DNA from: Giardia intestinalis
Lineage: Eukaryota
DNA length: 64,000 nucleotides
Assembly (NCBI GenBank): GCA_000002435.2
Contig: CM018792.1
Direction: 5' to 3' (one strand)
Below, one piece after another: positions 1 to 64,000 of this stretch. Both the position numbers and the translations under genes were made by a program. The number at the start of each line of letters is the position of its first letter. The stretch's first letter is position 1. A model generated the notes under the pieces. That model made no database searches. It saw nothing but the letters and a program-made list of their open reading frames with translations, and had not been told where the DNA came from.

Positions 1-1314
1 CCTGGTATTGAGGATCGTACCCAGTTGGGGGTGACTCCGACTGAGCTCGTACGAGCCACGTCCCATCGTGCAATTGGACGCAGTCCATCAATAATACCTG
101 GAATGCATAACCCTGCACCTCCATCGCTTAATACGTTATACAGAGAAGGAAAGACTCTGAATGCTCTGTCTAACGCTTTGCCAGTTACCCCTCAGAAGCC
201 CCCTGATTCCGCCCTCCATCGTGCCTCTTCAAAACGTGATATGTCTATTGGTTATCCTATATGCCAAAGGTCTGTACGCCGAGCGCAATCAATGCGATAT
301 ATGACAGGTCACATGCTTCCATCGATGATACTTCCACATGAGCTGCTTCGGCGTCCCTATTACAAGGACGCAACATCTAAATGGATTCCTTACACTCAAG
401 TCACGCTGGTGCCAGACGATTCAAAGATGCTTTCAGAGTCACACTCTGCTCCTCTTAGCATCTTGCAAAGCCTTGCCTATCGTACACTGCAGCACGGTGT
501 CCTGTCTACAAAGCCCCTTCGTCCACATACGACAAACGATGCATCAGAAGCTACCTCCACTACAAGCCGTGTAGCCCTAGCTTCTGATGATGAAGATTTA
601 ATTGAAGCAGATATAGGGTGTAGCAAGCCACCTCAAGTGCTTCCCTCAATGCGATGCCTAAACAAGTTTGTCGCTATGAAAGACTCAACAACCACGCACA
701 TAAAGGGTAGTGAAGGTCGGGCTTTGAATCCGCATAACAAAGACACAGGCACAGTATTGAGAGGGGCCAGCAACCCAGTTGTTTCCGAACGAATATCTTA
801 CAATCTTTCCCAAGAAGCCCGTGCAAAGTCGTCTTGTTTGGCTAAAGAATCTGAATATCAGTTTGTGCAGGTGGGCTCTCTGCCGCCCTCTAGCCTCCCA
901 GCCACATTTCCACTGGTAACTAGCGCGATGGAAAGCACTGAAGCGCTTTCATCTCTTTGTCAGAAACACGAACGCAGCCCAATGCATGTGCATTCACTTA
1001 CTAAAACTGAAAAACCTAAGGAGACTCCGCTTTGCGACGTTGCTCCACCTTCGCCTGAGACAAAACAGTGTGATAATGTCCACCGGCCTAGAAACCTAGT
1101 TACATCGCGCAGGTTGCTGTCAGCTCAGCTAAAAGGATCTAGTTCTCAACAGGCCCGCCAACCCCGCATAATACAGATCATTCAGAACGATCTAAACACA
1201 TCTGCATCGTCTAGAACACACGGCCTTCAAGCGCACTCCGCCTCAGATGCTGCAAAAAAACTGGAAACAAGTGGCCTTGCTATCAATACCTCTCCTCGCA
1301 GACGTTGCCGGTAA
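1..1314 (+). CDS. Hypothetical Ser/Pro-rich protein, probably 5'-partial. The frame is open back to the window edge, the track start at 25 is TTG, and the first in-frame ATG is near 103.
   Basis: A 429-codon ORF with no competing ORF on the other strand. Composition is low-complexity S/P/T/R-rich, and no conserved domain is recognised. The stop at 1312-1314 is followed about 35 nt later by AGTAAAC. Confidence 0.4.
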   Translation, partial: PGIEDRTQLGVTPTELVRATSHRAIGRSPSIIPGMHNPAPPSLNTLYREGKTLNALSNALPVTPQKPPDSALHRASSKRDMSIGYPICQRSVRRAQSMRYMTGHMLPSMILPHELLRRPYYKDATSKWIPYTQVTLVPDDSKMLSESHSAPLSILQSLAYRTLQHGVLSTKPLRPHTTNDASEATSTTSRVALASDDEDLIEADIGCSKPPQVLPSMRCLNKFVAMKDSTTTHIKGSEGRALNPHNKDTGTVLRGASNPVVSERISYNLSQEARAKSSCLAKESEYQFVQVGSLPPSSLPATFPLVTSAMESTEALSSLCQKHERSPMHVHSLTKTEKPKETPLCDVAPPSPETKQCDNVHRPRNLVTSRRLLSAQLKGSSSQQARQPRIIQIIQNDLNTSASSRTHGLQAHSASDAAKKLETSGLAINTSPRRRCR

Positions 1315-1718
1315 GTCCTTTTCCATCATGAATTGGATATTTTCACTGCGAGTAAACTAATAGTCTAGCTTAGAGGAGCGTTTGTGGATACTGCCAAACG
1401 CAGCAGAATAGCCGCATCAGATGAGCATGTAGTTTATCGATACAGATGATATCACGAAGGCATCTAATGCTAGAAGAGCTGATGAACACCGTACGGTATC
1501 ACTTGACCTTCTGTTATCATGTCTTGCATCTCTATTGTCAGGTCTCCTAAAAGCTCACCATGGTCCAATATTTCTCGGACTTGGAAGGGCTTTTTGATAA
1601 GTTCTTACAAAGAGCCCCACAATAGTGTTTAAAAGAAGCCGTCTTAAGACACTGCCCAAGTACTTAGAACGATACACTGAAATCAACACTAAAAATACTG
1701 AATTGTGAGTTTTAATTA

Positions 1719-2552
1719 TCAAGCATTCTCGAGATGCATATTAGGATCCATTGAGTTAATTCCTACGGGGAGACACATCTGCCCTCCATAGCCCGCAGGG
1801 GGGAAGCATGGCACGCATGCGAATGCAACGGGCGACCCGAGGAGACCCTGGCCCGTCTGAAGCGGGAGGACGCCGGGCCCAGGAACGACCCCGGGCGGGA
1901 GGGCGAGGACGAGGCACCCCGGCGCGTGCGGGGGCAGAAGCGCAGAGACCGCGCCCGGGGCCACAAAGACCGGCCCCCCGACGGGCGGCACCAGCGGAGG
2001 CGTGGCGCAACCAAGAACGCAGGGGGGCGGGGGAGAGGCCGTCACAGGAGATGCCTCCTCCTCCTGCTTGGCCGCCCTCGGGCCGTATGTGCGGCGCGGC
2101 AGCACCACCCCGTGCTCCTCCAGGGCGGCGCGGACGTCCTGGGTGCGGAGCGCGTTGTTGTACGTCATCCGCAGCTCCTGGCGCGGATACTTCGCCCCGA
2201 AGCGCTCGTGGACCCTGCGGTAGAAGTCCGGGCCCAGGATGCTCCGGTCCCTGACCCCGGCGATGATCATCGCCTTGATGGCCCTGCGGTCCTCGCCGGT
2301 CATCTTCACGTTGAGGATGCTCCGCGAGTGCGTCTCGCGGTACCAGTGGTAGATCCTGCTCCGGTCCTCGGACAGGGCGCGGGCGATCTTCTTCCAGTCG
2401 ATGGCCGTCCGGAGCACGTGCCGGTGGAGGAGCAGCGGCCGCCGCGCGAGGCTCTCGGCCGTCTCCCCCAGCCGCCGGGCAGCGACGACCTGCTTCGCGA
2501 GCTCGAGCAGAACGGAGGCGCGCGTCTCCGCCGTCATTGCCCCAGAGCCCAT
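1719..2552 (-). CDS. GC3-extreme ORF encoding a putative helix-turn-helix (Myb/SANT-like?) DNA-binding protein with a proline-rich low-complexity C-terminal tail.
   Basis: A canonical ATG at 2550-2552 is preceded on the minus strand by an AT-rich tract (tgtttttagttttatcgcc). The N-terminal 160 aa are globular-looking, with W..IA..L...RS.IYHWYRE patterns reminiscent of Myb/SANT/MADF-type domains. Codon third positions are almost exclusively G/C, a non-random periodicity that supports real coding. The C-terminal PPPP/PG-rich portion may be read-through caused by the scarcity of stops. Confidence 0.35.
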   Translation of the reverse strand: MGSGAMTAETRASVLLELAKQVVAARRLGETAESLARRPLLLHRHVLRTAIDWKKIARALSEDRSRIYHWYRETHSRSILNVKMTGEDRRAIKAMIIAGVRDRSILGPDFYRRVHERFGAKYPRQELRMTYNNALRTQDVRAALEEHGVVLPRRTYGPRAAKQEEEASPVTASPPPPCVLGCATPPLVPPVGGPVFVAPGAVSALLPPHAPGCLVLALPPGVVPGPGVLPLQTGQGLLGSPVAFACVPCFPPAGYGGQMCLPVGINSMDPNMHLENA

Positions 2553-3160
2553 CCGATAGAAGCGGCGATAAAACTAAAAACAGACCAACGAATAATGTGA
2601 AATTAAATATGTACAGGCCTTGCACAAAAGCTTTAGCGGGTGTTTGTTGCCTGCCTGCCCCGGTCCGTCGGGCGAGCAGGGCGCCCTCACCCGGGCCATC
2701 GCCGCAGTACGAGTTGGCTTAGGCCGCCACACAGAACAGACTGCTTTGCACACGGCGGCGCCGGGGCTGATGTATTGATCGGAGGTTTTTGGTATTGCCG
2801 GGGATCCCCGCCCTCGGCCGCCAGGGAGAGCCGCGCCCTGCGCAGCCCCGGTTTGTCTGCAGATGCCCAGAGCTCTACGGAGGCGGGCAGGCTGGGGCCG
2901 TCCCCTTCGTTCGGGGCATCGCCGACGACGAGCTGCTGCCTGCGGCCTGCGGGGTCTTCCGCTCTGAGAGGGGCAACCGAGTGTCGTGGGCCGCAGCGCT
3001 CTGCAAGGCCTGCACACGACCAGGGGCTGCCAAGTTTTTTGAGCAGCTGGCTCTGACGCAGATTCTGCGGACGCCTGCTGCCGGCCCGGTCTACAGGGGC
3101 GCCCGCGTGTCTACTGTGACGACTTCCCTCATAGTGCAAAGAGTCCCTGCTTAGCCCTTT
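1757..3160. other. Sharply bounded GC-rich island of about 70% GC, flanked by sequence of about 45-50% GC.
   Basis: Composition changes abruptly near 1757 and returns to background near 3160. Inside the island, multiple overlapping ORFs appear in all frames because stop codons are rare at this GC level. Confidence 0.6.
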
Positions 3161-3832
3161 CTGGGCATTTATGCGCTAATTGTATTCTCAAGTAGGCACT
3201 GTCTGTTTTCAGCTGCAGTTTTGAGCCAACCCAAAATGACAGTTGTGCTCTACTATTACCCTGTAACTTAATAATAGCGCAGCTGTGTCTACTGCATCGT
3301 TGATACTGGTCCGCTCCACAATTTTCCCATCAACATGCAGACTCATTGATTATATGCAATCCTGCTTATCACGTCGATAAGATGATATCGGTTTTTAAGG
3401 TTAGACGTTGACTATCTGTAGTATGATCACTACCAGTAAGTTCCTGTGACGTGCCTCAAAAGATATCAATGTTCTGTCCTAAAACTGGCTATATCAACTC
3501 GCGCGGTATTTGGCCTAAATATACAACCTGGGTTAGTATGCTGAGGCCCAACTGATATGCACGCAAATGTTTGATGCAAGGTAGCGGTACTTTGCTTTTG
3601 TCCATGTCAAAGTTGTAGTTTTAGGGGTGTTATCCTATCATCGCATTTGTAAGGGGACCTGGCCATAACAATTGGTGCCATACCGAAAAGTCCATGCAAT
3701 CAGAGCTGAGTCTTTGTTCAACCTTGTCACAATAGATTGTGACACTAACGTGCTTACTATTCTCGACACTACCAGCCAGACTTCACCGGGAAAAGCGCCC
3801 GTTATACTGTATATAGCTTGGTTGTACAGTAT

Positions 3833-3839
3833 ATTTACT
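3833..3839 (-). promoter_or_regulatory. Polyadenylation signal AGTAAAT for the ankyrin gene 3843..6374.
   Basis: The reverse complement of atttact lies 3 nt downstream of the TAG stop and matches the Giardia AGTRAAY consensus. Confidence 0.6.
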
Positions 3840-3842
3840 CAG

Positions 3843-6374
3843 CTATTCGCTATACAACTGTACAAGATGTCTTATTTCAGCAGAAGAGCTTAGAGCATCT
3901 GGTGAGATCGTAGGCCTATACCCTAGCTTGGCTTCTTTCCCTAATAATACCCTTACGCAGTCGATCGAACCGTACATGCATGCAAAACATAGGGCTGTTA
4001 GACCTTCCTTGTTAGGGTGTCCCTCGCTTGTCCGCAGACCTGCTTCGCCAAGGAGCAACTCACAGGTTGAAGGCCTATTGTTCTTAGCAGCCCGCATAAG
4101 AGCCGTCTCTCCATATATATCGGTCATCCCCGCCTCTGTACCTACCAACACGCAAACGAGCGCATCGAGGCCCCTTTCAGCAGCAAGCATAAGTGCTGTG
4201 GTTCCATTCTCATCTTGTAGGCATCCCTGATAGGGTAGCATTGCCTTAACGCAGATGATGTCATTTCTTACAACGGCGTCCATCAGCTCTGTGAAGCGGC
4301 CTGTCGCACAATTTACCATTTGGCTTGTAAAGGAGTAGTTTCCAGTGTATTCTGGAATGACTCTCTTGTAGCTACTCTCTAGGATCTTTCCATTGACGCT
4401 TGGACGTTGAATACCTGCCTGTAGTACGTGTTTCTCTACAGTGCCGTGGGAAAACTGCCCCGAAAGAATCATGCTGGTCAGCTCCTTTCCCATTCCGTTA
4501 AATGATTGGGTGCTAAAGTCGGTGTGACCCCCACGGGATTCACGTTCAGTGGTGGGTACATTTGGAGGGCAGTACTCTTCTGCAGAGCGGCGTTGTATCG
4601 ACTCGAAGATAGGATCGGTAGAAAGGATTCCATGTGGGTCTGCGTGCGGAGGGACATCTCCGGCATCGTTTGCGGCTATGTTTGAATCGTACACCTCTCT
4701 GAGGTCTTCTGCTTTCTTTGTAGTCGTGGTTGGTAGTGGTGTTATATATGTATTTGTGTTAGAGTTTGCTAGGATAAGGCTCTTGTCTGCTCCATCTCTG
4801 TGTACAAGTGGTTCAGAGCTAGCTACTAATTGAGTATCCGAAGAAACGAGGGCAGGCATGTAGGGCACGGCGTATTGCTGGTCCTTCGCTTGTTCAACGA
4901 GTCTTGTCTCAATACCTTCCACGTCCACGCTTCTAGAATCCAGCAGCTCTCTGTCTGCAACCACGGAAGAAGAGCGCCCTAGGTGCTCCTCTGCCACTTT
5001 AACCTTTTCCTCAGTAAACTCCACTGCACTGCAGATTAGGCTATTCATTTCATCGACGGTCTTGTCCTTATAGGTTTCTATGGCCTGAGAGAGGGCAACT
5101 GACTCTCTGTCCAATTGCAGTGACTGTTGCAGGATGTTCGTAGACTGCTCCAGGATAGTATTGGCAGCTGACAGCTTTTTAACGGTTGCTGCGAAGATTG
5201 TAGGCTGATCAGCATCCAAACCCAACTCTTCATCGAGTGGATTGGCGGCTCTAGAATGGTTATCAGGAGACTCCCTTACCTTTGTCAAGGCGTCAACAAC
5301 AAGGTCGTGCGCATCCCTGATCACATCAACAGCTCGCTGGATTTCCTGCTCATGCGCTGTAGACGCTTTACATGAGATGGTCAGGTGGTCGAAGTCTTGA
5401 GCCGATGAGGTGGAATACTCGCTCCTGTCGACGACAGCCTTGCTCCTACTGATTGATTGAGAATACTCCAAGTATTCGTCGATAGAAATTTTCTTTGGTT
5501 CAGTGCATGCAAGGGTCGGAGGAAAAGTGGGATGACCCAGGTGGCGAGATTCATTCATGGGTCTGATTTCGTTCTTCTTGTATTCGGGCTTTTTAGACAC
5601 GTAATTGGCAGACAAGACAGATGCGTCAACCTCATCCTTAACTATGGAAGTAGCATCGATGCAAGGCCCCGTGGTGGATCTGGTTCTGGGTGCAACGACG
5701 TCTGCAGGGCTTAGAGGAATAACCTTGACATTACTGCTAGGGGTGTGGACCACAGAGTTGCTCACTGACATGGAGCTGTTACCGGGTTGGAAGAAAGAAT
5801 CTACGTGTTCGGCTTGATATGCGGCAATCTCTTTAAGGGTGGAGCACATTACCGTGTCACCCCGCCTCAGGGCTATCTCGGTGCAGGCAGTAAGCACATC
5901 CTTTGGAATAGGTATTTCGTGGCCAATCATAGCTGCGAGAGCATGGTTTCCGAGAGAGACAGCGTGTGCCAGGACGGAGAATCCGCGCTTGTCATACCAC
6001 TGTGTAGGATAACGGAGCAAATAACTGCAGAGCGTAGTATTCGCTGCATTTATTGCTAGCATAAGGGATGTATTTCCTTCTCTAGTGTAAATGTGCCCCT
6101 CAAAGGGCATCAAAAGCTGGACTATCTCCAGGTAGCCGTGCTTGACAGCCATGTGCATTGCACACTCTCCATCATTGTTTAGCAATGTAGCCTCCCTTTG
6201 CAGAAGGAAAGAAACAACATCTGCTTGATTTCCACGAGTTGCCACCATCAGGGCGGTTTCTCCAGAATCGTTTCTTCGTCCAGCACACTTGTCAACTAGG
6301 GAACTCATTCTGTCCTTATCTCCTACAAAAGCGCATTTAAACCACGTATCGATGAGGAGCCCCGCCGATTCCAT
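3843..6374 (-). CDS. Ankyrin-repeat / coiled-coil protein of the Giardia 'Protein 21.1' family.
   Basis: The 843-aa ORF has TALM-type ankyrin repeats at both ends (GTTALMLAAERGLDALVCVLVG, ETALMRAAKNN, ETALMVATRGNQADVVSFLL). The central region has predicted coiled-coil character. The start is ATG, and AGTAAAT follows 3 nt after the stop. Confidence 0.85.
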   Translation of the reverse strand: MESAGLLIDTWFKCAFVGDKDRMSSLVDKCAGRRNDSGETALMVATRGNQADVVSFLLQREATLLNNDGECAMHMAVKHGYLEIVQLLMPFEGHIYTREGNTSLMLAINAANTTLCSYLLRYPTQWYDKRGFSVLAHAVSLGNHALAAMIGHEIPIPKDVLTACTEIALRRGDTVMCSTLKEIAAYQAEHVDSFFQPGNSSMSVSNSVVHTPSSNVKVIPLSPADVVAPRTRSTTGPCIDATSIVKDEVDASVLSANYVSKKPEYKKNEIRPMNESRHLGHPTFPPTLACTEPKKISIDEYLEYSQSISRSKAVVDRSEYSTSSAQDFDHLTISCKASTAHEQEIQRAVDVIRDAHDLVVDALTKVRESPDNHSRAANPLDEELGLDADQPTIFAATVKKLSAANTILEQSTNILQQSLQLDRESVALSQAIETYKDKTVDEMNSLICSAVEFTEEKVKVAEEHLGRSSSVVADRELLDSRSVDVEGIETRLVEQAKDQQYAVPYMPALVSSDTQLVASSEPLVHRDGADKSLILANSNTNTYITPLPTTTTKKAEDLREVYDSNIAANDAGDVPPHADPHGILSTDPIFESIQRRSAEEYCPPNVPTTERESRGGHTDFSTQSFNGMGKELTSMILSGQFSHGTVEKHVLQAGIQRPSVNGKILESSYKRVIPEYTGNYSFTSQMVNCATGRFTELMDAVVRNDIICVKAMLPYQGCLQDENGTTALMLAAERGLDALVCVLVGTEAGMTDIYGETALMRAAKNNRPSTCELLLGEAGLRTSEGHPNKEGLTALCFACMYGSIDCVRVLLGKEAKLGYRPTISPDALSSSAEIRHLVQLYSE

Positions 6375-6470
6375 GAAAGGCTTCTGAAAAATTCTTTAAA
6401 ATGCGCAGCTTCCCCTTTGAGGCTGTTTACTTTAATTCTTTCCCGCAAGAAGTGCTAGAAAGAAGCTGCA

Positions 6471-8828
6471 TCAATCCTGAAGAGATCTCAAGTAGTCATA
6501 TATTTCTGGATACGTCGCTCGCTTGCATTTCATCAACGCCGTGGCACCCCCCTTCAACGTGAGATCCATTTCTATTGGAGCCAGGATTTTCACGGCATCC
6601 AGGTTTCCATGCTCTATAGCCTTGATAAGGGCTGTTGTGCCATCCTTGGTCTGCCGTCTGGCTTCATGATCAATCAGAAGCTTTACAATCTCCAAGTGGT
6701 TATTACGCGCAGCGCTCATCAACGCAGTCCATCCGTCTTTTCGAGACATCCCAGCTTCGTGAGGAATTAGAAGCTTGCATACATCGAGGTGACCATTGAG
6801 GGCAGCCGACATAAGAGCTGTTTTTCCTGAGTATGTGGCCTTCCCCACTTGCTTATCCAACAGAGCACAAACAACTTCCAAATGGCCGTTTTCTGCTGCT
6901 TTCATAAGAGCAGTTTCTCCCATCGTATTGGTGACCTTTTCTTGATATGGAACCAAAGAAAGAACCGTGCTAATGTCTCCTATAGCAGCAGCTAGAATAA
7001 GGGCTGTATTCCCGTCCTTATCTCTGAATGCGGTAGACTTTGTGAGTGTGTTATCTACGACAACTGCTTGTGCATCTTCACGAAGACTTTCAAGCAATCT
7101 GCTCGGTGCAGATGTATCCGCTGCAAACGCCGCATACCCGACTTGGGAAGGAGCAACTGGCATGTTGGTAGATGATAGCAATTGAGAAGTGCTCAGCTTA
7201 CTACCATCTATTGTACTATTAGACTGTGTAATAGACGGCGCAGTACCAAGGCCATCGAAACGCTGCGTTCCTGGACTCCCATGATAGCCACTTAGGTGCA
7301 TCTTTTCCAGATTGTCATGTGTAGAGGCCCGCACATTCCCTGCTGTGCCAGATGTCTGAGGATAATCTTCAGTACTATCAAGAATTCCACTCTGAACCAT
7401 TGTCAATTGCTTTCTTAACTCTAGTATCTCTGTATTCTTAGATCCCATTTGCTCTTCCAATTCAGCAATCCTCTTGGATGAAGTTGCATTATCACTCGAA
7501 AATTGAGCCATCCGAGTATTAAGGTCAGTGATGGTCTTTAGCAAATTAGTGTTTTGCTCCTGTGCTGCTGTCTGACTTTGTACCAAAGAATCAACTGCAG
7601 ACTGAGATGCTGCCAGCTTGGCCACAAGTTCAACGTTCTCTGTTTCCAACCGAGAAACTCGCCCCTGCAGGAACGTGCGCTCCTCCTGCTGAGACGCCAA
7701 CTGGTTTGCAACAACAGTTGCGCGGGCGTTGATTGCGTTTTCCGTCATGCGAATTATCTCTGTTGTGTTTTCTTCTAGTTCAGCTACCTTTGCCCTCAGC
7801 ATTTTGATCTCCTCATCTTTCAAGTGCAATTCGCTTTGGAGAGAGTTGACATGAGTACTCGATGTTGATACCTGTAGCATGAGTGCCGTAGATTCGCTGG
7901 AGGAGCTTCTCACTAATGCCTTCTGCTTCTCAAGCTCGGCCTCAAGCCTAGCAATCGTTGACTGACTCTCTGTTATCTGTGCCATGAAGTTGGAGTTAGC
8001 GTTCTGCGTTGATGCCACCGCCTCCATGGCAGTTTGATACTGTGAGAGCAGAGATGCATTTTGCTCCTTGACGCGGTTCAGTTCTGCTGAAAGCTCATTA
8101 TTTTGTCGAGTGAGCTTGGCACAGTTATCACACAAAGATGCATGGCCTATTTGGCTGGTGATAGTGGGTCCTGAGGAGAAGGATGGCGATGAAACTGAAA
8201 ATACCGGGGCAGGCGTAGGTGCTGTGGCAGCAGAAAAGGGCGCTACTGGCTGTGCCACTGGTTGTACCACTGGTTGCGGAATAGTGGTCTGCAAACATGG
8301 AGGTACAATCTGTTGTAGCCCGGGAGCCACAGAAGCAGCTGAAATCGCAGGAAATGGTGTGGTAGCTACAGGAGCAGGCACAACTGTCCCTAACAAGGGA
8401 AGTAGATCTGTATATCCCAAGTTCTGAGCAAGCTGTGCAGCAGTCAATCCATCATTATTTTTCAGCAGGCCAAATTGCACAAGAAGTTTTGGTATACATG
8501 ACTTTGCACGAACCCGAACTGCCCAATGTAAAAGAGTATCTCCTGCCGCGTTCCTAACAGAAGCCTCATAGGGAAGCATCAAAGAAACGATATCCCAATT
8601 GTCCGAGTCCAATCCAAAATGTATTGCTGCCTTACCAGAACCTGTCGTACACCCCTGTTCGTGAGCGCAAAGCTCCTGCACCACTGCGATATGTCCGCAA
8701 CATGCGCTGATCATCAAAGCCGTCATTCCGTCCGTGGTTGTAGCAGTACGGAAAACGGCACAATTGGCTCGGATGAATTGTGAGTCCCCGCTTTCTGCCG
8801 CTTTGAACCAATCTTGGACAGTTGGCAT
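6471..8828 (-). CDS. Ankyrin-repeat / coiled-coil protein (Protein 21.1 family).
   Basis: The 785-aa ORF has one N-terminal ankyrin repeat, a long Q/L/E-rich coiled-coil segment, and five C-terminal TALM ankyrin repeats (NTALILAAAIGD, ETALMKAAENGHLEVV, KTALMSAALNGHLDV, WTALMSAARNNHLEIV, TTALIKAIEHGNLDAV). AGTAAAC lies about 40 nt downstream of the stop, at 6425-6431. Confidence 0.85.
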   Translation of the reverse strand: MPTVQDWFKAAESGDSQFIRANCAVFRTATTTDGMTALMISACCGHIAVVQELCAHEQGCTTGSGKAAIHFGLDSDNWDIVSLMLPYEASVRNAAGDTLLHWAVRVRAKSCIPKLLVQFGLLKNNDGLTAAQLAQNLGYTDLLPLLGTVVPAPVATTPFPAISAASVAPGLQQIVPPCLQTTIPQPVVQPVAQPVAPFSAATAPTPAPVFSVSSPSFSSGPTITSQIGHASLCDNCAKLTRQNNELSAELNRVKEQNASLLSQYQTAMEAVASTQNANSNFMAQITESQSTIARLEAELEKQKALVRSSSSESTALMLQVSTSSTHVNSLQSELHLKDEEIKMLRAKVAELEENTTEIIRMTENAINARATVVANQLASQQEERTFLQGRVSRLETENVELVAKLAASQSAVDSLVQSQTAAQEQNTNLLKTITDLNTRMAQFSSDNATSSKRIAELEEQMGSKNTEILELRKQLTMVQSGILDSTEDYPQTSGTAGNVRASTHDNLEKMHLSGYHGSPGTQRFDGLGTAPSITQSNSTIDGSKLSTSQLLSSTNMPVAPSQVGYAAFAADTSAPSRLLESLREDAQAVVVDNTLTKSTAFRDKDGNTALILAAAIGDISTVLSLVPYQEKVTNTMGETALMKAAENGHLEVVCALLDKQVGKATYSGKTALMSAALNGHLDVCKLLIPHEAGMSRKDGWTALMSAARNNHLEIVKLLIDHEARRQTKDGTTALIKAIEHGNLDAVKILAPIEMDLTLKGGATALMKCKRATYPEIYDYLRSLQD

Positions 8829-8870
8829 CTGAAGTTGCAGTTTTTTGAAAATCTAGATTTAGAAGTGTCT

Positions 8871-10088
8871 CTATGTTTGGTCCTGCATTTGGCTAAACTC
8901 TTCTAGATCAACCTTCCACTCCTCAATGTGTGCTCTGCACATGGGGCAGTTGCGACGATTCAAGTCCACTAGCTTTTCTGAGCACGCAATACATGCACAT
9001 CTGTGACCACAAGGAATACACGTCATAATGCAAAGATCAGAGAGACAAATGGTGCATACTCCTAGTACATCCTCCTTATCTTTATATTGAATGGAAATAA
9101 GGTATTGAAGGCCATCGCCAGCTAAAAGGGCACGGGTTTCATCGTCTCTAATGCGCTTTGCAAGGTTCCGGATCGAGTACTTACCTTTGTCCCTTATAGT
9201 GTACTCTAAGGGAAGAAGGATCTTGATGCAATCTGTGAATTCCGCATAGATAGCATATGCCAGCGCACACCAACCCCCGGAGTCCAAAATGCATGCCTCA
9301 TGCTCTGCGAGCAGCCTCACGCACTTGACATTGTTGCGCATGGTCGCCCGGATGAGTGCAGTGTAGCCTTCCTTGTCTTGCATGCGCGCCTCCTTCCCGT
9401 CTTGCAGAAGGAGCCGAACACATTCCTCCGAGCCAGCTGAGGCTGCATACATCAGAGCGGTGACACCGTTGCTATCAGACTTTCCAGAGTCCCGCGCGAT
9501 GCACTCGGCCACTTGAGACGTCGCATTGGCAGCAGCAGCACTCATAAGAGGGGTAATGCCCTCCAGAGGCATCTCTCGGTCAGCTAGCTTGTTAACTGCG
9601 TGTACATTCTTGCGTGAAATTGCGTGCTGCAAGGCAGTAGAGCCTTTGTTGTCACACAGCGTGGCCTCTACCTCCACTAGCTTGTCTGTTGGGCACATAT
9701 CATGCGCACAAGCGTACATAAGAGCTGTCCACCCTTCTGTGTCTTTCATTTTCCCCTCCGCGTCAACAAGTAGATCAACACAATCTGCGTGACCAAGCAT
9801 TGCAGATATCATTAAAGCCGTGCGTCCAAAGGAATCTACGAGCCTCGCCTCATGCTCACGCAGCACCTTTACTACCTCGGATTGGTTGAACATCGCTGCA
9901 GCCATCAATGCCGTCGAGCTATTTGTTGTCCGCAGACCTGTCTGGCTAAGGTTTTTCTTAACGGCTTCAACATCTCCTTTAGCCGCCGCTTCCACCAAAT
10001 CCGTGTCTGCCCCAGTTCGTACATACACGGGTGGCTTGGGTGTCCTCAATTGAATCCTCTGCAGAGGCAACACTTGCGGTGTGGGCAT
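8871..10088 (-). CDS. Ankyrin-repeat protein with a C-terminal C3HC4 RING finger of the zf-C3HC4_3 / Mind-bomb type. Start refined to the ATG at 10088.
   Basis: TALM ankyrin repeats are followed by CTICLSDLCIMTCIPCGHRCACIACSEKL...CPMCRAHI. The track start at 10160 is TTG and would overlap the upstream gene. The ATG at 10086-10088 is directly preceded by ttttaaaaag. Confidence 0.8.
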   Translation of the reverse strand: MPTPQVLPLQRIQLRTPKPPVYVRTGADTDLVEAAAKGDVEAVKKNLSQTGLRTTNSSTALMAAAMFNQSEVVKVLREHEARLVDSFGRTALMISAMLGHADCVDLLVDAEGKMKDTEGWTALMYACAHDMCPTDKLVEVEATLCDNKGSTALQHAISRKNVHAVNKLADREMPLEGITPLMSAAAANATSQVAECIARDSGKSDSNGVTALMYAASAGSEECVRLLLQDGKEARMQDKEGYTALIRATMRNNVKCVRLLAEHEACILDSGGWCALAYAIYAEFTDCIKILLPLEYTIRDKGKYSIRNLAKRIRDDETRALLAGDGLQYLISIQYKDKEDVLGVCTICLSDLCIMTCIPCGHRCACIACSEKLVDLNRRNCPMCRAHIEEWKVDLEEFSQMQDQT

Positions 10089-10099
10089 CTTTTTAAAAC

Positions 10100-10106
10100 G
10101 TTTACT
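10100..10106 (-). promoter_or_regulatory. Polyadenylation signal AGTAAAC of gene 10111..13335, sharing a 22-bp intergenic spacer with the AT-rich initiator of gene 8871..10088.
   Basis: On the minus strand the sequence reads TGA-gctg-AGTAAAC-gttttaaaaag-ATG. Confidence 0.55.
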
Positions 10107-10110
10107 CAGC

Positions 10111-13100
10111 TCAGCCTTGAAAAGCATCAAGGAGGTTTCTGATCTCATCTGTCTTTGCAAAATCGCGGGCAGTCATCCCGTTAGAACATACCATGCCGTT
10201 TTCCTTTCGTATCAGAATGTGGACGCAGTCCAGGTGGCCCTCGTGGGCTGCAAGCATCAGCGCCGTGAGACCAGCACTTTCTCCGTTTTCATCACCCTTG
10301 GTCGCCATGCCACCTTCATAGTCCACAAGAACAGAGACTATGTCCGTGTGCCCATTGCATGCAGCATCCATGAGGGCAGTAGTCCCAAAGTGAGTCTGAA
10401 TGCGAGCCTCCTTCTGCATTAGTGCCTTCACAATCTCAATGTGGCCCTTCTGCGCAGCATACATGAGAGCCGTCTTACCTTCCTCATCCTGAAGCCCTGC
10501 TTGGTAATTGAGGTACTTCCAGACGTGAGCGGAGTCTCCCGCTTCTGCCGCTTCCATGAGGTCTGTCTTTCTGTTGTTCGCAGTGGATATGCACGTCGTA
10601 TCCAAGTTCTCCCTCATCGAAAGAATCTGTTGAGCAGACATGTGAGGCGGTATAAGGGTCAGCGACAAGAACTTTGTTCTTGACACTGGACGGGTCGTAT
10701 GTTCGGCCTTGTCGGCAGCATAGTCGCGCAAAGCCGTTCCACTGTTGGATGCATTTCCCACAGAGTCTCCTTGGCTGGTGTACAGATACTTTTTCTCGCC
10801 TGATCGAGACATGGCCAGATTGCTTCCGCTGCGCTTGCCATTCTGACTCCTAGCGAGAACACTCGCCTGGGCAGCAGCAGAGGCCTTCAGCTCTGAACGA
10901 GATCGAGTAGCGAACTCCTCGTACAGGCTCTGCGTTTCCCCGCGCAGATTGGTGGGCGGGCCACGCTTATTCTGGGCAGCAGAGCTACTCTTCTTGCCAC
11001 CGGTAGTGCCAAACTTAGTAGCACCTCCAGTGCTTGCAAGTTTGGCTTGGAGTTCCTCTATTTGGGCTTGCTGGTTGCCAACCAGAGTATTAAGTGACTC
11101 GATGTCCATCTGAGCGCGTAGTAGGTCATCTTCACGTGCTGTAAGTGTTTCACGAAGACGCTTCTCCTCTGAATTACTGGTGTTTATAACATTTCGACTA
11201 GATAGCTCGTCAACCACGTTGTTTAGGTCGGCAATCTGAGCATGAGCCTCCTGAAGCTGGGCAGCCAGCCGAGAAACATCGTGCTTAAGGTCCCCGCCGT
11301 CATGTTGCATGTCAGATAATTGGGAAATTAGGTTTTCATTCTCGCTGATGAGGATCCTGTTGGCTTCTTCCAACTCGCTTACCTTACGCTTATCGCTCTG
11401 GTCATCACCTCGCATCTGGAGTTCAAACCCTTCCTTTAATTCAAGCATCTCTTCCTGCAGCTCAAGAAGCTTCTCTTCGACAGCCAGTTTCTCCTTCATA
11501 ACATCAGTCTTCTGAGCGTTCGCCTGCTCTACCTGGGTCTGGTACTCCATGGCCTTGTCGTTTATTTCACTGATCTGTCTCTCAAGACGATCCTTCATGT
11601 CAATGGCTGAAGACGCCTCCCTGGATGCTTTGGCCAAGTCCTCCTGCAATCGCCTAACTTCCTCTCGAAGCTTCTTCTCGATAGACTGCTGCTGACGCTC
11701 AACGCTCCGGGACCTATCTTCCTGGTGAGAATTAACGGACGTGGACTCTGCCTCTATCGAGCTAGCCGTGCGGTACTCTGCAGAGGGCTGCGCATCCTCG
11801 GTGCTGGGTCGCCTTTTGTCATAAATCTGATCTTCAGAGCCAGAATTAGATCCTCGACCGAAATTGGCGAACCTCTGGGCATTTCTGGCCATTATCGCGT
11901 TATCCTCCTTAAGCTTTTGGAGGGCCTCGGTCAAGTTATTAACGCAGACGTCCAAGGTGCGCCTCTCGTCTTCAAGCTTCTTCACCTCGTCCCTCAGCAG
12001 CTCGGCATCTCTAACAGCCTTTTTCATCTCAGTCAACTGTTCTGGAGAAATCTCCTCACCTTCTGAGGTGATTAGGCGCCCAGGTTTCCTGTGATGCAGC
12101 GCGGGCCCATCAGCCTGCTCGATGACAGTCGCTGGAGAGACGCTTCTACGAGGCACCGTGGAGGCTATGTTTTCCATCTGAATCTTCTCATGAACTGCGC
12201 GATCGTAGTCCATGTGGAGGTTTGCTACATACTTCTGCAGTTGGTTAATCAGAGGCGAACTCCTCAGGTCTGTCACGTTTTTCAACTGCTCGAAAAGATC
12301 CCTCACCTCAGCATTCTTCTGGATAGTCTGATATTCTACGGCTGAGAGTACTGAGTTGGCGTTTGGAACGGCAAGCTCGCCTGGCTGTGTCCTTTCGCGC
12401 AAATTAGAACCGGGGCTCAACGATCGTAATTGGCTAGACCCTACAACGCTTCCCGAAAGGCTTGCCTGCATGTTCATAACGGCAGTACTGTTGTTTAGTC
12501 CAGAAGCGCTAACGACCCTGGCAGTGGGAGAGTGGAACGTATTGTTGGAGTACTGGGAATGCTTGGGATAGCTGGGACTGTGCCCAGTCTGAGCTCTCAT
12601 AACCGTCTGAGATTTCTGATTGGACCGTGCACGAATCTCATTGCGATTGAGCGTGGCCTTCATGGGCGTGCTTCCGCTGCGGTGGAGTGGAGCGTGAGAG
12701 GCACGAACGGCGCAAGAATTAGCCACTGTTGCAGAAGTAGCATTTATCACTTCAACCTCTTGTTCCTCTGCTTTCTGTGTCTGCTTTCTGAGAGCCATCT
12801 GAAGATAAGTGTAAATATCGCTCCTACCGTCGCGCTCCGCCAGATTCATTGCAAACTGAAAATCCTCTTGACTATGACGGACAAGATCTACAATCGCCCG
12901 AGTGCACGCAATGTTATTTGAAATGACAGAGTAGTCGAGCGCCGTATAGCCGGAGGGGTCGCGCTCCACAGGAAACTCACGTGCCAGGGCCAAGCAAGCA
13001 TTCATGGCGCCTGCCTCTGCAGCAATCATCAGGGCGTTGCGACCGTCCTTGTAGTAAATGGTCTTTTCCAGCGGTGCCAAGATCTCGCATATCTTTGGAT

Positions 13101-13335
13101 GATCTAGCTGAGCAGCTATGATGAGCGCAGTCTCGTCGTTCTTGTTAACCAATCCTGCCTCCTGGACGGCGAGAATCGTGGCCAACTCGGGATCATCGAT
13201 CCTTGCGGCAACCATCAATCCGGTGTCCTGCGCACTGTTACGGAAACCCTTGTAAATGTCCAGAAGCTCGCGGACCTGCGTGTAGCGCCGTGCCCCTATT
13301 GCAGTGAACCATTCCTTAGAATCAGCTTTGGACAT
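10111..13335 (-). CDS. Large ankyrin-repeat / coiled-coil protein (Protein 21.1 family).
   Basis: The 1074-aa ORF has N-terminal ankyrin repeats, a coiled-coil region of about 450 aa (heptad-rich E/K/L/Q), and C-terminal TALM repeats (KTALMYAAQKGHIEIV, TTALMDAACNGHTDIV, LTALMLAAHEGHLDCV). The start is ATG. Confidence 0.85.
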   Translation of the reverse strand: MSKADSKEWFTAIGARRYTQVRELLDIYKGFRNSAQDTGLMVAARIDDPELATILAVQEAGLVNKNDETALIIAAQLDHPKICEILAPLEKTIYYKDGRNALMIAAEAGAMNACLALAREFPVERDPSGYTALDYSVISNNIACTRAIVDLVRHSQEDFQFAMNLAERDGRSDIYTYLQMALRKQTQKAEEQEVEVINATSATVANSCAVRASHAPLHRSGSTPMKATLNRNEIRARSNQKSQTVMRAQTGHSPSYPKHSQYSNNTFHSPTARVVSASGLNNSTAVMNMQASLSGSVVGSSQLRSLSPGSNLRERTQPGELAVPNANSVLSAVEYQTIQKNAEVRDLFEQLKNVTDLRSSPLINQLQKYVANLHMDYDRAVHEKIQMENIASTVPRRSVSPATVIEQADGPALHHRKPGRLITSEGEEISPEQLTEMKKAVRDAELLRDEVKKLEDERRTLDVCVNNLTEALQKLKEDNAIMARNAQRFANFGRGSNSGSEDQIYDKRRPSTEDAQPSAEYRTASSIEAESTSVNSHQEDRSRSVERQQQSIEKKLREEVRRLQEDLAKASREASSAIDMKDRLERQISEINDKAMEYQTQVEQANAQKTDVMKEKLAVEEKLLELQEEMLELKEGFELQMRGDDQSDKRKVSELEEANRILISENENLISQLSDMQHDGGDLKHDVSRLAAQLQEAHAQIADLNNVVDELSSRNVINTSNSEEKRLRETLTAREDDLLRAQMDIESLNTLVGNQQAQIEELQAKLASTGGATKFGTTGGKKSSSAAQNKRGPPTNLRGETQSLYEEFATRSRSELKASAAAQASVLARSQNGKRSGSNLAMSRSGEKKYLYTSQGDSVGNASNSGTALRDYAADKAEHTTRPVSRTKFLSLTLIPPHMSAQQILSMRENLDTTCISTANNRKTDLMEAAEAGDSAHVWKYLNYQAGLQDEEGKTALMYAAQKGHIEIVKALMQKEARIQTHFGTTALMDAACNGHTDIVSVLVDYEGGMATKGDENGESAGLTALMLAAHEGHLDCVHILIRKENGMVCSNGMTARDFAKTDEIRNLLDAFQG

Positions 13336-13476
13336 GTCTTTTTTGATCTCGTTTTTTTTCCCCTTTGGGCGGAATTAATCTTGTGCGCCTTAAGTGACCA
13401 AAGGCCAGGAGTCCCCTGAAGCAAAGCGTCCGTGAGACCCCAGCTATCTAGATGAGCAGAGAAAAGACACCTTTAC

Positions 13477-15891
13477 TCAGTGAAAAAGGCTGAGCAGCTC
13501 CCTTGCCTCCGACGTCTTTGCAAAGGAGAGTGCGTTCTGCCCTCTAAAGTTGGTTATCTGGCCTTCCCGCGGAGCAAGAAGACGGAGAGACTCCAGGTTG
13601 TTCTTCTTGGCGGCTATCATACACGCACAGTACCCTTCACCCTCCTTATGACTGCAGTTACACACCATTCCAGCCTCCTTTTCTAACAGACCGACGACTA
13701 TGTTGTCTGCGTTTATCGTCGCAGCCGACATGAGGGCTGTCCATCCGTCATTCATGGCTAATCCCCCGTCACATGACATGAGCATAGCCGCCACGTTTAG
13801 ATGCCCATTCCCCAGGGCGTGCATAAGAGCAGTGCCCCCATTTTTGAGCTGCATTCCTCCCTCAAATGGAAGAAGAAGATTTGCAATCTCCTCGTGTCCT
13901 CGCTCAGCGGCATACATCAGGGCTGTTTTGCCCTCTGGGTCCTGGACGCGAGCAAACGAGATGACCAGCATCTTCGCTGCAGCGATATCATTCTCTATCG
14001 CCGCTCTCATAAGGCTAGTGAATCTTCCAGGTGTACTCCTGTCCTGAGGATGGTTCTGCTTATGGGATGCAATGAGATCCTCCACAGATATGGTCTCCTC
14101 CACTACCGGTAAAGTGCACTGCGTGCGCGCTACCGGGTCCTGTAGAGTGCTGTTCCGAAACCTGAGGGAGCTCACTAGGTCAGGGGCATTCCCCATAAGA
14201 GGCTGGCCGCCGATGAACGAGCTTGTAAGCCTCCTTCCTTCATCGTCAGGAATGGTAGTTGCTAGGGGAGGAACGATGGCAGACGCTGTAACGTTGGTCT
14301 TAGTTGCACGTTGAATTTCCTCCACCGTAGGAAGAGCGTCGTCTTCAAGAACCGCTACTGCTTTGCGAACAGCTTTGTTTTTAGACTGCGATTGTGCCCG
14401 ATGTGCATAAGGCCCAACAGGGTCTGTGCTTGATCGTATAATCTCGTTCGCCCGGTCTATGGCGACCTTATACTGGCTAGTGCGAGGATCATACTCGCTG
14501 GCAAGAATAGCGGTAGTAGAGGTTAAACCCTTATCGACAATACGCTGGGACGCCGTCAGCTTTTCAAGCCCCTTGTTTATTGCGTCACGTGGGCTATCTT
14601 TATACTTTTTGTTCATGTCAATGGTCCCCGAATTATTTGGATAGTCTTTGTATTCATAGTTGTCTGGAAGCAGTTTGGGAATTTCTGGTGTCTTCTTGAC
14701 TGATTCGTCTGCGAAGGCCGTGGCTGTGAACGATCCGGTGAGCTTCTCAAGGGGCTCCAAGGGAGTACGTGCTATCTGTGGAGGTTCTCGCCTGGGCATT
14801 GGCACCCCCATGTCCTCGTTCAGCTTCGTTTGACGAGACACATGACCCAGCGCATCTATGATGTCATCGATCGTGTCCCCAGCGTCGATGTCCTGGGAAG
14901 GCGGTGGTGAACGGAAGGAGTTGATCCCTAGGGGCGATGTAGGAAGCACGGCAGCAGTGACAGCAGCGTTAGGAGCAGAATCTGTGTCTGCAACGGAGAA
15001 GTTTGGCACCCGACTCAAGTGTGGACTCACAGGAGGACTTACGGAGCGAGAACGTGTAGTCGGAGAAAGACGCTCAGCCATATGCTCCCTAAGAAGTTCA
15101 TCTTTTGCTGCAAGAAGCTCATCAATACGCGCACAGTCCTCCGAGCGTGGATTGACAGGCACGCATCTGAAGCTCCCAGTGATCTGGCGCATCTCTTGGA
15201 CATGGTCGTCTGTGTGAAGAGACCCCTCGTCTGGAAAGTTAATTGATGTGTGGTCTGATTGAGGTTGAGAGCGAGCAGACGGGGTGTATCGCTGACTGAG
15301 ATGAACCCCCACCATAGAGCTAGTGCTCGAGTCCCCATACTCACGAAGCTTTTCATCAATGATCCCTATCATTTTTGAAGACAGACCGTGCTGCTCAGCA
15401 TAGGCTTTGGCGTTTGCTATGTCCTTGGGCGTCACCTTGCGATTGTTCAGTGCGTGCCTAAGGCACTCTTCGGACTCGCCAATAATGGCATGCTCAAGCA
15501 CAGAGAGGCCATCAAAATCCCGCTCCATACCGAAGAATATAGACAACGCATCCATTGCGCGGGCCTTTCCCAAACGTGCAGCAAGGTGATATGGATTCAT
15601 CCCATTTTCGATGAGGATTCCGCGCTCGTGAGGGCCAAGAGCCGTGCAGGTGTCGTAGTTATTTTGCTCAACTGCAATATGTATTGCCGCCTTTCCTGAG
15701 TTATCGGACTGCCTAACCTCATACGGGCAAAGCCTGGAAACAATGCGCGCGTGATTATTATAGGTGGCGATCATCAAAGCTGTTTCGCCCTTCTCGTTCT
15801 TAGATCCCGCAAAGGTGCCCATGCTCGTCAGTATGTATTGTTCGTCCCCAGTTCTGGCAGCGGCGAACCACTGCGCAAGCTCAGTACTCAT
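13477..15891 (-). CDS. Ankyrin-repeat protein (Protein 21.1 family). Start refined to the ATG at 15891.
   Basis: There is an N-terminal ankyrin repeat (ETALMIATYNNHARIV), a Ser/Pro-rich middle, and three C-terminal TALM repeats. The track start at 15909 is GTG. The stop TGA overlaps AGTAAAG. Confidence 0.85.
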   Translation of the reverse strand: MSTELAQWFAAARTGDEQYILTSMGTFAGSKNEKGETALMIATYNNHARIVSRLCPYEVRQSDNSGKAAIHIAVEQNNYDTCTALGPHERGILIENGMNPYHLAARLGKARAMDALSIFFGMERDFDGLSVLEHAIIGESEECLRHALNNRKVTPKDIANAKAYAEQHGLSSKMIGIIDEKLREYGDSSTSSMVGVHLSQRYTPSARSQPQSDHTSINFPDEGSLHTDDHVQEMRQITGSFRCVPVNPRSEDCARIDELLAAKDELLREHMAERLSPTTRSRSVSPPVSPHLSRVPNFSVADTDSAPNAAVTAAVLPTSPLGINSFRSPPPSQDIDAGDTIDDIIDALGHVSRQTKLNEDMGVPMPRREPPQIARTPLEPLEKLTGSFTATAFADESVKKTPEIPKLLPDNYEYKDYPNNSGTIDMNKKYKDSPRDAINKGLEKLTASQRIVDKGLTSTTAILASEYDPRTSQYKVAIDRANEIIRSSTDPVGPYAHRAQSQSKNKAVRKAVAVLEDDALPTVEEIQRATKTNVTASAIVPPLATTIPDDEGRRLTSSFIGGQPLMGNAPDLVSSLRFRNSTLQDPVARTQCTLPVVEETISVEDLIASHKQNHPQDRSTPGRFTSLMRAAIENDIAAAKMLVISFARVQDPEGKTALMYAAERGHEEIANLLLPFEGGMQLKNGGTALMHALGNGHLNVAAMLMSCDGGLAMNDGWTALMSAATINADNIVVGLLEKEAGMVCNCSHKEGEGYCACMIAAKKNNLESLRLLAPREGQITNFRGQNALSFAKTSEARELLSLFH

Positions 15892-15925
15892 TTTTAAAAT
15901 CCTTAACACCTTTAACTAAAGTGGT
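15892..15925. promoter_or_regulatory. 34-bp AT-rich bidirectional promoter between divergent genes.
   Basis: The sequence ttttaaaatccttaacacctttaactaaagtggt lies between ATGs on opposite strands. Confidence 0.5.
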
Positions 15926-16861
15926 ATGGACGATACCACACCAGACGTCCTTTTAGACAAGGCTGCAGAATACATTGAGAAACTCACTGATCAAGTGTCA
16001 CAACAGAAAGGCGAGATAGAACGTCTAGAGCTGGTTGTAAGGGAGCAGAGCATTCTGATGGACAGCATGGCTACACAGCTAAAGGATAATGAGATTGCAG
16101 AATCCATGGATGAAGGCACCTTCTCTAACCAGCAACAAAAGATTTCCGATTTGGAAACGGCAATAGAGGTGATGACGCTGGATTTGGAGTCTCGCTCAAA
16201 CAGTATTGTTGCTTTGTTCTCCCAGGTAAGTCATTTAAATGCCTTCATAACCAAGCTCCTCAACGCGTGTCTTACTGACCTGAACTCCGTGCAAATCATC
16301 GAGGACCTCCGACAGTTGTCTGTCAAGGCCAACCAACTCGAGGTGTCTATCTTAGAGATGGGACTGCCCTTATCTGAGTGTACAGGACCAGCGAGCCAGG
16401 ACCCTGCTGTCAGTGAGTCGGCTATCCATATTCCTCTCAAGTCGGAGTGTACGCAATCTCGCCCAAGCTCAGAGAAGGGTAGGCCAGAGGATGACGAGCT
16501 AGAGTATTACAAGAGGCGCTGTGCTGCGTTAGAGCACCAGGTGGAAACCCTGAGAGAGGCTTTACTCAGTCAGGAGGAGCTGTCTCGTCGCATTGTAACA
16601 ACAGCTCCTTCAAATCAACGATCAGCATCTGTATCAATAAAAGGAGACGCCCTATCGCCTTCATTTCGTCAACTAGCGCTTCTTGAGATGCTGCAGCTTG
16701 TCAACAAAGAACTTAGTAAAAGTCCCAAGGTCCACCTCAATACTGCATTCGATCCCGAACTGTCTACATCCCTGAAATCAGTGGCACTGGGAACCCCTGC
16801 AACAGCTCAGCAGCTTCATCACTTTCCCGAGACGTTTATGTGCCTCATGAGTGGAGTGTGA
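15926..16861 (+). CDS. Coiled-coil hypothetical protein.
   Basis: The 311-aa ORF has an ATG start and heptad-like E/L/Q-rich segments. No catalytic motif is recognised. Confidence 0.6.
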   Translation: MDDTTPDVLLDKAAEYIEKLTDQVSQQKGEIERLELVVREQSILMDSMATQLKDNEIAESMDEGTFSNQQQKISDLETAIEVMTLDLESRSNSIVALFSQVSHLNAFITKLLNACLTDLNSVQIIEDLRQLSVKANQLEVSILEMGLPLSECTGPASQDPAVSESAIHIPLKSECTQSRPSSEKGRPEDDELEYYKRRCAALEHQVETLREALLSQEELSRRIVTTAPSNQRSASVSIKGDALSPSFRQLALLEMLQLVNKELSKSPKVHLNTAFDPELSTSLKSVALGTPATAQQLHHFPETFMCLMSGV

Positions 16862-16889
16862 TTTATCGCATGATTACAAAACCAAAATC

Positions 16890-17177
16890 ATGTTGGCCGG
16901 TGGTTGGACTGAGCTAGCTCCAGCCGACGTCAACAGCAAGGTGCGCGAGGCGGCGGCTGCCAAGATCGCGGAGAGTGTGTCTGGTGCAACAATAGCTGAG
17001 GTTATCAAGGCCTCGTCACAGGTTGTCCGAGGCGTCAACACCATGCTTCTTACACGCCTCAGCACCGGAGCGCACTACATCGTAGTCGTGTGGTTTGATC
17101 TAAAGAATTATATTGTGACGACCCTGAAGGAATACACCGGCAACTTGGCTAATTTTACTTGGCCTATGCGGGAGTGA
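16890..17177 (+). CDS. Stefin-type (type 1) cystatin, a cysteine-protease inhibitor. Start refined to the ATG at 16890.
   Basis: The 95-aa product aligns along its whole length with stefins: an N-terminal Gly (MLAGGW), a PAD/PAT motif, the QVVRG hairpin (compare QVVAG), and a following GVNTMLLTRLSTGAHYIVVVWF beta-strand block. The track start at 16851 is GTG. Confidence 0.7.
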   Translation: MLAGGWTELAPADVNSKVREAAAAKIAESVSGATIAEVIKASSQVVRGVNTMLLTRLSTGAHYIVVVWFDLKNYIVTTLKEYTGNLANFTWPMRE

Positions 17178-17487
17178 CAGTAAATGCCTTGTAAATTGTG
17201 TTATCAGGCCGTTGCGGCTTCTTCTTGAGTCAGTCTGCAGTGGGGTGACTTCTGATTAGTGTGTGGATGACTCCCTGCTTTAAACCTCTGGGCTCCATCA
17301 AACAACTCCAGCCAACACATTTCTGTGGGTATGGCAGAAATTGCTGCCTCTCATTTTGGGCCCAAAAACAGAGCACCAGCCAGGAACTGATAAACGACGC
17401 TACTAACGGGTCTCATTGGAGGGTTGTTCAAAGCACTAGCTTATCTGTAGATCGTAACGTAAAGATTTCCAAGATGCCTTGATAAAA

Positions 17488-19737
17488 ATGAACAATAATC
17501 GGGGAGCATCCAGCGAGGAGACCGCACCTTCAGACGATGGCAACGAAAAGCTTTTGCAGGCCGTTATCAGTCAAGATATAAACGAACTCAAGTCACTCAT
17601 TGCAGCAGGAACCTGTTTGTGTAAGCAGGACAGGACCGGCATGACAGCTCTTATGCATGCAGCGGCTCAGGGCAGTATTCTAATGACAGGCATGTTGGTG
17701 GAGTACGAGAAGGGACTGAAAGATAGTAACGGAAAGATGGCTCTGCACCATGCCCTGAGAGGCGGCCATGTCGACGTTGCAGGGCTCCTTCTTTCATATG
17801 AAGACCCTCGGGATCGAAATGGCGTTACTGCACTGATGCGGGCCTCGGCCATTGGTGACATGGAGGTGGTTGTGCATCTTGTGAAGCTTCAGGGAGCCGT
17901 ACAGACCATCAATAGCGGATCTTATAAGCTTGAATCAGGCACTTACTCATTCAACGAAGGGGCAACGGCACTTATGTTTGCCGCGTGGTATGGGCAAAGC
18001 GAGGCAGCAAAGGTGTTACTAGGTCGTGAGAGCAGGATACGGGATAATGGCCGGTTGACTGCTCTTATGTATGCAGCAGAACGCGGTTACATCGAGGTAG
18101 TGAAAGAGCTGAGACCTAGGGAGTCCAGAATGCAGAACTGGCTCGGTAGAACTGCGCTTATGTTTGCTGCCCAAAATGGACATATGGATGTGGTCAGGTT
18201 ACTATTAGAAGACGAGAAGCAGATGGTGGATGGAAATGGCTGGACTGCTCTTATGTACGCGGCTTCTAATGGCCATGTTGAAATAGCTTGCTTACTGCTA
18301 GATCACGAGAAGTGTGTCCAAGATAATGATGGCTGGTCGGCGCTCATGTTCGCTGCATATTATGGATACACAGATATGGTAGGGCTGTTATTAAGTGAGG
18401 AAAAGGGACTTAGAGATAGCAAGGGTCGAACCGCCCTTATGCACGCCGCAGAAAAGGGAAATGTTGATGCAGTTAAGCTACTTGTGGGATATGAAGCGCG
18501 TGCACAAACATATGCGGAATATACTGCTCTTATGCTTGCTGCATACGCCAACCATGCAGAGGTTGCAACGGTGCTCCTGCCTTATGAAGGAGGAATGCAG
18601 ACCACAATTGGCTGGACTGCTCTTATGGAGGCTGCACTGTATGGCCACACTGAAGTAATTTCCGTGCTCATGCAATGTGAAGGTGGGTTGCACAGGAATG
18701 ATGGATGCACCGCCCTCATATACACTGCATACGAGGGGCAAGAGGAGATGGTGAAGCTTCTTTTCGATCTCGAAAGGGAGTCCTCCGGATGGACTAAACT
18801 GATGTATGCGGCAAGCTTGGGACTCACAGCCACTGCTGGTGCCCACTTAAGCGATGCTGGACAGCAGGACAATATTGGGCTTACTGCGCTTATGTATGCA
18901 GTCAGGAACTGCCGGACAGAAATGGTTAAGTTATTAGCAACACACGAGTGTGGATTTCAAGATAGTGGTGGTTGGACAGCGTTGATGCATGCAACACTTT
19001 GTGGGTATCGAGATCTTATCAGGCCCTTGCTTTGTGAAGCCGGTTCTCAGTCGTTGGTAGCCCATCGAAACTATCCTCCTGGGACCACCGCCTTAATGAT
19101 AGCAGCCTACCAGAATGATGCATATACTGTGGATTTGCTTGCTTCACTAGAAGCAGGATTTCTCAATTCGGACGATGACTGTGCACTGATTCTTGCACTA
19201 CAGAATGCCAGCGCAGAGTGCATCCCCTTGTTACTCTGTGAATTGTCTGTCCTTGATAGCCACGGCAAAGCATGCTACTTTAGGATTCACACACTCGATA
19301 TAGATGAATCCCCCAAGCTTACCTTGCTTTATGAACGCCTCCGGGACACGCTCAAGACAATGTTCTTTTCAGGACTTCAGAAGGAGCGGCTGGCTTGCTT
19401 GTTAACTGCACTAACTCGCTCTGTCAGCTCCCTGATTACCTCAGGCCATTTCCTCTTAGAACTTATGTGGGCAGCCCTACTCTGCGAATACGACAATGTC
19501 ATTACCGACCTTGATGAACAGTTTGTTCTGATCGAAGATGCGTATATAGAAGATACGTGTGCGATCTGCCTGACTCGTCCTCCTGATTGTGTTCTCTTGC
19601 CGTGTCGACACTTGATTGTTTGCTTGGCATGTGTTGATCGTATTTACGCAAACAAGTCATGCTGCAAGTGTCCCTATTGCCGCACACCCATTGAAACTAT
19701 ACTTGACCTTGCGGAGTGTAATTTTACTCTGTTATAA
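17488..19737 (+). CDS. Ankyrin-repeat protein with a C-terminal Mind-bomb-type RING finger. Start refined to the ATG at 17488.
   Basis: About 15 TALM ankyrin repeats precede CAICLTRPPDCVLLPCRHLIVCLACVDRI...CCKCPYCRTPI. The track start at 17479 is TTG. Confidence 0.85.
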   Translation: MNNNRGASSEETAPSDDGNEKLLQAVISQDINELKSLIAAGTCLCKQDRTGMTALMHAAAQGSILMTGMLVEYEKGLKDSNGKMALHHALRGGHVDVAGLLLSYEDPRDRNGVTALMRASAIGDMEVVVHLVKLQGAVQTINSGSYKLESGTYSFNEGATALMFAAWYGQSEAAKVLLGRESRIRDNGRLTALMYAAERGYIEVVKELRPRESRMQNWLGRTALMFAAQNGHMDVVRLLLEDEKQMVDGNGWTALMYAASNGHVEIACLLLDHEKCVQDNDGWSALMFAAYYGYTDMVGLLLSEEKGLRDSKGRTALMHAAEKGNVDAVKLLVGYEARAQTYAEYTALMLAAYANHAEVATVLLPYEGGMQTTIGWTALMEAALYGHTEVISVLMQCEGGLHRNDGCTALIYTAYEGQEEMVKLLFDLERESSGWTKLMYAASLGLTATAGAHLSDAGQQDNIGLTALMYAVRNCRTEMVKLLATHECGFQDSGGWTALMHATLCGYRDLIRPLLCEAGSQSLVAHRNYPPGTTALMIAAYQNDAYTVDLLASLEAGFLNSDDDCALILALQNASAECIPLLLCELSVLDSHGKACYFRIHTLDIDESPKLTLLYERLRDTLKTMFFSGLQKERLACLLTALTRSVSSLITSGHFLLELMWAALLCEYDNVITDLDEQFVLIEDAYIEDTCAICLTRPPDCVLLPCRHLIVCLACVDRIYANKSCCKCPYCRTPIETILDLAECNFTLL

Positions 19738-20048
19738 AACTACTGAATGTCTTACGTGATGATAATCACGTTTCAATTGTAGGAGTCGTAGGGTTCCTTG
19801 CTGGATCTCCGCTACGAGTAATTAGAAAAAGCCCCATCGCAGAGCTCTGTATTGACATAAGTCTTGCATTATGTTTTTATCTATTATACAACTTTTAGCA
19901 TTCTATTAAGGGTAGCTGATGTAGTACACTAGCACTTCTAAAAATCAATTTAGTTCTCAGCCACTAAGTGAGTATATGCTTTGACAATTTAGCTTGACAT
20001 AATACTAGAAAATACTTCACAGATAGAGTGGCGATTCTATCCCCTGCC

Positions 20049-23000
20049 TCAACTACTATCCTCATCTATGACATAGACCTCTTCGTCTATAAGCCATTTG
20101 TACTTTTTCTTTTGCAATTTTAAATCTAAGCCTTCAGATACCTGGTTCCGTAATAGAAAAATAGGCGTTATCAATGCAGTAGAATTCCTTCTGCATAGCG
20201 GGCATTGAGCGTTCTCATTTTCAGTTCCAATTTCCCGCGAGCACCTGCGACAGTACACCATGTGACCACACGGAACGACACATACCTCTTTGGCGCGCGA
20301 CATGCAGATGACGCAAGCCCCATCTGGGTTTGTTGATCCATTCAAGTCAGGGTTGGAGTACAGGTAGTTGTGGCAAAGCTTTCTTATCTGTCTCTGTCGA
20401 GAATCTATGTGTGAGCCTATAGGCTCTGCCGATTCACCTATAGCATCAAACTGTGCAAAAAATGCCTCGAACAGCTCGTAACAAAGTGCCCTTCTCTCCT
20501 GCTTCTCTTGCAATGAAATATGGCTGCTTTGTGTCAGAAGATTGATACTCTTATAACATCTGGAAATAAATTTATGTAGCCCCTTGCGTACTGCCATTAG
20601 GGACTGCGTTGGAATTTTCATTGAGAGAGCTACATTCAAAACTATGTCGATAAGATACTGACTTTCCATGCAATAATCAAGCGCCCTATTTCCATACATG
20701 TCGGACTTATGCAGAATGTCGTGGAAGAATGATAACTCGATGGATAGCGGCTTTAGTTCTATTGGTGTTTTCATGAAGATATCAGCAAGGCCCGGCAGCT
20801 GTTGTCCTGTATTATAATTCTCAAAGGAATCTCCTCTGAGACAAGTCAAAATGGCAGTGTACCCGTCCTGACCTACTAAGGCTATGATCTTCTGGGAAAG
20901 CTCCTTCTCCACAATATAACTGGACATGAGTGTATTTTCATTGTAGATGTGTTTTATGGATGAGTTTAGTAATGGGTGAGCAGCATCGGTTACAGATTGA
21001 TCTGTATTGTCAGATGTATCCGAAAACATCGATTCGTCGGAAGAGCTTAACAATTCGCTGGATGGCTCAGATGAGTGTACAAAATTAGCGAGATTTTGCC
21101 TAAGAAATATAAGATCCGGTGAATTAGGCGAAGCAGTATATGTGGGCAGGATATTGAAGGCTGTGCTACTTTGGTTTAAGTGCGACCTATTCCCAATTGT
21201 ACGGTCTTGCTGCTGAATCAGTCTTGTTCTGTGATGAAGCTGTTCATCAGATCCCTCTTCGTACACTCCAGGCAAATCCTGCTGAGACATGGTTGCCATT
21301 GGTTGGCTTTCTGTCTCAGAAGACAAGACACTCTCGTCAATAATATCAGGAGTACTGAGGCTAAGGGGGTTGGTCTGTAGACAAAGGATATTAGCGCTAG
21401 CAAACTTCTCCTTGAGCGCATACCCGAGCAGTAGAAACATCAGAGGAGTCATGCCGTAATTGTTCACCAAGTAGCCCTCCTTTGATACTAGTTCTTGAAG
21501 CAATATGGAAGGCAGAACCCTGGTTATATCACAGCAAGCTAGCAGGCAAAGGTGCATAAGAGCAGTGTTACCATCGTTGTCTTGCATGCCGCACTCCTCA
21601 GTCAGAAGCGAGCCAATAATATCTGCAGATGGGATGCCTCTCCTCAATGCAAACATCAATGCTGTCATACCTTGCGATGTTCGCATCCTCCCTTCCTTGC
21701 TAAGCAGCATATATGTGACAGCCAGCGGATTGTTTGCCTTCACGGCAACCATCAGCGCAGTCTCTCCAAGCGACGCCTGAGATCGGAGGAGCCTAGGGCT
21801 CAGTGCATTGAAGAGCTTTGCATATAGGAAGGTGTGCTTCAAAGCTGAAAGCCTCATCATCATCGTCCAACCCTTTCTATCGGGACAGTTGAGATAATGA
21901 GGGTTGTTGCCTTCATACCTTATAAGCATATCTATTTTATCTGTCTCTTGTCTCAGAAGCCAGTCTTCATGCAGGACCATGTAGCCCAGCGTATGTATAC
22001 CCTCTGAATCCACAGCAGTAAAATCAACCTCAGCTAGCTGGAGCGGATCGTAATTAAGGGACCGATCAGATAACGTTCTGTTGAACGCAACGAAGTCAAG
22101 CGAGGAGTAAAACTCAAAAAAATGAACTACACGAAGCGGTAAATTGACAACTGCAGCCTTGAGCAGAACACGACAATAGAACGACGCAATGTTTGCGCTA
22201 AGAAACAAGCCTACTAAGTCGCTAAACGGAATGACGAGGCCATACAGGTCTCTCAGGCTCCTTTTAGGAGCAAGTCCATTATGTCGGATTTCACCATCGG
22301 AATCAATATGAACACGCACATACATGGAAATGGACGCGCAAAGAGACTCTATCATATATGGTGTGCGCCCCTTAGCGTCTCGAAAGCCTCGTCCTCGATG
22401 ATTGAGGATTAGATCCCTAAGATTGCCATTCCTGAACAGCATTGTGACATAGAGAGCTGAGGCCACGTCGTCATCATCTGCGTTGCTTATTATGCTCTGC
22501 ATCAAGCGAGAGTAGTCCTCACTCAAGAAGAAGCGCTCTGGACAGCTCTGCTTATCTTCTATCTTATTATGCTCGGATATCTGGCGTAGAATATCTAGGA
22601 ACCCCATTGTCGGGGCATGAAGTGCAACTTGTGACAACTTCGCGCTGGGCGGCATTGTTGAGGCAAAGAGGAGAGCGAATAGGTCACGTGCTCTGTGGCG
22701 AGATCCTGCAGTATCTTGTTTTATGAGGCTGCTCAAGGGTATATTAATATCGTGAGACTTAACAAGTGTTCTATAAAAGTACTGCAAGGCATAGTTCCAT
22801 AACAGTCTGTGTCCCTTGAAGCATGCGCAAATGGAAGCCAAAAAGGTGATAACTGATAGATTGTCCTTGTGGGGTTGCATGACAACGGGCTTGATGATCT
22901 CAAGTATAGCCTTGGAGTCCGGATAGGGCGGGCAAACAGACATAGCAGACTTTATAAAATAGGTGAGGTCGCTGGAATAGTTGGCTCTATGTGCAGGATA

Positions 23001-24482
23001 GTGGCCAAGTACTACAGCGGTGGCATATTGTAAACACTTGTCCTGGGTCAACGAAGAGAGCTCATTCCCGAAGAAGATGTCATGAGCCAGGGTAATCAGG
23101 TTGGAAAGAGATAGCTCCGGCAGTATACCAAAAAGGTCGAGATTGGAAATCTTCCTCACGGTCTCAACCGGGTCCTGATCTTCAGGAGGTGGTGAAGGCA
23201 GACTTGAAGAAGCGTTGTTCCGTGATTCCAAGCAGATAGAAGAAAATGCAAACTTGAGAGACGCTTCTTTATCTGAGGGAGTGAGGGTTGAGAAATTCGT
23301 GGCATGGTCGCTCAGAAACTTTTTCACTGTAAGGCGACTATCCGGCAAAGAGATAATATTAAAACAAGAAGCAGTACTTAGGCGACTCATTTGAAGACCT
23401 GCCGCTATTTCTGTTATGGGAATTAATGGAGGAGCAGTCCCACGAGCATATATTATCTCCGCTACCATATTGGTTTTTAATGATGAGAAAAGATCTGTAG
23501 AGCTGCACGCAAATTTCCATCCTGGTGATATAAATAAGGTATTAGAAAACAATAGAGGGGCGACGGAAAAATCTAAAAAGGATTTTGAACCATTTATGAC
23601 ATTAATGGGAGACAAGGCATTAGACCTCAAGAATGATCTGTTTGCTACATGTGGAGAATAGAAAGCATGGCCATGCAATATAAGTGGTGGATCAAGTGTT
23701 TCAGTAGACCCTCTCCGCGCGCCCGGATAAGCTGGCGGAAGGCCGATTGCTGTAGAAGTATAGCGTAGGCTAGGCTCTAACACGCCATCTTCCTGCTCTG
23801 CTTCACTAGACCCACTGTCTTGGCTAGTTTCTGTCGATGACGACATGCTTATTAGAGTGGCGGGATCAGCTGATCCTGCAGGACTACTAGACATACTGAA
23901 CTCAAGAGTATTTTCACTATTGTTGGGTGTAGACAGGGAATGCTCCCCCAACTCGTGATTAGGCTGGACAACGGTGGCTTCTAAAGTAGACTCAGTGAGC
24001 ATATCTATAACGGTGGGAGCCTCGTTAGTATTAGATCTAAGTGTCTGCTGAGTGGATGGATTTGTATGGCCCCTTGTGGACTGATTGAGGGACTCAATTA
24101 TGTCCTGTCTGTCGCTAATAGAATGGGGCTCATGCTGGCAGCTCAGTATTATCTGCGCGGCCTGGTAATTCTGATGAAAAATAGCATATGTCAATGCCGT
24201 GTAGCCGTGATTATCAGCAATTGAGTGTTCAACCGGGGCTAGGACTTTAACAGCGTCGAGAAAGCCGGAGGAGGCAGCAAACATCAGCGCAGTCATCCCA
24301 TTAGCATCTCGCGTACCTGCCTCCAAAGGAATAAGGCTTTCAATGAGCCACAATTTTCTCATATAAACGGCGTAAAAAAGGCCCGATCGGCCAAACTCGT
24401 CGCAGTCTTTTGGTGAGGTCCGTAGGAGCTCGGTTATCTTCTCGTCTGATGCCACGGCGATGCATCTTGGCCAAGCGTGCAT
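20049..24482 (-). CDS. Very large ankyrin-repeat protein with a C-terminal RING finger. Start refined to the ATG at 24482.
   Basis: N-terminal and mid-protein TALM repeats (MTALMFAASSGFLDAV, ETALMVAVKANN, MTALMFALRRG, NTALMHLCLL) are present. The C-terminus reads CVICMSRAKEVCVVPCGHMVYCRRCSREI...CPLCRR. The track start at 24581 is GTG, and the ATG at 24482 is preceded by AT-rich sequence. Confidence 0.8.
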   Translation of the reverse strand: MHAWPRCIAVASDEKITELLRTSPKDCDEFGRSGLFYAVYMRKLWLIESLIPLEAGTRDANGMTALMFAASSGFLDAVKVLAPVEHSIADNHGYTALTYAIFHQNYQAAQIILSCQHEPHSISDRQDIIESLNQSTRGHTNPSTQQTLRSNTNEAPTVIDMLTESTLEATVVQPNHELGEHSLSTPNNSENTLEFSMSSSPAGSADPATLISMSSSTETSQDSGSSEAEQEDGVLEPSLRYTSTAIGLPPAYPGARRGSTETLDPPLILHGHAFYSPHVANRSFLRSNALSPINVINGSKSFLDFSVAPLLFSNTLFISPGWKFACSSTDLFSSLKTNMVAEIIYARGTAPPLIPITEIAAGLQMSRLSTASCFNIISLPDSRLTVKKFLSDHATNFSTLTPSDKEASLKFAFSSICLESRNNASSSLPSPPPEDQDPVETVRKISNLDLFGILPELSLSNLITLAHDIFFGNELSSLTQDKCLQYATAVVLGHYPAHRANYSSDLTYFIKSAMSVCPPYPDSKAILEIIKPVVMQPHKDNLSVITFLASICACFKGHRLLWNYALQYFYRTLVKSHDINIPLSSLIKQDTAGSRHRARDLFALLFASTMPPSAKLSQVALHAPTMGFLDILRQISEHNKIEDKQSCPERFFLSEDYSRLMQSIISNADDDDVASALYVTMLFRNGNLRDLILNHRGRGFRDAKGRTPYMIESLCASISMYVRVHIDSDGEIRHNGLAPKRSLRDLYGLVIPFSDLVGLFLSANIASFYCRVLLKAAVVNLPLRVVHFFEFYSSLDFVAFNRTLSDRSLNYDPLQLAEVDFTAVDSEGIHTLGYMVLHEDWLLRQETDKIDMLIRYEGNNPHYLNCPDRKGWTMMMRLSALKHTFLYAKLFNALSPRLLRSQASLGETALMVAVKANNPLAVTYMLLSKEGRMRTSQGMTALMFALRRGIPSADIIGSLLTEECGMQDNDGNTALMHLCLLACCDITRVLPSILLQELVSKEGYLVNNYGMTPLMFLLLGYALKEKFASANILCLQTNPLSLSTPDIIDESVLSSETESQPMATMSQQDLPGVYEEGSDEQLHHRTRLIQQQDRTIGNRSHLNQSSTAFNILPTYTASPNSPDLIFLRQNLANFVHSSEPSSELLSSSDESMFSDTSDNTDQSVTDAAHPLLNSSIKHIYNENTLMSSYIVEKELSQKIIALVGQDGYTAILTCLRGDSFENYNTGQQLPGLADIFMKTPIELKPLSIELSFFHDILHKSDMYGNRALDYCMESQYLIDIVLNVALSMKIPTQSLMAVRKGLHKFISRCYKSINLLTQSSHISLQEKQERRALCYELFEAFFAQFDAIGESAEPIGSHIDSRQRQIRKLCHNYLYSNPDLNGSTNPDGACVICMSRAKEVCVVPCGHMVYCRRCSREIGTENENAQCPLCRRNSTALITPIFLLRNQVSEGLDLKLQKKKYKWLIDEEVYVIDEDSS

Positions 24483-24649
24483 GGTATTAGATAACTTTTT
24501 GACGGGGCAATAAAAAAGTGAAACGGATTTGTGACTATTCAATCCTATTAGTGATTTTCTCGGTTCCAGCCATATTGACACAAGGCTGGGAGGGCTACCA
24601 GCTTTGTAAATTTAAATTCTCCTTGTCGTTTTCGGTTTCTTTTAAAGGC

Positions 24650-25822
24650 ATGGATGCACCAACTCCGACTCAGTGGCTCCCTTCTGCAGATTTCTTGTTG
24701 AGCAAAGATGGTGCTAACTTGATTCCAGAGAGACCCCTTCTAAACACTGTTGGCAATCTCAATTCCACTCGTCTTCACACACGAGATCACGCCCCCAGTG
24801 TTCCTTTAAGTATGAACCTTCTTGACGCAGCCACTTCCTTCTCTATTCATAGTCTGCCTGTATCTTCAAACCTAACTGCCACCAAGCATATACATGATAT
24901 TTTCTTGTCTGGCGTCCAGGATTCTAATTTGGCAGAGACCACTGAGGCGCCAGCGTCATCTCGATCGCCTAATATAAACATGCATCAAGATACTAAGTCC
25001 GCTGACCCTAGTTTGTTCTCGAAGTTGACAGCTGCACTGCACGCAAACGAAAGCCTTGCCGCAGATGTACAGATGCTCAGGGAGGAAAATCAGACCTTAA
25101 GAAATGCTTCTGTCTTGACCGCAGGTCTCGCAGAACCACGGAAGGACTTCAACGCAACAAGCATCAATCTTCTAGAAGCACTTGCAGAAGATGAGCAATC
25201 CAAAGATCGGATGATTATTTCGTTGAGAGTGACGGCTACTAGTCTTGAGAAGCAGAACAGAGAGTTGGAGGGTCAGGTCAAAGATATGCAGGAGCAACTT
25301 TCCCTCTTAGCACTGGCCAAGCAAGATGATAATTTGGAGATGTCTGAGGCATCTGCTACAGCAGCAAGTCTTCACTGGAAACTAGAAGCCGCAACTAAGC
25401 AGATAGCTGCGTTAACAAACGAACTCCGGGTGAAGGATGCGACCATAGACGCATTACAGAAGAATGTCGACAATTTGACGGCGCAAGTGCAGCGGTTCAT
25501 AGGCGTTAACTCGACCCTGACGCGCTGTATTTCTGAGGCCACGGTTCCAGAATCTTCTCTTAGCTCCGTGAGTACCGCCGACTTACAAGGAAAGTTAGAA
25601 ATGTATCGGCTCATGAATAGGCAATATGAGATGGGCATGGAGACTTTAGTCGCTGAGCAGAAGGCGACAGATGAGATGCTCTCTCTATTGATGGATCGTG
25701 CAACGGCGATGAGCTCACGTCTCGATCATATAGAGAGCTCCGTCGTCGCAGTCTCTCGTGACAGGCTGGTTGACATTTATCGACGGCGGCTGGAGGCTGC
25801 AAACCTTCATGTAAATGGATAA
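24650..25822 (+). CDS. Coiled-coil hypothetical protein. Start refined to the ATG at 24650.
   Basis: The ATG at 24650 is preceded by gtaaatttaaatt at 24606-24618 (initiator-like). The first 44 codons of the track ORF would overlap the divergent neighbour's promoter. A coiled-coil region spans about aa 180-330. Confidence 0.55.
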   Translation: MDAPTPTQWLPSADFLLSKDGANLIPERPLLNTVGNLNSTRLHTRDHAPSVPLSMNLLDAATSFSIHSLPVSSNLTATKHIHDIFLSGVQDSNLAETTEAPASSRSPNINMHQDTKSADPSLFSKLTAALHANESLAADVQMLREENQTLRNASVLTAGLAEPRKDFNATSINLLEALAEDEQSKDRMIISLRVTATSLEKQNRELEGQVKDMQEQLSLLALAKQDDNLEMSEASATAASLHWKLEAATKQIAALTNELRVKDATIDALQKNVDNLTAQVQRFIGVNSTLTRCISEATVPESSLSSVSTADLQGKLEMYRLMNRQYEMGMETLVAEQKATDEMLSLLMDRATAMSSRLDHIESSVVAVSRDRLVDIYRRRLEAANLHVNG

Positions 25823-25989
25823 ATAGCCGGCTATCTTTACATGACTTTTACTCCGGAATGCGTGGAGGAAATGGCGCAAGATAAAGTCGCAATGATACAC
25901 TCACTACCACGCTTTCCGCTACTTAGTGCATTAGACAAAGAAGCAGCAGAACTTAATAAAACAGGCTCGGATATCATCAGTTTTTGCCG

Positions 25990-27168
25990 ATGGCTGATCG
26001 TTTGAAATCGATAATGGAACATGCCCCGGCTTGCAACGCTGCAGAGGAGCCTTCTGTTCTGGAAAACGTCCCTGGGTATGGATCTGTCCTAAAGCAGACC
26101 AGATCTTTTCTTGACCGGCGGACACGACGGTCTCCATATCGACCAGAAACAGCTAGACTTTACTCACATCGGCAGAGAGATGGGCTGATTATCCCTCTAT
26201 CGAGCGGCCCTGATCAAGCCACTAGCCCATCTACTAACACCCCCAAGTCCAACAGGCCCAGCTCAGCAGCATCTGTTTTGCCCCCTGATGTCGAGGCCTC
26301 TCTTACCTGTCTCCTTGCAGCTGCCAAGTCTTTCAGTACAGTTATGACACACTATGACATTAACGACCTGACCAGAATTCGCGAGGCTTCTGCGAGCTTC
26401 AAGGATATTAAGCATGAGGACATAAGCACTGGTGCCTTATACAAGCGACATATGGAGACCACACGTGACCTTTCTCTGTCCAATTTGTATCCCACAAAAT
26501 GTTCTGCAAACTCAGACGGCAAGCTAAGTTTGAGTCGTCCAACACATACTTTTAGCTTACTACGGGCATCTAGTAAGTACCATGCCGATAACAAAAGCCA
26601 TACACAATTGGAAGCCCTACAATATGAGATTGATCAATCCACAAAGAAGTGTAAGAGCGACTTTCAAGCGTTAGTACTGCCCACAGACAAGACCGAAATA
26701 GAAAGCCGGCACTTTCCGGCCATAAGTTTTTCCTTGACAAGTGCCTCATCCACAGAAGCGTCAGATATGGCCAAAATGGAACGGCTAGGCACCTTGCTCC
26801 TATCTGAGCGTGTACCAGCCATTATTTTGGGAAGACATGACTTCTCACTCGCACGGAAATTGGTTGCCCTTGAGCTGGATACTGTTTCCATGGACTGCCA
26901 GATCCTAATTTATACACTGAAAACACAGACAAAGATGGGCTCCGTTAAACTCTATGAGGTGGTAACCCCCCAGCGAGCGTTAAATGACACCAGTATAGAT
27001 TTACTGGGCACATATGGCGTATCACTCTTCGATCTTAACGTCATGAAAACACCTGACATGACTGAGCTCATAGAGTTTAAAGGGTCGGGCTCTATGTTTG
27101 CTCTCCTGCTCTCTGGACAACATGCCAGATTGTTACTTACTATGCTTGATAAGGTTCTAGTTAAATAG
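25990..27168 (+). CDS. Hypothetical protein.
   Basis: The ORF has an ATG at 25990 (the track start at 25984 is TTG). No recognised domain. The 3' end overlaps the convergent WD40 gene by 12 bp. Confidence 0.5.
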   Translation: MADRLKSIMEHAPACNAAEEPSVLENVPGYGSVLKQTRSFLDRRTRRSPYRPETARLYSHRQRDGLIIPLSSGPDQATSPSTNTPKSNRPSSAASVLPPDVEASLTCLLAAAKSFSTVMTHYDINDLTRIREASASFKDIKHEDISTGALYKRHMETTRDLSLSNLYPTKCSANSDGKLSLSRPTHTFSLLRASSKYHADNKSHTQLEALQYEIDQSTKKCKSDFQALVLPTDKTEIESRHFPAISFSLTSASSTEASDMAKMERLGTLLLSERVPAIILGRHDFSLARKLVALELDTVSMDCQILIYTLKTQTKMGSVKLYEVVTPQRALNDTSIDLLGTYGVSLFDLNVMKTPDMTELIEFKGSGSMFALLLSGQHARLLLTMLDKVLVK

Positions 27169-28293
27169 ATCCCGCTCTTCAATGGAGATGCGCCACATGT
27201 TAATATAGCCATCATCACCTCCGCTGCACACAACAATATGTCCATCGGTGCCGGCGAATTGCGTGACATCACAGACAGCATTAACCTCACCGTCATGTGC
27301 GCCAGTAATGCAAACTATCGGGGCTGCGGTCCCCGTGGCGATGTTTATGACAGAGAGACAAACCGCACCATCTTGTCCTACTGTGGCAACATATGTACTA
27401 AGTGCTTTTGACGTGCTCTTCGGCTCCGCCAAGGATATGTCATAAATTGGCCGCTGCCCGTGCAGGATAGTGCATCCTGTCTGTTTAACACCACCCTCAA
27501 CGATACTATAACAGCGAACACATCCATTTCCATCAACTGTTAGTATAGAGTTACCGTTAGCTGTGAAGATTGCAGTCCAAACGGTGTGGCAAGAGGACTT
27601 GGATGCCAGTATTTCGGAATCGGGTGCATTTAGTTCACAAGAGTTCAGATCAAGTTCAGATTTGGTTGCTCCTGCTAACACCCATGATTCTATCTCTTCT
27701 TCCCCAAGTTCGTCTGCCACCTCTATGCAACGTTTGTAGAGACAGATATTGTTGTCATAGGATGCAGAAACTAGATAAGTTCCATTTCTATTAAAACGAA
27801 CACACTTGATGTCTTCTGTGTGGTTGTTGAAAAGACCTATGCAGTCATAATCTGGGGAGTCGGAGCACGGCCGCCAAAACGACACGAAGCGGTCTCTGCT
27901 GCAAGTCGCCACCGTTCCCTCTTTAGATATATCAATTGACTTGATCTCCTTCTCGTGTGCATTGGCTATAACAGCTGTAGGCTGAAACGGATCGTCCTGA
28001 GTCAGTTCGTTAACTAAATCATACACATATATGGATCCGTCGTAGGCAGCGACAACCAGATGCTGATCGTTAGCAGAGAAAGCGCAATCCCGGACAGTGA
28101 TTGGGTCACCGTGACCGGGTCGTAGACGTTGCACTGGCTGCAGAGATAGGTCCTTTGACACCCTCCATATCGCTACACTGCCGTCCGAGGAGCATGACGC
28201 TACAAGCTCTCCGGTGTGCGAAGCCCGCAGCCTCCAAATTCTGTCGGTATGGGCAGCAGTATGGTTCAAGAGAGAAACTCTATCACTCACCAT
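27157..28293 (-). CDS. CIA1: WD40 beta-propeller protein with high similarity to cytosolic iron-sulfur assembly component CIA1/CIAO1.
   Basis: Seven WD-like blades are present. Blocks AHTDRIWRLRASHTGELVASCSSDGSVAIWR, GHGDPITVRDCAFSANDQHLVVAAYDGSIYVY and NAHEKEIKSIDISKEGTVATCSRDRFVSFW...HTEDIKCVRFNRNGTYLVSASYDNNICLYK are collinear with CIAO1 blades 1-4. The start is ATG. Confidence 0.7.
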   Translation of the reverse strand: MVSDRVSLLNHTAAHTDRIWRLRASHTGELVASCSSDGSVAIWRVSKDLSLQPVQRLRPGHGDPITVRDCAFSANDQHLVVAAYDGSIYVYDLVNELTQDDPFQPTAVIANAHEKEIKSIDISKEGTVATCSRDRFVSFWRPCSDSPDYDCIGLFNNHTEDIKCVRFNRNGTYLVSASYDNNICLYKRCIEVADELGEEEIESWVLAGATKSELDLNSCELNAPDSEILASKSSCHTVWTAIFTANGNSILTVDGNGCVRCYSIVEGGVKQTGCTILHGQRPIYDISLAEPKSTSKALSTYVATVGQDGAVCLSVINIATGTAAPIVCITGAHDGEVNAVCDVTQFAGTDGHIVVCSGGDDGYINMWRISIEERDLFN

Positions 28294-28365
28294 TCTTTGT
28301 CAACAAATTTTAAGTTTTAAAATTTATTGCAATTTAGCATTACCCTATCAGCTGACATAAAGGAT
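28294..28365. promoter_or_regulatory. 72-bp AT-rich bidirectional promoter between CIA1 and the divergent coiled-coil gene.
   Basis: The sequence tctttgtcaacaaattttaagttttaaaatttattgcaatttagc lies between the divergent genes. Confidence 0.45.
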
Positions 28366-29391
28366 ATGTCTTGCTCCGCCTTTGGCATGGGACAAGCCGA
28401 TGGTAGCTCCTCTTTGGCATCTTTGTCCTTGCAAGGGGACTCCCAATTAAGCCTACCACGCCCGAACCATGCACAAAGATCGCAAAGAGCTCTGGAACTT
28501 GCAGAGCCGGAAGGACAGACGGAGTCATTCCATCCATCATCTGAAGCTTGCGGAGAAGTGGATGACGCCTTATTAGGCATTTCATCTTACTGCTTTGCAA
28601 GAATAGAGAGACTCCAGCAGGAGCTCACTAGTACTCAGAAGCGTCTCTACGCTGCCGATTCACAACTAGAAAACACGCAGAGGGAGCTCACTACTGCACT
28701 CCACAATCTAGAGCACCAAAAGCAAATGCGAGAACACCAACAGCGCGTCATGGACCGCATTGTGGAGTCCAAAGTAGCTCTGGAAGCCAAGCTAGATGAG
28801 CTAGAGTCGCTTCTCGACGAGGACATAGGCATGTATATCCGATTTCGGCAACAGACAACGCGGTGTATCCTCGCATTTGAAGAGGAGGTACACTCGCTGA
28901 AATCGGAGCTCTTAAAAGTTAAACAAGATAACATATTTTGTCGATGGAAGAACCTGACCCTTTCTGACGAGGTTGTCCATCTTACCGCCATGAATTCCCT
29001 TCTCAAACAGAAAATAGTTGCCCTAGAAAATCAGGCTGTGGACCATGATATGCAGCACAGTGCATTGGAAGTCCACAAGAAAAAGGAAGTGAGAGCCTAC
29101 CAATCGACGATCAATACTCTTGAGAAGCAATGTTTTTACTTCAAATCAAAGTACACCGAAATTGAGAGACAGCATGCTAAGGCAAGTCTGGATCTAACTG
29201 TGATGAAAAGCATCATAAAGGGAAAGGATGCAGAGATCAAGAAGCTAACAGAAAAATTGCAGTCCGCTATAATGACAAGGACCAATTGGGTGCAAACAGT
29301 TGACAAGAAGAAGATACATACTGCCACTAATGACGCTCTTGCTCAATTGCAAATATCTAAAGAGTTGTTGGCTAAAATACTAAAGAAGTGA
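28366..29391 (+). CDS. Coiled-coil hypothetical protein. Start refined to the ATG at 28366.
   Basis: The track start is TTG. The ORF runs from the ATG at 28366, and the region from about aa 70 to 330 is strongly heptad-like. Confidence 0.5.
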   Translation: MSCSAFGMGQADGSSSLASLSLQGDSQLSLPRPNHAQRSQRALELAEPEGQTESFHPSSEACGEVDDALLGISSYCFARIERLQQELTSTQKRLYAADSQLENTQRELTTALHNLEHQKQMREHQQRVMDRIVESKVALEAKLDELESLLDEDIGMYIRFRQQTTRCILAFEEEVHSLKSELLKVKQDNIFCRWKNLTLSDEVVHLTAMNSLLKQKIVALENQAVDHDMQHSALEVHKKKEVRAYQSTINTLEKQCFYFKSKYTEIERQHAKASLDLTVMKSIIKGKDAEIKKLTEKLQSAIMTRTNWVQTVDKKKIHTATNDALAQLQISKELLAKILKK

Positions 29392-29399
29392 GGAAGGGG

Positions 29400-31982
29400 T
29401 TAGGCGTCAGCTCCACCATTCGTTTGGGTGGTGCTATCGCTGGAGTCACTGTCCTCTATATTGCCGTCACCAAATGTCGCTTGTGGGGAAAAGAACAGGG
29501 TATCCATTTCTGGCACAGCAGCATTTGGCTTGAGGACATCAATTGTGGGTATCGCACTGACAGCCTCATTCTTTTCTATGCCCATCGAGTTGTCCACGCC
29601 CCCAACTGGATCATTTGTCTGGTTTGTTTCTTGTCTGTGACCAAGAAATGCTCCTATGGTGAGGCTGGGAGGAACCGGAACCGGAGCTGGAGCTTGGGCA
29701 TTGGCGGATGTTCGTGACTGCTCATTAATTAGAGCTGTTTTTTCATGACTGAACAACGCCATGCTTAGGCATGGCTTTGACAAGGTCTTGTTGTCCATAC
29801 CGAGCATGGCACGCGATTGAGACTTGGGCATGTACTTCACAAGGCTATCATCACTGGATGTGTTTATAGTTTCCCTACTAATGGACAGGTTCGACATCGC
29901 ATGTGGTAGTGACGCGTCAGGCACAATGTTGTCTTGGTGCGCGCACCCAACGGAGCCTCCTCCCGCAAGTTGTCCCGTTGCCATGGTAGGAATCCCGTCT
30001 GGGCTCATGCTATCAATTCCCACTATTCTAGGGGCACCAGGTAGATGGGGCAGGTCCATACTGAGGCGTAAGTTAGCGAAGGACTTCCTACTCTCTGAAC
30101 TCACGAGGCCCTTCTGGTTAAATTCTCCCAAGAACCGCATTGACAACATGTTTCGTTGATGATCTAGCGCGTCTGGGGCTGCTATCTCTAAATTTAGCTT
30201 CTGTGCAAGGAGGTGCCGCTCTCCAGGGGGTAGCTCTGCTAACACATCACGTGCTCTCTCTTCCTCGCCGGCTGCTAGAAGCGATTGAATTTCGTTCAGG
30301 GCATCTTGGCGTTTCCGTAGTAGGAGATCATCAACTTCCTTTTGCATGTCTCGCTCCATCTTGTCTTCCTCCTCAGCGATGAGCATGAGCTTCTTCATTA
30401 TTTCCCCCTCGTTTGTTATCTTTTTGCGCAGAAACGCTTTTTGCAGCGCGCCGTCGAACTTTTGCACAAATCGATCCCAAGAGTTGATCATCCCCTTGTT
30501 CCAGCCAATAGCGTCTATGGATAGGAGTGTCTGTTGGAACACTAGGTCCATTGTCAGGATCGAGAGGTCTATTCGGTGGCCGTCAAGGGGTGTGTTGAAT
30601 GGGTATTCGCGCTCTCTAGCAATGCGCAGCTTCTTGATAAAGAAGCCCAACGGAAGCCCTTGTATCACTATTGTAAACAAAATAATGATGCTGGTGATGA
30701 AGATAATATTGTTTTGCACGTTGATTGCGTTGGTGAGGTCTTGCCCGGTGGTCCCCTCAGGTATTGTGACGAGTGCAGTGGACAACGCAAATGAAATGGC
30801 TCCTCGCAGCCCGGCCATGATCATAATGAATTGTTCCTTCAGCGGAATCATTTCGTTTCTCATCTTTCGCCGTATGTTCAGGAGGGCTGTCAGGAGCAGT
30901 ACTGACAGAATCCTGGCAACAAGCACCAGCCCCAATGCAATGAGCAGGAAGACGTAGTCGATTTTGCTTTTCCCAACGATCTTGTCCCTGGTCAAGAAGG
31001 AGATTTGCATGCCCATGTCGAAGAAAATAAGGGCCTCAAACGAAGAAGCAAACATCTTCATGGTTATATGCATGGTCTCAACTGAGCTATGAGCCCAGTT
31101 CGGCTCTGAGTAGCGCGAGAGCAGCAGGCCAGAAATTATAATACTGATGATCCCGCTAAAGAGTAGAGAGTCTGCAAGCTGAAATGTTCCATATGCGCAG
31201 ATAAGGGCAAGGAATGGCTCCAAGTACCGAAGCCTGTTTTTCTTATACTTTAGAATAATGCATGCAAGAAATGTGATTGACGCACCTACAAGCATTGCAA
31301 ACGTGACAGAAACTATAAACTTCAGAATACCAATTCCAACAATTTGCAGATTGCTGTAGTGATGCTCCTTGAGCTGGTCAAGGTTGGAAAAGAGACTGTA
31401 GAGCACAATACTTACACCATCATTGAGGACCGATTCTCCGAAGGACATGTTGTAGAGGTTCCTGTTCACCTTGAGATCGAGCATGACTGCCATCACAGAC
31501 ACAGGGTCGACGGCAGATATCAGTGCTGCAAAGGCAAATATTTGGCTAGTCGTGTAGAGCTGCAGGACAAAGTAGCGCTTCAAAGCGTGCAGCAAGAAGG
31601 CAATGAAGAGGGTGTTCATGAGGGTGCCGACGACGGCGTAAACCATGATCTCAGCGAAGTTGTGGAAGAACGAGGTCTTGTCTAGGGTGTATGCCGACTC
31701 GAAAATGATGATGGGGACCAGCAGGAAGAGAAAAATATCATGGCTGAACTTGAAGAGGTTTTCCAGATACGTGGCCTCGGCGCTGGAAATTGCCGAAATA
31801 ATAACTCCAAGACCCACGCCGAGGAAGACAAGAAAGGTTGATTCCGGGACATACCGCGAGGCCTTGGGGTGCGATGTGTAGAACATTCTCACCACCGTGA
31901 GGAGCGCGAAGATACCGACTATGAAGAGAATGGCGCCCGAGACGGGGGTGACGTGCCAGCCGAAGTACTTGAAGCCAGACAT
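29400..31982 (-). CDS. Na+/H+ exchanger of the CPA1/NHE family.
   Basis: There are 10-12 predicted transmembrane helices. NHE hallmark blocks are IFLFLLVPIIIFESAYTLDKTSFFHNFAEIMVYAVVGTLMNTLFIAF (compare FFLFLLPPIILDAGY...FAVVGT) and LVARILSVLLLTALLNIRR. A long hydrophilic C-terminal tail follows. Confidence 0.85.
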   Translation of the reverse strand: MSGFKYFGWHVTPVSGAILFIVGIFALLTVVRMFYTSHPKASRYVPESTFLVFLGVGLGVIISAISSAEATYLENLFKFSHDIFLFLLVPIIIFESAYTLDKTSFFHNFAEIMVYAVVGTLMNTLFIAFLLHALKRYFVLQLYTTSQIFAFAALISAVDPVSVMAVMLDLKVNRNLYNMSFGESVLNDGVSIVLYSLFSNLDQLKEHHYSNLQIVGIGILKFIVSVTFAMLVGASITFLACIILKYKKNRLRYLEPFLALICAYGTFQLADSLLFSGIISIIISGLLLSRYSEPNWAHSSVETMHITMKMFASSFEALIFFDMGMQISFLTRDKIVGKSKIDYVFLLIALGLVLVARILSVLLLTALLNIRRKMRNEMIPLKEQFIMIMAGLRGAISFALSTALVTIPEGTTGQDLTNAINVQNNIIFITSIIILFTIVIQGLPLGFFIKKLRIAREREYPFNTPLDGHRIDLSILTMDLVFQQTLLSIDAIGWNKGMINSWDRFVQKFDGALQKAFLRKKITNEGEIMKKLMLIAEEEDKMERDMQKEVDDLLLRKRQDALNEIQSLLAAGEEERARDVLAELPPGERHLLAQKLNLEIAAPDALDHQRNMLSMRFLGEFNQKGLVSSESRKSFANLRLSMDLPHLPGAPRIVGIDSMSPDGIPTMATGQLAGGGSVGCAHQDNIVPDASLPHAMSNLSISRETINTSSDDSLVKYMPKSQSRAMLGMDNKTLSKPCLSMALFSHEKTALINEQSRTSANAQAPAPVPVPPSLTIGAFLGHRQETNQTNDPVGGVDNSMGIEKNEAVSAIPTIDVLKPNAAVPEMDTLFFSPQATFGDGNIEDSDSSDSTTQTNGGADA

Positions 31983-32039
31983 AGCTTTTTCCGCGCTGCG
32001 ACCTGTCTAAGACTTGTGAACCTGTAGGCACCTGTAAAG

Positions 32040-32112
32040 TGCTTCCGGTGGGGATCGAACCCACAGCCTTCGCAACGTAAATGCGACGCGCTAACCATTG
32101 CGCCACGAAAGC
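32040..32112 (-). tRNA. tRNA-Val(UAC): tRNA-Val, anticodon UAC.
   Basis: The 73-nt sequence GCTTTCGTGGCGCAATGGTTAGCGCGTCGCATTTACGTTGCGAAGGCTGTGGGTTCGATCCCCACCGGAAGCA folds by hand into a cloverleaf. The acceptor stem is 7 bp (including one G-U), the D stem GCGC/GCGC, the anticodon stem TCGCA/TGCGA with loop TTTACGT, and the T stem GTGGG/CCCAC with a GTTCGATCC T-loop. Confidence 0.8.
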
Positions 32113-32606
32113 CTCAGCGCGGGCAAGGACATGTTATGGGTATATAGGATGTTCAGAGGGCAGATTTGGCAGTACTACGCCTTCTAAAAACATACTTCTT
32201 TGGTCACGCCAAATCCCCCAGACAACGCAGAGTCTCTATCCGGCCTTGTCTGCTTCCAGGGCTATAGATGTCTGTCACTCTAAAAACGGAAAGCCATCCG
32301 CCCCAAGCGCAGGCCTTTGGGGATGGACCGTCACTTTCGTGGCAGCTTCCCTCTGCCTTTTCCAGCACGAAGAATAAGCAAGTACCTGGGAACAATCACT
32401 TTGGCGCGAGATTTCAGCACCGAGGAGAGCGTAGAAGCAAGCCAAAGTCCAAGGTGGCTCCAAGAACGCGGCCGGAGCACCTCAATAATAAGGCCACGCC
32501 TGTTTACTAAGTGAACGCAGTACACCTGCTGCAGATGCTCACAGAGTAGTTCTCAGAGTAAACCTCTAATTACAGCGGTTGTGAAGAAACAATAAATTAA
32601 AGAAGG

Positions 32607-33905
32607 ATGCTCCGGAAGGATTTTGTCATAACGACAAAGGAGGTACAAGAGCCTCACGGTAATAAAACGATATATGTACTTTCCAATCTCTACTCCTCGT
32701 CTGCAGAGGATTTCCCTGCAAAGATCAAGTTAAAAGAGGGCCAGCCGATTACAGATGAGCAGATTAGCCAGGGCCTCTTTGTCTTCAATGTAACTGTGTT
32801 CACGCTCTCCAAAACAATAATCCACCAGCACACATATAAGCTATTTGCGTCTGAAATCACTTTGCCCGATGAAGTCCCCAGGGAGCTTCAAGCAATATTT
32901 GGGACAAGCATGGTCGGAGAAGGGTCTATCACGTATATACCAAACCCTGTGACATGGAGTCTTCCTGCCATACGCGTATTCTGTGAGCTTGAGGATATAA
33001 TTATGCCTCCAGAACGCAATCATCAAGCCGATATAAATAAGCTTCTCTATCTGAAGACAGGAAAGAGTCCTTCAAGCAAGCCAACTACCTCGATAAATTT
33101 GGACACAGTGCAGCTATTCCTTGAAGAAAGCGTTCAGATACGCGCTTCCCTGAAAGCAGAGTTGACGGACATCACGGTAGCGCCTTCCTTAACCGAGACT
33201 CCTGGTGACAACGAGTCTGGATCGCTCGACAAAGTGAGAGAAGAAGCTCGCGTCGCCCGCCGCAGAATCCTCAAGCAATACAATCGACTCATCTACGATG
33301 GCACAGCATTCCTTAAACCCTTCCGTCAGTGGCTACATCCAGTGTTTTTGGACAAGAACTGCTTCGTTCCCCTCCAGATTATCGTCTACAAATATCTAAT
33401 TAGCAAGGTCATCCAGGAGCAAGGCGATCATTCAGAGCAGGATTGCATTGTCGCTTTGCGCTCGAAGATGCTCTCACTGAATTTGCAGCTGGATGAAGAA
33501 GCAGAAATGGAAGTTGAAGCACAACTATCTGGTTTTGTCCTTTTCGTTAGGCTGTCAGCGGAGTTGGCCACGTTATATCTCAATACTAGCATAGTGTCTG
33601 ATTTGGTTGATCTTTCTAACGAAGAAAGCCCCAAAAAATCGCGTCCCCTTGAAATAGCGATCTGCATATGCAAACCCTTCACCAAAGCGTGGCTCAAGCT
33701 CGCCAAGTATCACAGGCGTGTCGGCAACATCTCCAAATCATTGAGCGTAATATCTTCTTGTGTAAGCCTTCTAGAGACCTATGATCATGAGCAGAATGCT
33801 TTGAAGCGAAAGGTGCTTTTAGAACATAGGTCAATTATCCAGCAACTATCAGAGACTGCTCCTCCCCCACTCAGCTTACCACGAGAAGAAGTGACCCCGG
33901 CATAA
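32607..33905 (+). CDS. Hypothetical protein.
   Basis: The 432-aa ORF has an ATG preceded by aataaattaaagaagg. No recognised domain. The 3' end overlaps the convergent carboxylase gene by 35 bp. Confidence 0.5.
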   Translation: MLRKDFVITTKEVQEPHGNKTIYVLSNLYSSSAEDFPAKIKLKEGQPITDEQISQGLFVFNVTVFTLSKTIIHQHTYKLFASEITLPDEVPRELQAIFGTSMVGEGSITYIPNPVTWSLPAIRVFCELEDIIMPPERNHQADINKLLYLKTGKSPSSKPTTSINLDTVQLFLEESVQIRASLKAELTDITVAPSLTETPGDNESGSLDKVREEARVARRRILKQYNRLIYDGTAFLKPFRQWLHPVFLDKNCFVPLQIIVYKYLISKVIQEQGDHSEQDCIVALRSKMLSLNLQLDEEAEMEVEAQLSGFVLFVRLSAELATLYLNTSIVSDLVDLSNEESPKKSRPLEIAICICKPFTKAWLKLAKYHRRVGNISKSLSVISSCVSLLETYDHEQNALKRKVLLEHRSIIQQLSETAPPPLSLPREEVTPA

Positions 33906-36900
33906 CCGGCATATTTTGGTGGCACATTATCTCGTTGATGCGTCCATTGCGGTGTGCAGTTAGGACTAGGTCCAACTTGGCACTGCCAATGCGCAGTAGC
34001 GCATCACCCTTTTTGACCTCCTGGCCGACCATAACGAGGAGCTTCTCCACAACCCCTGGTATAGATGCTGCAACATGGGTCTCGTCGTTCACGTCTGCCA
34101 TTGGGCAACACGTTTGATTTGGTATGGAATACTTATACTTGCATGTGTGCTTATGAGATAATATTTGCTTAAGCATCAACCTGGATGGATCCTTGAAAGT
34201 GATCCTGCTCATGGTGGACGGTTCGACTAGATCGCCAGCCTCAAATAACTCCATGATAAATTCAAACTTCCTCTCTGTCTTCTGTAGATCCGTATTTTGA
34301 ACCCTTGAAAGTGTGATAGAGCCTACTATTCCTGTTTCAAACAAGAACCAGCAACTCTCTCCCACTGTGAGTCCCTTACAATATACACTGGAAGGCATGA
34401 GCCACAAGAGATCTGAATATTTCTCTATTCTCTCACGAAACTGGGTATATGGCTTAGGGTACATCGTGCTGCACAGGATTTCTGCATCTTCTGCAGTAAA
34501 GGATGCGCCTTCAACTGCAGTATTGTTTTCTTGTGTATATCTATGAGTCTGCTGTGAGGCTTCTAGTTCTGTACTGGCGCTCCTGTACGACTGCTCGAGA
34601 GATTGTAGGTGGGCCCTAGCATCAGCTTCTGACAGCTTCAACACATGCTTCACCACATGCAGAGGGAATCCGTGATGGGGGAGCCCTAGTTTCCCTTTTA
34701 GTAGATTGACTAAAGAATCGGGCCAGTCAATTGTCTGAGACTTTTGCTTATCTCGTAGAACTTCTGGTTCGAGATTTTTTGCAAGCAGAAATAGTGCTAA
34801 ATCCCCGACAACTTTTGACGAAGGGGTTACTTTTATCAGAAATCCTAGTTCGGCGTTACATCTTGCATATATATCCACAGCCTCATTCCATCGGTATTCC
34901 AGACCCATCTCGCAACATTGCTGATAAAGATTAGTAAGTTGTCCACCCGGCATTTCGTGTTTGTACACATCTGGAGAGGGTGCTGTAAAGTTTGTGTCTA
35001 GCTCCCTATACTCCTTGCGTAGCATTCTCCAATAACTGTCATACACACTTAGGGCCTCAATAATATCTCCGCAACAGTCACCCAATTTGAAGAATCGCGG
35101 TATACATTCTACATGCTCATGATTAGCCTGGTAGAGTCTTTCTTCTGTAGAGTGAACCTGAAGAAATGTTTGCAAGGACGGTTGAGATGTTGATCCCGCC
35201 AGTGAACTTGATGCTAGGTCAATGATATGACAACCCGCTTTTGCCATGGCAAGACATGTGCTTATGCCTGCTCCACTGGTGTCATGGGTATGAAAATGAA
35301 TCGGCTTGGTGGGTCCAATGGCCTCCTTGATCCTGGCTACTAGGGGTGCTGCATGTGCGGGTCTGAGCAGTCCTGCCATGTCCTTTATGCAGAGAATATG
35401 GAAATTCGGCCAGCGAGCAACTATTTCACTGCACAGATTACTGTAGTAGTCTAGCGTATATATGTTTTCCCTTTTAGTTGTATCTAGAAAATCTCCTGTG
35501 AAACATATGCAAATCTCACAGATTGATTTTTGACACCTAGAAAGAATGGTATCCACCGCAACCTCCATTTGCTGTAGGCTATTGAATGCATCAAATACAC
35601 GAAACACATCTAAGCCGGCGTCCGCTGTTTTGATTATGAATTGCTCGATGAAGCTCCTCTCATACGCCGTGTAACCCACTGCATTTGCGCCCCGAAAGAG
35701 CATCTGAGTCAACGTGTGTGGCATGGCCTCAGTAAAGAGCTTCAGACGGTCATAAGGATTCTCATCAAGAAATCGAAGCGACGTATCAAAGGTGGCTCCT
35801 CCCCAGCACTCAACACTAAAAAGAGGTGTCTTATCTATCGAGGGGATTGACGTATTCTGTAACAAAATAGCCCCCTCTATGAGCTCTCTGGTTCGAAGCC
35901 TGGTGGCAAGCAATGATTGGTGGGCATCTCGAAACGTTGTATCAGTGTAGAACAATCGTCCAGACTCGATTATATACTTGCAGACTGCTTCTGGCCCTTG
36001 GCTCTTGAGAATGGACTTGCAGGTGATCGGATGATCTGAGATCCGGAAGCTGAGCCTGTTGATTATGGTGTTTGGCACTGTAATATTACACGGCTCTTTA
36101 ACTGGAGGCAACGAAGTCTTACTGTTGTTCAGTACATCAAATAACTTGCTCCCTTTGAGATGTGCCACGTCAGTTAGATATAGCGTTACCCTCTTAAGCT
36201 GTTCTAAGTGCTCTTGCTGTGTTTCTGTTAACTCTGTAGCCCTTTCGAGTTTTGAAGAAACGATTTTTAGACCCTTTAACTGGGCAACCCACTGCTGTGC
36301 CCTTTCTGTAGTTAACTCATCGAAGACACTCAGGTTACGGTATCGAATATTCCTATGCTTTTTCAGGTTTTTAATTTGAGAGCACTTGATGAGCATCCTG
36401 GCCACAAAGACGGCAATTCTATTGCTGGTATCCTTGCAAGCGTCTCTTGTCTCTGAGTACTCAGGGCCGACGATGATATCATTCACGACTCCTGCGTTTC
36501 TTAGATCAATAGGATAGCACCTCTGCACATGTGCAAGTAGTTCAGCATCGCTGATGAAGTTCGCCCTCATTTCTGCAGTATTGTTCCGATATACAGATGG
36601 CTGCAAGATTGAAGCAGCTCCTTCTGGACTTATCACATTGTAGAATGCCTTCGATAGAATTCCCACATAGTTTCCCCCAGCCAGAGCTAGTGCGCCTCCT
36701 GATCCACCCTCTCCAGTAATAATACTTATAATTGGAACATGCACAGCCTGGAAGGCCAGTAGGCACTCTGAAATTGCTCTTGATTGGCATTGCTCTTCGG
36801 CTTCTGGAGAAGGAAGCGCACCAGCAGTGTCTACCAGTGTTATGACAGGGATACTCAATCTATTAGCAAGGTAGATTGCTCGGGCAGCAAAACGGTAGCC

Positions 36901-37887
36901 AGTGGGAGACCCCAATCCTGCCTCGGGGTCTAGTACATCTTCACGAGATGTAGCAATAGCAATCACAGGGAGGGTGTCTGCAAAGACACCAAACGCAACA
37001 GTGATGCACTTGTCCACACGAAGGCTTGCGGCCATGTCAACAAAGTTCTTCAAATAGTCACATGGTTGCGGGCGAGTTACATTTCTGGCATCCCTATAGA
37101 CGAAAGCATCCTGTACAAGAAAGGCGTCTTCTGTGTCCACTTCGGCCCCATGGGGGACACCCGTTAATCGCAGCAGTGCAGTCTTAGCTGCTGCCTCCAC
37201 GCTTTGCATCCCCTTTCGTTGAATAAGGACTTCCAGGATACCATGAATGCTCGCATATGCACTCTCAAGTGAGTCGAAGAGCTGATCTATCGCTCCCGTT
37301 GCAGCAGCTCTGTCCGTCGTCTGAAACCCTGCCGGAACACTACGATCGAACGCCTCATTACTTCCATTGAATATGGTGTTCTTTATGACGTTCTGGCCTG
37401 CGAATCCAAAGCGGCTTCCTTTGATGCCAAACGTAAGGTCCCCCAGCGTCGCGAAGCTTCCACTTGTCCCTCCATAGCACGGGTCTTTTATTACCACTAT
37501 TACAGGAATGCCCGCCTGCTTCACGCTTTCAATGCAAGACGTTGTGTTTGCCATCTGCATCAGCGCCACAACTCCTTCTTGCATTCGAACCCCGCCAGAT
37601 GCTGCCTCGATCACCAGGGGCATGCAGTGCTCCACGCAATACTCACAGGCACGGGAGAGTTTTTCTCCCTCTGCGCATCCCAGTGACCCGCCCATGAATG
37701 CGAATTCCTGTACAGCCCGTATATATTCTACAGGTTCTTTAACGTGGTAAACATGCATCGCGCAGAGTGAACCTGTTGCCTTGCGGGCAGCCTCTAGCTG
37801 CTTTTTATATGATACTCCTTTAAATACGAAGTCCATATGATCGGTAGAGCACAGGTTAATGAACAGCTCCTCACTCGTGGCTTGCAT
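33871..37887 (-). CDS. Acetyl-CoA carboxylase carboxyltransferase (AccD+AccA) fused to a pyruvate carboxyltransferase (HMGL-like) domain and a biotin-carrier domain. It is transcarboxylase-like because no biotin carboxylase (ATP-grasp) domain is present.
   Basis: The N-terminal block FMGGSLGCAEGEKL...GGVRMQEG is CT-beta. The block VITLVDTAGALPSPEAEEQCQSRAI...ITGEGGSGGALALAGGN...VISPEGAASIL is CT-alpha. The block DTTFRDAHQSLLATRLRTRE...ECWGGATFD...FHTHDTSGAG is the pyruvate carboxylase CT / oxaloacetate decarboxylase alpha-type TIM barrel. The C-terminal ~70 aa have a biotinyl/lipoyl-like fold with a candidate Lys in the SAKL context. No ATP-grasp motifs appear anywhere in the 1338 aa. Confidence 0.85.
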   Translation of the reverse strand: MQATSEELFINLCSTDHMDFVFKGVSYKKQLEAARKATGSLCAMHVYHVKEPVEYIRAVQEFAFMGGSLGCAEGEKLSRACEYCVEHCMPLVIEAASGGVRMQEGVVALMQMANTTSCIESVKQAGIPVIVVIKDPCYGGTSGSFATLGDLTFGIKGSRFGFAGQNVIKNTIFNGSNEAFDRSVPAGFQTTDRAAATGAIDQLFDSLESAYASIHGILEVLIQRKGMQSVEAAAKTALLRLTGVPHGAEVDTEDAFLVQDAFVYRDARNVTRPQPCDYLKNFVDMAASLRVDKCITVAFGVFADTLPVIAIATSREDVLDPEAGLGSPTGYRFAARAIYLANRLSIPVITLVDTAGALPSPEAEEQCQSRAISECLLAFQAVHVPIISIITGEGGSGGALALAGGNYVGILSKAFYNVISPEGAASILQPSVYRNNTAEMRANFISDAELLAHVQRCYPIDLRNAGVVNDIIVGPEYSETRDACKDTSNRIAVFVARMLIKCSQIKNLKKHRNIRYRNLSVFDELTTERAQQWVAQLKGLKIVSSKLERATELTETQQEHLEQLKRVTLYLTDVAHLKGSKLFDVLNNSKTSLPPVKEPCNITVPNTIINRLSFRISDHPITCKSILKSQGPEAVCKYIIESGRLFYTDTTFRDAHQSLLATRLRTRELIEGAILLQNTSIPSIDKTPLFSVECWGGATFDTSLRFLDENPYDRLKLFTEAMPHTLTQMLFRGANAVGYTAYERSFIEQFIIKTADAGLDVFRVFDAFNSLQQMEVAVDTILSRCQKSICEICICFTGDFLDTTKRENIYTLDYYSNLCSEIVARWPNFHILCIKDMAGLLRPAHAAPLVARIKEAIGPTKPIHFHTHDTSGAGISTCLAMAKAGCHIIDLASSSLAGSTSQPSLQTFLQVHSTEERLYQANHEHVECIPRFFKLGDCCGDIIEALSVYDSYWRMLRKEYRELDTNFTAPSPDVYKHEMPGGQLTNLYQQCCEMGLEYRWNEAVDIYARCNAELGFLIKVTPSSKVVGDLALFLLAKNLEPEVLRDKQKSQTIDWPDSLVNLLKGKLGLPHHGFPLHVVKHVLKLSEADARAHLQSLEQSYRSASTELEASQQTHRYTQENNTAVEGASFTAEDAEILCSTMYPKPYTQFRERIEKYSDLLWLMPSSVYCKGLTVGESCWFLFETGIVGSITLSRVQNTDLQKTERKFEFIMELFEAGDLVEPSTMSRITFKDPSRLMLKQILSHKHTCKYKYSIPNQTCCPMADVNDETHVAASIPGVVEKLLVMVGQEVKKGDALLRIGSAKLDLVLTAHRNGRINEIMCHQNMPVMPGSLLLVVS

Positions 37888-38038
37888 GTTCGATATCAGA
37901 AAATAAAAAGATCCGGCTGCTAACGTCTACTATACCTACAAGTATATGGGTAGCAATTTACAGTACTAGCCAAACCCTCAACAGATAACAGTGGTCAATC
38001 CACACTGTAGCAAAGTGCACCGAACAAGTAAGTGCTAA

Positions 38039-38662
38039 TCAATCCATCCTGGTGGATATCGGTATGTCTGAAGTGGTACCATCTCGACGTAGAACAACAA
38101 CATGTGCTCCCCAGCCTGAATATGCATCGCGATTTGTGGCCGACCTTATTATCTGCTCCATCAATGGCAAAATCTCATCCTCGCTCATATCTGGCTTAAC
38201 ATGTGTCTCGCACAGCCCAAGCAAGAAGTCGCTGGCTGTGCCCGCTATTTGGAAGTTGGTGCAGTCATCCAGACAGCCGATTGTGTCCATGGCTCCTAAG
38301 TAGGGCTTTCCGTCGGCCTCAAAGCCTGCTATTATTGGGGAGATGAAATAAGGCCCGAACCTGTGCTTATAAAGAAAGGAGGAGATCATCTTGGCAGTAG
38401 CTCTTGGACGAATCTCTCGGTCTTCCTGTAAATGGTATAAGTTACTCTTCATGCGTATCTGACGGTAAGTCGTGAGCACATCTGTTTGCAAGCCTGCAAG
38501 CCCCAGTAGACAGCTCTGGGAAAGGCGGAATATACGCTCCTCGTTGCCTATCGTGAGCGTTTGGTAGCTACAGCCAAGCCTCTTGTCAGCAGCCAGAGCC
38601 ACGCAGTCCTTCCCCTTGATGCCAATGAGTGCGGAGCCGTTATATTCCCAGATGTTCCCCAT
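38039..38662 (-). CDS. PSMB3: 20S proteasome subunit beta type-3. Start refined to the ATG at 38662.
   Basis: [30 protein letters not shown]...[10 protein letters not shown]...[11 protein letters not shown]...[15 protein letters not shown]...[13 protein letters not shown] is collinear with eukaryotic beta3. The track start at 38668 is TTG. Confidence 0.85.
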
Positions 38663-38711
38663 GGTCAATGAACAGAAATTTATTTAAAAAAATCTTGTGA
38701 AAGAACCTCAA
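38663..38711. promoter_or_regulatory. 49-bp AT-rich bidirectional promoter between PSMB3 and the SMC gene.
   Basis: The sequence ggtcaatgaacagaaatttatttaaaaaaatcttgtgaaagaacctcaa lies between the divergent ATGs. Confidence 0.45.
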
Positions 38712-41700
38712 ATGCAGTACAGTCTCTCAGCCGTGCGGATGTTCAATTTCAAAACATTCGTTGGGGAGCACAGTATCACAGATATTCCACGGCTTAGCTT
38801 CATCGTTGGCCCCAACGGATCTGGAAAGACAAACATTTATGATGCTATTCTCTTCGCCACGCTCTTTCCTGATCCTCGAGTGCGTATTTCGGATGGATAC
38901 ATCTCTGCAGGGGCGGACGGTGGATGCTGGGTTTCGTTAACCTTTACTGTAGCCTGTCAAGATACCGACACAGTAGAGCCTAGCCAGATAGGAGCTACGC
39001 TCTCCTTTCACCGTGGGTATCAACGCACTGGTGCAGAGATCTTTAAAATAGATGGCCGAACAGTCACCAGAGAGGTCTACAATTCTAAGTTGAAAGAGAT
39101 TGGCATACTGGGTCAGCGTCAGGTTCCATCCATATTTTATATAAGCAGCGATCAATTGGGGGAAAATATTAGGGCGGAGACAATAATTCAGTACATTGAG
39201 ACAGCGTCTGGAAGCTGCGAATACAACGAGGAGTGCACACATCTGTCAAAGGAGTATACCTCTCTTGAAGCTAAAGTAAAAGCCCAGAAAGCACGACTCA
39301 ACCTTCTCGCCCAAAGAAAAGAGCTGGCAAAGAAAGCAGAAGAAGACAACAAAAAGTATGCAGAGCTGAATCGTAACAGAGAGCTATTTTTTTTCAAGCG
39401 CTTTCTCCTTCCCTTGCTCTCTTACAAATACCATTGTCAGCTTATCGAGCCAAGGATTCTAGCTCTCACTAAGGATCTGTCTGATGCAGAGACAGCAAAG
39501 TCTGCAACTCAGCACCATTTAGCAGAGCTTCATAGCACGTCTCTTGAGCTAACCAAGATCATAACAGAGAGTGATGCAAAGAGTGTCTCGCTAGACAACT
39601 CTCTTAAGGATTTAGAGAGAAGACGCGCGAGTACCATCCTTGCAGAGCAGCAGCTCGCCATTAAAATTAAAAATGCCCATGACCAACAACTTACCTACAC
39701 AGAGAGAAAGCAGCAGAAAGAGCACGAACTTACCCAGATTGATCAGCAGTTACATTCAGTTAATAATGACTTGATAGAGCTGGAGTCACAGATGGGTCAT
39801 GGTTCGAACTGCCAAGTGAGCGCCTCTAAGTTTTTCACAGACGCTTATAAGAAAAGACAGCAAGAGTTCAGCGAATTAAAGGACGCCGATCTCAGGCTCA
39901 TCAGCAACCTGCGACAACGATATAACAAGCAACTACTACATAAAGAACAGCAGCAGCGAGCCGTTGATCAGTTGAGAGATGAGCTGGGGGCTCTGCAGGA
40001 AAGGCAAAGCGTGCTCGAACGGACCCAAAAGCAATGCAAACGATCCATGGATGACGCTCTGTCAAAGGTAAACGCCTGTAGCAGTGAGATAGAACAAATA
40101 AAGCAACAGAATAAAGACATAGACGAAAAGAAATGCGCCAATTTATTGACGCTCGAGAGCTTGCGTAACCAATTAAGCACAGCTATACAGGCTCAAACGA
40201 TGAGTAAGCATGAAGAGGAACTTAGACTGTCACTAAAGGAAAGCCAGGACGCCTTTCCACAAGACGTACAAGGGCTATTAAAGACTATGGTGACGCCCAT
40301 CAAAAAGGAGCACGGGCAGCTACTCCAAGATGCGCTGGGGGCCTATCAGAACGGAGTTGTTTGTTCCTCATCACTAGTCGCACAGAAGTGCATCACTACG
40401 CTAAAGCTCAAAATGAGACGCCCTCTGATGTTCCTTCCTGCGGACTCTCTTAGGATAACTGATCAAGCAACAGCTGCAGACAGAAATGCAGCAGCTAAAT
40501 TCCGCCAGTCACATCCAGGAATAGATATTAGACCCTTCATTGAAATAATAGATGTTAATAAAGTGGCAGAGAAAGCCACAAGGTTTGCGTTACATAACAC
40601 CTTTTACTGTGACTCTGCCTATGAATCCAGTGTTACCGACTTTGCGTGGAAAGACGGAGGCGGGCACAGGGTCATTATGAGTAACGGGGTTCAGCTGAGG
40701 CCAGGTGGAATTGTCTCTTGTGACTTTGGAGCAGATAGTTTTATTTCTTCAACCAGCGATCCTAAGTTAGCTAAACGGCGGCGCGCCAAAGATGTACCAG
40801 CAGGAGGCTTGGCTGATGCAGATGCCTCCCAACAAGCTACGCTTAAAGATGACAAGAAGTCAATGCGCCTCAGTGATGAGGAAGCGTCCCTTCAGTGCAC
40901 AAAACTTATGCAGCTACAGGACTCCCTTCTAGAACAAGCAACGCGAAATATGGAGCGGCTCCAGCGTTTGCAGTATACTGACTTGATCAATTATAATAGC
41001 GAGTATCAACGTGCCGAAAAGGCGTGGGACATGGTCAATCTTCAAATGGCATCTCTCTCTGCCAAATGTGCAGCAGCAAATAATAGCTATGAACAAGCTA
41101 CCAAATCTTTAGATGCTTCCATAAAAGACTGTGAGCAATTAGGGGACGCCCTCTGTGACCAAGAGGAAGCGCTCTGGAATGAAAAGGAAGAGTACTTTTC
41201 CGAGATAGTAGCCGAAATATCAGTTGCTATCAAGCAGGATTCCGATCCATCGCTGGCTAACTTGCGGAAAAAGGACCGGATATTTCTTAAAGATCTGGAA
41301 GAAGAAGATCAGCAACAAAGAGGAGAGATTGTTTTGCGATTCACCAAGTTGAAGGAGATGAAGTATTCTCTGGAAATGCGCAAGCAGTTGGCAGGAAAGT
41401 TTGATTATTCTGAGCAGATTGACAAATTGCGACAAATAATTAAAGAATCTACTGAGCATCGAGCCAAGATTGCCACTGAAAAGCGCACTCTTGATGACCA
41501 AATTGCAGAGACCCGCAAACTTCTTCTCGACCAATCAACGGCATCTAAAGATGCCACTATGCAACGAGCACACATAACTGACCGCATAGCACAGCAACAA
41601 ATTAAGTTAGGAGCCGCTGGCTCGAAGATTTTACAGTTGAGTACCCAACTAACAGTCATGCAGAGCGCGTTACGGGGTATCCAACGAGATATTCTCCACC

Positions 41701-42773
41701 TGTGCGAATCAGCACTTATGACCAATACCGTATTAATATTCGACTCAGTACAGGAAGAGATAGACGCAGAGAACGTGCGCCGGTCCAGAGTAAGGAGCAA
41801 AAAGAGGAATGAAACCTCTGATACCACTTCCCAGTGCATGGCACTTTTTGATGAATGCCAGAGACTACTGTCGTCATCCGAAGAAGACCTTGGAGAGCAG
41901 ATTGCAAGCACATGCAGTGCGCTCCTGGCACTACCTTTTCCATATCATTTTGTTGACCCAGATAGGCAATTGGAAAAGGCGTACACATTAGCTTTGCAGG
42001 CTAACGATTCTAGCTATAATAAATGCATAGAGCCTCTAGAAAAGCAATACAGTATCCTAGAAGCCAAGTTAGGGGATTTGAAGAAAGCGCTGGATAAAGA
42101 GATAGACTCTCTTGACGATTATGTGGCAGTGGACATTAGTCTCGATGATCTAGATAAAGAGCTTTCTAAGGAGACGGAAGAACTCAAGAGCCTACATAAA
42201 AAGAGGAGTGAAGCACATGCTCAATTGACTGTGGTAACTGAAAAACGGAGGAAGCACTTCTTGCATTGCTTTGACTTTCTCTCCAAGGAGATATCAGCGG
42301 TGTACTATGCTTTAGCGTACGATGATGTTGCAGATAGTGATTTGTCAACGCAAGTGGCGTCTCTGACCCTAACTAAGCGCCAAACGCCTTGGACCACTGA
42401 CTTCATTTTTACTGTCTTTCCTCCTAGCAGCTATGCAAAAGGGTTCGACGAGTTGTCCTCCGGCGAAAAGTCTATCGCTCTTTTGGCGTTGGTGTTCTGC
42501 CTTCACCGCTACAAGACTCTTCCATTTCTTCTGCTTGACGAAGTGGACAAGAACTTGGACTCAAGAAACGTTGAGAGGCTATCATATTACCTTTGTCGAG
42601 AGCGCGGATTTCATACTCTTGCCATATCTCACCAGGCGTCCATGTTTGTTAATGGTGACCTTCTGATCGGTGTCACCCGCGTGCGGACCTCACCTGGCGA
42701 GAAGGCGTCCGCCGGCTCATGGTGCGGCGCAGAGATATACCTGCTTGACATGACACACTACAATGGACCGTAG
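38712..42773 (+). CDS. SMC-family chromosome ATPase, closest to the cohesin SMC1 type. Start refined to the ATG at 38712.
   Basis: The N-terminus has the Walker A motif FIVGPNGSGKTNIYDAILFA. Long coiled-coil arms flank a hinge block GVVCSSSLVAQKCITTLKLKMRRPLMFLPADSL (compare the SMC1/3 hinge ending ...TFLPLD). The C-terminus has the signature/Walker B block LSSGEKSIALLALVFCLHRYKTLPFLLLDEVDKNLD (compare SMC1 [36 protein letters not shown]). No Rad50 CXXC zinc hook is present. Confidence 0.75.
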   Translation: MQYSLSAVRMFNFKTFVGEHSITDIPRLSFIVGPNGSGKTNIYDAILFATLFPDPRVRISDGYISAGADGGCWVSLTFTVACQDTDTVEPSQIGATLSFHRGYQRTGAEIFKIDGRTVTREVYNSKLKEIGILGQRQVPSIFYISSDQLGENIRAETIIQYIETASGSCEYNEECTHLSKEYTSLEAKVKAQKARLNLLAQRKELAKKAEEDNKKYAELNRNRELFFFKRFLLPLLSYKYHCQLIEPRILALTKDLSDAETAKSATQHHLAELHSTSLELTKIITESDAKSVSLDNSLKDLERRRASTILAEQQLAIKIKNAHDQQLTYTERKQQKEHELTQIDQQLHSVNNDLIELESQMGHGSNCQVSASKFFTDAYKKRQQEFSELKDADLRLISNLRQRYNKQLLHKEQQQRAVDQLRDELGALQERQSVLERTQKQCKRSMDDALSKVNACSSEIEQIKQQNKDIDEKKCANLLTLESLRNQLSTAIQAQTMSKHEEELRLSLKESQDAFPQDVQGLLKTMVTPIKKEHGQLLQDALGAYQNGVVCSSSLVAQKCITTLKLKMRRPLMFLPADSLRITDQATAADRNAAAKFRQSHPGIDIRPFIEIIDVNKVAEKATRFALHNTFYCDSAYESSVTDFAWKDGGGHRVIMSNGVQLRPGGIVSCDFGADSFISSTSDPKLAKRRRAKDVPAGGLADADASQQATLKDDKKSMRLSDEEASLQCTKLMQLQDSLLEQATRNMERLQRLQYTDLINYNSEYQRAEKAWDMVNLQMASLSAKCAAANNSYEQATKSLDASIKDCEQLGDALCDQEEALWNEKEEYFSEIVAEISVAIKQDSDPSLANLRKKDRIFLKDLEEEDQQQRGEIVLRFTKLKEMKYSLEMRKQLAGKFDYSEQIDKLRQIIKESTEHRAKIATEKRTLDDQIAETRKLLLDQSTASKDATMQRAHITDRIAQQQIKLGAAGSKILQLSTQLTVMQSALRGIQRDILHLCESALMTNTVLIFDSVQEEIDAENVRRSRVRSKKRNETSDTTSQCMALFDECQRLLSSSEEDLGEQIASTCSALLALPFPYHFVDPDRQLEKAYTLALQANDSSYNKCIEPLEKQYSILEAKLGDLKKALDKEIDSLDDYVAVDISLDDLDKELSKETEELKSLHKKRSEAHAQLTVVTEKRRKHFLHCFDFLSKEISAVYYALAYDDVADSDLSTQVASLTLTKRQTPWTTDFIFTVFPPSSYAKGFDELSSGEKSIALLALVFCLHRYKTLPFLLLDEVDKNLDSRNVERLSYYLCRERGFHTLAISHQASMFVNGDLLIGVTRVRTSPGEKASAGSWCGAEIYLLDMTHYNGP

Positions 42774-42823
42774 GCGACCGTCTTCGTCGCCGCGTTTACT
42801 CACAGGTCCGTGCACGCGAGAGC

Positions 42824-43216
42824 TCAGTAGAAGTAGCCAATGACCTTGCCACCTATCTGACGGTGCTGAGCTTCGATGTGGTCCATGATGCCCTGGGAAG
42901 TAGTGAGGATGATGTGCCCGAAGAGACGCGACGGCAGAAGATTGACGACCCACTTCTCAATGTCGTTGGCGGGAATGTCGAAACGAGGAGATATGACACC
43001 AGCCTTGTTGAGTCTTCCGATGAGGTTCACGACGATCCTGTTTGAGCGGTGGTTATCCACGACTGCGAAGTCGCTTATGTAGCCGTTCTTCTGCATAAGT
43101 TGGAGGAACTCGATGATAACCTTCGAGGAAGGACGGACAATCACCTGTTTCTTCCCGATGCGTTGGGCGTTGCAAATGGACTTGAGTGCGTCACGGAGAA
43201 CGTTGATGCGAACCAT
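42824..43216 (-). CDS. RPS15A: 40S ribosomal protein S15a (uS8). Start refined to the ATG at 43216.
   Basis: The 130-aa product [80 protein letters not shown]...[25 protein letters not shown]...GGKVIGYFY is near-colinear with eukaryotic S15a. The track start at 43249 is GTG. Confidence 0.9.
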
Positions 43217-43406
43217 GCCTACTGGATCTGCTTCCCAGCACGCCGGCACGCGATGTGCGCTCAGCGAGCTTGGTACTTGTTAGCGGGTGTTAGTACGGGG
43301 GAAACATACGCCTGTCGCTCTTGGTTTTATAACGATGTTAAATAGCAATTTAAAATTGATGGAATTTTTTATCTCATCCGAAGGACCCCAACCTGGCGGC
43401 CAGTAG

Positions 43407-44501
43407 ATGGTGCTAGACAGGGCCTCTGATATTGTCACAGCCGCGACGACGTCCAACGATGCGCTCCTTAGTAAGCTTTCGGCGCTCAGAGCAGGCTACC
43501 TAGTGGATCCTGCACTTCGGGCAATCTATACCAAGCCCTCCCTTCCTCGTAAAGACCCGATGATAAATAGGGGCACGTGGTTTCGGTTCACTTACATCGA
43601 GCAGATGGCAGTGGCTTTTGCGGCTAAGTATGCTGGAAACTGTGCAATTGTTAGTCTTGGAGCCGGTCTCGACACTCTTTACTGGCGTTTACAGCTCATC
43701 GCACAACAAGAAAGGAGCGAAGGGAAGCAAAGTTATTTCCATGTCAAGCACTGGATTGAACTGGACCTGCCATCAATTACAGAACTCAAAGCAAAGAAGT
43801 TTGACCTTATGCACGGGGAAACTATTGACATGCCTATGTCTGAGGACTGTGCTGTCCGGCCATTTCAGGAGGGCCAGGTAATTCTGTATCGTCCCAAAAG
43901 GGAGCATGCCGAAACTACCCCAGAGGCACTGCGCGTCGATCTGCCGGGCTATCAGCTTTATGCGGCCAATCTGGAAATGCGTAAGACATGGATGCCGCTG
44001 GTGCGAAAGATTGTAGCAGACGAAAAAGGGGATACGACGCTGCCCGTGCTCTTCTTGTCTGAGGTGTGCTTGTCGTACTTAGACGCCGACTCGACCGTAG
44101 GCATCATACGGGACCTTCCAACCTATTTCAACAATTTTGGGCTTGTCTGCTTTGAGATGGTCAACCCTTCAGACTCATTTGGGGAGATGATGCAGATCAA
44201 CATGGCAGAGCGTCAAGTCGTTATGCCCTCATTTGTGGAGCTGGGCTTTACGGCTCAGTATCGTAAGCTCTTCCAGCTGAGCGGCTATGAAGCCTCGTAT
44301 GCTAAAGAGGCGGGGGATGTGTATCGCAGCTTTTGGCCAGCTAGACGCCGCGAGATAGAACAGCTCGAGCTCTTTGATGAGTTTGAGCAATGGAATCTGA
44401 TTATGGGGCACTACGCATGTATAATGGGGTGGACCGGCATCGAGAATCTCGAGGAGATGCTGGCGTCTGTTGGGCAAAGCGCAGATTCCCCCGACAAGTA
44501 A
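43407..44501 (+). CDS. LCMT1: Leucine carboxyl methyltransferase (the PP2A C-subunit methyltransferase, LCMT1/PPM1 family).
   Basis: [38 protein letters not shown]...[16 protein letters not shown] matches the LCMT1 blocks [37 protein letters not shown]...QIVNLGAGMDTTFWRL. Downstream blocks LSEVCLSYL and [18 protein letters not shown] also match. AGTAAAT overlaps the TAA stop at 44497-44503. Confidence 0.85.
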
Positions 44502-44532
44502 ATATTCACTAGCGAGAATTTACGTTTATTGC

Positions 44533-45870
44533 ATGGTCAGTTGTGTCGACAAGATCTTCTGCACCGCGTGTTGCAAGGCTCGGATTCGAGGATGTACAGT
44601 TTGTGCACAGAAATTCCTTGCGTATCTAATTTTTGGTCTTATACTTGCAGCTAATTTGGCGGGTGTAGTTGAGATATCAATTCTCTGGAAGCGGCCAGAG
44701 GTGGTTATACCCTTCCTTGTTGTGATTGGATACGCTTTGATCGTTGTCTCTGTACACTTCTGTTTCGCTGTGTGGCTTGACCCGGGATTCACAACACCTT
44801 CGTATGGAGGTATTCGGCGCAAGTGCTTGATCTGCGATAAAGCCAAGCCGATACGCGCACACCACTGTAAAATATGCAATCGATGCGTCCTTAAGTACGA
44901 TCACCATTGTCCTTGGATTGGGAACTGCGTTGGTCTCAATAACTACGGACACTTCTGGTGCTTTCTGCTCTGGGCCATCATTACGCAATGTCTTTGTATA
45001 CTCTATAACGTCCTGGGAACGGTCTTTGTTTTTCAGCTTCTTGTCGCCTATCTACCGATTGTTTCTATTGTTGTGGCTGCAATTGTAATCGCTGGTATAT
45101 CGATTCTCTTCAACATGCACGTCATTATGATACGCAACAACATGACCACTATCGAGTACTTCAAATGGAAGGATTCCAAAGCAAGTCTGCAGCACTATAC
45201 GAATCACTATACTCTCGGTTCTTCAGGAGCTAATATTGCACAGGTCATATCACCTATTTGGGCAATAGGGGTTCCGTGGCGCATTCGACCAAGGCACTCT
45301 GGATTGTGGACATACTGTTACGATCAAAATGTTGAGCTGGCTGTGCCAAAGGTAGAGACCAATCACTCTATTGAAGTTATGCACACACCTCAGCTATTTA
45401 CAAAGCAACTAGACGCCAATCCAACTGTACAGTTGGAGCCCACCGTTACAGCATCGATCACTCATAACGCGATGCCTAGTAATGCTAGAACATACCCCCA
45501 GCCTGTGAACGCACGCAAAAGACGGCATGAGCCTCCTAGAACATCGGTGCGGTTAGATGTTATGGGGCCATACACCATAGGGTCACTAAACTACCCGAGT
45601 TCTACCATAAACAATCCTACTACTCTCTCCCTTTATGCGTCTAGACCAAGAACCTCTGAATCAATTATTACAGCATCGTCAAGACCATCGTCAGCGGCAC
45701 CAAGTCGTGTAACTACTCCGCCGGTCATTCAAATGGACCCCATGGCCTACCACAGTAATAGCTTTTCTTCTCCTTCAAGAGTGGTCGCTTTTTCTCCTTC
45801 CAAAAGCCCAACCACTCAACCTAGATCACCGAACATATTCGATAGAATTGTCCAGGGTCTGGAAAATTGA
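44533..45870 (+). CDS. DHHC-type protein S-acyltransferase (palmitoyltransferase). Start refined to the ATG at 44533.
   Basis: Four transmembrane segments flank the DHHC-CRD block [48 protein letters not shown]. The track start at 44470 is TTG and would overlap LCMT1. Confidence 0.85.
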
Positions 45871-45943
45871 CCATCGTTTCATCTGCTCGTTAGATCATCA
45901 AACTGGTGATATCGACTTAAATACCAAACATTTAGAAGTTCCA

Positions 45944-46816
45944 ATGCTATTCTACTTTCTTATACTCTCAATACTTTCAGTGATTGAATTTCAACCGAGT
46001 GATGTGGGCATGGAGTATTCGCGTGTCAGCGAAGCAGAAATAACGATTATTCTAGGCATTAGTACCTTACGTGAGCAGCAAGGCATTATTATCAGAAATG
46101 AAAACTTAATGGGAAGCAATGGGGTTCGATATCCAATAGAGTTATTAATCACAGTGGAGCCCGTCTCAGTGATTGATATTCTTGTTAGTGAAATAAGCCC
46201 CTTCATACCCTCAAGAATTATTCAAGTAGAGGATATGCTATGTGGCTCTACTACACTGAACAATCCGTGCATGGGGAAAAAAACCCTATGCTGTGTGGAC
46301 CTGTACAAGGGGGTGAACTACTTTAGATGCTATGCTTCTGCTGACGTACGCTATAGAAGATATGAATGGGGTGATATCTCCTCAATTGTTGGCTTTAATA
46401 TTCATGTGAAAGGCATAACAGAGCAAGCTGAATATAAGCTTTTCAATCCTGACTACAATCTTATAACACAGATTGATAATCTAAGATTGCATTTTTCCTT
46501 CCGCGCTGACAACTCTGTGGAAGGGGTGCTCTCTTCCCTTCAGAAACACACCATAATTCAAACTTCTGACTCGGAATCAATCGATAGCTTGCGTGTCCTA
46601 TTTGCAGGAGACTTACTCATATCCACCGAAGATGAATGGGCCAGTCAGTCTTCATGCTACATAGAGGCTGACGAGGAATTCAATCTTGCTCGCGACACAA
46701 TTGGATTGTCTCAAATCGTGGGGAGCGAATATAGTGGGTTCTTATCAGATAACATAATCCACCTTGTAGGGAATTTAGACATGATCTTTTATCTCACTAT
46801 TTCAGCTAGTAAATAA
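45944..46816 (+). CDS. Hypothetical protein with a hydrophobic N-terminus (possible signal peptide or TM). The start is uncertain; the ATG at 45944 was chosen.
   Basis: The track ORF starts on TTG inside the DHHC gene. The ATG at 45944 is preceded by AT-rich sequence. No recognised domain. Confidence 0.4.
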   Translation: MLFYFLILSILSVIEFQPSDVGMEYSRVSEAEITIILGISTLREQQGIIIRNENLMGSNGVRYPIELLITVEPVSVIDILVSEISPFIPSRIIQVEDMLCGSTTLNNPCMGKKTLCCVDLYKGVNYFRCYASADVRYRRYEWGDISSIVGFNIHVKGITEQAEYKLFNPDYNLITQIDNLRLHFSFRADNSVEGVLSSLQKHTIIQTSDSESIDSLRVLFAGDLLISTEDEWASQSSCYIEADEEFNLARDTIGLSQIVGSEYSGFLSDNIIHLVGNLDMIFYLTISASK

Positions 46817-46824
46817 AGTCCATG

Positions 46825-47772
46825 CTACTCCTGTTCTGGTTCGGCAGAGAGCGCCTGTATCTTTGCATCTATATCAGCAATTAGATCCTCGGCCACATTT
46901 TCTTCCAGATAGATATCCTTTACCTGAAGAAGGGCCTCCTTCGCGTCTTCATATTCTCCTGCCAAGTTATAGCACCATGCCAGGTCATGAAGTGCAACGG
47001 CATCTTTAGGGTTCTGTGCAAGTACTAGATCGCAGCACATGGCACCCTGTTCGTACATTCCCACTCCGGCGCATATCCGCGAGAGGGCCAGAAGAAACTG
47101 CTGTGTTGGCTGATTTTCATCTGAATGAACGGTGATCTCTTCCGAACCGTCCTCCGCCTGCTCAATTTTGTAGAATCCACGCTGCTCCATTAGTTCAAGA
47201 GCACACAAGGCTGCTTTTTCAGCCAGGTCGAATGATTCTGCTACAAGGTGCGCCCCAGCAAGACTTATATGAGGCTCAATAAAAGATGGGTTCATGCTGA
47301 TTGCTTCCTTTGCTGTCCTGATCGCGGCCTTAGTGTCTGGCGGGTCAAGACGAGTTAGATACGCATCCGCAAGTGTTGCCAGAGCTAATATTAGCGAGGT
47401 ACGAGACTCTTCTGTACTTGTGTGCTTTCTAAAGATACCTATTGCCGAATTCAGATTAGATGGATCACCTGTGATCTCATAGAGGGTCATGTATCGGACC
47501 CCAGCGGCATGAGTTAGGTGATCGTACCCAAGCGCCTTGGCATAGCAACTAGTTGCTTTCTGAAAATCTCCAGCAACGCTGAAAATTTCGCCAAGCGAGT
47601 CAAGCACAGATGGCTGATTGCAAAGGGGAAGCGCACGCTCTGCAATAGTAAGAGCTTTAGCAAAATTTCCCGCTTCCAGTTTTGCGTATGCTTGAGTAAT
47701 CAGTTCACTCACAGCCCCCTGTGGTGGTTGTGGCTTGCGTTTCACTGTATTATGCTGTCGAGCCTTGCCCAT
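46825..47772 (-). CDS. TPR-repeat protein with a basic N-terminus and an acidic C-terminus.
   Basis: The 315-aa product has an ATG start and at least six TPR-like 34-aa helical pairs with A/L/G/Y spacing (...AKALGYDHLTHAAG..., ...AIRTAKEAISMNPSF..., ...HDLAWCYNLAGEYEDAKEAL...). Confidence 0.65.
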   Translation of the reverse strand: MGKARQHNTVKRKPQPPQGAVSELITQAYAKLEAGNFAKALTIAERALPLCNQPSVLDSLGEIFSVAGDFQKATSCYAKALGYDHLTHAAGVRYMTLYEITGDPSNLNSAIGIFRKHTSTEESRTSLILALATLADAYLTRLDPPDTKAAIRTAKEAISMNPSFIEPHISLAGAHLVAESFDLAEKAALCALELMEQRGFYKIEQAEDGSEEITVHSDENQPTQQFLLALSRICAGVGMYEQGAMCCDLVLAQNPKDAVALHDLAWCYNLAGEYEDAKEALLQVKDIYLEENVAEDLIADIDAKIQALSAEPEQE

Positions 47773-50700
47773 GGTTCAATTATTTGAATTTAATCAAAGC
47801 GTCACCAAAATATGATGTGAGACCCAGCTGTGCCGAACACACAAAGCCAACATATCATCCTATCATAAATAGATTCTGACATATCGCTAGGTGGGCATCG
47901 TTCTTGAATATATCGTTTCAAGCATTTTAAGGTACTGTTTTTAGTGGACAGAACAACACGTATACCTCTTTTAGGTCAACAGTGACTTTACAATGCTCAC
48001 CATATCGACCATTGTTCAGTACTTAAAAAGCCGACGCACCCTTCTCTGCTATCGTGCAGCTGAGGATCACATCGGGATACAGCTCTTGTTCTAAGGAAGA
48101 GCCGGGCTGCACTTGTCCTGTATACTTGCGCAGCACAGAGAGCCTTGCAAGTCGTGGTGCTGGACCATGTAGTGCGCTGTTTTGCTTTCTTGCATGGACT
48201 GCGGGGCTTATGCAAGAAAGTTGATGGCAGGAAACGTGTACACACTGGCGCTTATATCGTTCCGCTTGATACAAGGCAGCAAGGACGCGTTTTTGTACAC
48301 ACAGTCTAGGATTAATGGCTAAGTACCTTCACACATTGCGTGCCCTGATTTCTGCTTGCTATGGGCCTGTCTGAGCTCTACAACCCTCTGAAGAGAGAGC
48401 TAATCTACCTAACGTTAGCCAAGGCCGCATTCTGACGCTGATAAGCTGGCCACTGACTCACCAATCAACAGCACATGCCACCTTGCACTTCTACCCATAG
48501 AAGCTGCATCTCGGTGTTCTGCTTAACCATAATGTACGGCCTCTCTGCAAGACACGCGTTCCCTGTCTCGGCGCAGCCATAGTAGGATCTGTGGTCAAAT
48601 GCGTAGAAGAACGTACCCAAAAGGTATCGTCTCGGCTCTCCATCTACTGTGATGCGTACTAGCATATGCCAAGTAACTAGTTCATGCGTATCTGTAAGAG
48701 TCTTCAGATACCGCGTAGATATGCGCAGAAGTACTTAACCCTGCCCGTACAGCGCGGCCCCTAGATCACAGATCTTTGCAAACAACCTGGACCGCTATCA
48801 CATGTGCTTCTCCGAGCAAGAAGGCAGTACCTCGGGCTCGCCTAAAAGTACCGCTATGGATCAGCAATCCTTTAAGGAGTGTCTCGCTAGCATCACACGT
48901 GCCTATTGATGGGTGGTTTGTACATCCGTGATATGGCTGTTCTTGTACCTCCAATTACTTCGAGAAAGAACCAGGGAGCGCTCCTTGCGGATTACAGCCG
49001 TGCCACATCAAGCATGCGGCCGCACACCCTTCCAACGTGAGTGACGCACACCGCTGAGACCCATGCACGTTGCTCCGCGGTGTTGCATTGGCACGCAAGT
49101 AGGCTATTCTGAAGACTGCAAACTGTTTCAAGCACCCTGTTACTCCATTCCATATCTTGCAGACGCGCCACAGCGGACGCTTTCACAGATGCCTATAGCA
49201 GAGGAGCTCCTTCGAAGCAAGGGTTGCCTGAAGGTCTTTCTTTATATTGAGGTGACTTGCTAGCCAGCTGGTATAGGCGTCGAAGGAGCCCCATACCTCG
49301 CCTCGGCGATATACCCACCTGCGCACTCGCCGCCCTTCAAGCCTGCCTGCGCTCCCAACGAACTCGGCGAAGGTGGGCAGCAGGCGCGCTGGGAAAGTTC
49401 GGCACCCCGTGTTCCCACGACGTCTCCGATCGCAGTACTGGCGGGGCCTGACGGCGCTTCTCTTCTTAATTCGGAACGAGTTAATTCGGAACGAGTTAAG
49501 GAGTTTCCGCCGTAGGATGGCCGAACTGGCGGCCGGTGGGGCTGTGCAATGCACAAAAGACTTGAGCTTGTAAATCTAGCTTGTTACAATTGGTTTATCG
49601 CCGGGGCTGTGTACAAGGGCCGAATGATCGAAATGGGATAAGCGGAGCGGTCTCTTGTCGATGAAGGAGATAGTGCCCGAGGCAGTGCTGGAGTCGTTCT
49701 CGAGGGCAAACATCTGGACACAGCCGCCAACATGCGACCCCTGCCAACCAGCACACGGAATTTGGTCGATAAGCTGACTGGGCAGCATGCATCTAGGGGA
49801 TTAGCGTTTACCAAAGGACCACATGCAGCCTCTTGAATAGATGAGATGTCGCGTTTGGGTCGAAGGCAGTTGGGCAGCTTCTAGCCCCCAGAGTGCTAAC
49901 CAGTGCCCTGTAAGCTGTCTTGCTAGCACTTGCCTTTCTGCACCCACTGATTGCGGTGTGTCGAACGGATAGCTTCTAGAAGGTAATGCCAGATTCAGGA
50001 GGGATCACCGCGGAGCCCTTCTGCACATGCTTAGTCAATTAAGGGGTACTACTACGATGTGTATCACATGCTATAGCCAGTTACGCCAGCATGGGAGGCT
50101 AGCCATGTCTGGGAAGTAGTAGCTAGTGACACGGTCGACTGCCGGCCATGAGAGCTCCGCGGGGCTGTTCTACTGCGGCTCCATCCTTACACAGAAGGTG
50201 CTGCTATGGGCTAGGATGCGCTGCAGTCCATCAAAGCTTGATGGCGAGAGTCTCGATGAAGACAGAGACATGCGTGTTCTAAGAGCTGGTCCTGCTTCTA
50301 TTGGTACCTTATCATGCGCTGCTCTCCGTGAAGCAATAGGACTGCATGCCGGGAGCTTCATTTATATATACACATAACAAAGCAGGAGCGAGTCGTTCTC
50401 TTGGCTGCTGATCAATGACCCCTCTGTAGCCTACGTCGATCCGGTGGCGAGCCGGCTATTGAAGCTTCCTGTGTCCAATACTAATACTGCCTACGACGGG
50501 CGCCATACTAGCCAAGAATTTGGATAAACAATACCACGATTCATGGGTACGGAGAGTGGCTAGATCGCGTGACTATGCCTTCCAGTTCTCTACTCACCGC
50601 TGGCTGCGCACCAGCTATCTTGGATGCCACAAGAAAAGAGATCAAGCGTTATGCTCTCATTACAAGTATCTCTACGTGGCTCAACAGAATACCTGCCCCG

Positions 50701-64000: not shown

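What the first reader, a model, noticed from the sequence alone, without database searches (positions are those of the whole stretch)
3843..24482. Seven-gene array of TALM-type ankyrin/coiled-coil (Protein 21.1-like) paralogs, three with Mind-bomb-type C-terminal RING fingers
About 20 kb is devoted to seven ankyrin-repeat genes, five of them in a head-to-tail run on the minus strand. Four share the architecture ankyrin, long coiled coil, ankyrin. Three (8871-10088, 17488-19737, 20049-24482) end in a C3HC4 RING finger with the zf-C3HC4_3 spacing C-x2-C-x9-11-PCGH-x2-C-x2-C...C-P-x-C-R. Mind-bomb E3 ubiquitin ligases use exactly this combination of ankyrin repeats and RING finger. The cluster looks like a locally expanded family that mixes structural and cytoskeletal members with candidate E3 ligases. 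No NEK kinase domain is attached to any member.
Basis: partly seen in the sequence, partly recalled or inferred. Interest (0 to 1): 0.55.

Follow-up and report, generated by a model that had tools for sequence, protein, structure and literature searches.

The report
Conserved Giardia ankyrin-repeat gene cluster
This is a real but already annotated cluster of seven ankyrin-repeat ("Protein 21.1") genes in Giardia intestinalis, three of them candidate RING ubiquitin ligases; it is an old, conserved arrangement rather than a recent local gene expansion, and the genes are not Mind-bomb homologues.

Summary
The window is Giardia intestinalis WB chromosome sequence. All seven genes match reference proteins KAE8304351-59 exactly. 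They are annotated "Ankyrin repeat protein 1/2/3" (formerly Protein 21.1).

**Confirmed**
- Seven ankyrin genes lie in 20.6 kb, and five run head-to-tail.
- Three have complete C-terminal zf-C3HC4_3 RING fingers.
- None has a kinase domain.
- All 38 TALM-type motifs of the window fall inside the cluster.

**Corrected**
- Only two genes (g2, g4) carry a long coiled coil. The g1 case is marginal. The g5 linker is proline-rich, and no coiled coil was detected in it.
- The run is interrupted by a coiled-coil hypothetical gene and by the known Giardia cystatin gene.
- g6 has PCRH, not PCGH.

**Not supported: local expansion**
- Neighbours share only 29-47% identity, and only within the ankyrin repeats.
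- There is no repeat at the DNA level.
- g1-g5 each have a 1:1 orthologue in the same order in G. muris.
- The closest paralogues found for g3, g4 and g6 lie elsewhere in the genome.

**Not supported: Mind-bomb membership**
- There is no MIB/HERC2 or ZZ domain, and each protein has a single RING.
- The XB3-type RING profile is not met either.

Giardia ankyrin-RING proteins were already catalogued as candidate E3 ligases in 2020. Interest is low. The only modestly new points are the statistically unusual clustering and its conservation.

The parts
3843..6374 (-). g1. 'Ankyrin repeat protein 1' (KAE8304351, XP_001705671), 843 aa. N-terminal ankyrin block (about aa 1-160), a roughly 525-aa Ser/Thr/Pro-rich linker with at most a short helical or coiled segment (aa 339-369), and a C-terminal ankyrin block (about aa 690-843).
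   Evidence: Pfam Ank_2 4.3e-41. Exact match to the reference protein. Coiled-coil heuristic and proline-free runs. G. muris orthologue m1.
6471..8828 (-). g2. 'Ankyrin repeat protein 3' (KAE8304352), 785 aa. N-terminal ankyrin block, long coiled coil, and a C-terminal block of about six ankyrin repeats.
   Evidence: Pfam Ank_2 1e-50, plus sub-threshold coiled-coil families. Exact match. Orthologue m2 at 35% identity over 728 aligned positions.
7377..8153 (-). Coiled-coil segment of g2 (aa 226-484).
   Evidence: Heptad-periodicity score above the 99.9th percentile of shuffles. 268-aa proline-free run. Conserved in G. muris m2. Coordinates checked.
8871..10088 (-). g3. 'Ankyrin repeat protein 2' (KAE8304353), 405 aa. 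About nine ankyrin repeats, a short helical linker and a C-terminal RING.
   Evidence: Pfam Ank_2 2.4e-48 and zf-C3HC4_3 3.9e-9. AlphaFold model with mean pLDDT 82, showing an ankyrin solenoid plus a RING-like beta-alpha-beta unit. G. muris orthologue at 43% identity over 92% of its length.
8937..9056 (-). RING finger of g3 (aa 345-384).
   Evidence: C-x2-C-x11-C-x-H-x3-C-x2-C-x11-C-x2-C. Ligands invariant in orthologues.
10111..13335 (-). g4. 'Ankyrin repeat protein 1' (KAE8304354), 1074 aa. N-terminal ankyrin block, long coiled coil and C-terminal ankyrin block.
   Evidence: Pfam Ank_2 3.4e-41. Exact match. Orthologue m4 at 38% identity over the full length.
11029..12036 (-). Coiled-coil region of g4 (aa 434-769, three segments).
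   Evidence: 275-aa proline-free run. Conserved in m4. Coordinates checked.
13477..15891 (-). g5. 'Ankyrin repeat protein 1' (KAE8304355), 804 aa. N-terminal and C-terminal ankyrin blocks joined by a roughly 450-aa proline-rich linker that is probably disordered. No coiled coil was detected.
   Evidence: Pfam. Exact match. No heptad signal. 8.6% Pro and a longest proline-free run of 39 aa. A low-confidence AlphaFold model shows only 16-20-aa helices in the linker.
15926..16861 (+). Hypothetical protein GL50803_6605, 311 aa. A non-ankyrin coiled-coil protein that interrupts the array. It is transcribed divergently from g5.
   Evidence: No Pfam family at or above its cut-off (two sub-threshold coiled-coil matches, E about 0.004-0.006). 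Name. Weak positional counterpart mC in G. muris.
16890..17177 (+). Cystatin (KAE8304357; DHA2_27918 in isolate DH), 95 aa. An unrelated gene embedded in the cluster.
   Evidence: ORF. Exact match named 'Cystatin'. G. muris positional orthologue mB at 44.7% identity.
17488..19737 (+). g6. 'Ankyrin repeat protein 2' (KAE8304358), 749 aa. An ankyrin solenoid (11 TALM-type motifs), a helical linker and a C-terminal RING. It is the only ankyrin gene on the plus strand and has no positional orthologue in G. muris.
   Evidence: Pfam Ank_2 2.6e-164 and zf-C3HC4_3 3.8e-11..
19558..19680 (+). RING finger of g6 (aa 691-731). It reads PCRH rather than PCGH.
20049..24482 (-). g7. 'Ankyrin repeat protein 2' (KAE8304359), 1477 aa. 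An N-terminal ankyrin block, a roughly 690-aa Giardia-specific region with no known domain, a second ankyrin block (about aa 877-1015) and a C-terminal RING.
   Evidence: Pfam. For the central region, only Giardia orthologues plus one weak hit (E = 1.7e-4, source unknown) among 1.84 billion representatives. Collinear weak similarity to the G. muris positional counterpart m7.
20193..20315 (-). RING finger of g7 (aa 1390-1430).
   Evidence: zf-C3HC4_3 at 47-49 bits.

Best explanation
The region is an old, syntenically conserved cluster of seven divergent members of the Giardia ankyrin-repeat protein family (ARP, formerly 'Protein 21.1'). It sits on a G. intestinalis WB chromosome and is already annotated as such.

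**The two kinds of gene**
- Four genes (g1, g2, g4, g5) encode bipartite proteins: an N-terminal four-repeat ankyrin block, a long linker, and a C-terminal ankyrin block.
- In g2 and g4 the linker holds a coiled coil of about 260-340 residues. This probably dimerises the protein, giving a scaffold with four ankyrin blocks.
- In g1 and g5 the linker is mostly low-complexity and probably disordered.
- Three genes (g3, g6, g7) pair ankyrin repeats with one C-terminal IAP-type (zf-C3HC4_3) RING. They most likely act as single-subunit RING E3 ubiquitin ligases. The ankyrin solenoid would bind the substrate, and the RING would bind and activate a ubiquitin-charged E2.

**History**
The genes did not arise by recent local duplication. 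The five-gene run and the flanking RING gene g7 already existed before G. intestinalis and G. muris diverged. g6 is present in assemblages A and B but not at this position in G. muris.

**Shown versus inferred**
Shown: gene structure, domains, zinc ligands, synteny and lack of recent duplication. Inferred: E3 activity, dimerisation, and any cytoskeletal target.
For: - **Identity:** exact matches to KAE8304351-59, named ARP-1/2/3. The naming scheme is defined in PMC7000408.
- **Domains:** Pfam Ank and zf-C3HC4_3 above their cut-offs, and no kinase.
- **RING:** eight ligands, Cx[I]C and CPxCR in all three. Ligands are invariant in g3 orthologues. The AlphaFold model of g3 (pLDDT 82) shows an ankyrin solenoid plus a RING-like unit. 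The best solved-structure sequence matches are active RING E3s: MEX3C, MGRN1, MUL1, cIAP, XIAP and MDM2.
- **Coiled coils:** present in g2 and g4 and conserved in the G. muris orthologues.
- **Synteny:** G. muris has m7, m5, m4, m3, m2, m1 in the same order and orientation, with clear 1:1 best hits. Assemblage B has the identical seven-gene order.
- **No recent duplication:** 29-47% identity confined to repeats, and no long DNA repeats.
- **Nearest paralogues are elsewhere:**
- **Prior publication:** 30 Giardia ankyrin plus single-RING proteins were listed as candidate E3s (PMC7029713).
Against: - No experiment on these seven proteins was found. The GL50803 identifiers of the seven ankyrin genes could not be established, so localisation datasets could not be queried.
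- E3 activity is inferred from sequence only.
- The paralogue sampling is incomplete. The protein search lists only hits up to about 1.75 times the query length and the best 120. An old tandem origin for some pairs therefore cannot be excluded; the g2 and g5 N-terminal blocks are weakly reciprocal best hits.
- The m7/g7 orthology is weak (24-26% identity in collinear pieces), and the m7 RING is closer to the g6 RING (47%) than to the g7 RING (38%).
- The coiled-coil calls rest on a home-made heptad heuristic, not on a standard predictor.
Confidence: 0.8

Rival explanations
1. Recent local tandem expansion. The seven genes are each other's closest relatives, produced by duplication in place.
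For: Seven family members lie in nine consecutive genes, five of them head-to-tail. Four have the same bipartite architecture. Their N-terminal blocks align without indels.
Against: - Pairwise identity is only 29-47%, and only in the repeats.
- No DNA repeats exist beyond the TALM-coding motif.
- Each of g1-g5 has a far closer 1:1 orthologue in G. muris, in the same order.
- The closest paralogues found for g3, g4 and g6 are outside the window.
- The 'WFxA' N-terminal cap is found across the whole family.
Confidence: 0.03
2. Ancient tandem duplication. Some of the bipartite genes (g1, g2, g4, g5) arose from one ancestor by duplication in place before the Giardia species split, and have since diverged to near saturation.
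For: - They share an ankyrin, linker, ankyrin architecture and the same strand.
- Their 150-aa N-terminal blocks are collinear at 24-30% identity.
- The g2 and g5 N-terminal blocks are near-reciprocal best paralogue hits in the sampled set (about 81 bits).
- The g1 C-terminal block scores best with g4 and m4, though not reciprocally.
- The clustering is far beyond random placement.
Against: - Both blocks of g4 are closer to a 1218-1290-aa ARP-1 encoded elsewhere (P0420, P0414, P0424) than to any neighbour.
- Most neighbours rank 20th to 200th among sampled paralogues.
- The bipartite architecture and the WF cap occur elsewhere in the family.
Confidence: 0.3
3. Chance juxtaposition. With about 305 ARPs and 184 NEKs in a 12 Mb genome, a run of ARPs is simply a statistical accident with no historical or functional meaning.
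For: The family makes up 6% of all genes. It is described as scattered over all chromosomes and associated with rearrangements (PMC7000408, PMC7641422).
Against: The genome-wide expectation under random gene order is about 0.004 for five consecutive ARPs and about 1e-4 for at least 7 of 8. The arrangement has been kept in G. muris and in assemblage B.
Confidence: 0.1
4. The three RING genes are Mind-bomb (MIB) orthologues, or members of the plant XB3/XBAT family.
For: Ankyrin repeats are followed by a zf-C3HC4_3 RING. A published BLAST table gives MIB1 or XBAT as the best hit for many Giardia ankyrin-RING proteins (PMC7029713). The MIB1 ANK structure appears among hundreds of ankyrin fold matches (rank 34).
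Against: - There are no MIB/HERC2 or ZZ hits, and only one RING.
- The XB3-specific RING profile PF24921 scores 13 bits against a cut-off of 50 for g3 and g7, and gives nothing for g6.
- Solved-structure sequence matches to the RINGs are generic.
- Fold matches are generic ankyrin proteins.
- The published analysis states that the MIB modular architecture is not conserved.
Confidence: 0.03
5. The RING domains are structural zinc modules without ligase activity, for example dimerisation or protein-binding domains, so the three proteins are scaffolds like their neighbours.
For: No activity data exist. Giardia has many catalytically 'dead' NEK kinases fused to ankyrin repeats (PMC7641422), so degenerate enzymatic domains are common in this superfamily. 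g6 evolves quickly, at 69% identity between assemblages A and B.
Against: All zinc ligands and the residues usually needed for E2 binding and activation are retained in all three. These are the Ile in Cx[I]C, the Pro in CPxC, and the Arg after the last Cys. In g3 they are conserved across the deep G. muris split.
Confidence: 0.15

Closest known systems
Giardia ankyrin repeat proteins ARP-1/ARP-2/ARP-3 (formerly 'Protein 21.1'), as defined for the 2020 WB reference genome (PMC7000408)
   Same: The seven genes are members by definition and by annotation. They have ankyrin repeats of the Giardia 'TALM' type and no kinase domain. The three RING genes are annotated ARP-2 (ankyrin plus zinc finger). 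g2 is ARP-3 and g1, g4 and g5 are ARP-1.
   Different: Nothing differs at the protein level. The tight seven-gene clustering and its conservation in G. muris are not mentioned in the genome papers, which describe ARPs as scattered without obvious clustering.
Giardia ankyrin-RING candidate E3 ligases catalogued by the 2020 ubiquitin-pathway inventory (PMC7029713)
   Same: The architecture is the same: ankyrin repeats plus a single C-terminal C3HC4 RING. Thirty such genes are listed, including GL50803_6602, which by its number is probably one of the genes here.
   Different: The identifier mapping could not be verified. No biochemical data exist for any member.
Mind bomb (MIB1/MIB2) E3 ligases
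   Same: Ankyrin repeats lie upstream of RINGs of the zf-C3HC4_3 type. The presumed logic is the same: a repeat domain plus a RING that recruits an E2.
   Different: There are no MIB/HERC2 or ZZ substrate-recognition modules, and there is one RING instead of two or three. There is no specific sequence or fold affinity.
Plant XB3/XBAT ankyrin-RING E3 ligases
   Same: Domain order matches: N-terminal ankyrin repeats and a single C-terminal RING. This is the closest overall architecture for g3 and g6.
   Different: The family-specific RING profile (PF24921) is far below threshold, at 13 bits against 50. g7 has a large orphan central region and two separate ankyrin blocks.
IAP-type RING E3s (cIAP, XIAP, MUL1, MGRN1, MEX3C, MDM2)
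   Same: The RING subtype is the same (zf-C3HC4_3). These are the best sequence matches among solved structures, at E of about 1e-6 to 1e-3. The CPxCR ending is shared.
   Different: Everything outside the RING differs.

Membership tests
Giardia ARP / Protein 21.1 family | Ankyrin repeats without a protein kinase domain, in a Giardia genome | tested here: met
   Pfam Ank families with E = 1e-27 to 1e-164 and no Pkinase hit in any of the seven. Exact matches to proteins named 'Ankyrin repeat protein 1/2/3' or 'Protein 21.1'.
ARP-2 subclass (ankyrin plus zinc finger; PMC7000408) | A Pfam zinc-finger domain in addition to ankyrin repeats | tested here: met
   zf-C3HC4_3 at 36.6, 43.0 and 47.2 bits (cut-off 27) in g3, g6 and g7. 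It is absent from g1, g2, g4 and g5. The annotation agrees.
RING-type E3 ubiquitin ligase | Cross-brace C3HC4 pattern with all eight zinc ligands | tested here: met
   Regex and alignment: g3 C345-C384, g6 C691-C731, g7 C1390-C1430. Ligands are invariant across g3 orthologues.
RING-type E3 ubiquitin ligase | Residues that contact and activate E2~Ub: a hydrophobic residue in Cx[ILV]C, Pro in CPxC, and a basic 'linchpin' after the last Cys. This list of residues comes from my own knowledge of RING E3s. | tested here: met
   CTIC, CAIC and CVIC, and CPMCR, CPYCR and CPLCR. Presence in the sequence only.
RING-type E3 ubiquitin ligase | Ubiquitin transfer activity with an E2 | not testable with these tools
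   Needs an in-vitro ubiquitination assay.
Mind bomb (MIB) E3 ligases | N-terminal MIB/HERC2 and ZZ substrate-recognition modules | tested here: not met
   No MIB_HERC2 or ZZ hit at E <= 0.01 in any protein. The g7 central region has no Pfam hit even at E <= 1.
Mind bomb (MIB) E3 ligases | Two or three C-terminal RING domains | tested here: not met
   One RING match per protein.
Mind bomb (MIB) E3 ligases | Ankyrin repeats upstream of a zf-C3HC4_3 RING | tested here: met
   This feature is shared with XB3/XBAT and with 30-33 other Giardia genes, so it is not diagnostic.
Plant XB3/XBAT ankyrin-RING family | XB3/XBAT31-type RING (Pfam PF24921, cut-off 50 bits) | tested here: not met
   g7 13.0 bits, g3 13.3 bits, g6 no hit.
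Plant XB3/XBAT ankyrin-RING family | N-terminal ankyrin repeats plus a single C-terminal RING | tested here: met
   g3 and g6. g7 only loosely, since it has two ankyrin blocks and a large orphan region.
   Met in g2 (aa 226-484) and g4 (aa 434-769). Marginal in g1 (31 aa). Not met in g5, which has no signal, 8.6% Pro and a longest proline-free run of 39 aa. The method is a heuristic.
Tandemly duplicated (locally expanded) gene array | Neighbours are each other's closest paralogues | tested here: not met
   Orthologues in G. muris and paralogues elsewhere score higher. The only hint is the g2/g5 N-terminal blocks. The paralogue sample is incomplete.
Tandemly duplicated (locally expanded) gene array | Residual DNA-level similarity or gene conversion tracts | tested here: not met
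   Only 26-74-nt stretches of 60-85% identity, most of them over the TALM-coding motif.

The most novel reading that the evidence does not exclude
The array is a conserved functional module and not just a historical accident. It has been held together for the whole Giardia radiation: five head-to-tail genes with 22-141 bp spacers, plus g7 and the embedded cystatin gene. On this reading it encodes proteins that work together on one cellular structure: dimeric ankyrin scaffolds (g2, g4), flexible ankyrin linkers (g1, g5), and dedicated ankyrin-RING ligases (g3, g7, and later g6) that control their turnover. Co-location would then reflect co-regulation. This would be the first functional gene cluster described for the Giardia ARP family.
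Probability: 0.08. Interest if true: 0.45.

Novelty: already known. Interest (0 to 1): 0.17.

Why it matters
The ARP and NEK families make up about a tenth of Giardia's genes, and their functions are mostly unknown. Ankyrin-RING proteins may be the parasite's main source of substrate-specific E3 ligases, because it is reported to lack the multisubunit SCF and APC/C ligases (PMC7029713).

This locus adds no new kind of gene. All seven are annotated, and the ankyrin-RING class has been described. Two small points may be useful. This is a statistically unusual and evolutionarily stable ARP cluster, whereas the genome papers describe the family as scattered. It also offers a compact set of 1:1 orthologous ARPs (G. 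intestinalis A and B, and G. muris), suitable for localisation and ubiquitination tests. Otherwise the result is a correction: not a recent expansion, not Mind bomb, and a coiled coil in only two members.

Tried and rejected
- **N-terminal profile search (A1).** It returned only proteins of 262 aa or less, mostly bacterial or metagenomic ankyrin proteins. The tool appears to list only hits up to about 1.75 times the query length, so this search said nothing about Giardia paralogues.
- **Whole-protein phmmer ranking and summed BLAST scores.** Both are dominated by the number of ankyrin repeats: g6 and other repeat-rich proteins top every list. I replaced them with best-HSP and block-specific comparisons.
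- **Literature searches.** I searched UniProt and RefSeq accessions and neighbouring GL50803 identifiers. The only result was one table entry (GL50803_6602). I could not map the seven genes to GiardiaDB identifiers, so I could not look up published GFP localisations.
- **Fold search of the g3 model against the PDB.** It gave only generic ankyrin structures, such as DARPins and ankyrin-B, with MIB1 ANK at rank 34. It is uninformative about family membership.
- **Single-sequence AlphaFold of g5.** The model had low confidence (pLDDT 41.6). I use it only as weak support for the absence of a long helix.
- **Exhaustive search with the g7 central region and Pfam at E <= 1.** The only significant relatives found were Giardia orthologues (one further hit at E = 1.7e-4, source unknown), so the region remains an orphan.
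- **Cystatin ORF.** Pfam and PDB sequence searches of the 95-aa ORF were not significant. Its identity came from the exact-match look-up.


Full report
**Source and identity**

The window is Giardia intestinalis (assemblage A, isolate WB clone C6) chromosomal DNA.
- All seven proteins of the finding and six other genes looked up in the window (the two inside the cluster and four flanking it) are exact matches to GenBank proteins KAE8304350-KAE8304362, on a 2.76 Mb contig.
- A variant-specific surface protein ending in CRGKA lies further along the window.
- The reference annotation names the seven genes 'Ankyrin repeat protein 1' (g1 3843-6374, g4 10111-13335, g5 13477-15891), 'Ankyrin repeat protein 3' (g2 6471-8828) and 'Ankyrin repeat protein 2' (g3 8871-10088, g6 17488-19737, g7 20049-24482).
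- Older records call them 'Protein 21.1'.
- The 2020 WB reference-genome paper defines these names. ARP-1 has ankyrin repeats only (267 genes). ARP-2 has ankyrin plus a zinc finger (33 genes). ARP-3 has ankyrin plus another Pfam domain (5 genes). NEK kinases with ankyrin repeats are counted separately (184 genes) (PMC7000408).

**Checking the observation: what holds**

- Pfam confirms strong ankyrin matches in all seven, and no kinase domain in any.
- All eight zinc ligands are present with RING spacing. The three RINGs also share the isoleucine of Cx[I]C and the CPxCR ending.
- The ligands of g3 are invariant in orthologues from assemblage B, from another lineage and from G. muris.
- An AlphaFold model of g3 (mean pLDDT 82) shows nine ankyrin repeats, a short helical linker and a small beta-alpha-beta unit where the RING lies.
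- Five genes (g1-g5) are consecutive on the minus strand, with spacers of 96, 42, 22 and 141 bp.
- All 38 G-x-T-[AP]-L-[MI] motifs of the 64 kb window fall between 4112 and 24299.
- Given 305 ARPs among 4,963 genes, a run of five is expected about 0.004 times per genome under random gene order. At least 7 ARPs in 8 genes is expected about 1e-4 times, and at least 3 ARP-2 in 6 genes about 0.03 times.

So the cluster is real and more than chance.

**Checking the observation: three corrections**

- The 'ankyrin, long coiled coil, ankyrin' architecture holds for two genes, not four.
  - A heptad-periodicity score calibrated on shuffles finds long segments only in g2 (aa 226-484) and g4 (aa 434-769). 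The same is true of their G. muris orthologues.
  - g1 has about 31 such residues and g5 has none.
  - The g5 linker is 8.6% proline, and its longest proline-free run is 39 residues. The longest runs are 268 residues in g2 and 275 in g4.
  - A low-confidence single-sequence AlphaFold model of g5 shows only 16-20-residue helices in the linker.
  - All four do share ankyrin block, long linker, ankyrin block.
- The g6 RING reads PCRH, not PCGH.
  - One is the coiled-coil hypothetical GL50803_6605 (15926-16861, +).
  - The other is a 95-aa gene at 16890-17177 (+). It is the annotated Giardia cystatin, and its DH-isolate counterpart is tagged DHA2_27918.

**Is it a local expansion?**

The evidence says no, at least not a recent one.
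- Within the window, the best pairwise alignments are 29-47% identical and confined to the ankyrin repeats.
- At the DNA level, the only repeats are 26-74-nt stretches of 60-85% identity, most of them over the TALM-coding motif.
- The G. muris genome carries the same arrangement on chromosome CM016925.1. An ankyrin-RING gene (m7) comes first, then three small genes on the other strand, then five head-to-tail ankyrin genes.
- By best BLAST HSP and by phmmer, those five are unambiguous 1:1 orthologues of g5, g4, g3, g2 and g1, in that order. Examples are m4/g4 at 38% over 1,152 aligned positions, m3/g3 at 43% and m2/g2 at 35% over 728 positions. Every other window gene scores two- to five-fold lower.
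- The middle small gene in G. muris (mB) is the cystatin orthologue, at 44.7% identity.
- These identities are typical. The G. muris paper reports 44.7% average similarity over 3,043 positional orthologues, and says local synteny is common (PMC7641422).
- Assemblage B (isolate GS) has all seven genes plus the two interlopers in identical order.
- WB-GS identities run from 69% (g6) to 89% (g4).

**Nearest paralogues**

- For g3, the best hit after its orthologues is a 707-aa Protein 21.1 (XP_001704556), encoded elsewhere.
- For g6 there is a sharp drop from its assemblage orthologues (67-84%) to about 33% for NEKs and other ARP-2s. No window neighbour appears in the best 120.
- The non-ankyrin C-terminus plus RING of g6 is 38% identical over 190 residues to a 907-aa ARP-2 from elsewhere. 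It has no comparable match to g3 or g7.
- Among 86 RINGs collected, g3, g6 and g7 rank 29th to 68th for one another.
- Both blocks of g4 are closest to a 1218-1290-aa ARP-1 encoded elsewhere.
- The N-terminal 'WFxA' cap shared by g1, g2, g4 and g5 occurs in 10 of 119 unrelated ARPs, so it is a family trait.
- The only hints of an old in-place duplication are two. The N-terminal blocks of g2 and g5 are near-reciprocal best paralogues, at 33% identity and about 81 bits. The g1 C-terminal block scores best with g4 and m4, though not reciprocally.
That limits claims about ancient history. It cannot rescue a recent expansion.

**Gene 6 and gene 7**

- G. muris has no counterpart of g6 at this position. 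A 258-aa gene without similarity sits there instead.
- The partial G. muris m7 is weakly collinear with g7. The matched regions are g7 aa 521-978, 744-1059 and 1281-1431.
- m7 is also weakly collinear with the C-terminal half of g6. Its RING is more like that of g6 (47%) than that of g7 (38%).
- Whether g6 and g7 derive from one ancestral gene is open.
- The 690-aa central region of g7 has no Pfam match even at E <= 1.
- In an exhaustive search of 1.84 billion representatives, it finds only two G. intestinalis-lineage orthologues and one weak hit. It is a Giardia-specific orphan region.

**Comparison with Mind bomb and XB3**

- Mind bomb is defined by N-terminal MIB/HERC2-ZZ substrate-recognition modules, ankyrin repeats and two or three C-terminal RINGs (as summarised in PMC7029713). 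None of the three proteins has a MIB/HERC2 or ZZ match, and each has one RING.
- Sequence searches of the three RINGs against all solved structures return generic IAP-type RING ligases: MEX3C, MGRN1, MUL1, cIAP, XIAP and MDM2, at E of about 1e-6 to 1e-3.
- A fold search with the g3 model returns generic ankyrin proteins, with the MIB1 ankyrin domain at rank 34 among hundreds.
- The plant XB3/XBAT family has the closest overall architecture. Its specific RING profile (PF24921, cut-off 50 bits) scores only 13 bits for g3 and g7 and nothing for g6.
- The genes therefore work like ankyrin-RING E3s, but they are not members of either family.
- This has been published. A 2020 inventory of the Giardia ubiquitin system lists 30 ankyrin plus single-RING proteins. 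It compares them with XB3 and MIB, and notes that the MIB modular architecture is not conserved (PMC7029713).
- That list includes GL50803_6602, which by its number is probably a gene of this locus. I could not verify this.

**Likely mechanism (inferred)**

- For g3, g6 and g7, the ankyrin solenoid would bind a substrate, and the RING would recruit and activate a ubiquitin-charged E2.
- The retained Ile, Pro and terminal Arg are the residues that usually make this contact. That statement rests on my general knowledge of RING E3s, not on a test here.
- For g2 and g4, the central coiled coil probably forms a parallel or antiparallel dimer that displays four ankyrin blocks, a cross-linking scaffold.
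- g1 and g5 would be flexible tethers with two ankyrin blocks.
- A cytoskeletal target is plausible, because many Giardia ankyrin-containing NEK kinases localise to the disc and flagella (as stated for NEKs in PMC7641422). No localisation data for these seven genes could be retrieved.

**Verdict**

Candidate E3s is supported. Local expansion, 'exactly' Mind bomb and four coiled coils are not.
- The genes and the ankyrin-RING class are already known.
- The only modestly new points are the statistical tightness of the cluster and its conservation, with the cystatin gene inside it, from G. muris to G. intestinalis.
- Interest is low.

Noticed in passing
window 16890-17177 (+): A 95-aa gene lies inside the ankyrin cluster, between GL50803_6605 and g6. 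It is the annotated Giardia cystatin (KAE8304357; DHA2_27918 in isolate DH). It has the GG...QVVxG signature but no significant Pfam or PDB sequence hit. Its position is conserved in assemblage B and in G. muris, where mB is 44.7% identical.
   Followed up: yes
window 21873-23942 (-), g7 aa 181-870: This roughly 690-aa region of the RING protein g7 has no Pfam match even at E <= 1. In 1.84 billion representatives it finds only Giardia orthologues plus one weak hit (P0468, E = 1.7e-4). It is a lineage-specific orphan region inside a candidate E3.
   Followed up: partly
L001 (G. muris CM016925.1) 1-4658, versus window 16862-24482: G. muris has no g6 at the syntenic position; a 258-aa gene without similarity sits there. 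The RING of its flanking ankyrin-RING gene m7 resembles the g6 RING (47%) more than the g7 RING (38%), while the body of m7 is weakly collinear with g7. g6 and g7 may share an ancestor.
   Followed up: partly
window 1719-2552 (-): Hypothetical protein GL50803_103981 (277 aa, Pro/Gly-rich C-terminus) belongs to a multi-copy family. At least five more WB proteins, all listed in the same 90%-identity cluster, are encoded on three other chromosome-scale contigs. It lies directly beside the ankyrin cluster.
   Followed up: no
window 52154-53356 (+) and 54159-56237 (-); also 58531-59310 (+): There is a variant-specific surface protein with the CRGKA tail, and a large cysteine-rich membrane protein (HCMP-like). 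A further Cys-rich ORF fragment looks like a VSP pseudogene. These lie in the GC-richer (53-61%), ORF-poor right-hand part of the window.
   Followed up: no
window 17488-19737 (+) versus L002 378-2621: g6 and the neighbouring hypothetical GL50803_6605 diverge much faster between assemblages A and B (69% and 67% identity) than g2-g5 and the cystatin (81-89%); g1 is intermediate at 78%.
   Followed up: no
tool behaviour: the search for homologous proteins listed no hit longer than about 1.75 times the query: 709 aa for a 405-aa query, 262 for 150, and 1308 for 749. Short-domain queries therefore cannot retrieve long multidomain relatives.
   Followed up: yes

What the first reader, a model, noticed from the sequence alone, without database searches (positions are those of the whole stretch)
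16890..17177. Stefin-type cystatin hidden behind a GTG-initiated track ORF
The 95-aa product has all three stefin inhibitory elements in order: an N-terminal Gly, the QxVxG hairpin (QVVRG), and the second hairpin region. It aligns end-to-end with human stefin A/B. Giardia secretes abundant cathepsin-B-like cysteine proteases, so an endogenous stefin is a plausible regulator. The supplied ORF call starts 39 nt upstream on GTG and overlaps the preceding gene, so a standard ORF caller could mis-annotate or miss it.
Basis: partly seen in the sequence, partly recalled or inferred. Interest (0 to 1): 0.5.

Follow-up and report, generated by a model that had tools for sequence, protein, structure and literature searches.

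The report
Known Giardia cystatin gene, correctly spotted

Summary
The ORF at 16890-17177 (+) is real and encodes 95 aa. Its product is identical, residue for residue, to XP_001705664.1 / KAE8304357.1 / UniRef A8BPS7, "Cystatin [Giardia intestinalis WB C6]". It is the same sequence as EAA37282, shown as the Giardia cystatin by Kordis & Turk 2009. A review identifies it as GL50803_27918 and cites Liu, Svard & Klotz 2019. [quoted passage not shown]

The ATG at 16890 is the true start. The 39-nt GTG extension is not conserved among assemblages, and all orthologues are 95 aa.

"Stefin-type" holds for architecture (short, no signal peptide, no Cys). Published phylogeny instead places it in the cystatin lineage. 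Verdict: already known, low interest.

The parts
16890..17177 (+). Cystatin coding sequence (95 codons plus TGA), gene GL50803_27918
   Evidence: Translation. Exact identity to XP_001705664.1 'Cystatin [Giardia intestinalis]'. Six orthologues are all 95 aa. Substitutions are biased to third codon positions.
16899..16913 (+). N-terminal inhibitory segment G4-G5-W6-T7-E8 (motif GGW[ST]E)
   Evidence: G4 and G5 are invariant and W6 nearly invariant in the 27-sequence alignment A5. They align to Gly4-Gly5 of human stefin A.
17019..17033 (+). First hairpin loop motif QVVRG (residues 44-48)
   Evidence: Q44, V45, V46 and G48 are invariant in A5. In the confident model the motif ends strand 35-45 and forms the turn before strand 49-57. 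It aligns to QVVAG of stefin A and QIVAG of cystatin C.
17088..17108 (+). Second hairpin region V67-W68-F69-D70-L71-K72-N73
   Evidence: V67, W68 and L71 are invariant in A5. The model places the loop 70-73 between strands 62-69 and 74-82. hhalign puts W68-F69-D70-L71-K72 on stefin A F70-K71-S72-L73-P74.
17136..17174 (+). G. duodenalis-specific C-terminal tail (residues 83-95, TGNLANFTWPMRE)
   Evidence: T83, G84, L86, F89, W91, P92 and E95 are invariant among the six G. duodenalis orthologues. The tail is absent from P0018, P0020, P0044 and the bacterial relatives. The last 10-residue block has mean pLDDT 66. Function unknown.
16862..16889 (+). 28-nt spacer with an A-rich stretch (AAAACCAAAATC) directly before the ATG; probable initiator and very short 5' UTR
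   Evidence: The AAAATC/AGAATC-ATG context is conserved in five loci while the rest of the spacer carries 1-nt and 8-nt indels. Short 5' UTRs and AT-rich initiators in Giardia are established knowledge, not tested here.
16851..16889 (+). Spurious GTG-initiated 13-codon extension of the mechanical ORF call
   Evidence: ORF list. Among the orthologous loci, the same in-frame GTG extension is present only in L007; in L004-L006 indels change the upstream reading frame and no in-frame ATG, GTG or TTG precedes the ATG.
17179..17185 (+). AGTAAAT, a match to the Giardia polyadenylation consensus AGTRAAY, 1 nt after the stop codon
   Evidence: It is invariant in all five orthologous loci although its distance from the stop varies through indels. 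The motif is not enriched in the window as a whole (30 observed, 29.5 expected), so the evidence is position and conservation, not count.

Best explanation
This is the single-copy cystatin gene of Giardia intestinalis assemblage A (WB), GL50803_27918. It encodes a 95-residue, cysteine-free, leaderless, single-domain cystatin-fold protein. Like other cystatins, it most likely acts as a tight, reversible, competitive inhibitor of papain-like (clan CA, family C1) cysteine proteases. It would do so by inserting a three-part wedge into the protease active-site cleft: the N-terminal Gly4-Gly5 segment, the QVVRG first hairpin, and the W68..L71 second hairpin. Its probable main role is to restrain the parasite's own abundant cathepsin B/L-like proteases in the cytoplasm, with a possible additional role at the host interface. 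Shown here: the identity of the gene, its start and end, its conservation, its homology to cystatins, and its fold. Taken from the literature: inhibition of papain and of giardial CP14019, CP16160 and CP16779, weak inhibition of human cathepsin B, cytoplasmic location, and up-regulation by host soluble factors. Inferred: the wedge binding mode for this particular protein.
Against: Pfam PF00031 does not detect the protein even at E<=10. Direct phmmer against PDB gives only marginal cystatin hits (E 0.19-0.29), with a flavodoxin ranked above them. The first structure model, built from 6 near-identical sequences, was poor (pLDDT 60). I could not read the primary biochemical paper and rely on how other papers describe it. 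The second loop lacks both the canonical PW of type-2 cystatins and the LP of stefins. The R in QVVRG is unusual, since A or S is commoner.
Confidence: 0.96

Rival explanations
1. The true product is the 108-aa form that starts at GTG 16851. It would overlap the upstream gene by 11 nt and carry a 13-residue N-terminal extension (VECDLSHDYKTKI) ahead of the inhibitory Gly.
For: The mechanical ORF list gives this form. One draft annotation carries it (ESU35648.1, DHA2_27918, 108 aa). The extension is also open in assemblage E P15.
Against: The DHA2 entry starts with V and is flagged 'partial', so it is not a real start call. In three other assemblage-level orthologues the spacer has 1-nt or 8-nt indels, the in-frame upstream codons are unrelated, and they contain no ATG, GTG or TTG. 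All six orthologues are called at 95 aa. Relative P0020 also starts directly at M-x-x-G-G-W. GTG initiation is a rule of bacterial table 11, not a known feature of Giardia nuclear genes (established knowledge). An extension would bury the N-terminal segment, which aligns from Met1 with stefin A.
Confidence: 0.02
2. It has the cystatin fold but is not mainly a protease inhibitor. Many cystatin-fold proteins (monellin, CRES, fetuins, latexin, SQAPI, NTF2-like proteins) have lost or changed this activity.
Against: All three inhibitory elements are invariant across relatives that share only 22-44% identity. The literature reports direct inhibition of papain and three giardial proteases.
Confidence: 0.02

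Closest known systems
Giardia intestinalis cystatin GL50803_27918 (XP_001705664.1, EAA37282; Kordis & Turk 2009; Liu, Svard & Klotz 2019)
   Same: Identical over all 95 residues. Same locus and neighbours as in public Giardia assemblies.
   Different: Nothing. It is the same gene.
Human stefin A / stefin B (type 1 cystatins, MEROPS I25A; PDB 1dvc, 1stf)
   Same: About 95-98 aa, no signal peptide, no disulfides. The alignment is collinear from Met1, with Gly4(-Gly5), QVVxG and the L2 Leu (L71 on Leu73) in register.
   Different: Only 20-25% identity over the N-terminal 53-71 residues, and 5.3 and 3.6 bits against the Giardia profile. R replaces A in QVVAG. L2 is WFDLK rather than FKSLP. The C-terminal tail is unrelated. 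Published phylogeny does not place it among stefins.
Type 2 cystatins (chicken cystatin, human cystatin C, E/M; MEROPS I25B)
   Different: No signal peptide, no cysteines and hence no disulfides, and no PW dipeptide. hhalign covers only 58 columns, from the N-terminus through strand beta3, and stops before the second hairpin.
Secreted single-domain cystatins of Novosphingobium (Alphaproteobacteria) and unnamed metagenomic relatives
   Same: They share the signature GGW[ST]E ... QVV[RA]G.N ... VW..L at 22-44% identity. After three unnamed eukaryote-like sequences, they are the nearest per-domain relatives: most score 23-39 bits, though three score only 6-7.
   Different: The bacterial proteins carry N-terminal signal-peptide-like extensions, have QVVAG rather than QVVRG, and lack the Giardia C-terminal tail.

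Membership tests
Cystatin superfamily (MEROPS I25, Pfam clan Cystatin) | Cystatin fold: a five-stranded antiparallel beta-sheet wrapped around one alpha-helix, in the order beta1, alpha, beta2, L1, beta3, beta4, L2, beta5 | tested here: met
Cystatin superfamily (MEROPS I25, Pfam clan Cystatin) | Conserved Gly in the N-terminal segment | tested here: met
   G4 and G5 are invariant in 27 sequences and align to stefin A Gly4-Gly5.
Cystatin superfamily (MEROPS I25, Pfam clan Cystatin) | QxVxG motif at the first hairpin loop | tested here: met
   QVVRG at residues 44-48 is the only such match. Q, V, V and G are invariant. The motif lies at the beta2-beta3 turn in the model.
Cystatin superfamily (MEROPS I25, Pfam clan Cystatin) | Hydrophobic or aromatic second hairpin loop (PW in type 2, LP in stefins) | tested here: inconclusive
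   V67, W68 and L71 are invariant and sit at the beta4-beta5 turn. L71 aligns with stefin A Leu73. Neither the PW nor the LP dipeptide is present.
Cystatin superfamily (MEROPS I25, Pfam clan Cystatin) | Significant match to the family sequence model (Pfam PF00031) | tested here: not met
   No Pfam family matches at E<=10. Homology is supported indirectly: the Giardia profile hits PF00031 proteins at E down to 8.4e-15, 19 of 27 alignment members match PF00031, and hhalign gives 96.9% against stefin A.
Cystatin superfamily (MEROPS I25, Pfam clan Cystatin) | Tight reversible inhibition of papain-like C1 cysteine proteases | not testable with these tools
   Reported for this gene by Liu et al. 2019, as described in PMC10454693 and PMC11959277. 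The primary paper is not held.
Stefins (type 1 cystatins, I25A) | Single domain of about 100 aa without a signal peptide | tested here: met
   The protein is 95 aa, and the conserved GG motif begins at residue 4, which leaves no room for a leader. No dedicated signal-peptide predictor was available.
Stefins (type 1 cystatins, I25A) | No disulfide bonds | tested here: met
   The protein has zero cysteines.
Stefins (type 1 cystatins, I25A) | Phylogenetic placement within the stefin lineage rather than the cystatin lineage | tested here: inconclusive

The most novel reading that the evidence does not exclude
The Giardia cystatin may not be a relic of the ancestral eukaryotic cystatin, as Kordis & Turk proposed. 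It may instead belong to a compact GGW[ST]E / QVV[RA]G / VW..L subfamily shared with secreted cystatins of Novosphingobium and other bacteria, and may have reached the Giardia lineage (or left it) by inter-domain gene transfer. Three observations are consistent with this. Among diplomonads the gene is reported only from Giardia spp. (PMC11437800). Its nearest named per-domain relatives are bacterial. An earlier paper remarked that it is closer to bacterial equivalents. The direction of any transfer, and even its reality, are untested. Three unnamed eukaryote-like homologues (P0018, P0020, P0044; one sits next to actin and RPS4 genes) are closer still and may simply be other Giardia-like species.
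Probability: 0.2. Interest if true: 0.3.

Novelty: already known. Interest (0 to 1): 0.08.

Why it matters
For discovery it matters little. The gene has been recognised as a cystatin since 2009, is annotated as such in the reference genome, and was characterised biochemically in 2019.

The case has methodological value in three ways:
- A tool-less reader can recognise a highly divergent cystatin that Pfam misses.
- "No Pfam hit" is an unsafe refutation criterion for small, fast-evolving inhibitor domains.
- A bacterial-code ORF track (GTG/TTG starts) systematically over-extends Giardia genes.

Biologically, the protein is relevant as the only known endogenous regulator of Giardia's cathepsin-type virulence proteases.

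Tried and rejected
- Pfam hmmscan of the 95-aa and 108-aa forms gave no cystatin hit.
- phmmer and a 6-sequence profile against PDB gave only marginal cystatin hits (E 0.19-0.31), with a flavodoxin ranked first in the single-sequence search, so neither was usable alone.
- The primary paper (doi 10.1002/1873-3468.13433) is not held.
- The search for related loci with the broad alignment A5 failed because it has no conserved 7-10 column stretch. I repeated it with the bacterial subset.
- AGTRAAY is not enriched window-wide, so I do not use its count as evidence.
- The exact-sequence look-up of P0018, P0020, P0044 and the actin encoded next to P0020 returned no names, so their organisms remain unidentified.
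- The antisense 63-aa ORF at 16874-17065 and the 73-aa ORF at 17261-17482 are mechanical ORFs with no supporting evidence. I did not pursue them.

Full report
**Observation.** Window 16890-17177 (+) translates to a 95-residue protein followed by TGA: MLAGGWTELAPADVNSKVREAAAAKIAESVSGATIAEVIKASSQVVRGVNTMLLTRLSTGAHYIVVVWFDLKNYIVTTLKEYTGNLANFTWPMRE. The mechanical bacterial-code ORF list gives instead 16851-17177, 108 aa, starting on GTG. That ORF overlaps the preceding 311-aa ORF (15926-16861) by 11 nt.

**Identity.** An exact-sequence look-up shows the 95-aa protein is identical to KAE8304357.1, XP_001705664.1 and UniRef100_A8BPS7. These are named "Cystatin", from Giardia intestinalis ATCC 50803 / WB clone C6, and the sequence is seen on 170 contigs.
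- The same sequence appears as "Giardia lamblia (EAA37282) cystatin" in the supplementary alignments of Kordis & Turk 2009 (PMC2784779).
- Emery et al. 2016 (PMC4751611) call it GL50803_27918 and found the protein up-regulated by host soluble factors.
[quoted passage not shown] It cites Liu, Svard & Klotz, FEBS Lett 2019. PMC11959277 summarises that paper the same way.
- I could not read the primary paper.
- The window is Giardia on independent grounds. It carries a VSP gene (PF03302, E 8.6e-81), and the cystatin is flanked by ankyrin-repeat genes in the same order as in public Giardia assemblies.

**Start and end of the gene.** Six orthologues from G. duodenalis assemblages (79-92% identical) are all 95 aa. 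I fetched four orthologous loci, all syntenic.
- The ATG and the A-rich bases just before it are conserved. The 28-36-nt spacer carries indels of 1 and 8 nt.
- Only L007 keeps the same in-frame GTG extension as the window. In the other three loci, the in-frame codons upstream of the ATG are unrelated and contain no ATG, GTG or TTG.
- The 108-aa form therefore comes from the table-11 "first start after a stop" rule.
The DHA2 draft annotation holds a 108-aa "hypothetical protein, partial" beginning VECDLSHDYKTKIM. The reference annotation and the gene callers on public contigs give 95 aa.
- One nucleotide after the stop lies AGTAAAT, a match to the Giardia polyadenylation consensus AGTRAAY (consensus from established knowledge). 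It is invariant in all five loci even though its distance from the stop changes. The motif is not enriched window-wide, so only its position and conservation count.
- Substitutions between orthologues are strongly biased to third codon positions (e.g. 16/7/57), which shows purifying selection on this frame.

**Is it a cystatin? Independent tests.**
- Pfam finds nothing, even at E<=10. Direct searches against PDB sequences give only marginal cystatin hits.
- A profile of the six orthologues, searched against 1.84 billion representatives, finds 33 proteins at E<=1e-3. All ten that I scanned match Pfam Cystatin PF00031 at E<=0.01, seven above its gathering score. They include an 8-domain "multicystatin-like" abalone protein.
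- A second word-indexed search gave 28 mostly single-domain relatives. In the 27-sequence alignment A5, the invariant columns are G4, G5, Q44, V45, V46, G48, V67, W68 and L71. These are exactly the N-terminal segment, the first hairpin and the second hairpin of the cystatin wedge.
- 19 of the 27 members match PF00031. The Giardia members do not.
- hhalign of A5 against human stefin A gives 96.9% probability (E 1.5e-10). Giardia 1-73 aligns to stefin 1-76, with L71 on stefin Leu73. Against cystatin C it gives 94.2%.
- AlphaFold with A5 gives pLDDT 87.6 and pTM 0.75, with strands 7-9, helix 16-29, and strands 35-45, 49-57, 62-69 and 74-82. This is the cystatin topology, with QVVRG at the first turn and residues 70-73 at the second.

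**Mechanism.** From established structural knowledge of cystatin-papain complexes (e.g. stefin B-papain, 1STF), the three conserved elements form a wedge that occupies the active-site cleft of C1 proteases without being cleaved. That this particular protein binds in this way is inferred. That it inhibits papain and giardial proteases comes from the literature. No C1 protease gene lies next to it in the window.

**Stefin or cystatin?** By architecture it is stefin-like: 95 aa, no room for a leader, zero cysteines.
- Pairwise similarity to human stefins is weak: 25% over 71 residues for stefin A and 20% over 53 for stefin B. So "end-to-end" overstates it.
- Kordis & Turk list diplomonads as lacking stefins and having cystatins, and regard the Giardia protein as resembling the ancestral form. 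A later review calls it a stefin. My tests do not discriminate between the two.
- Per domain, the nearest relatives outside G. duodenalis are three unnamed eukaryote-like sequences at 54 bits: P0018, P0044 and P0020. P0020 lies beside actin and RPS4 genes.
- Next come secreted cystatins of Novosphingobium, most at 23-39 bits, found on contigs of up to 702 kb and in one isolate genome.
- Human stefin A, stefin B and cystatin C score 5.3, 3.6 and 7.1 bits.
- Among diplomonads the gene is reported only from Giardia spp.. This leaves room for an inter-domain transfer scenario, which I did not test.

**Verdict.** The gene is already known, annotated and biochemically characterised, so novelty is nil and interest is low.

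Noticed in passing
window 17479-19737 (+), 13477-15909 (-): The bacterial-code ORF list over-extends other Giardia genes to TTG or GTG as well. It gives 752 aa from TTG where public gene calls give 749 aa, and 810 aa from GTG where they give 804 aa. The cystatin mis-start is a systematic track artefact, not a peculiarity of this gene.
   Followed up: partly
window 16859-16889 and 15926-16861 (+): Only 28 nt separate the stop of the upstream 311-aa coiled-coil gene from the cystatin ATG. No AGTRAAY occurs on the + strand between that stop and the cystatin's own signal at 17179. The cystatin promoter must therefore overlap the upstream coding region. The upstream transcript either uses a non-consensus poly(A) signal or reads into the cystatin gene.
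   Followed up: no
window 17136-17174 (residues 83-95): The C-terminal tail TGNLANFTWPMRE has invariant T83, G84, L86, F89, W91, P92 and E95 in all six G. duodenalis orthologues. It is absent from every more distant relative and is modelled with low confidence. Function unknown.
   Followed up: partly
L008:5001-5249, L009:126-431: These are unnamed homologues at 34-39% identity. P0020 (82 aa) lies on a 66-kb contig beside actin, RPS4 and a prenyltransferase. P0018 and P0044 (101 aa) carry an N-terminal hydrophobic extension that looks like a signal peptide. They may be cystatins of other Giardia-like organisms, some of them secreted. The source organisms are not identified.
   Followed up: partly
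L010-L018: A family of signal-peptide-bearing single-domain cystatins occurs in Novosphingobium genomes and MAGs. They share the Giardia signature GGWSE / QVVAG / VW.KL.
   Followed up: partly
window 49394-49528 (-), 32039-32112 (-): A 5S rRNA gene (Rfam 76 bits) and a tRNA-Val(TAC) gene.
   Followed up: no
window 52154-53356 (+), also 27157-28293 (-), 43407-44501, 44470-45870, 46825-47772 (-): A variant-specific surface protein gene (PF03302, E 8.6e-81), plus WD40, leucine carboxyl methyltransferase, DHHC palmitoyltransferase and TPR genes. This is ordinary Giardia chromosomal context.
   Followed up: no
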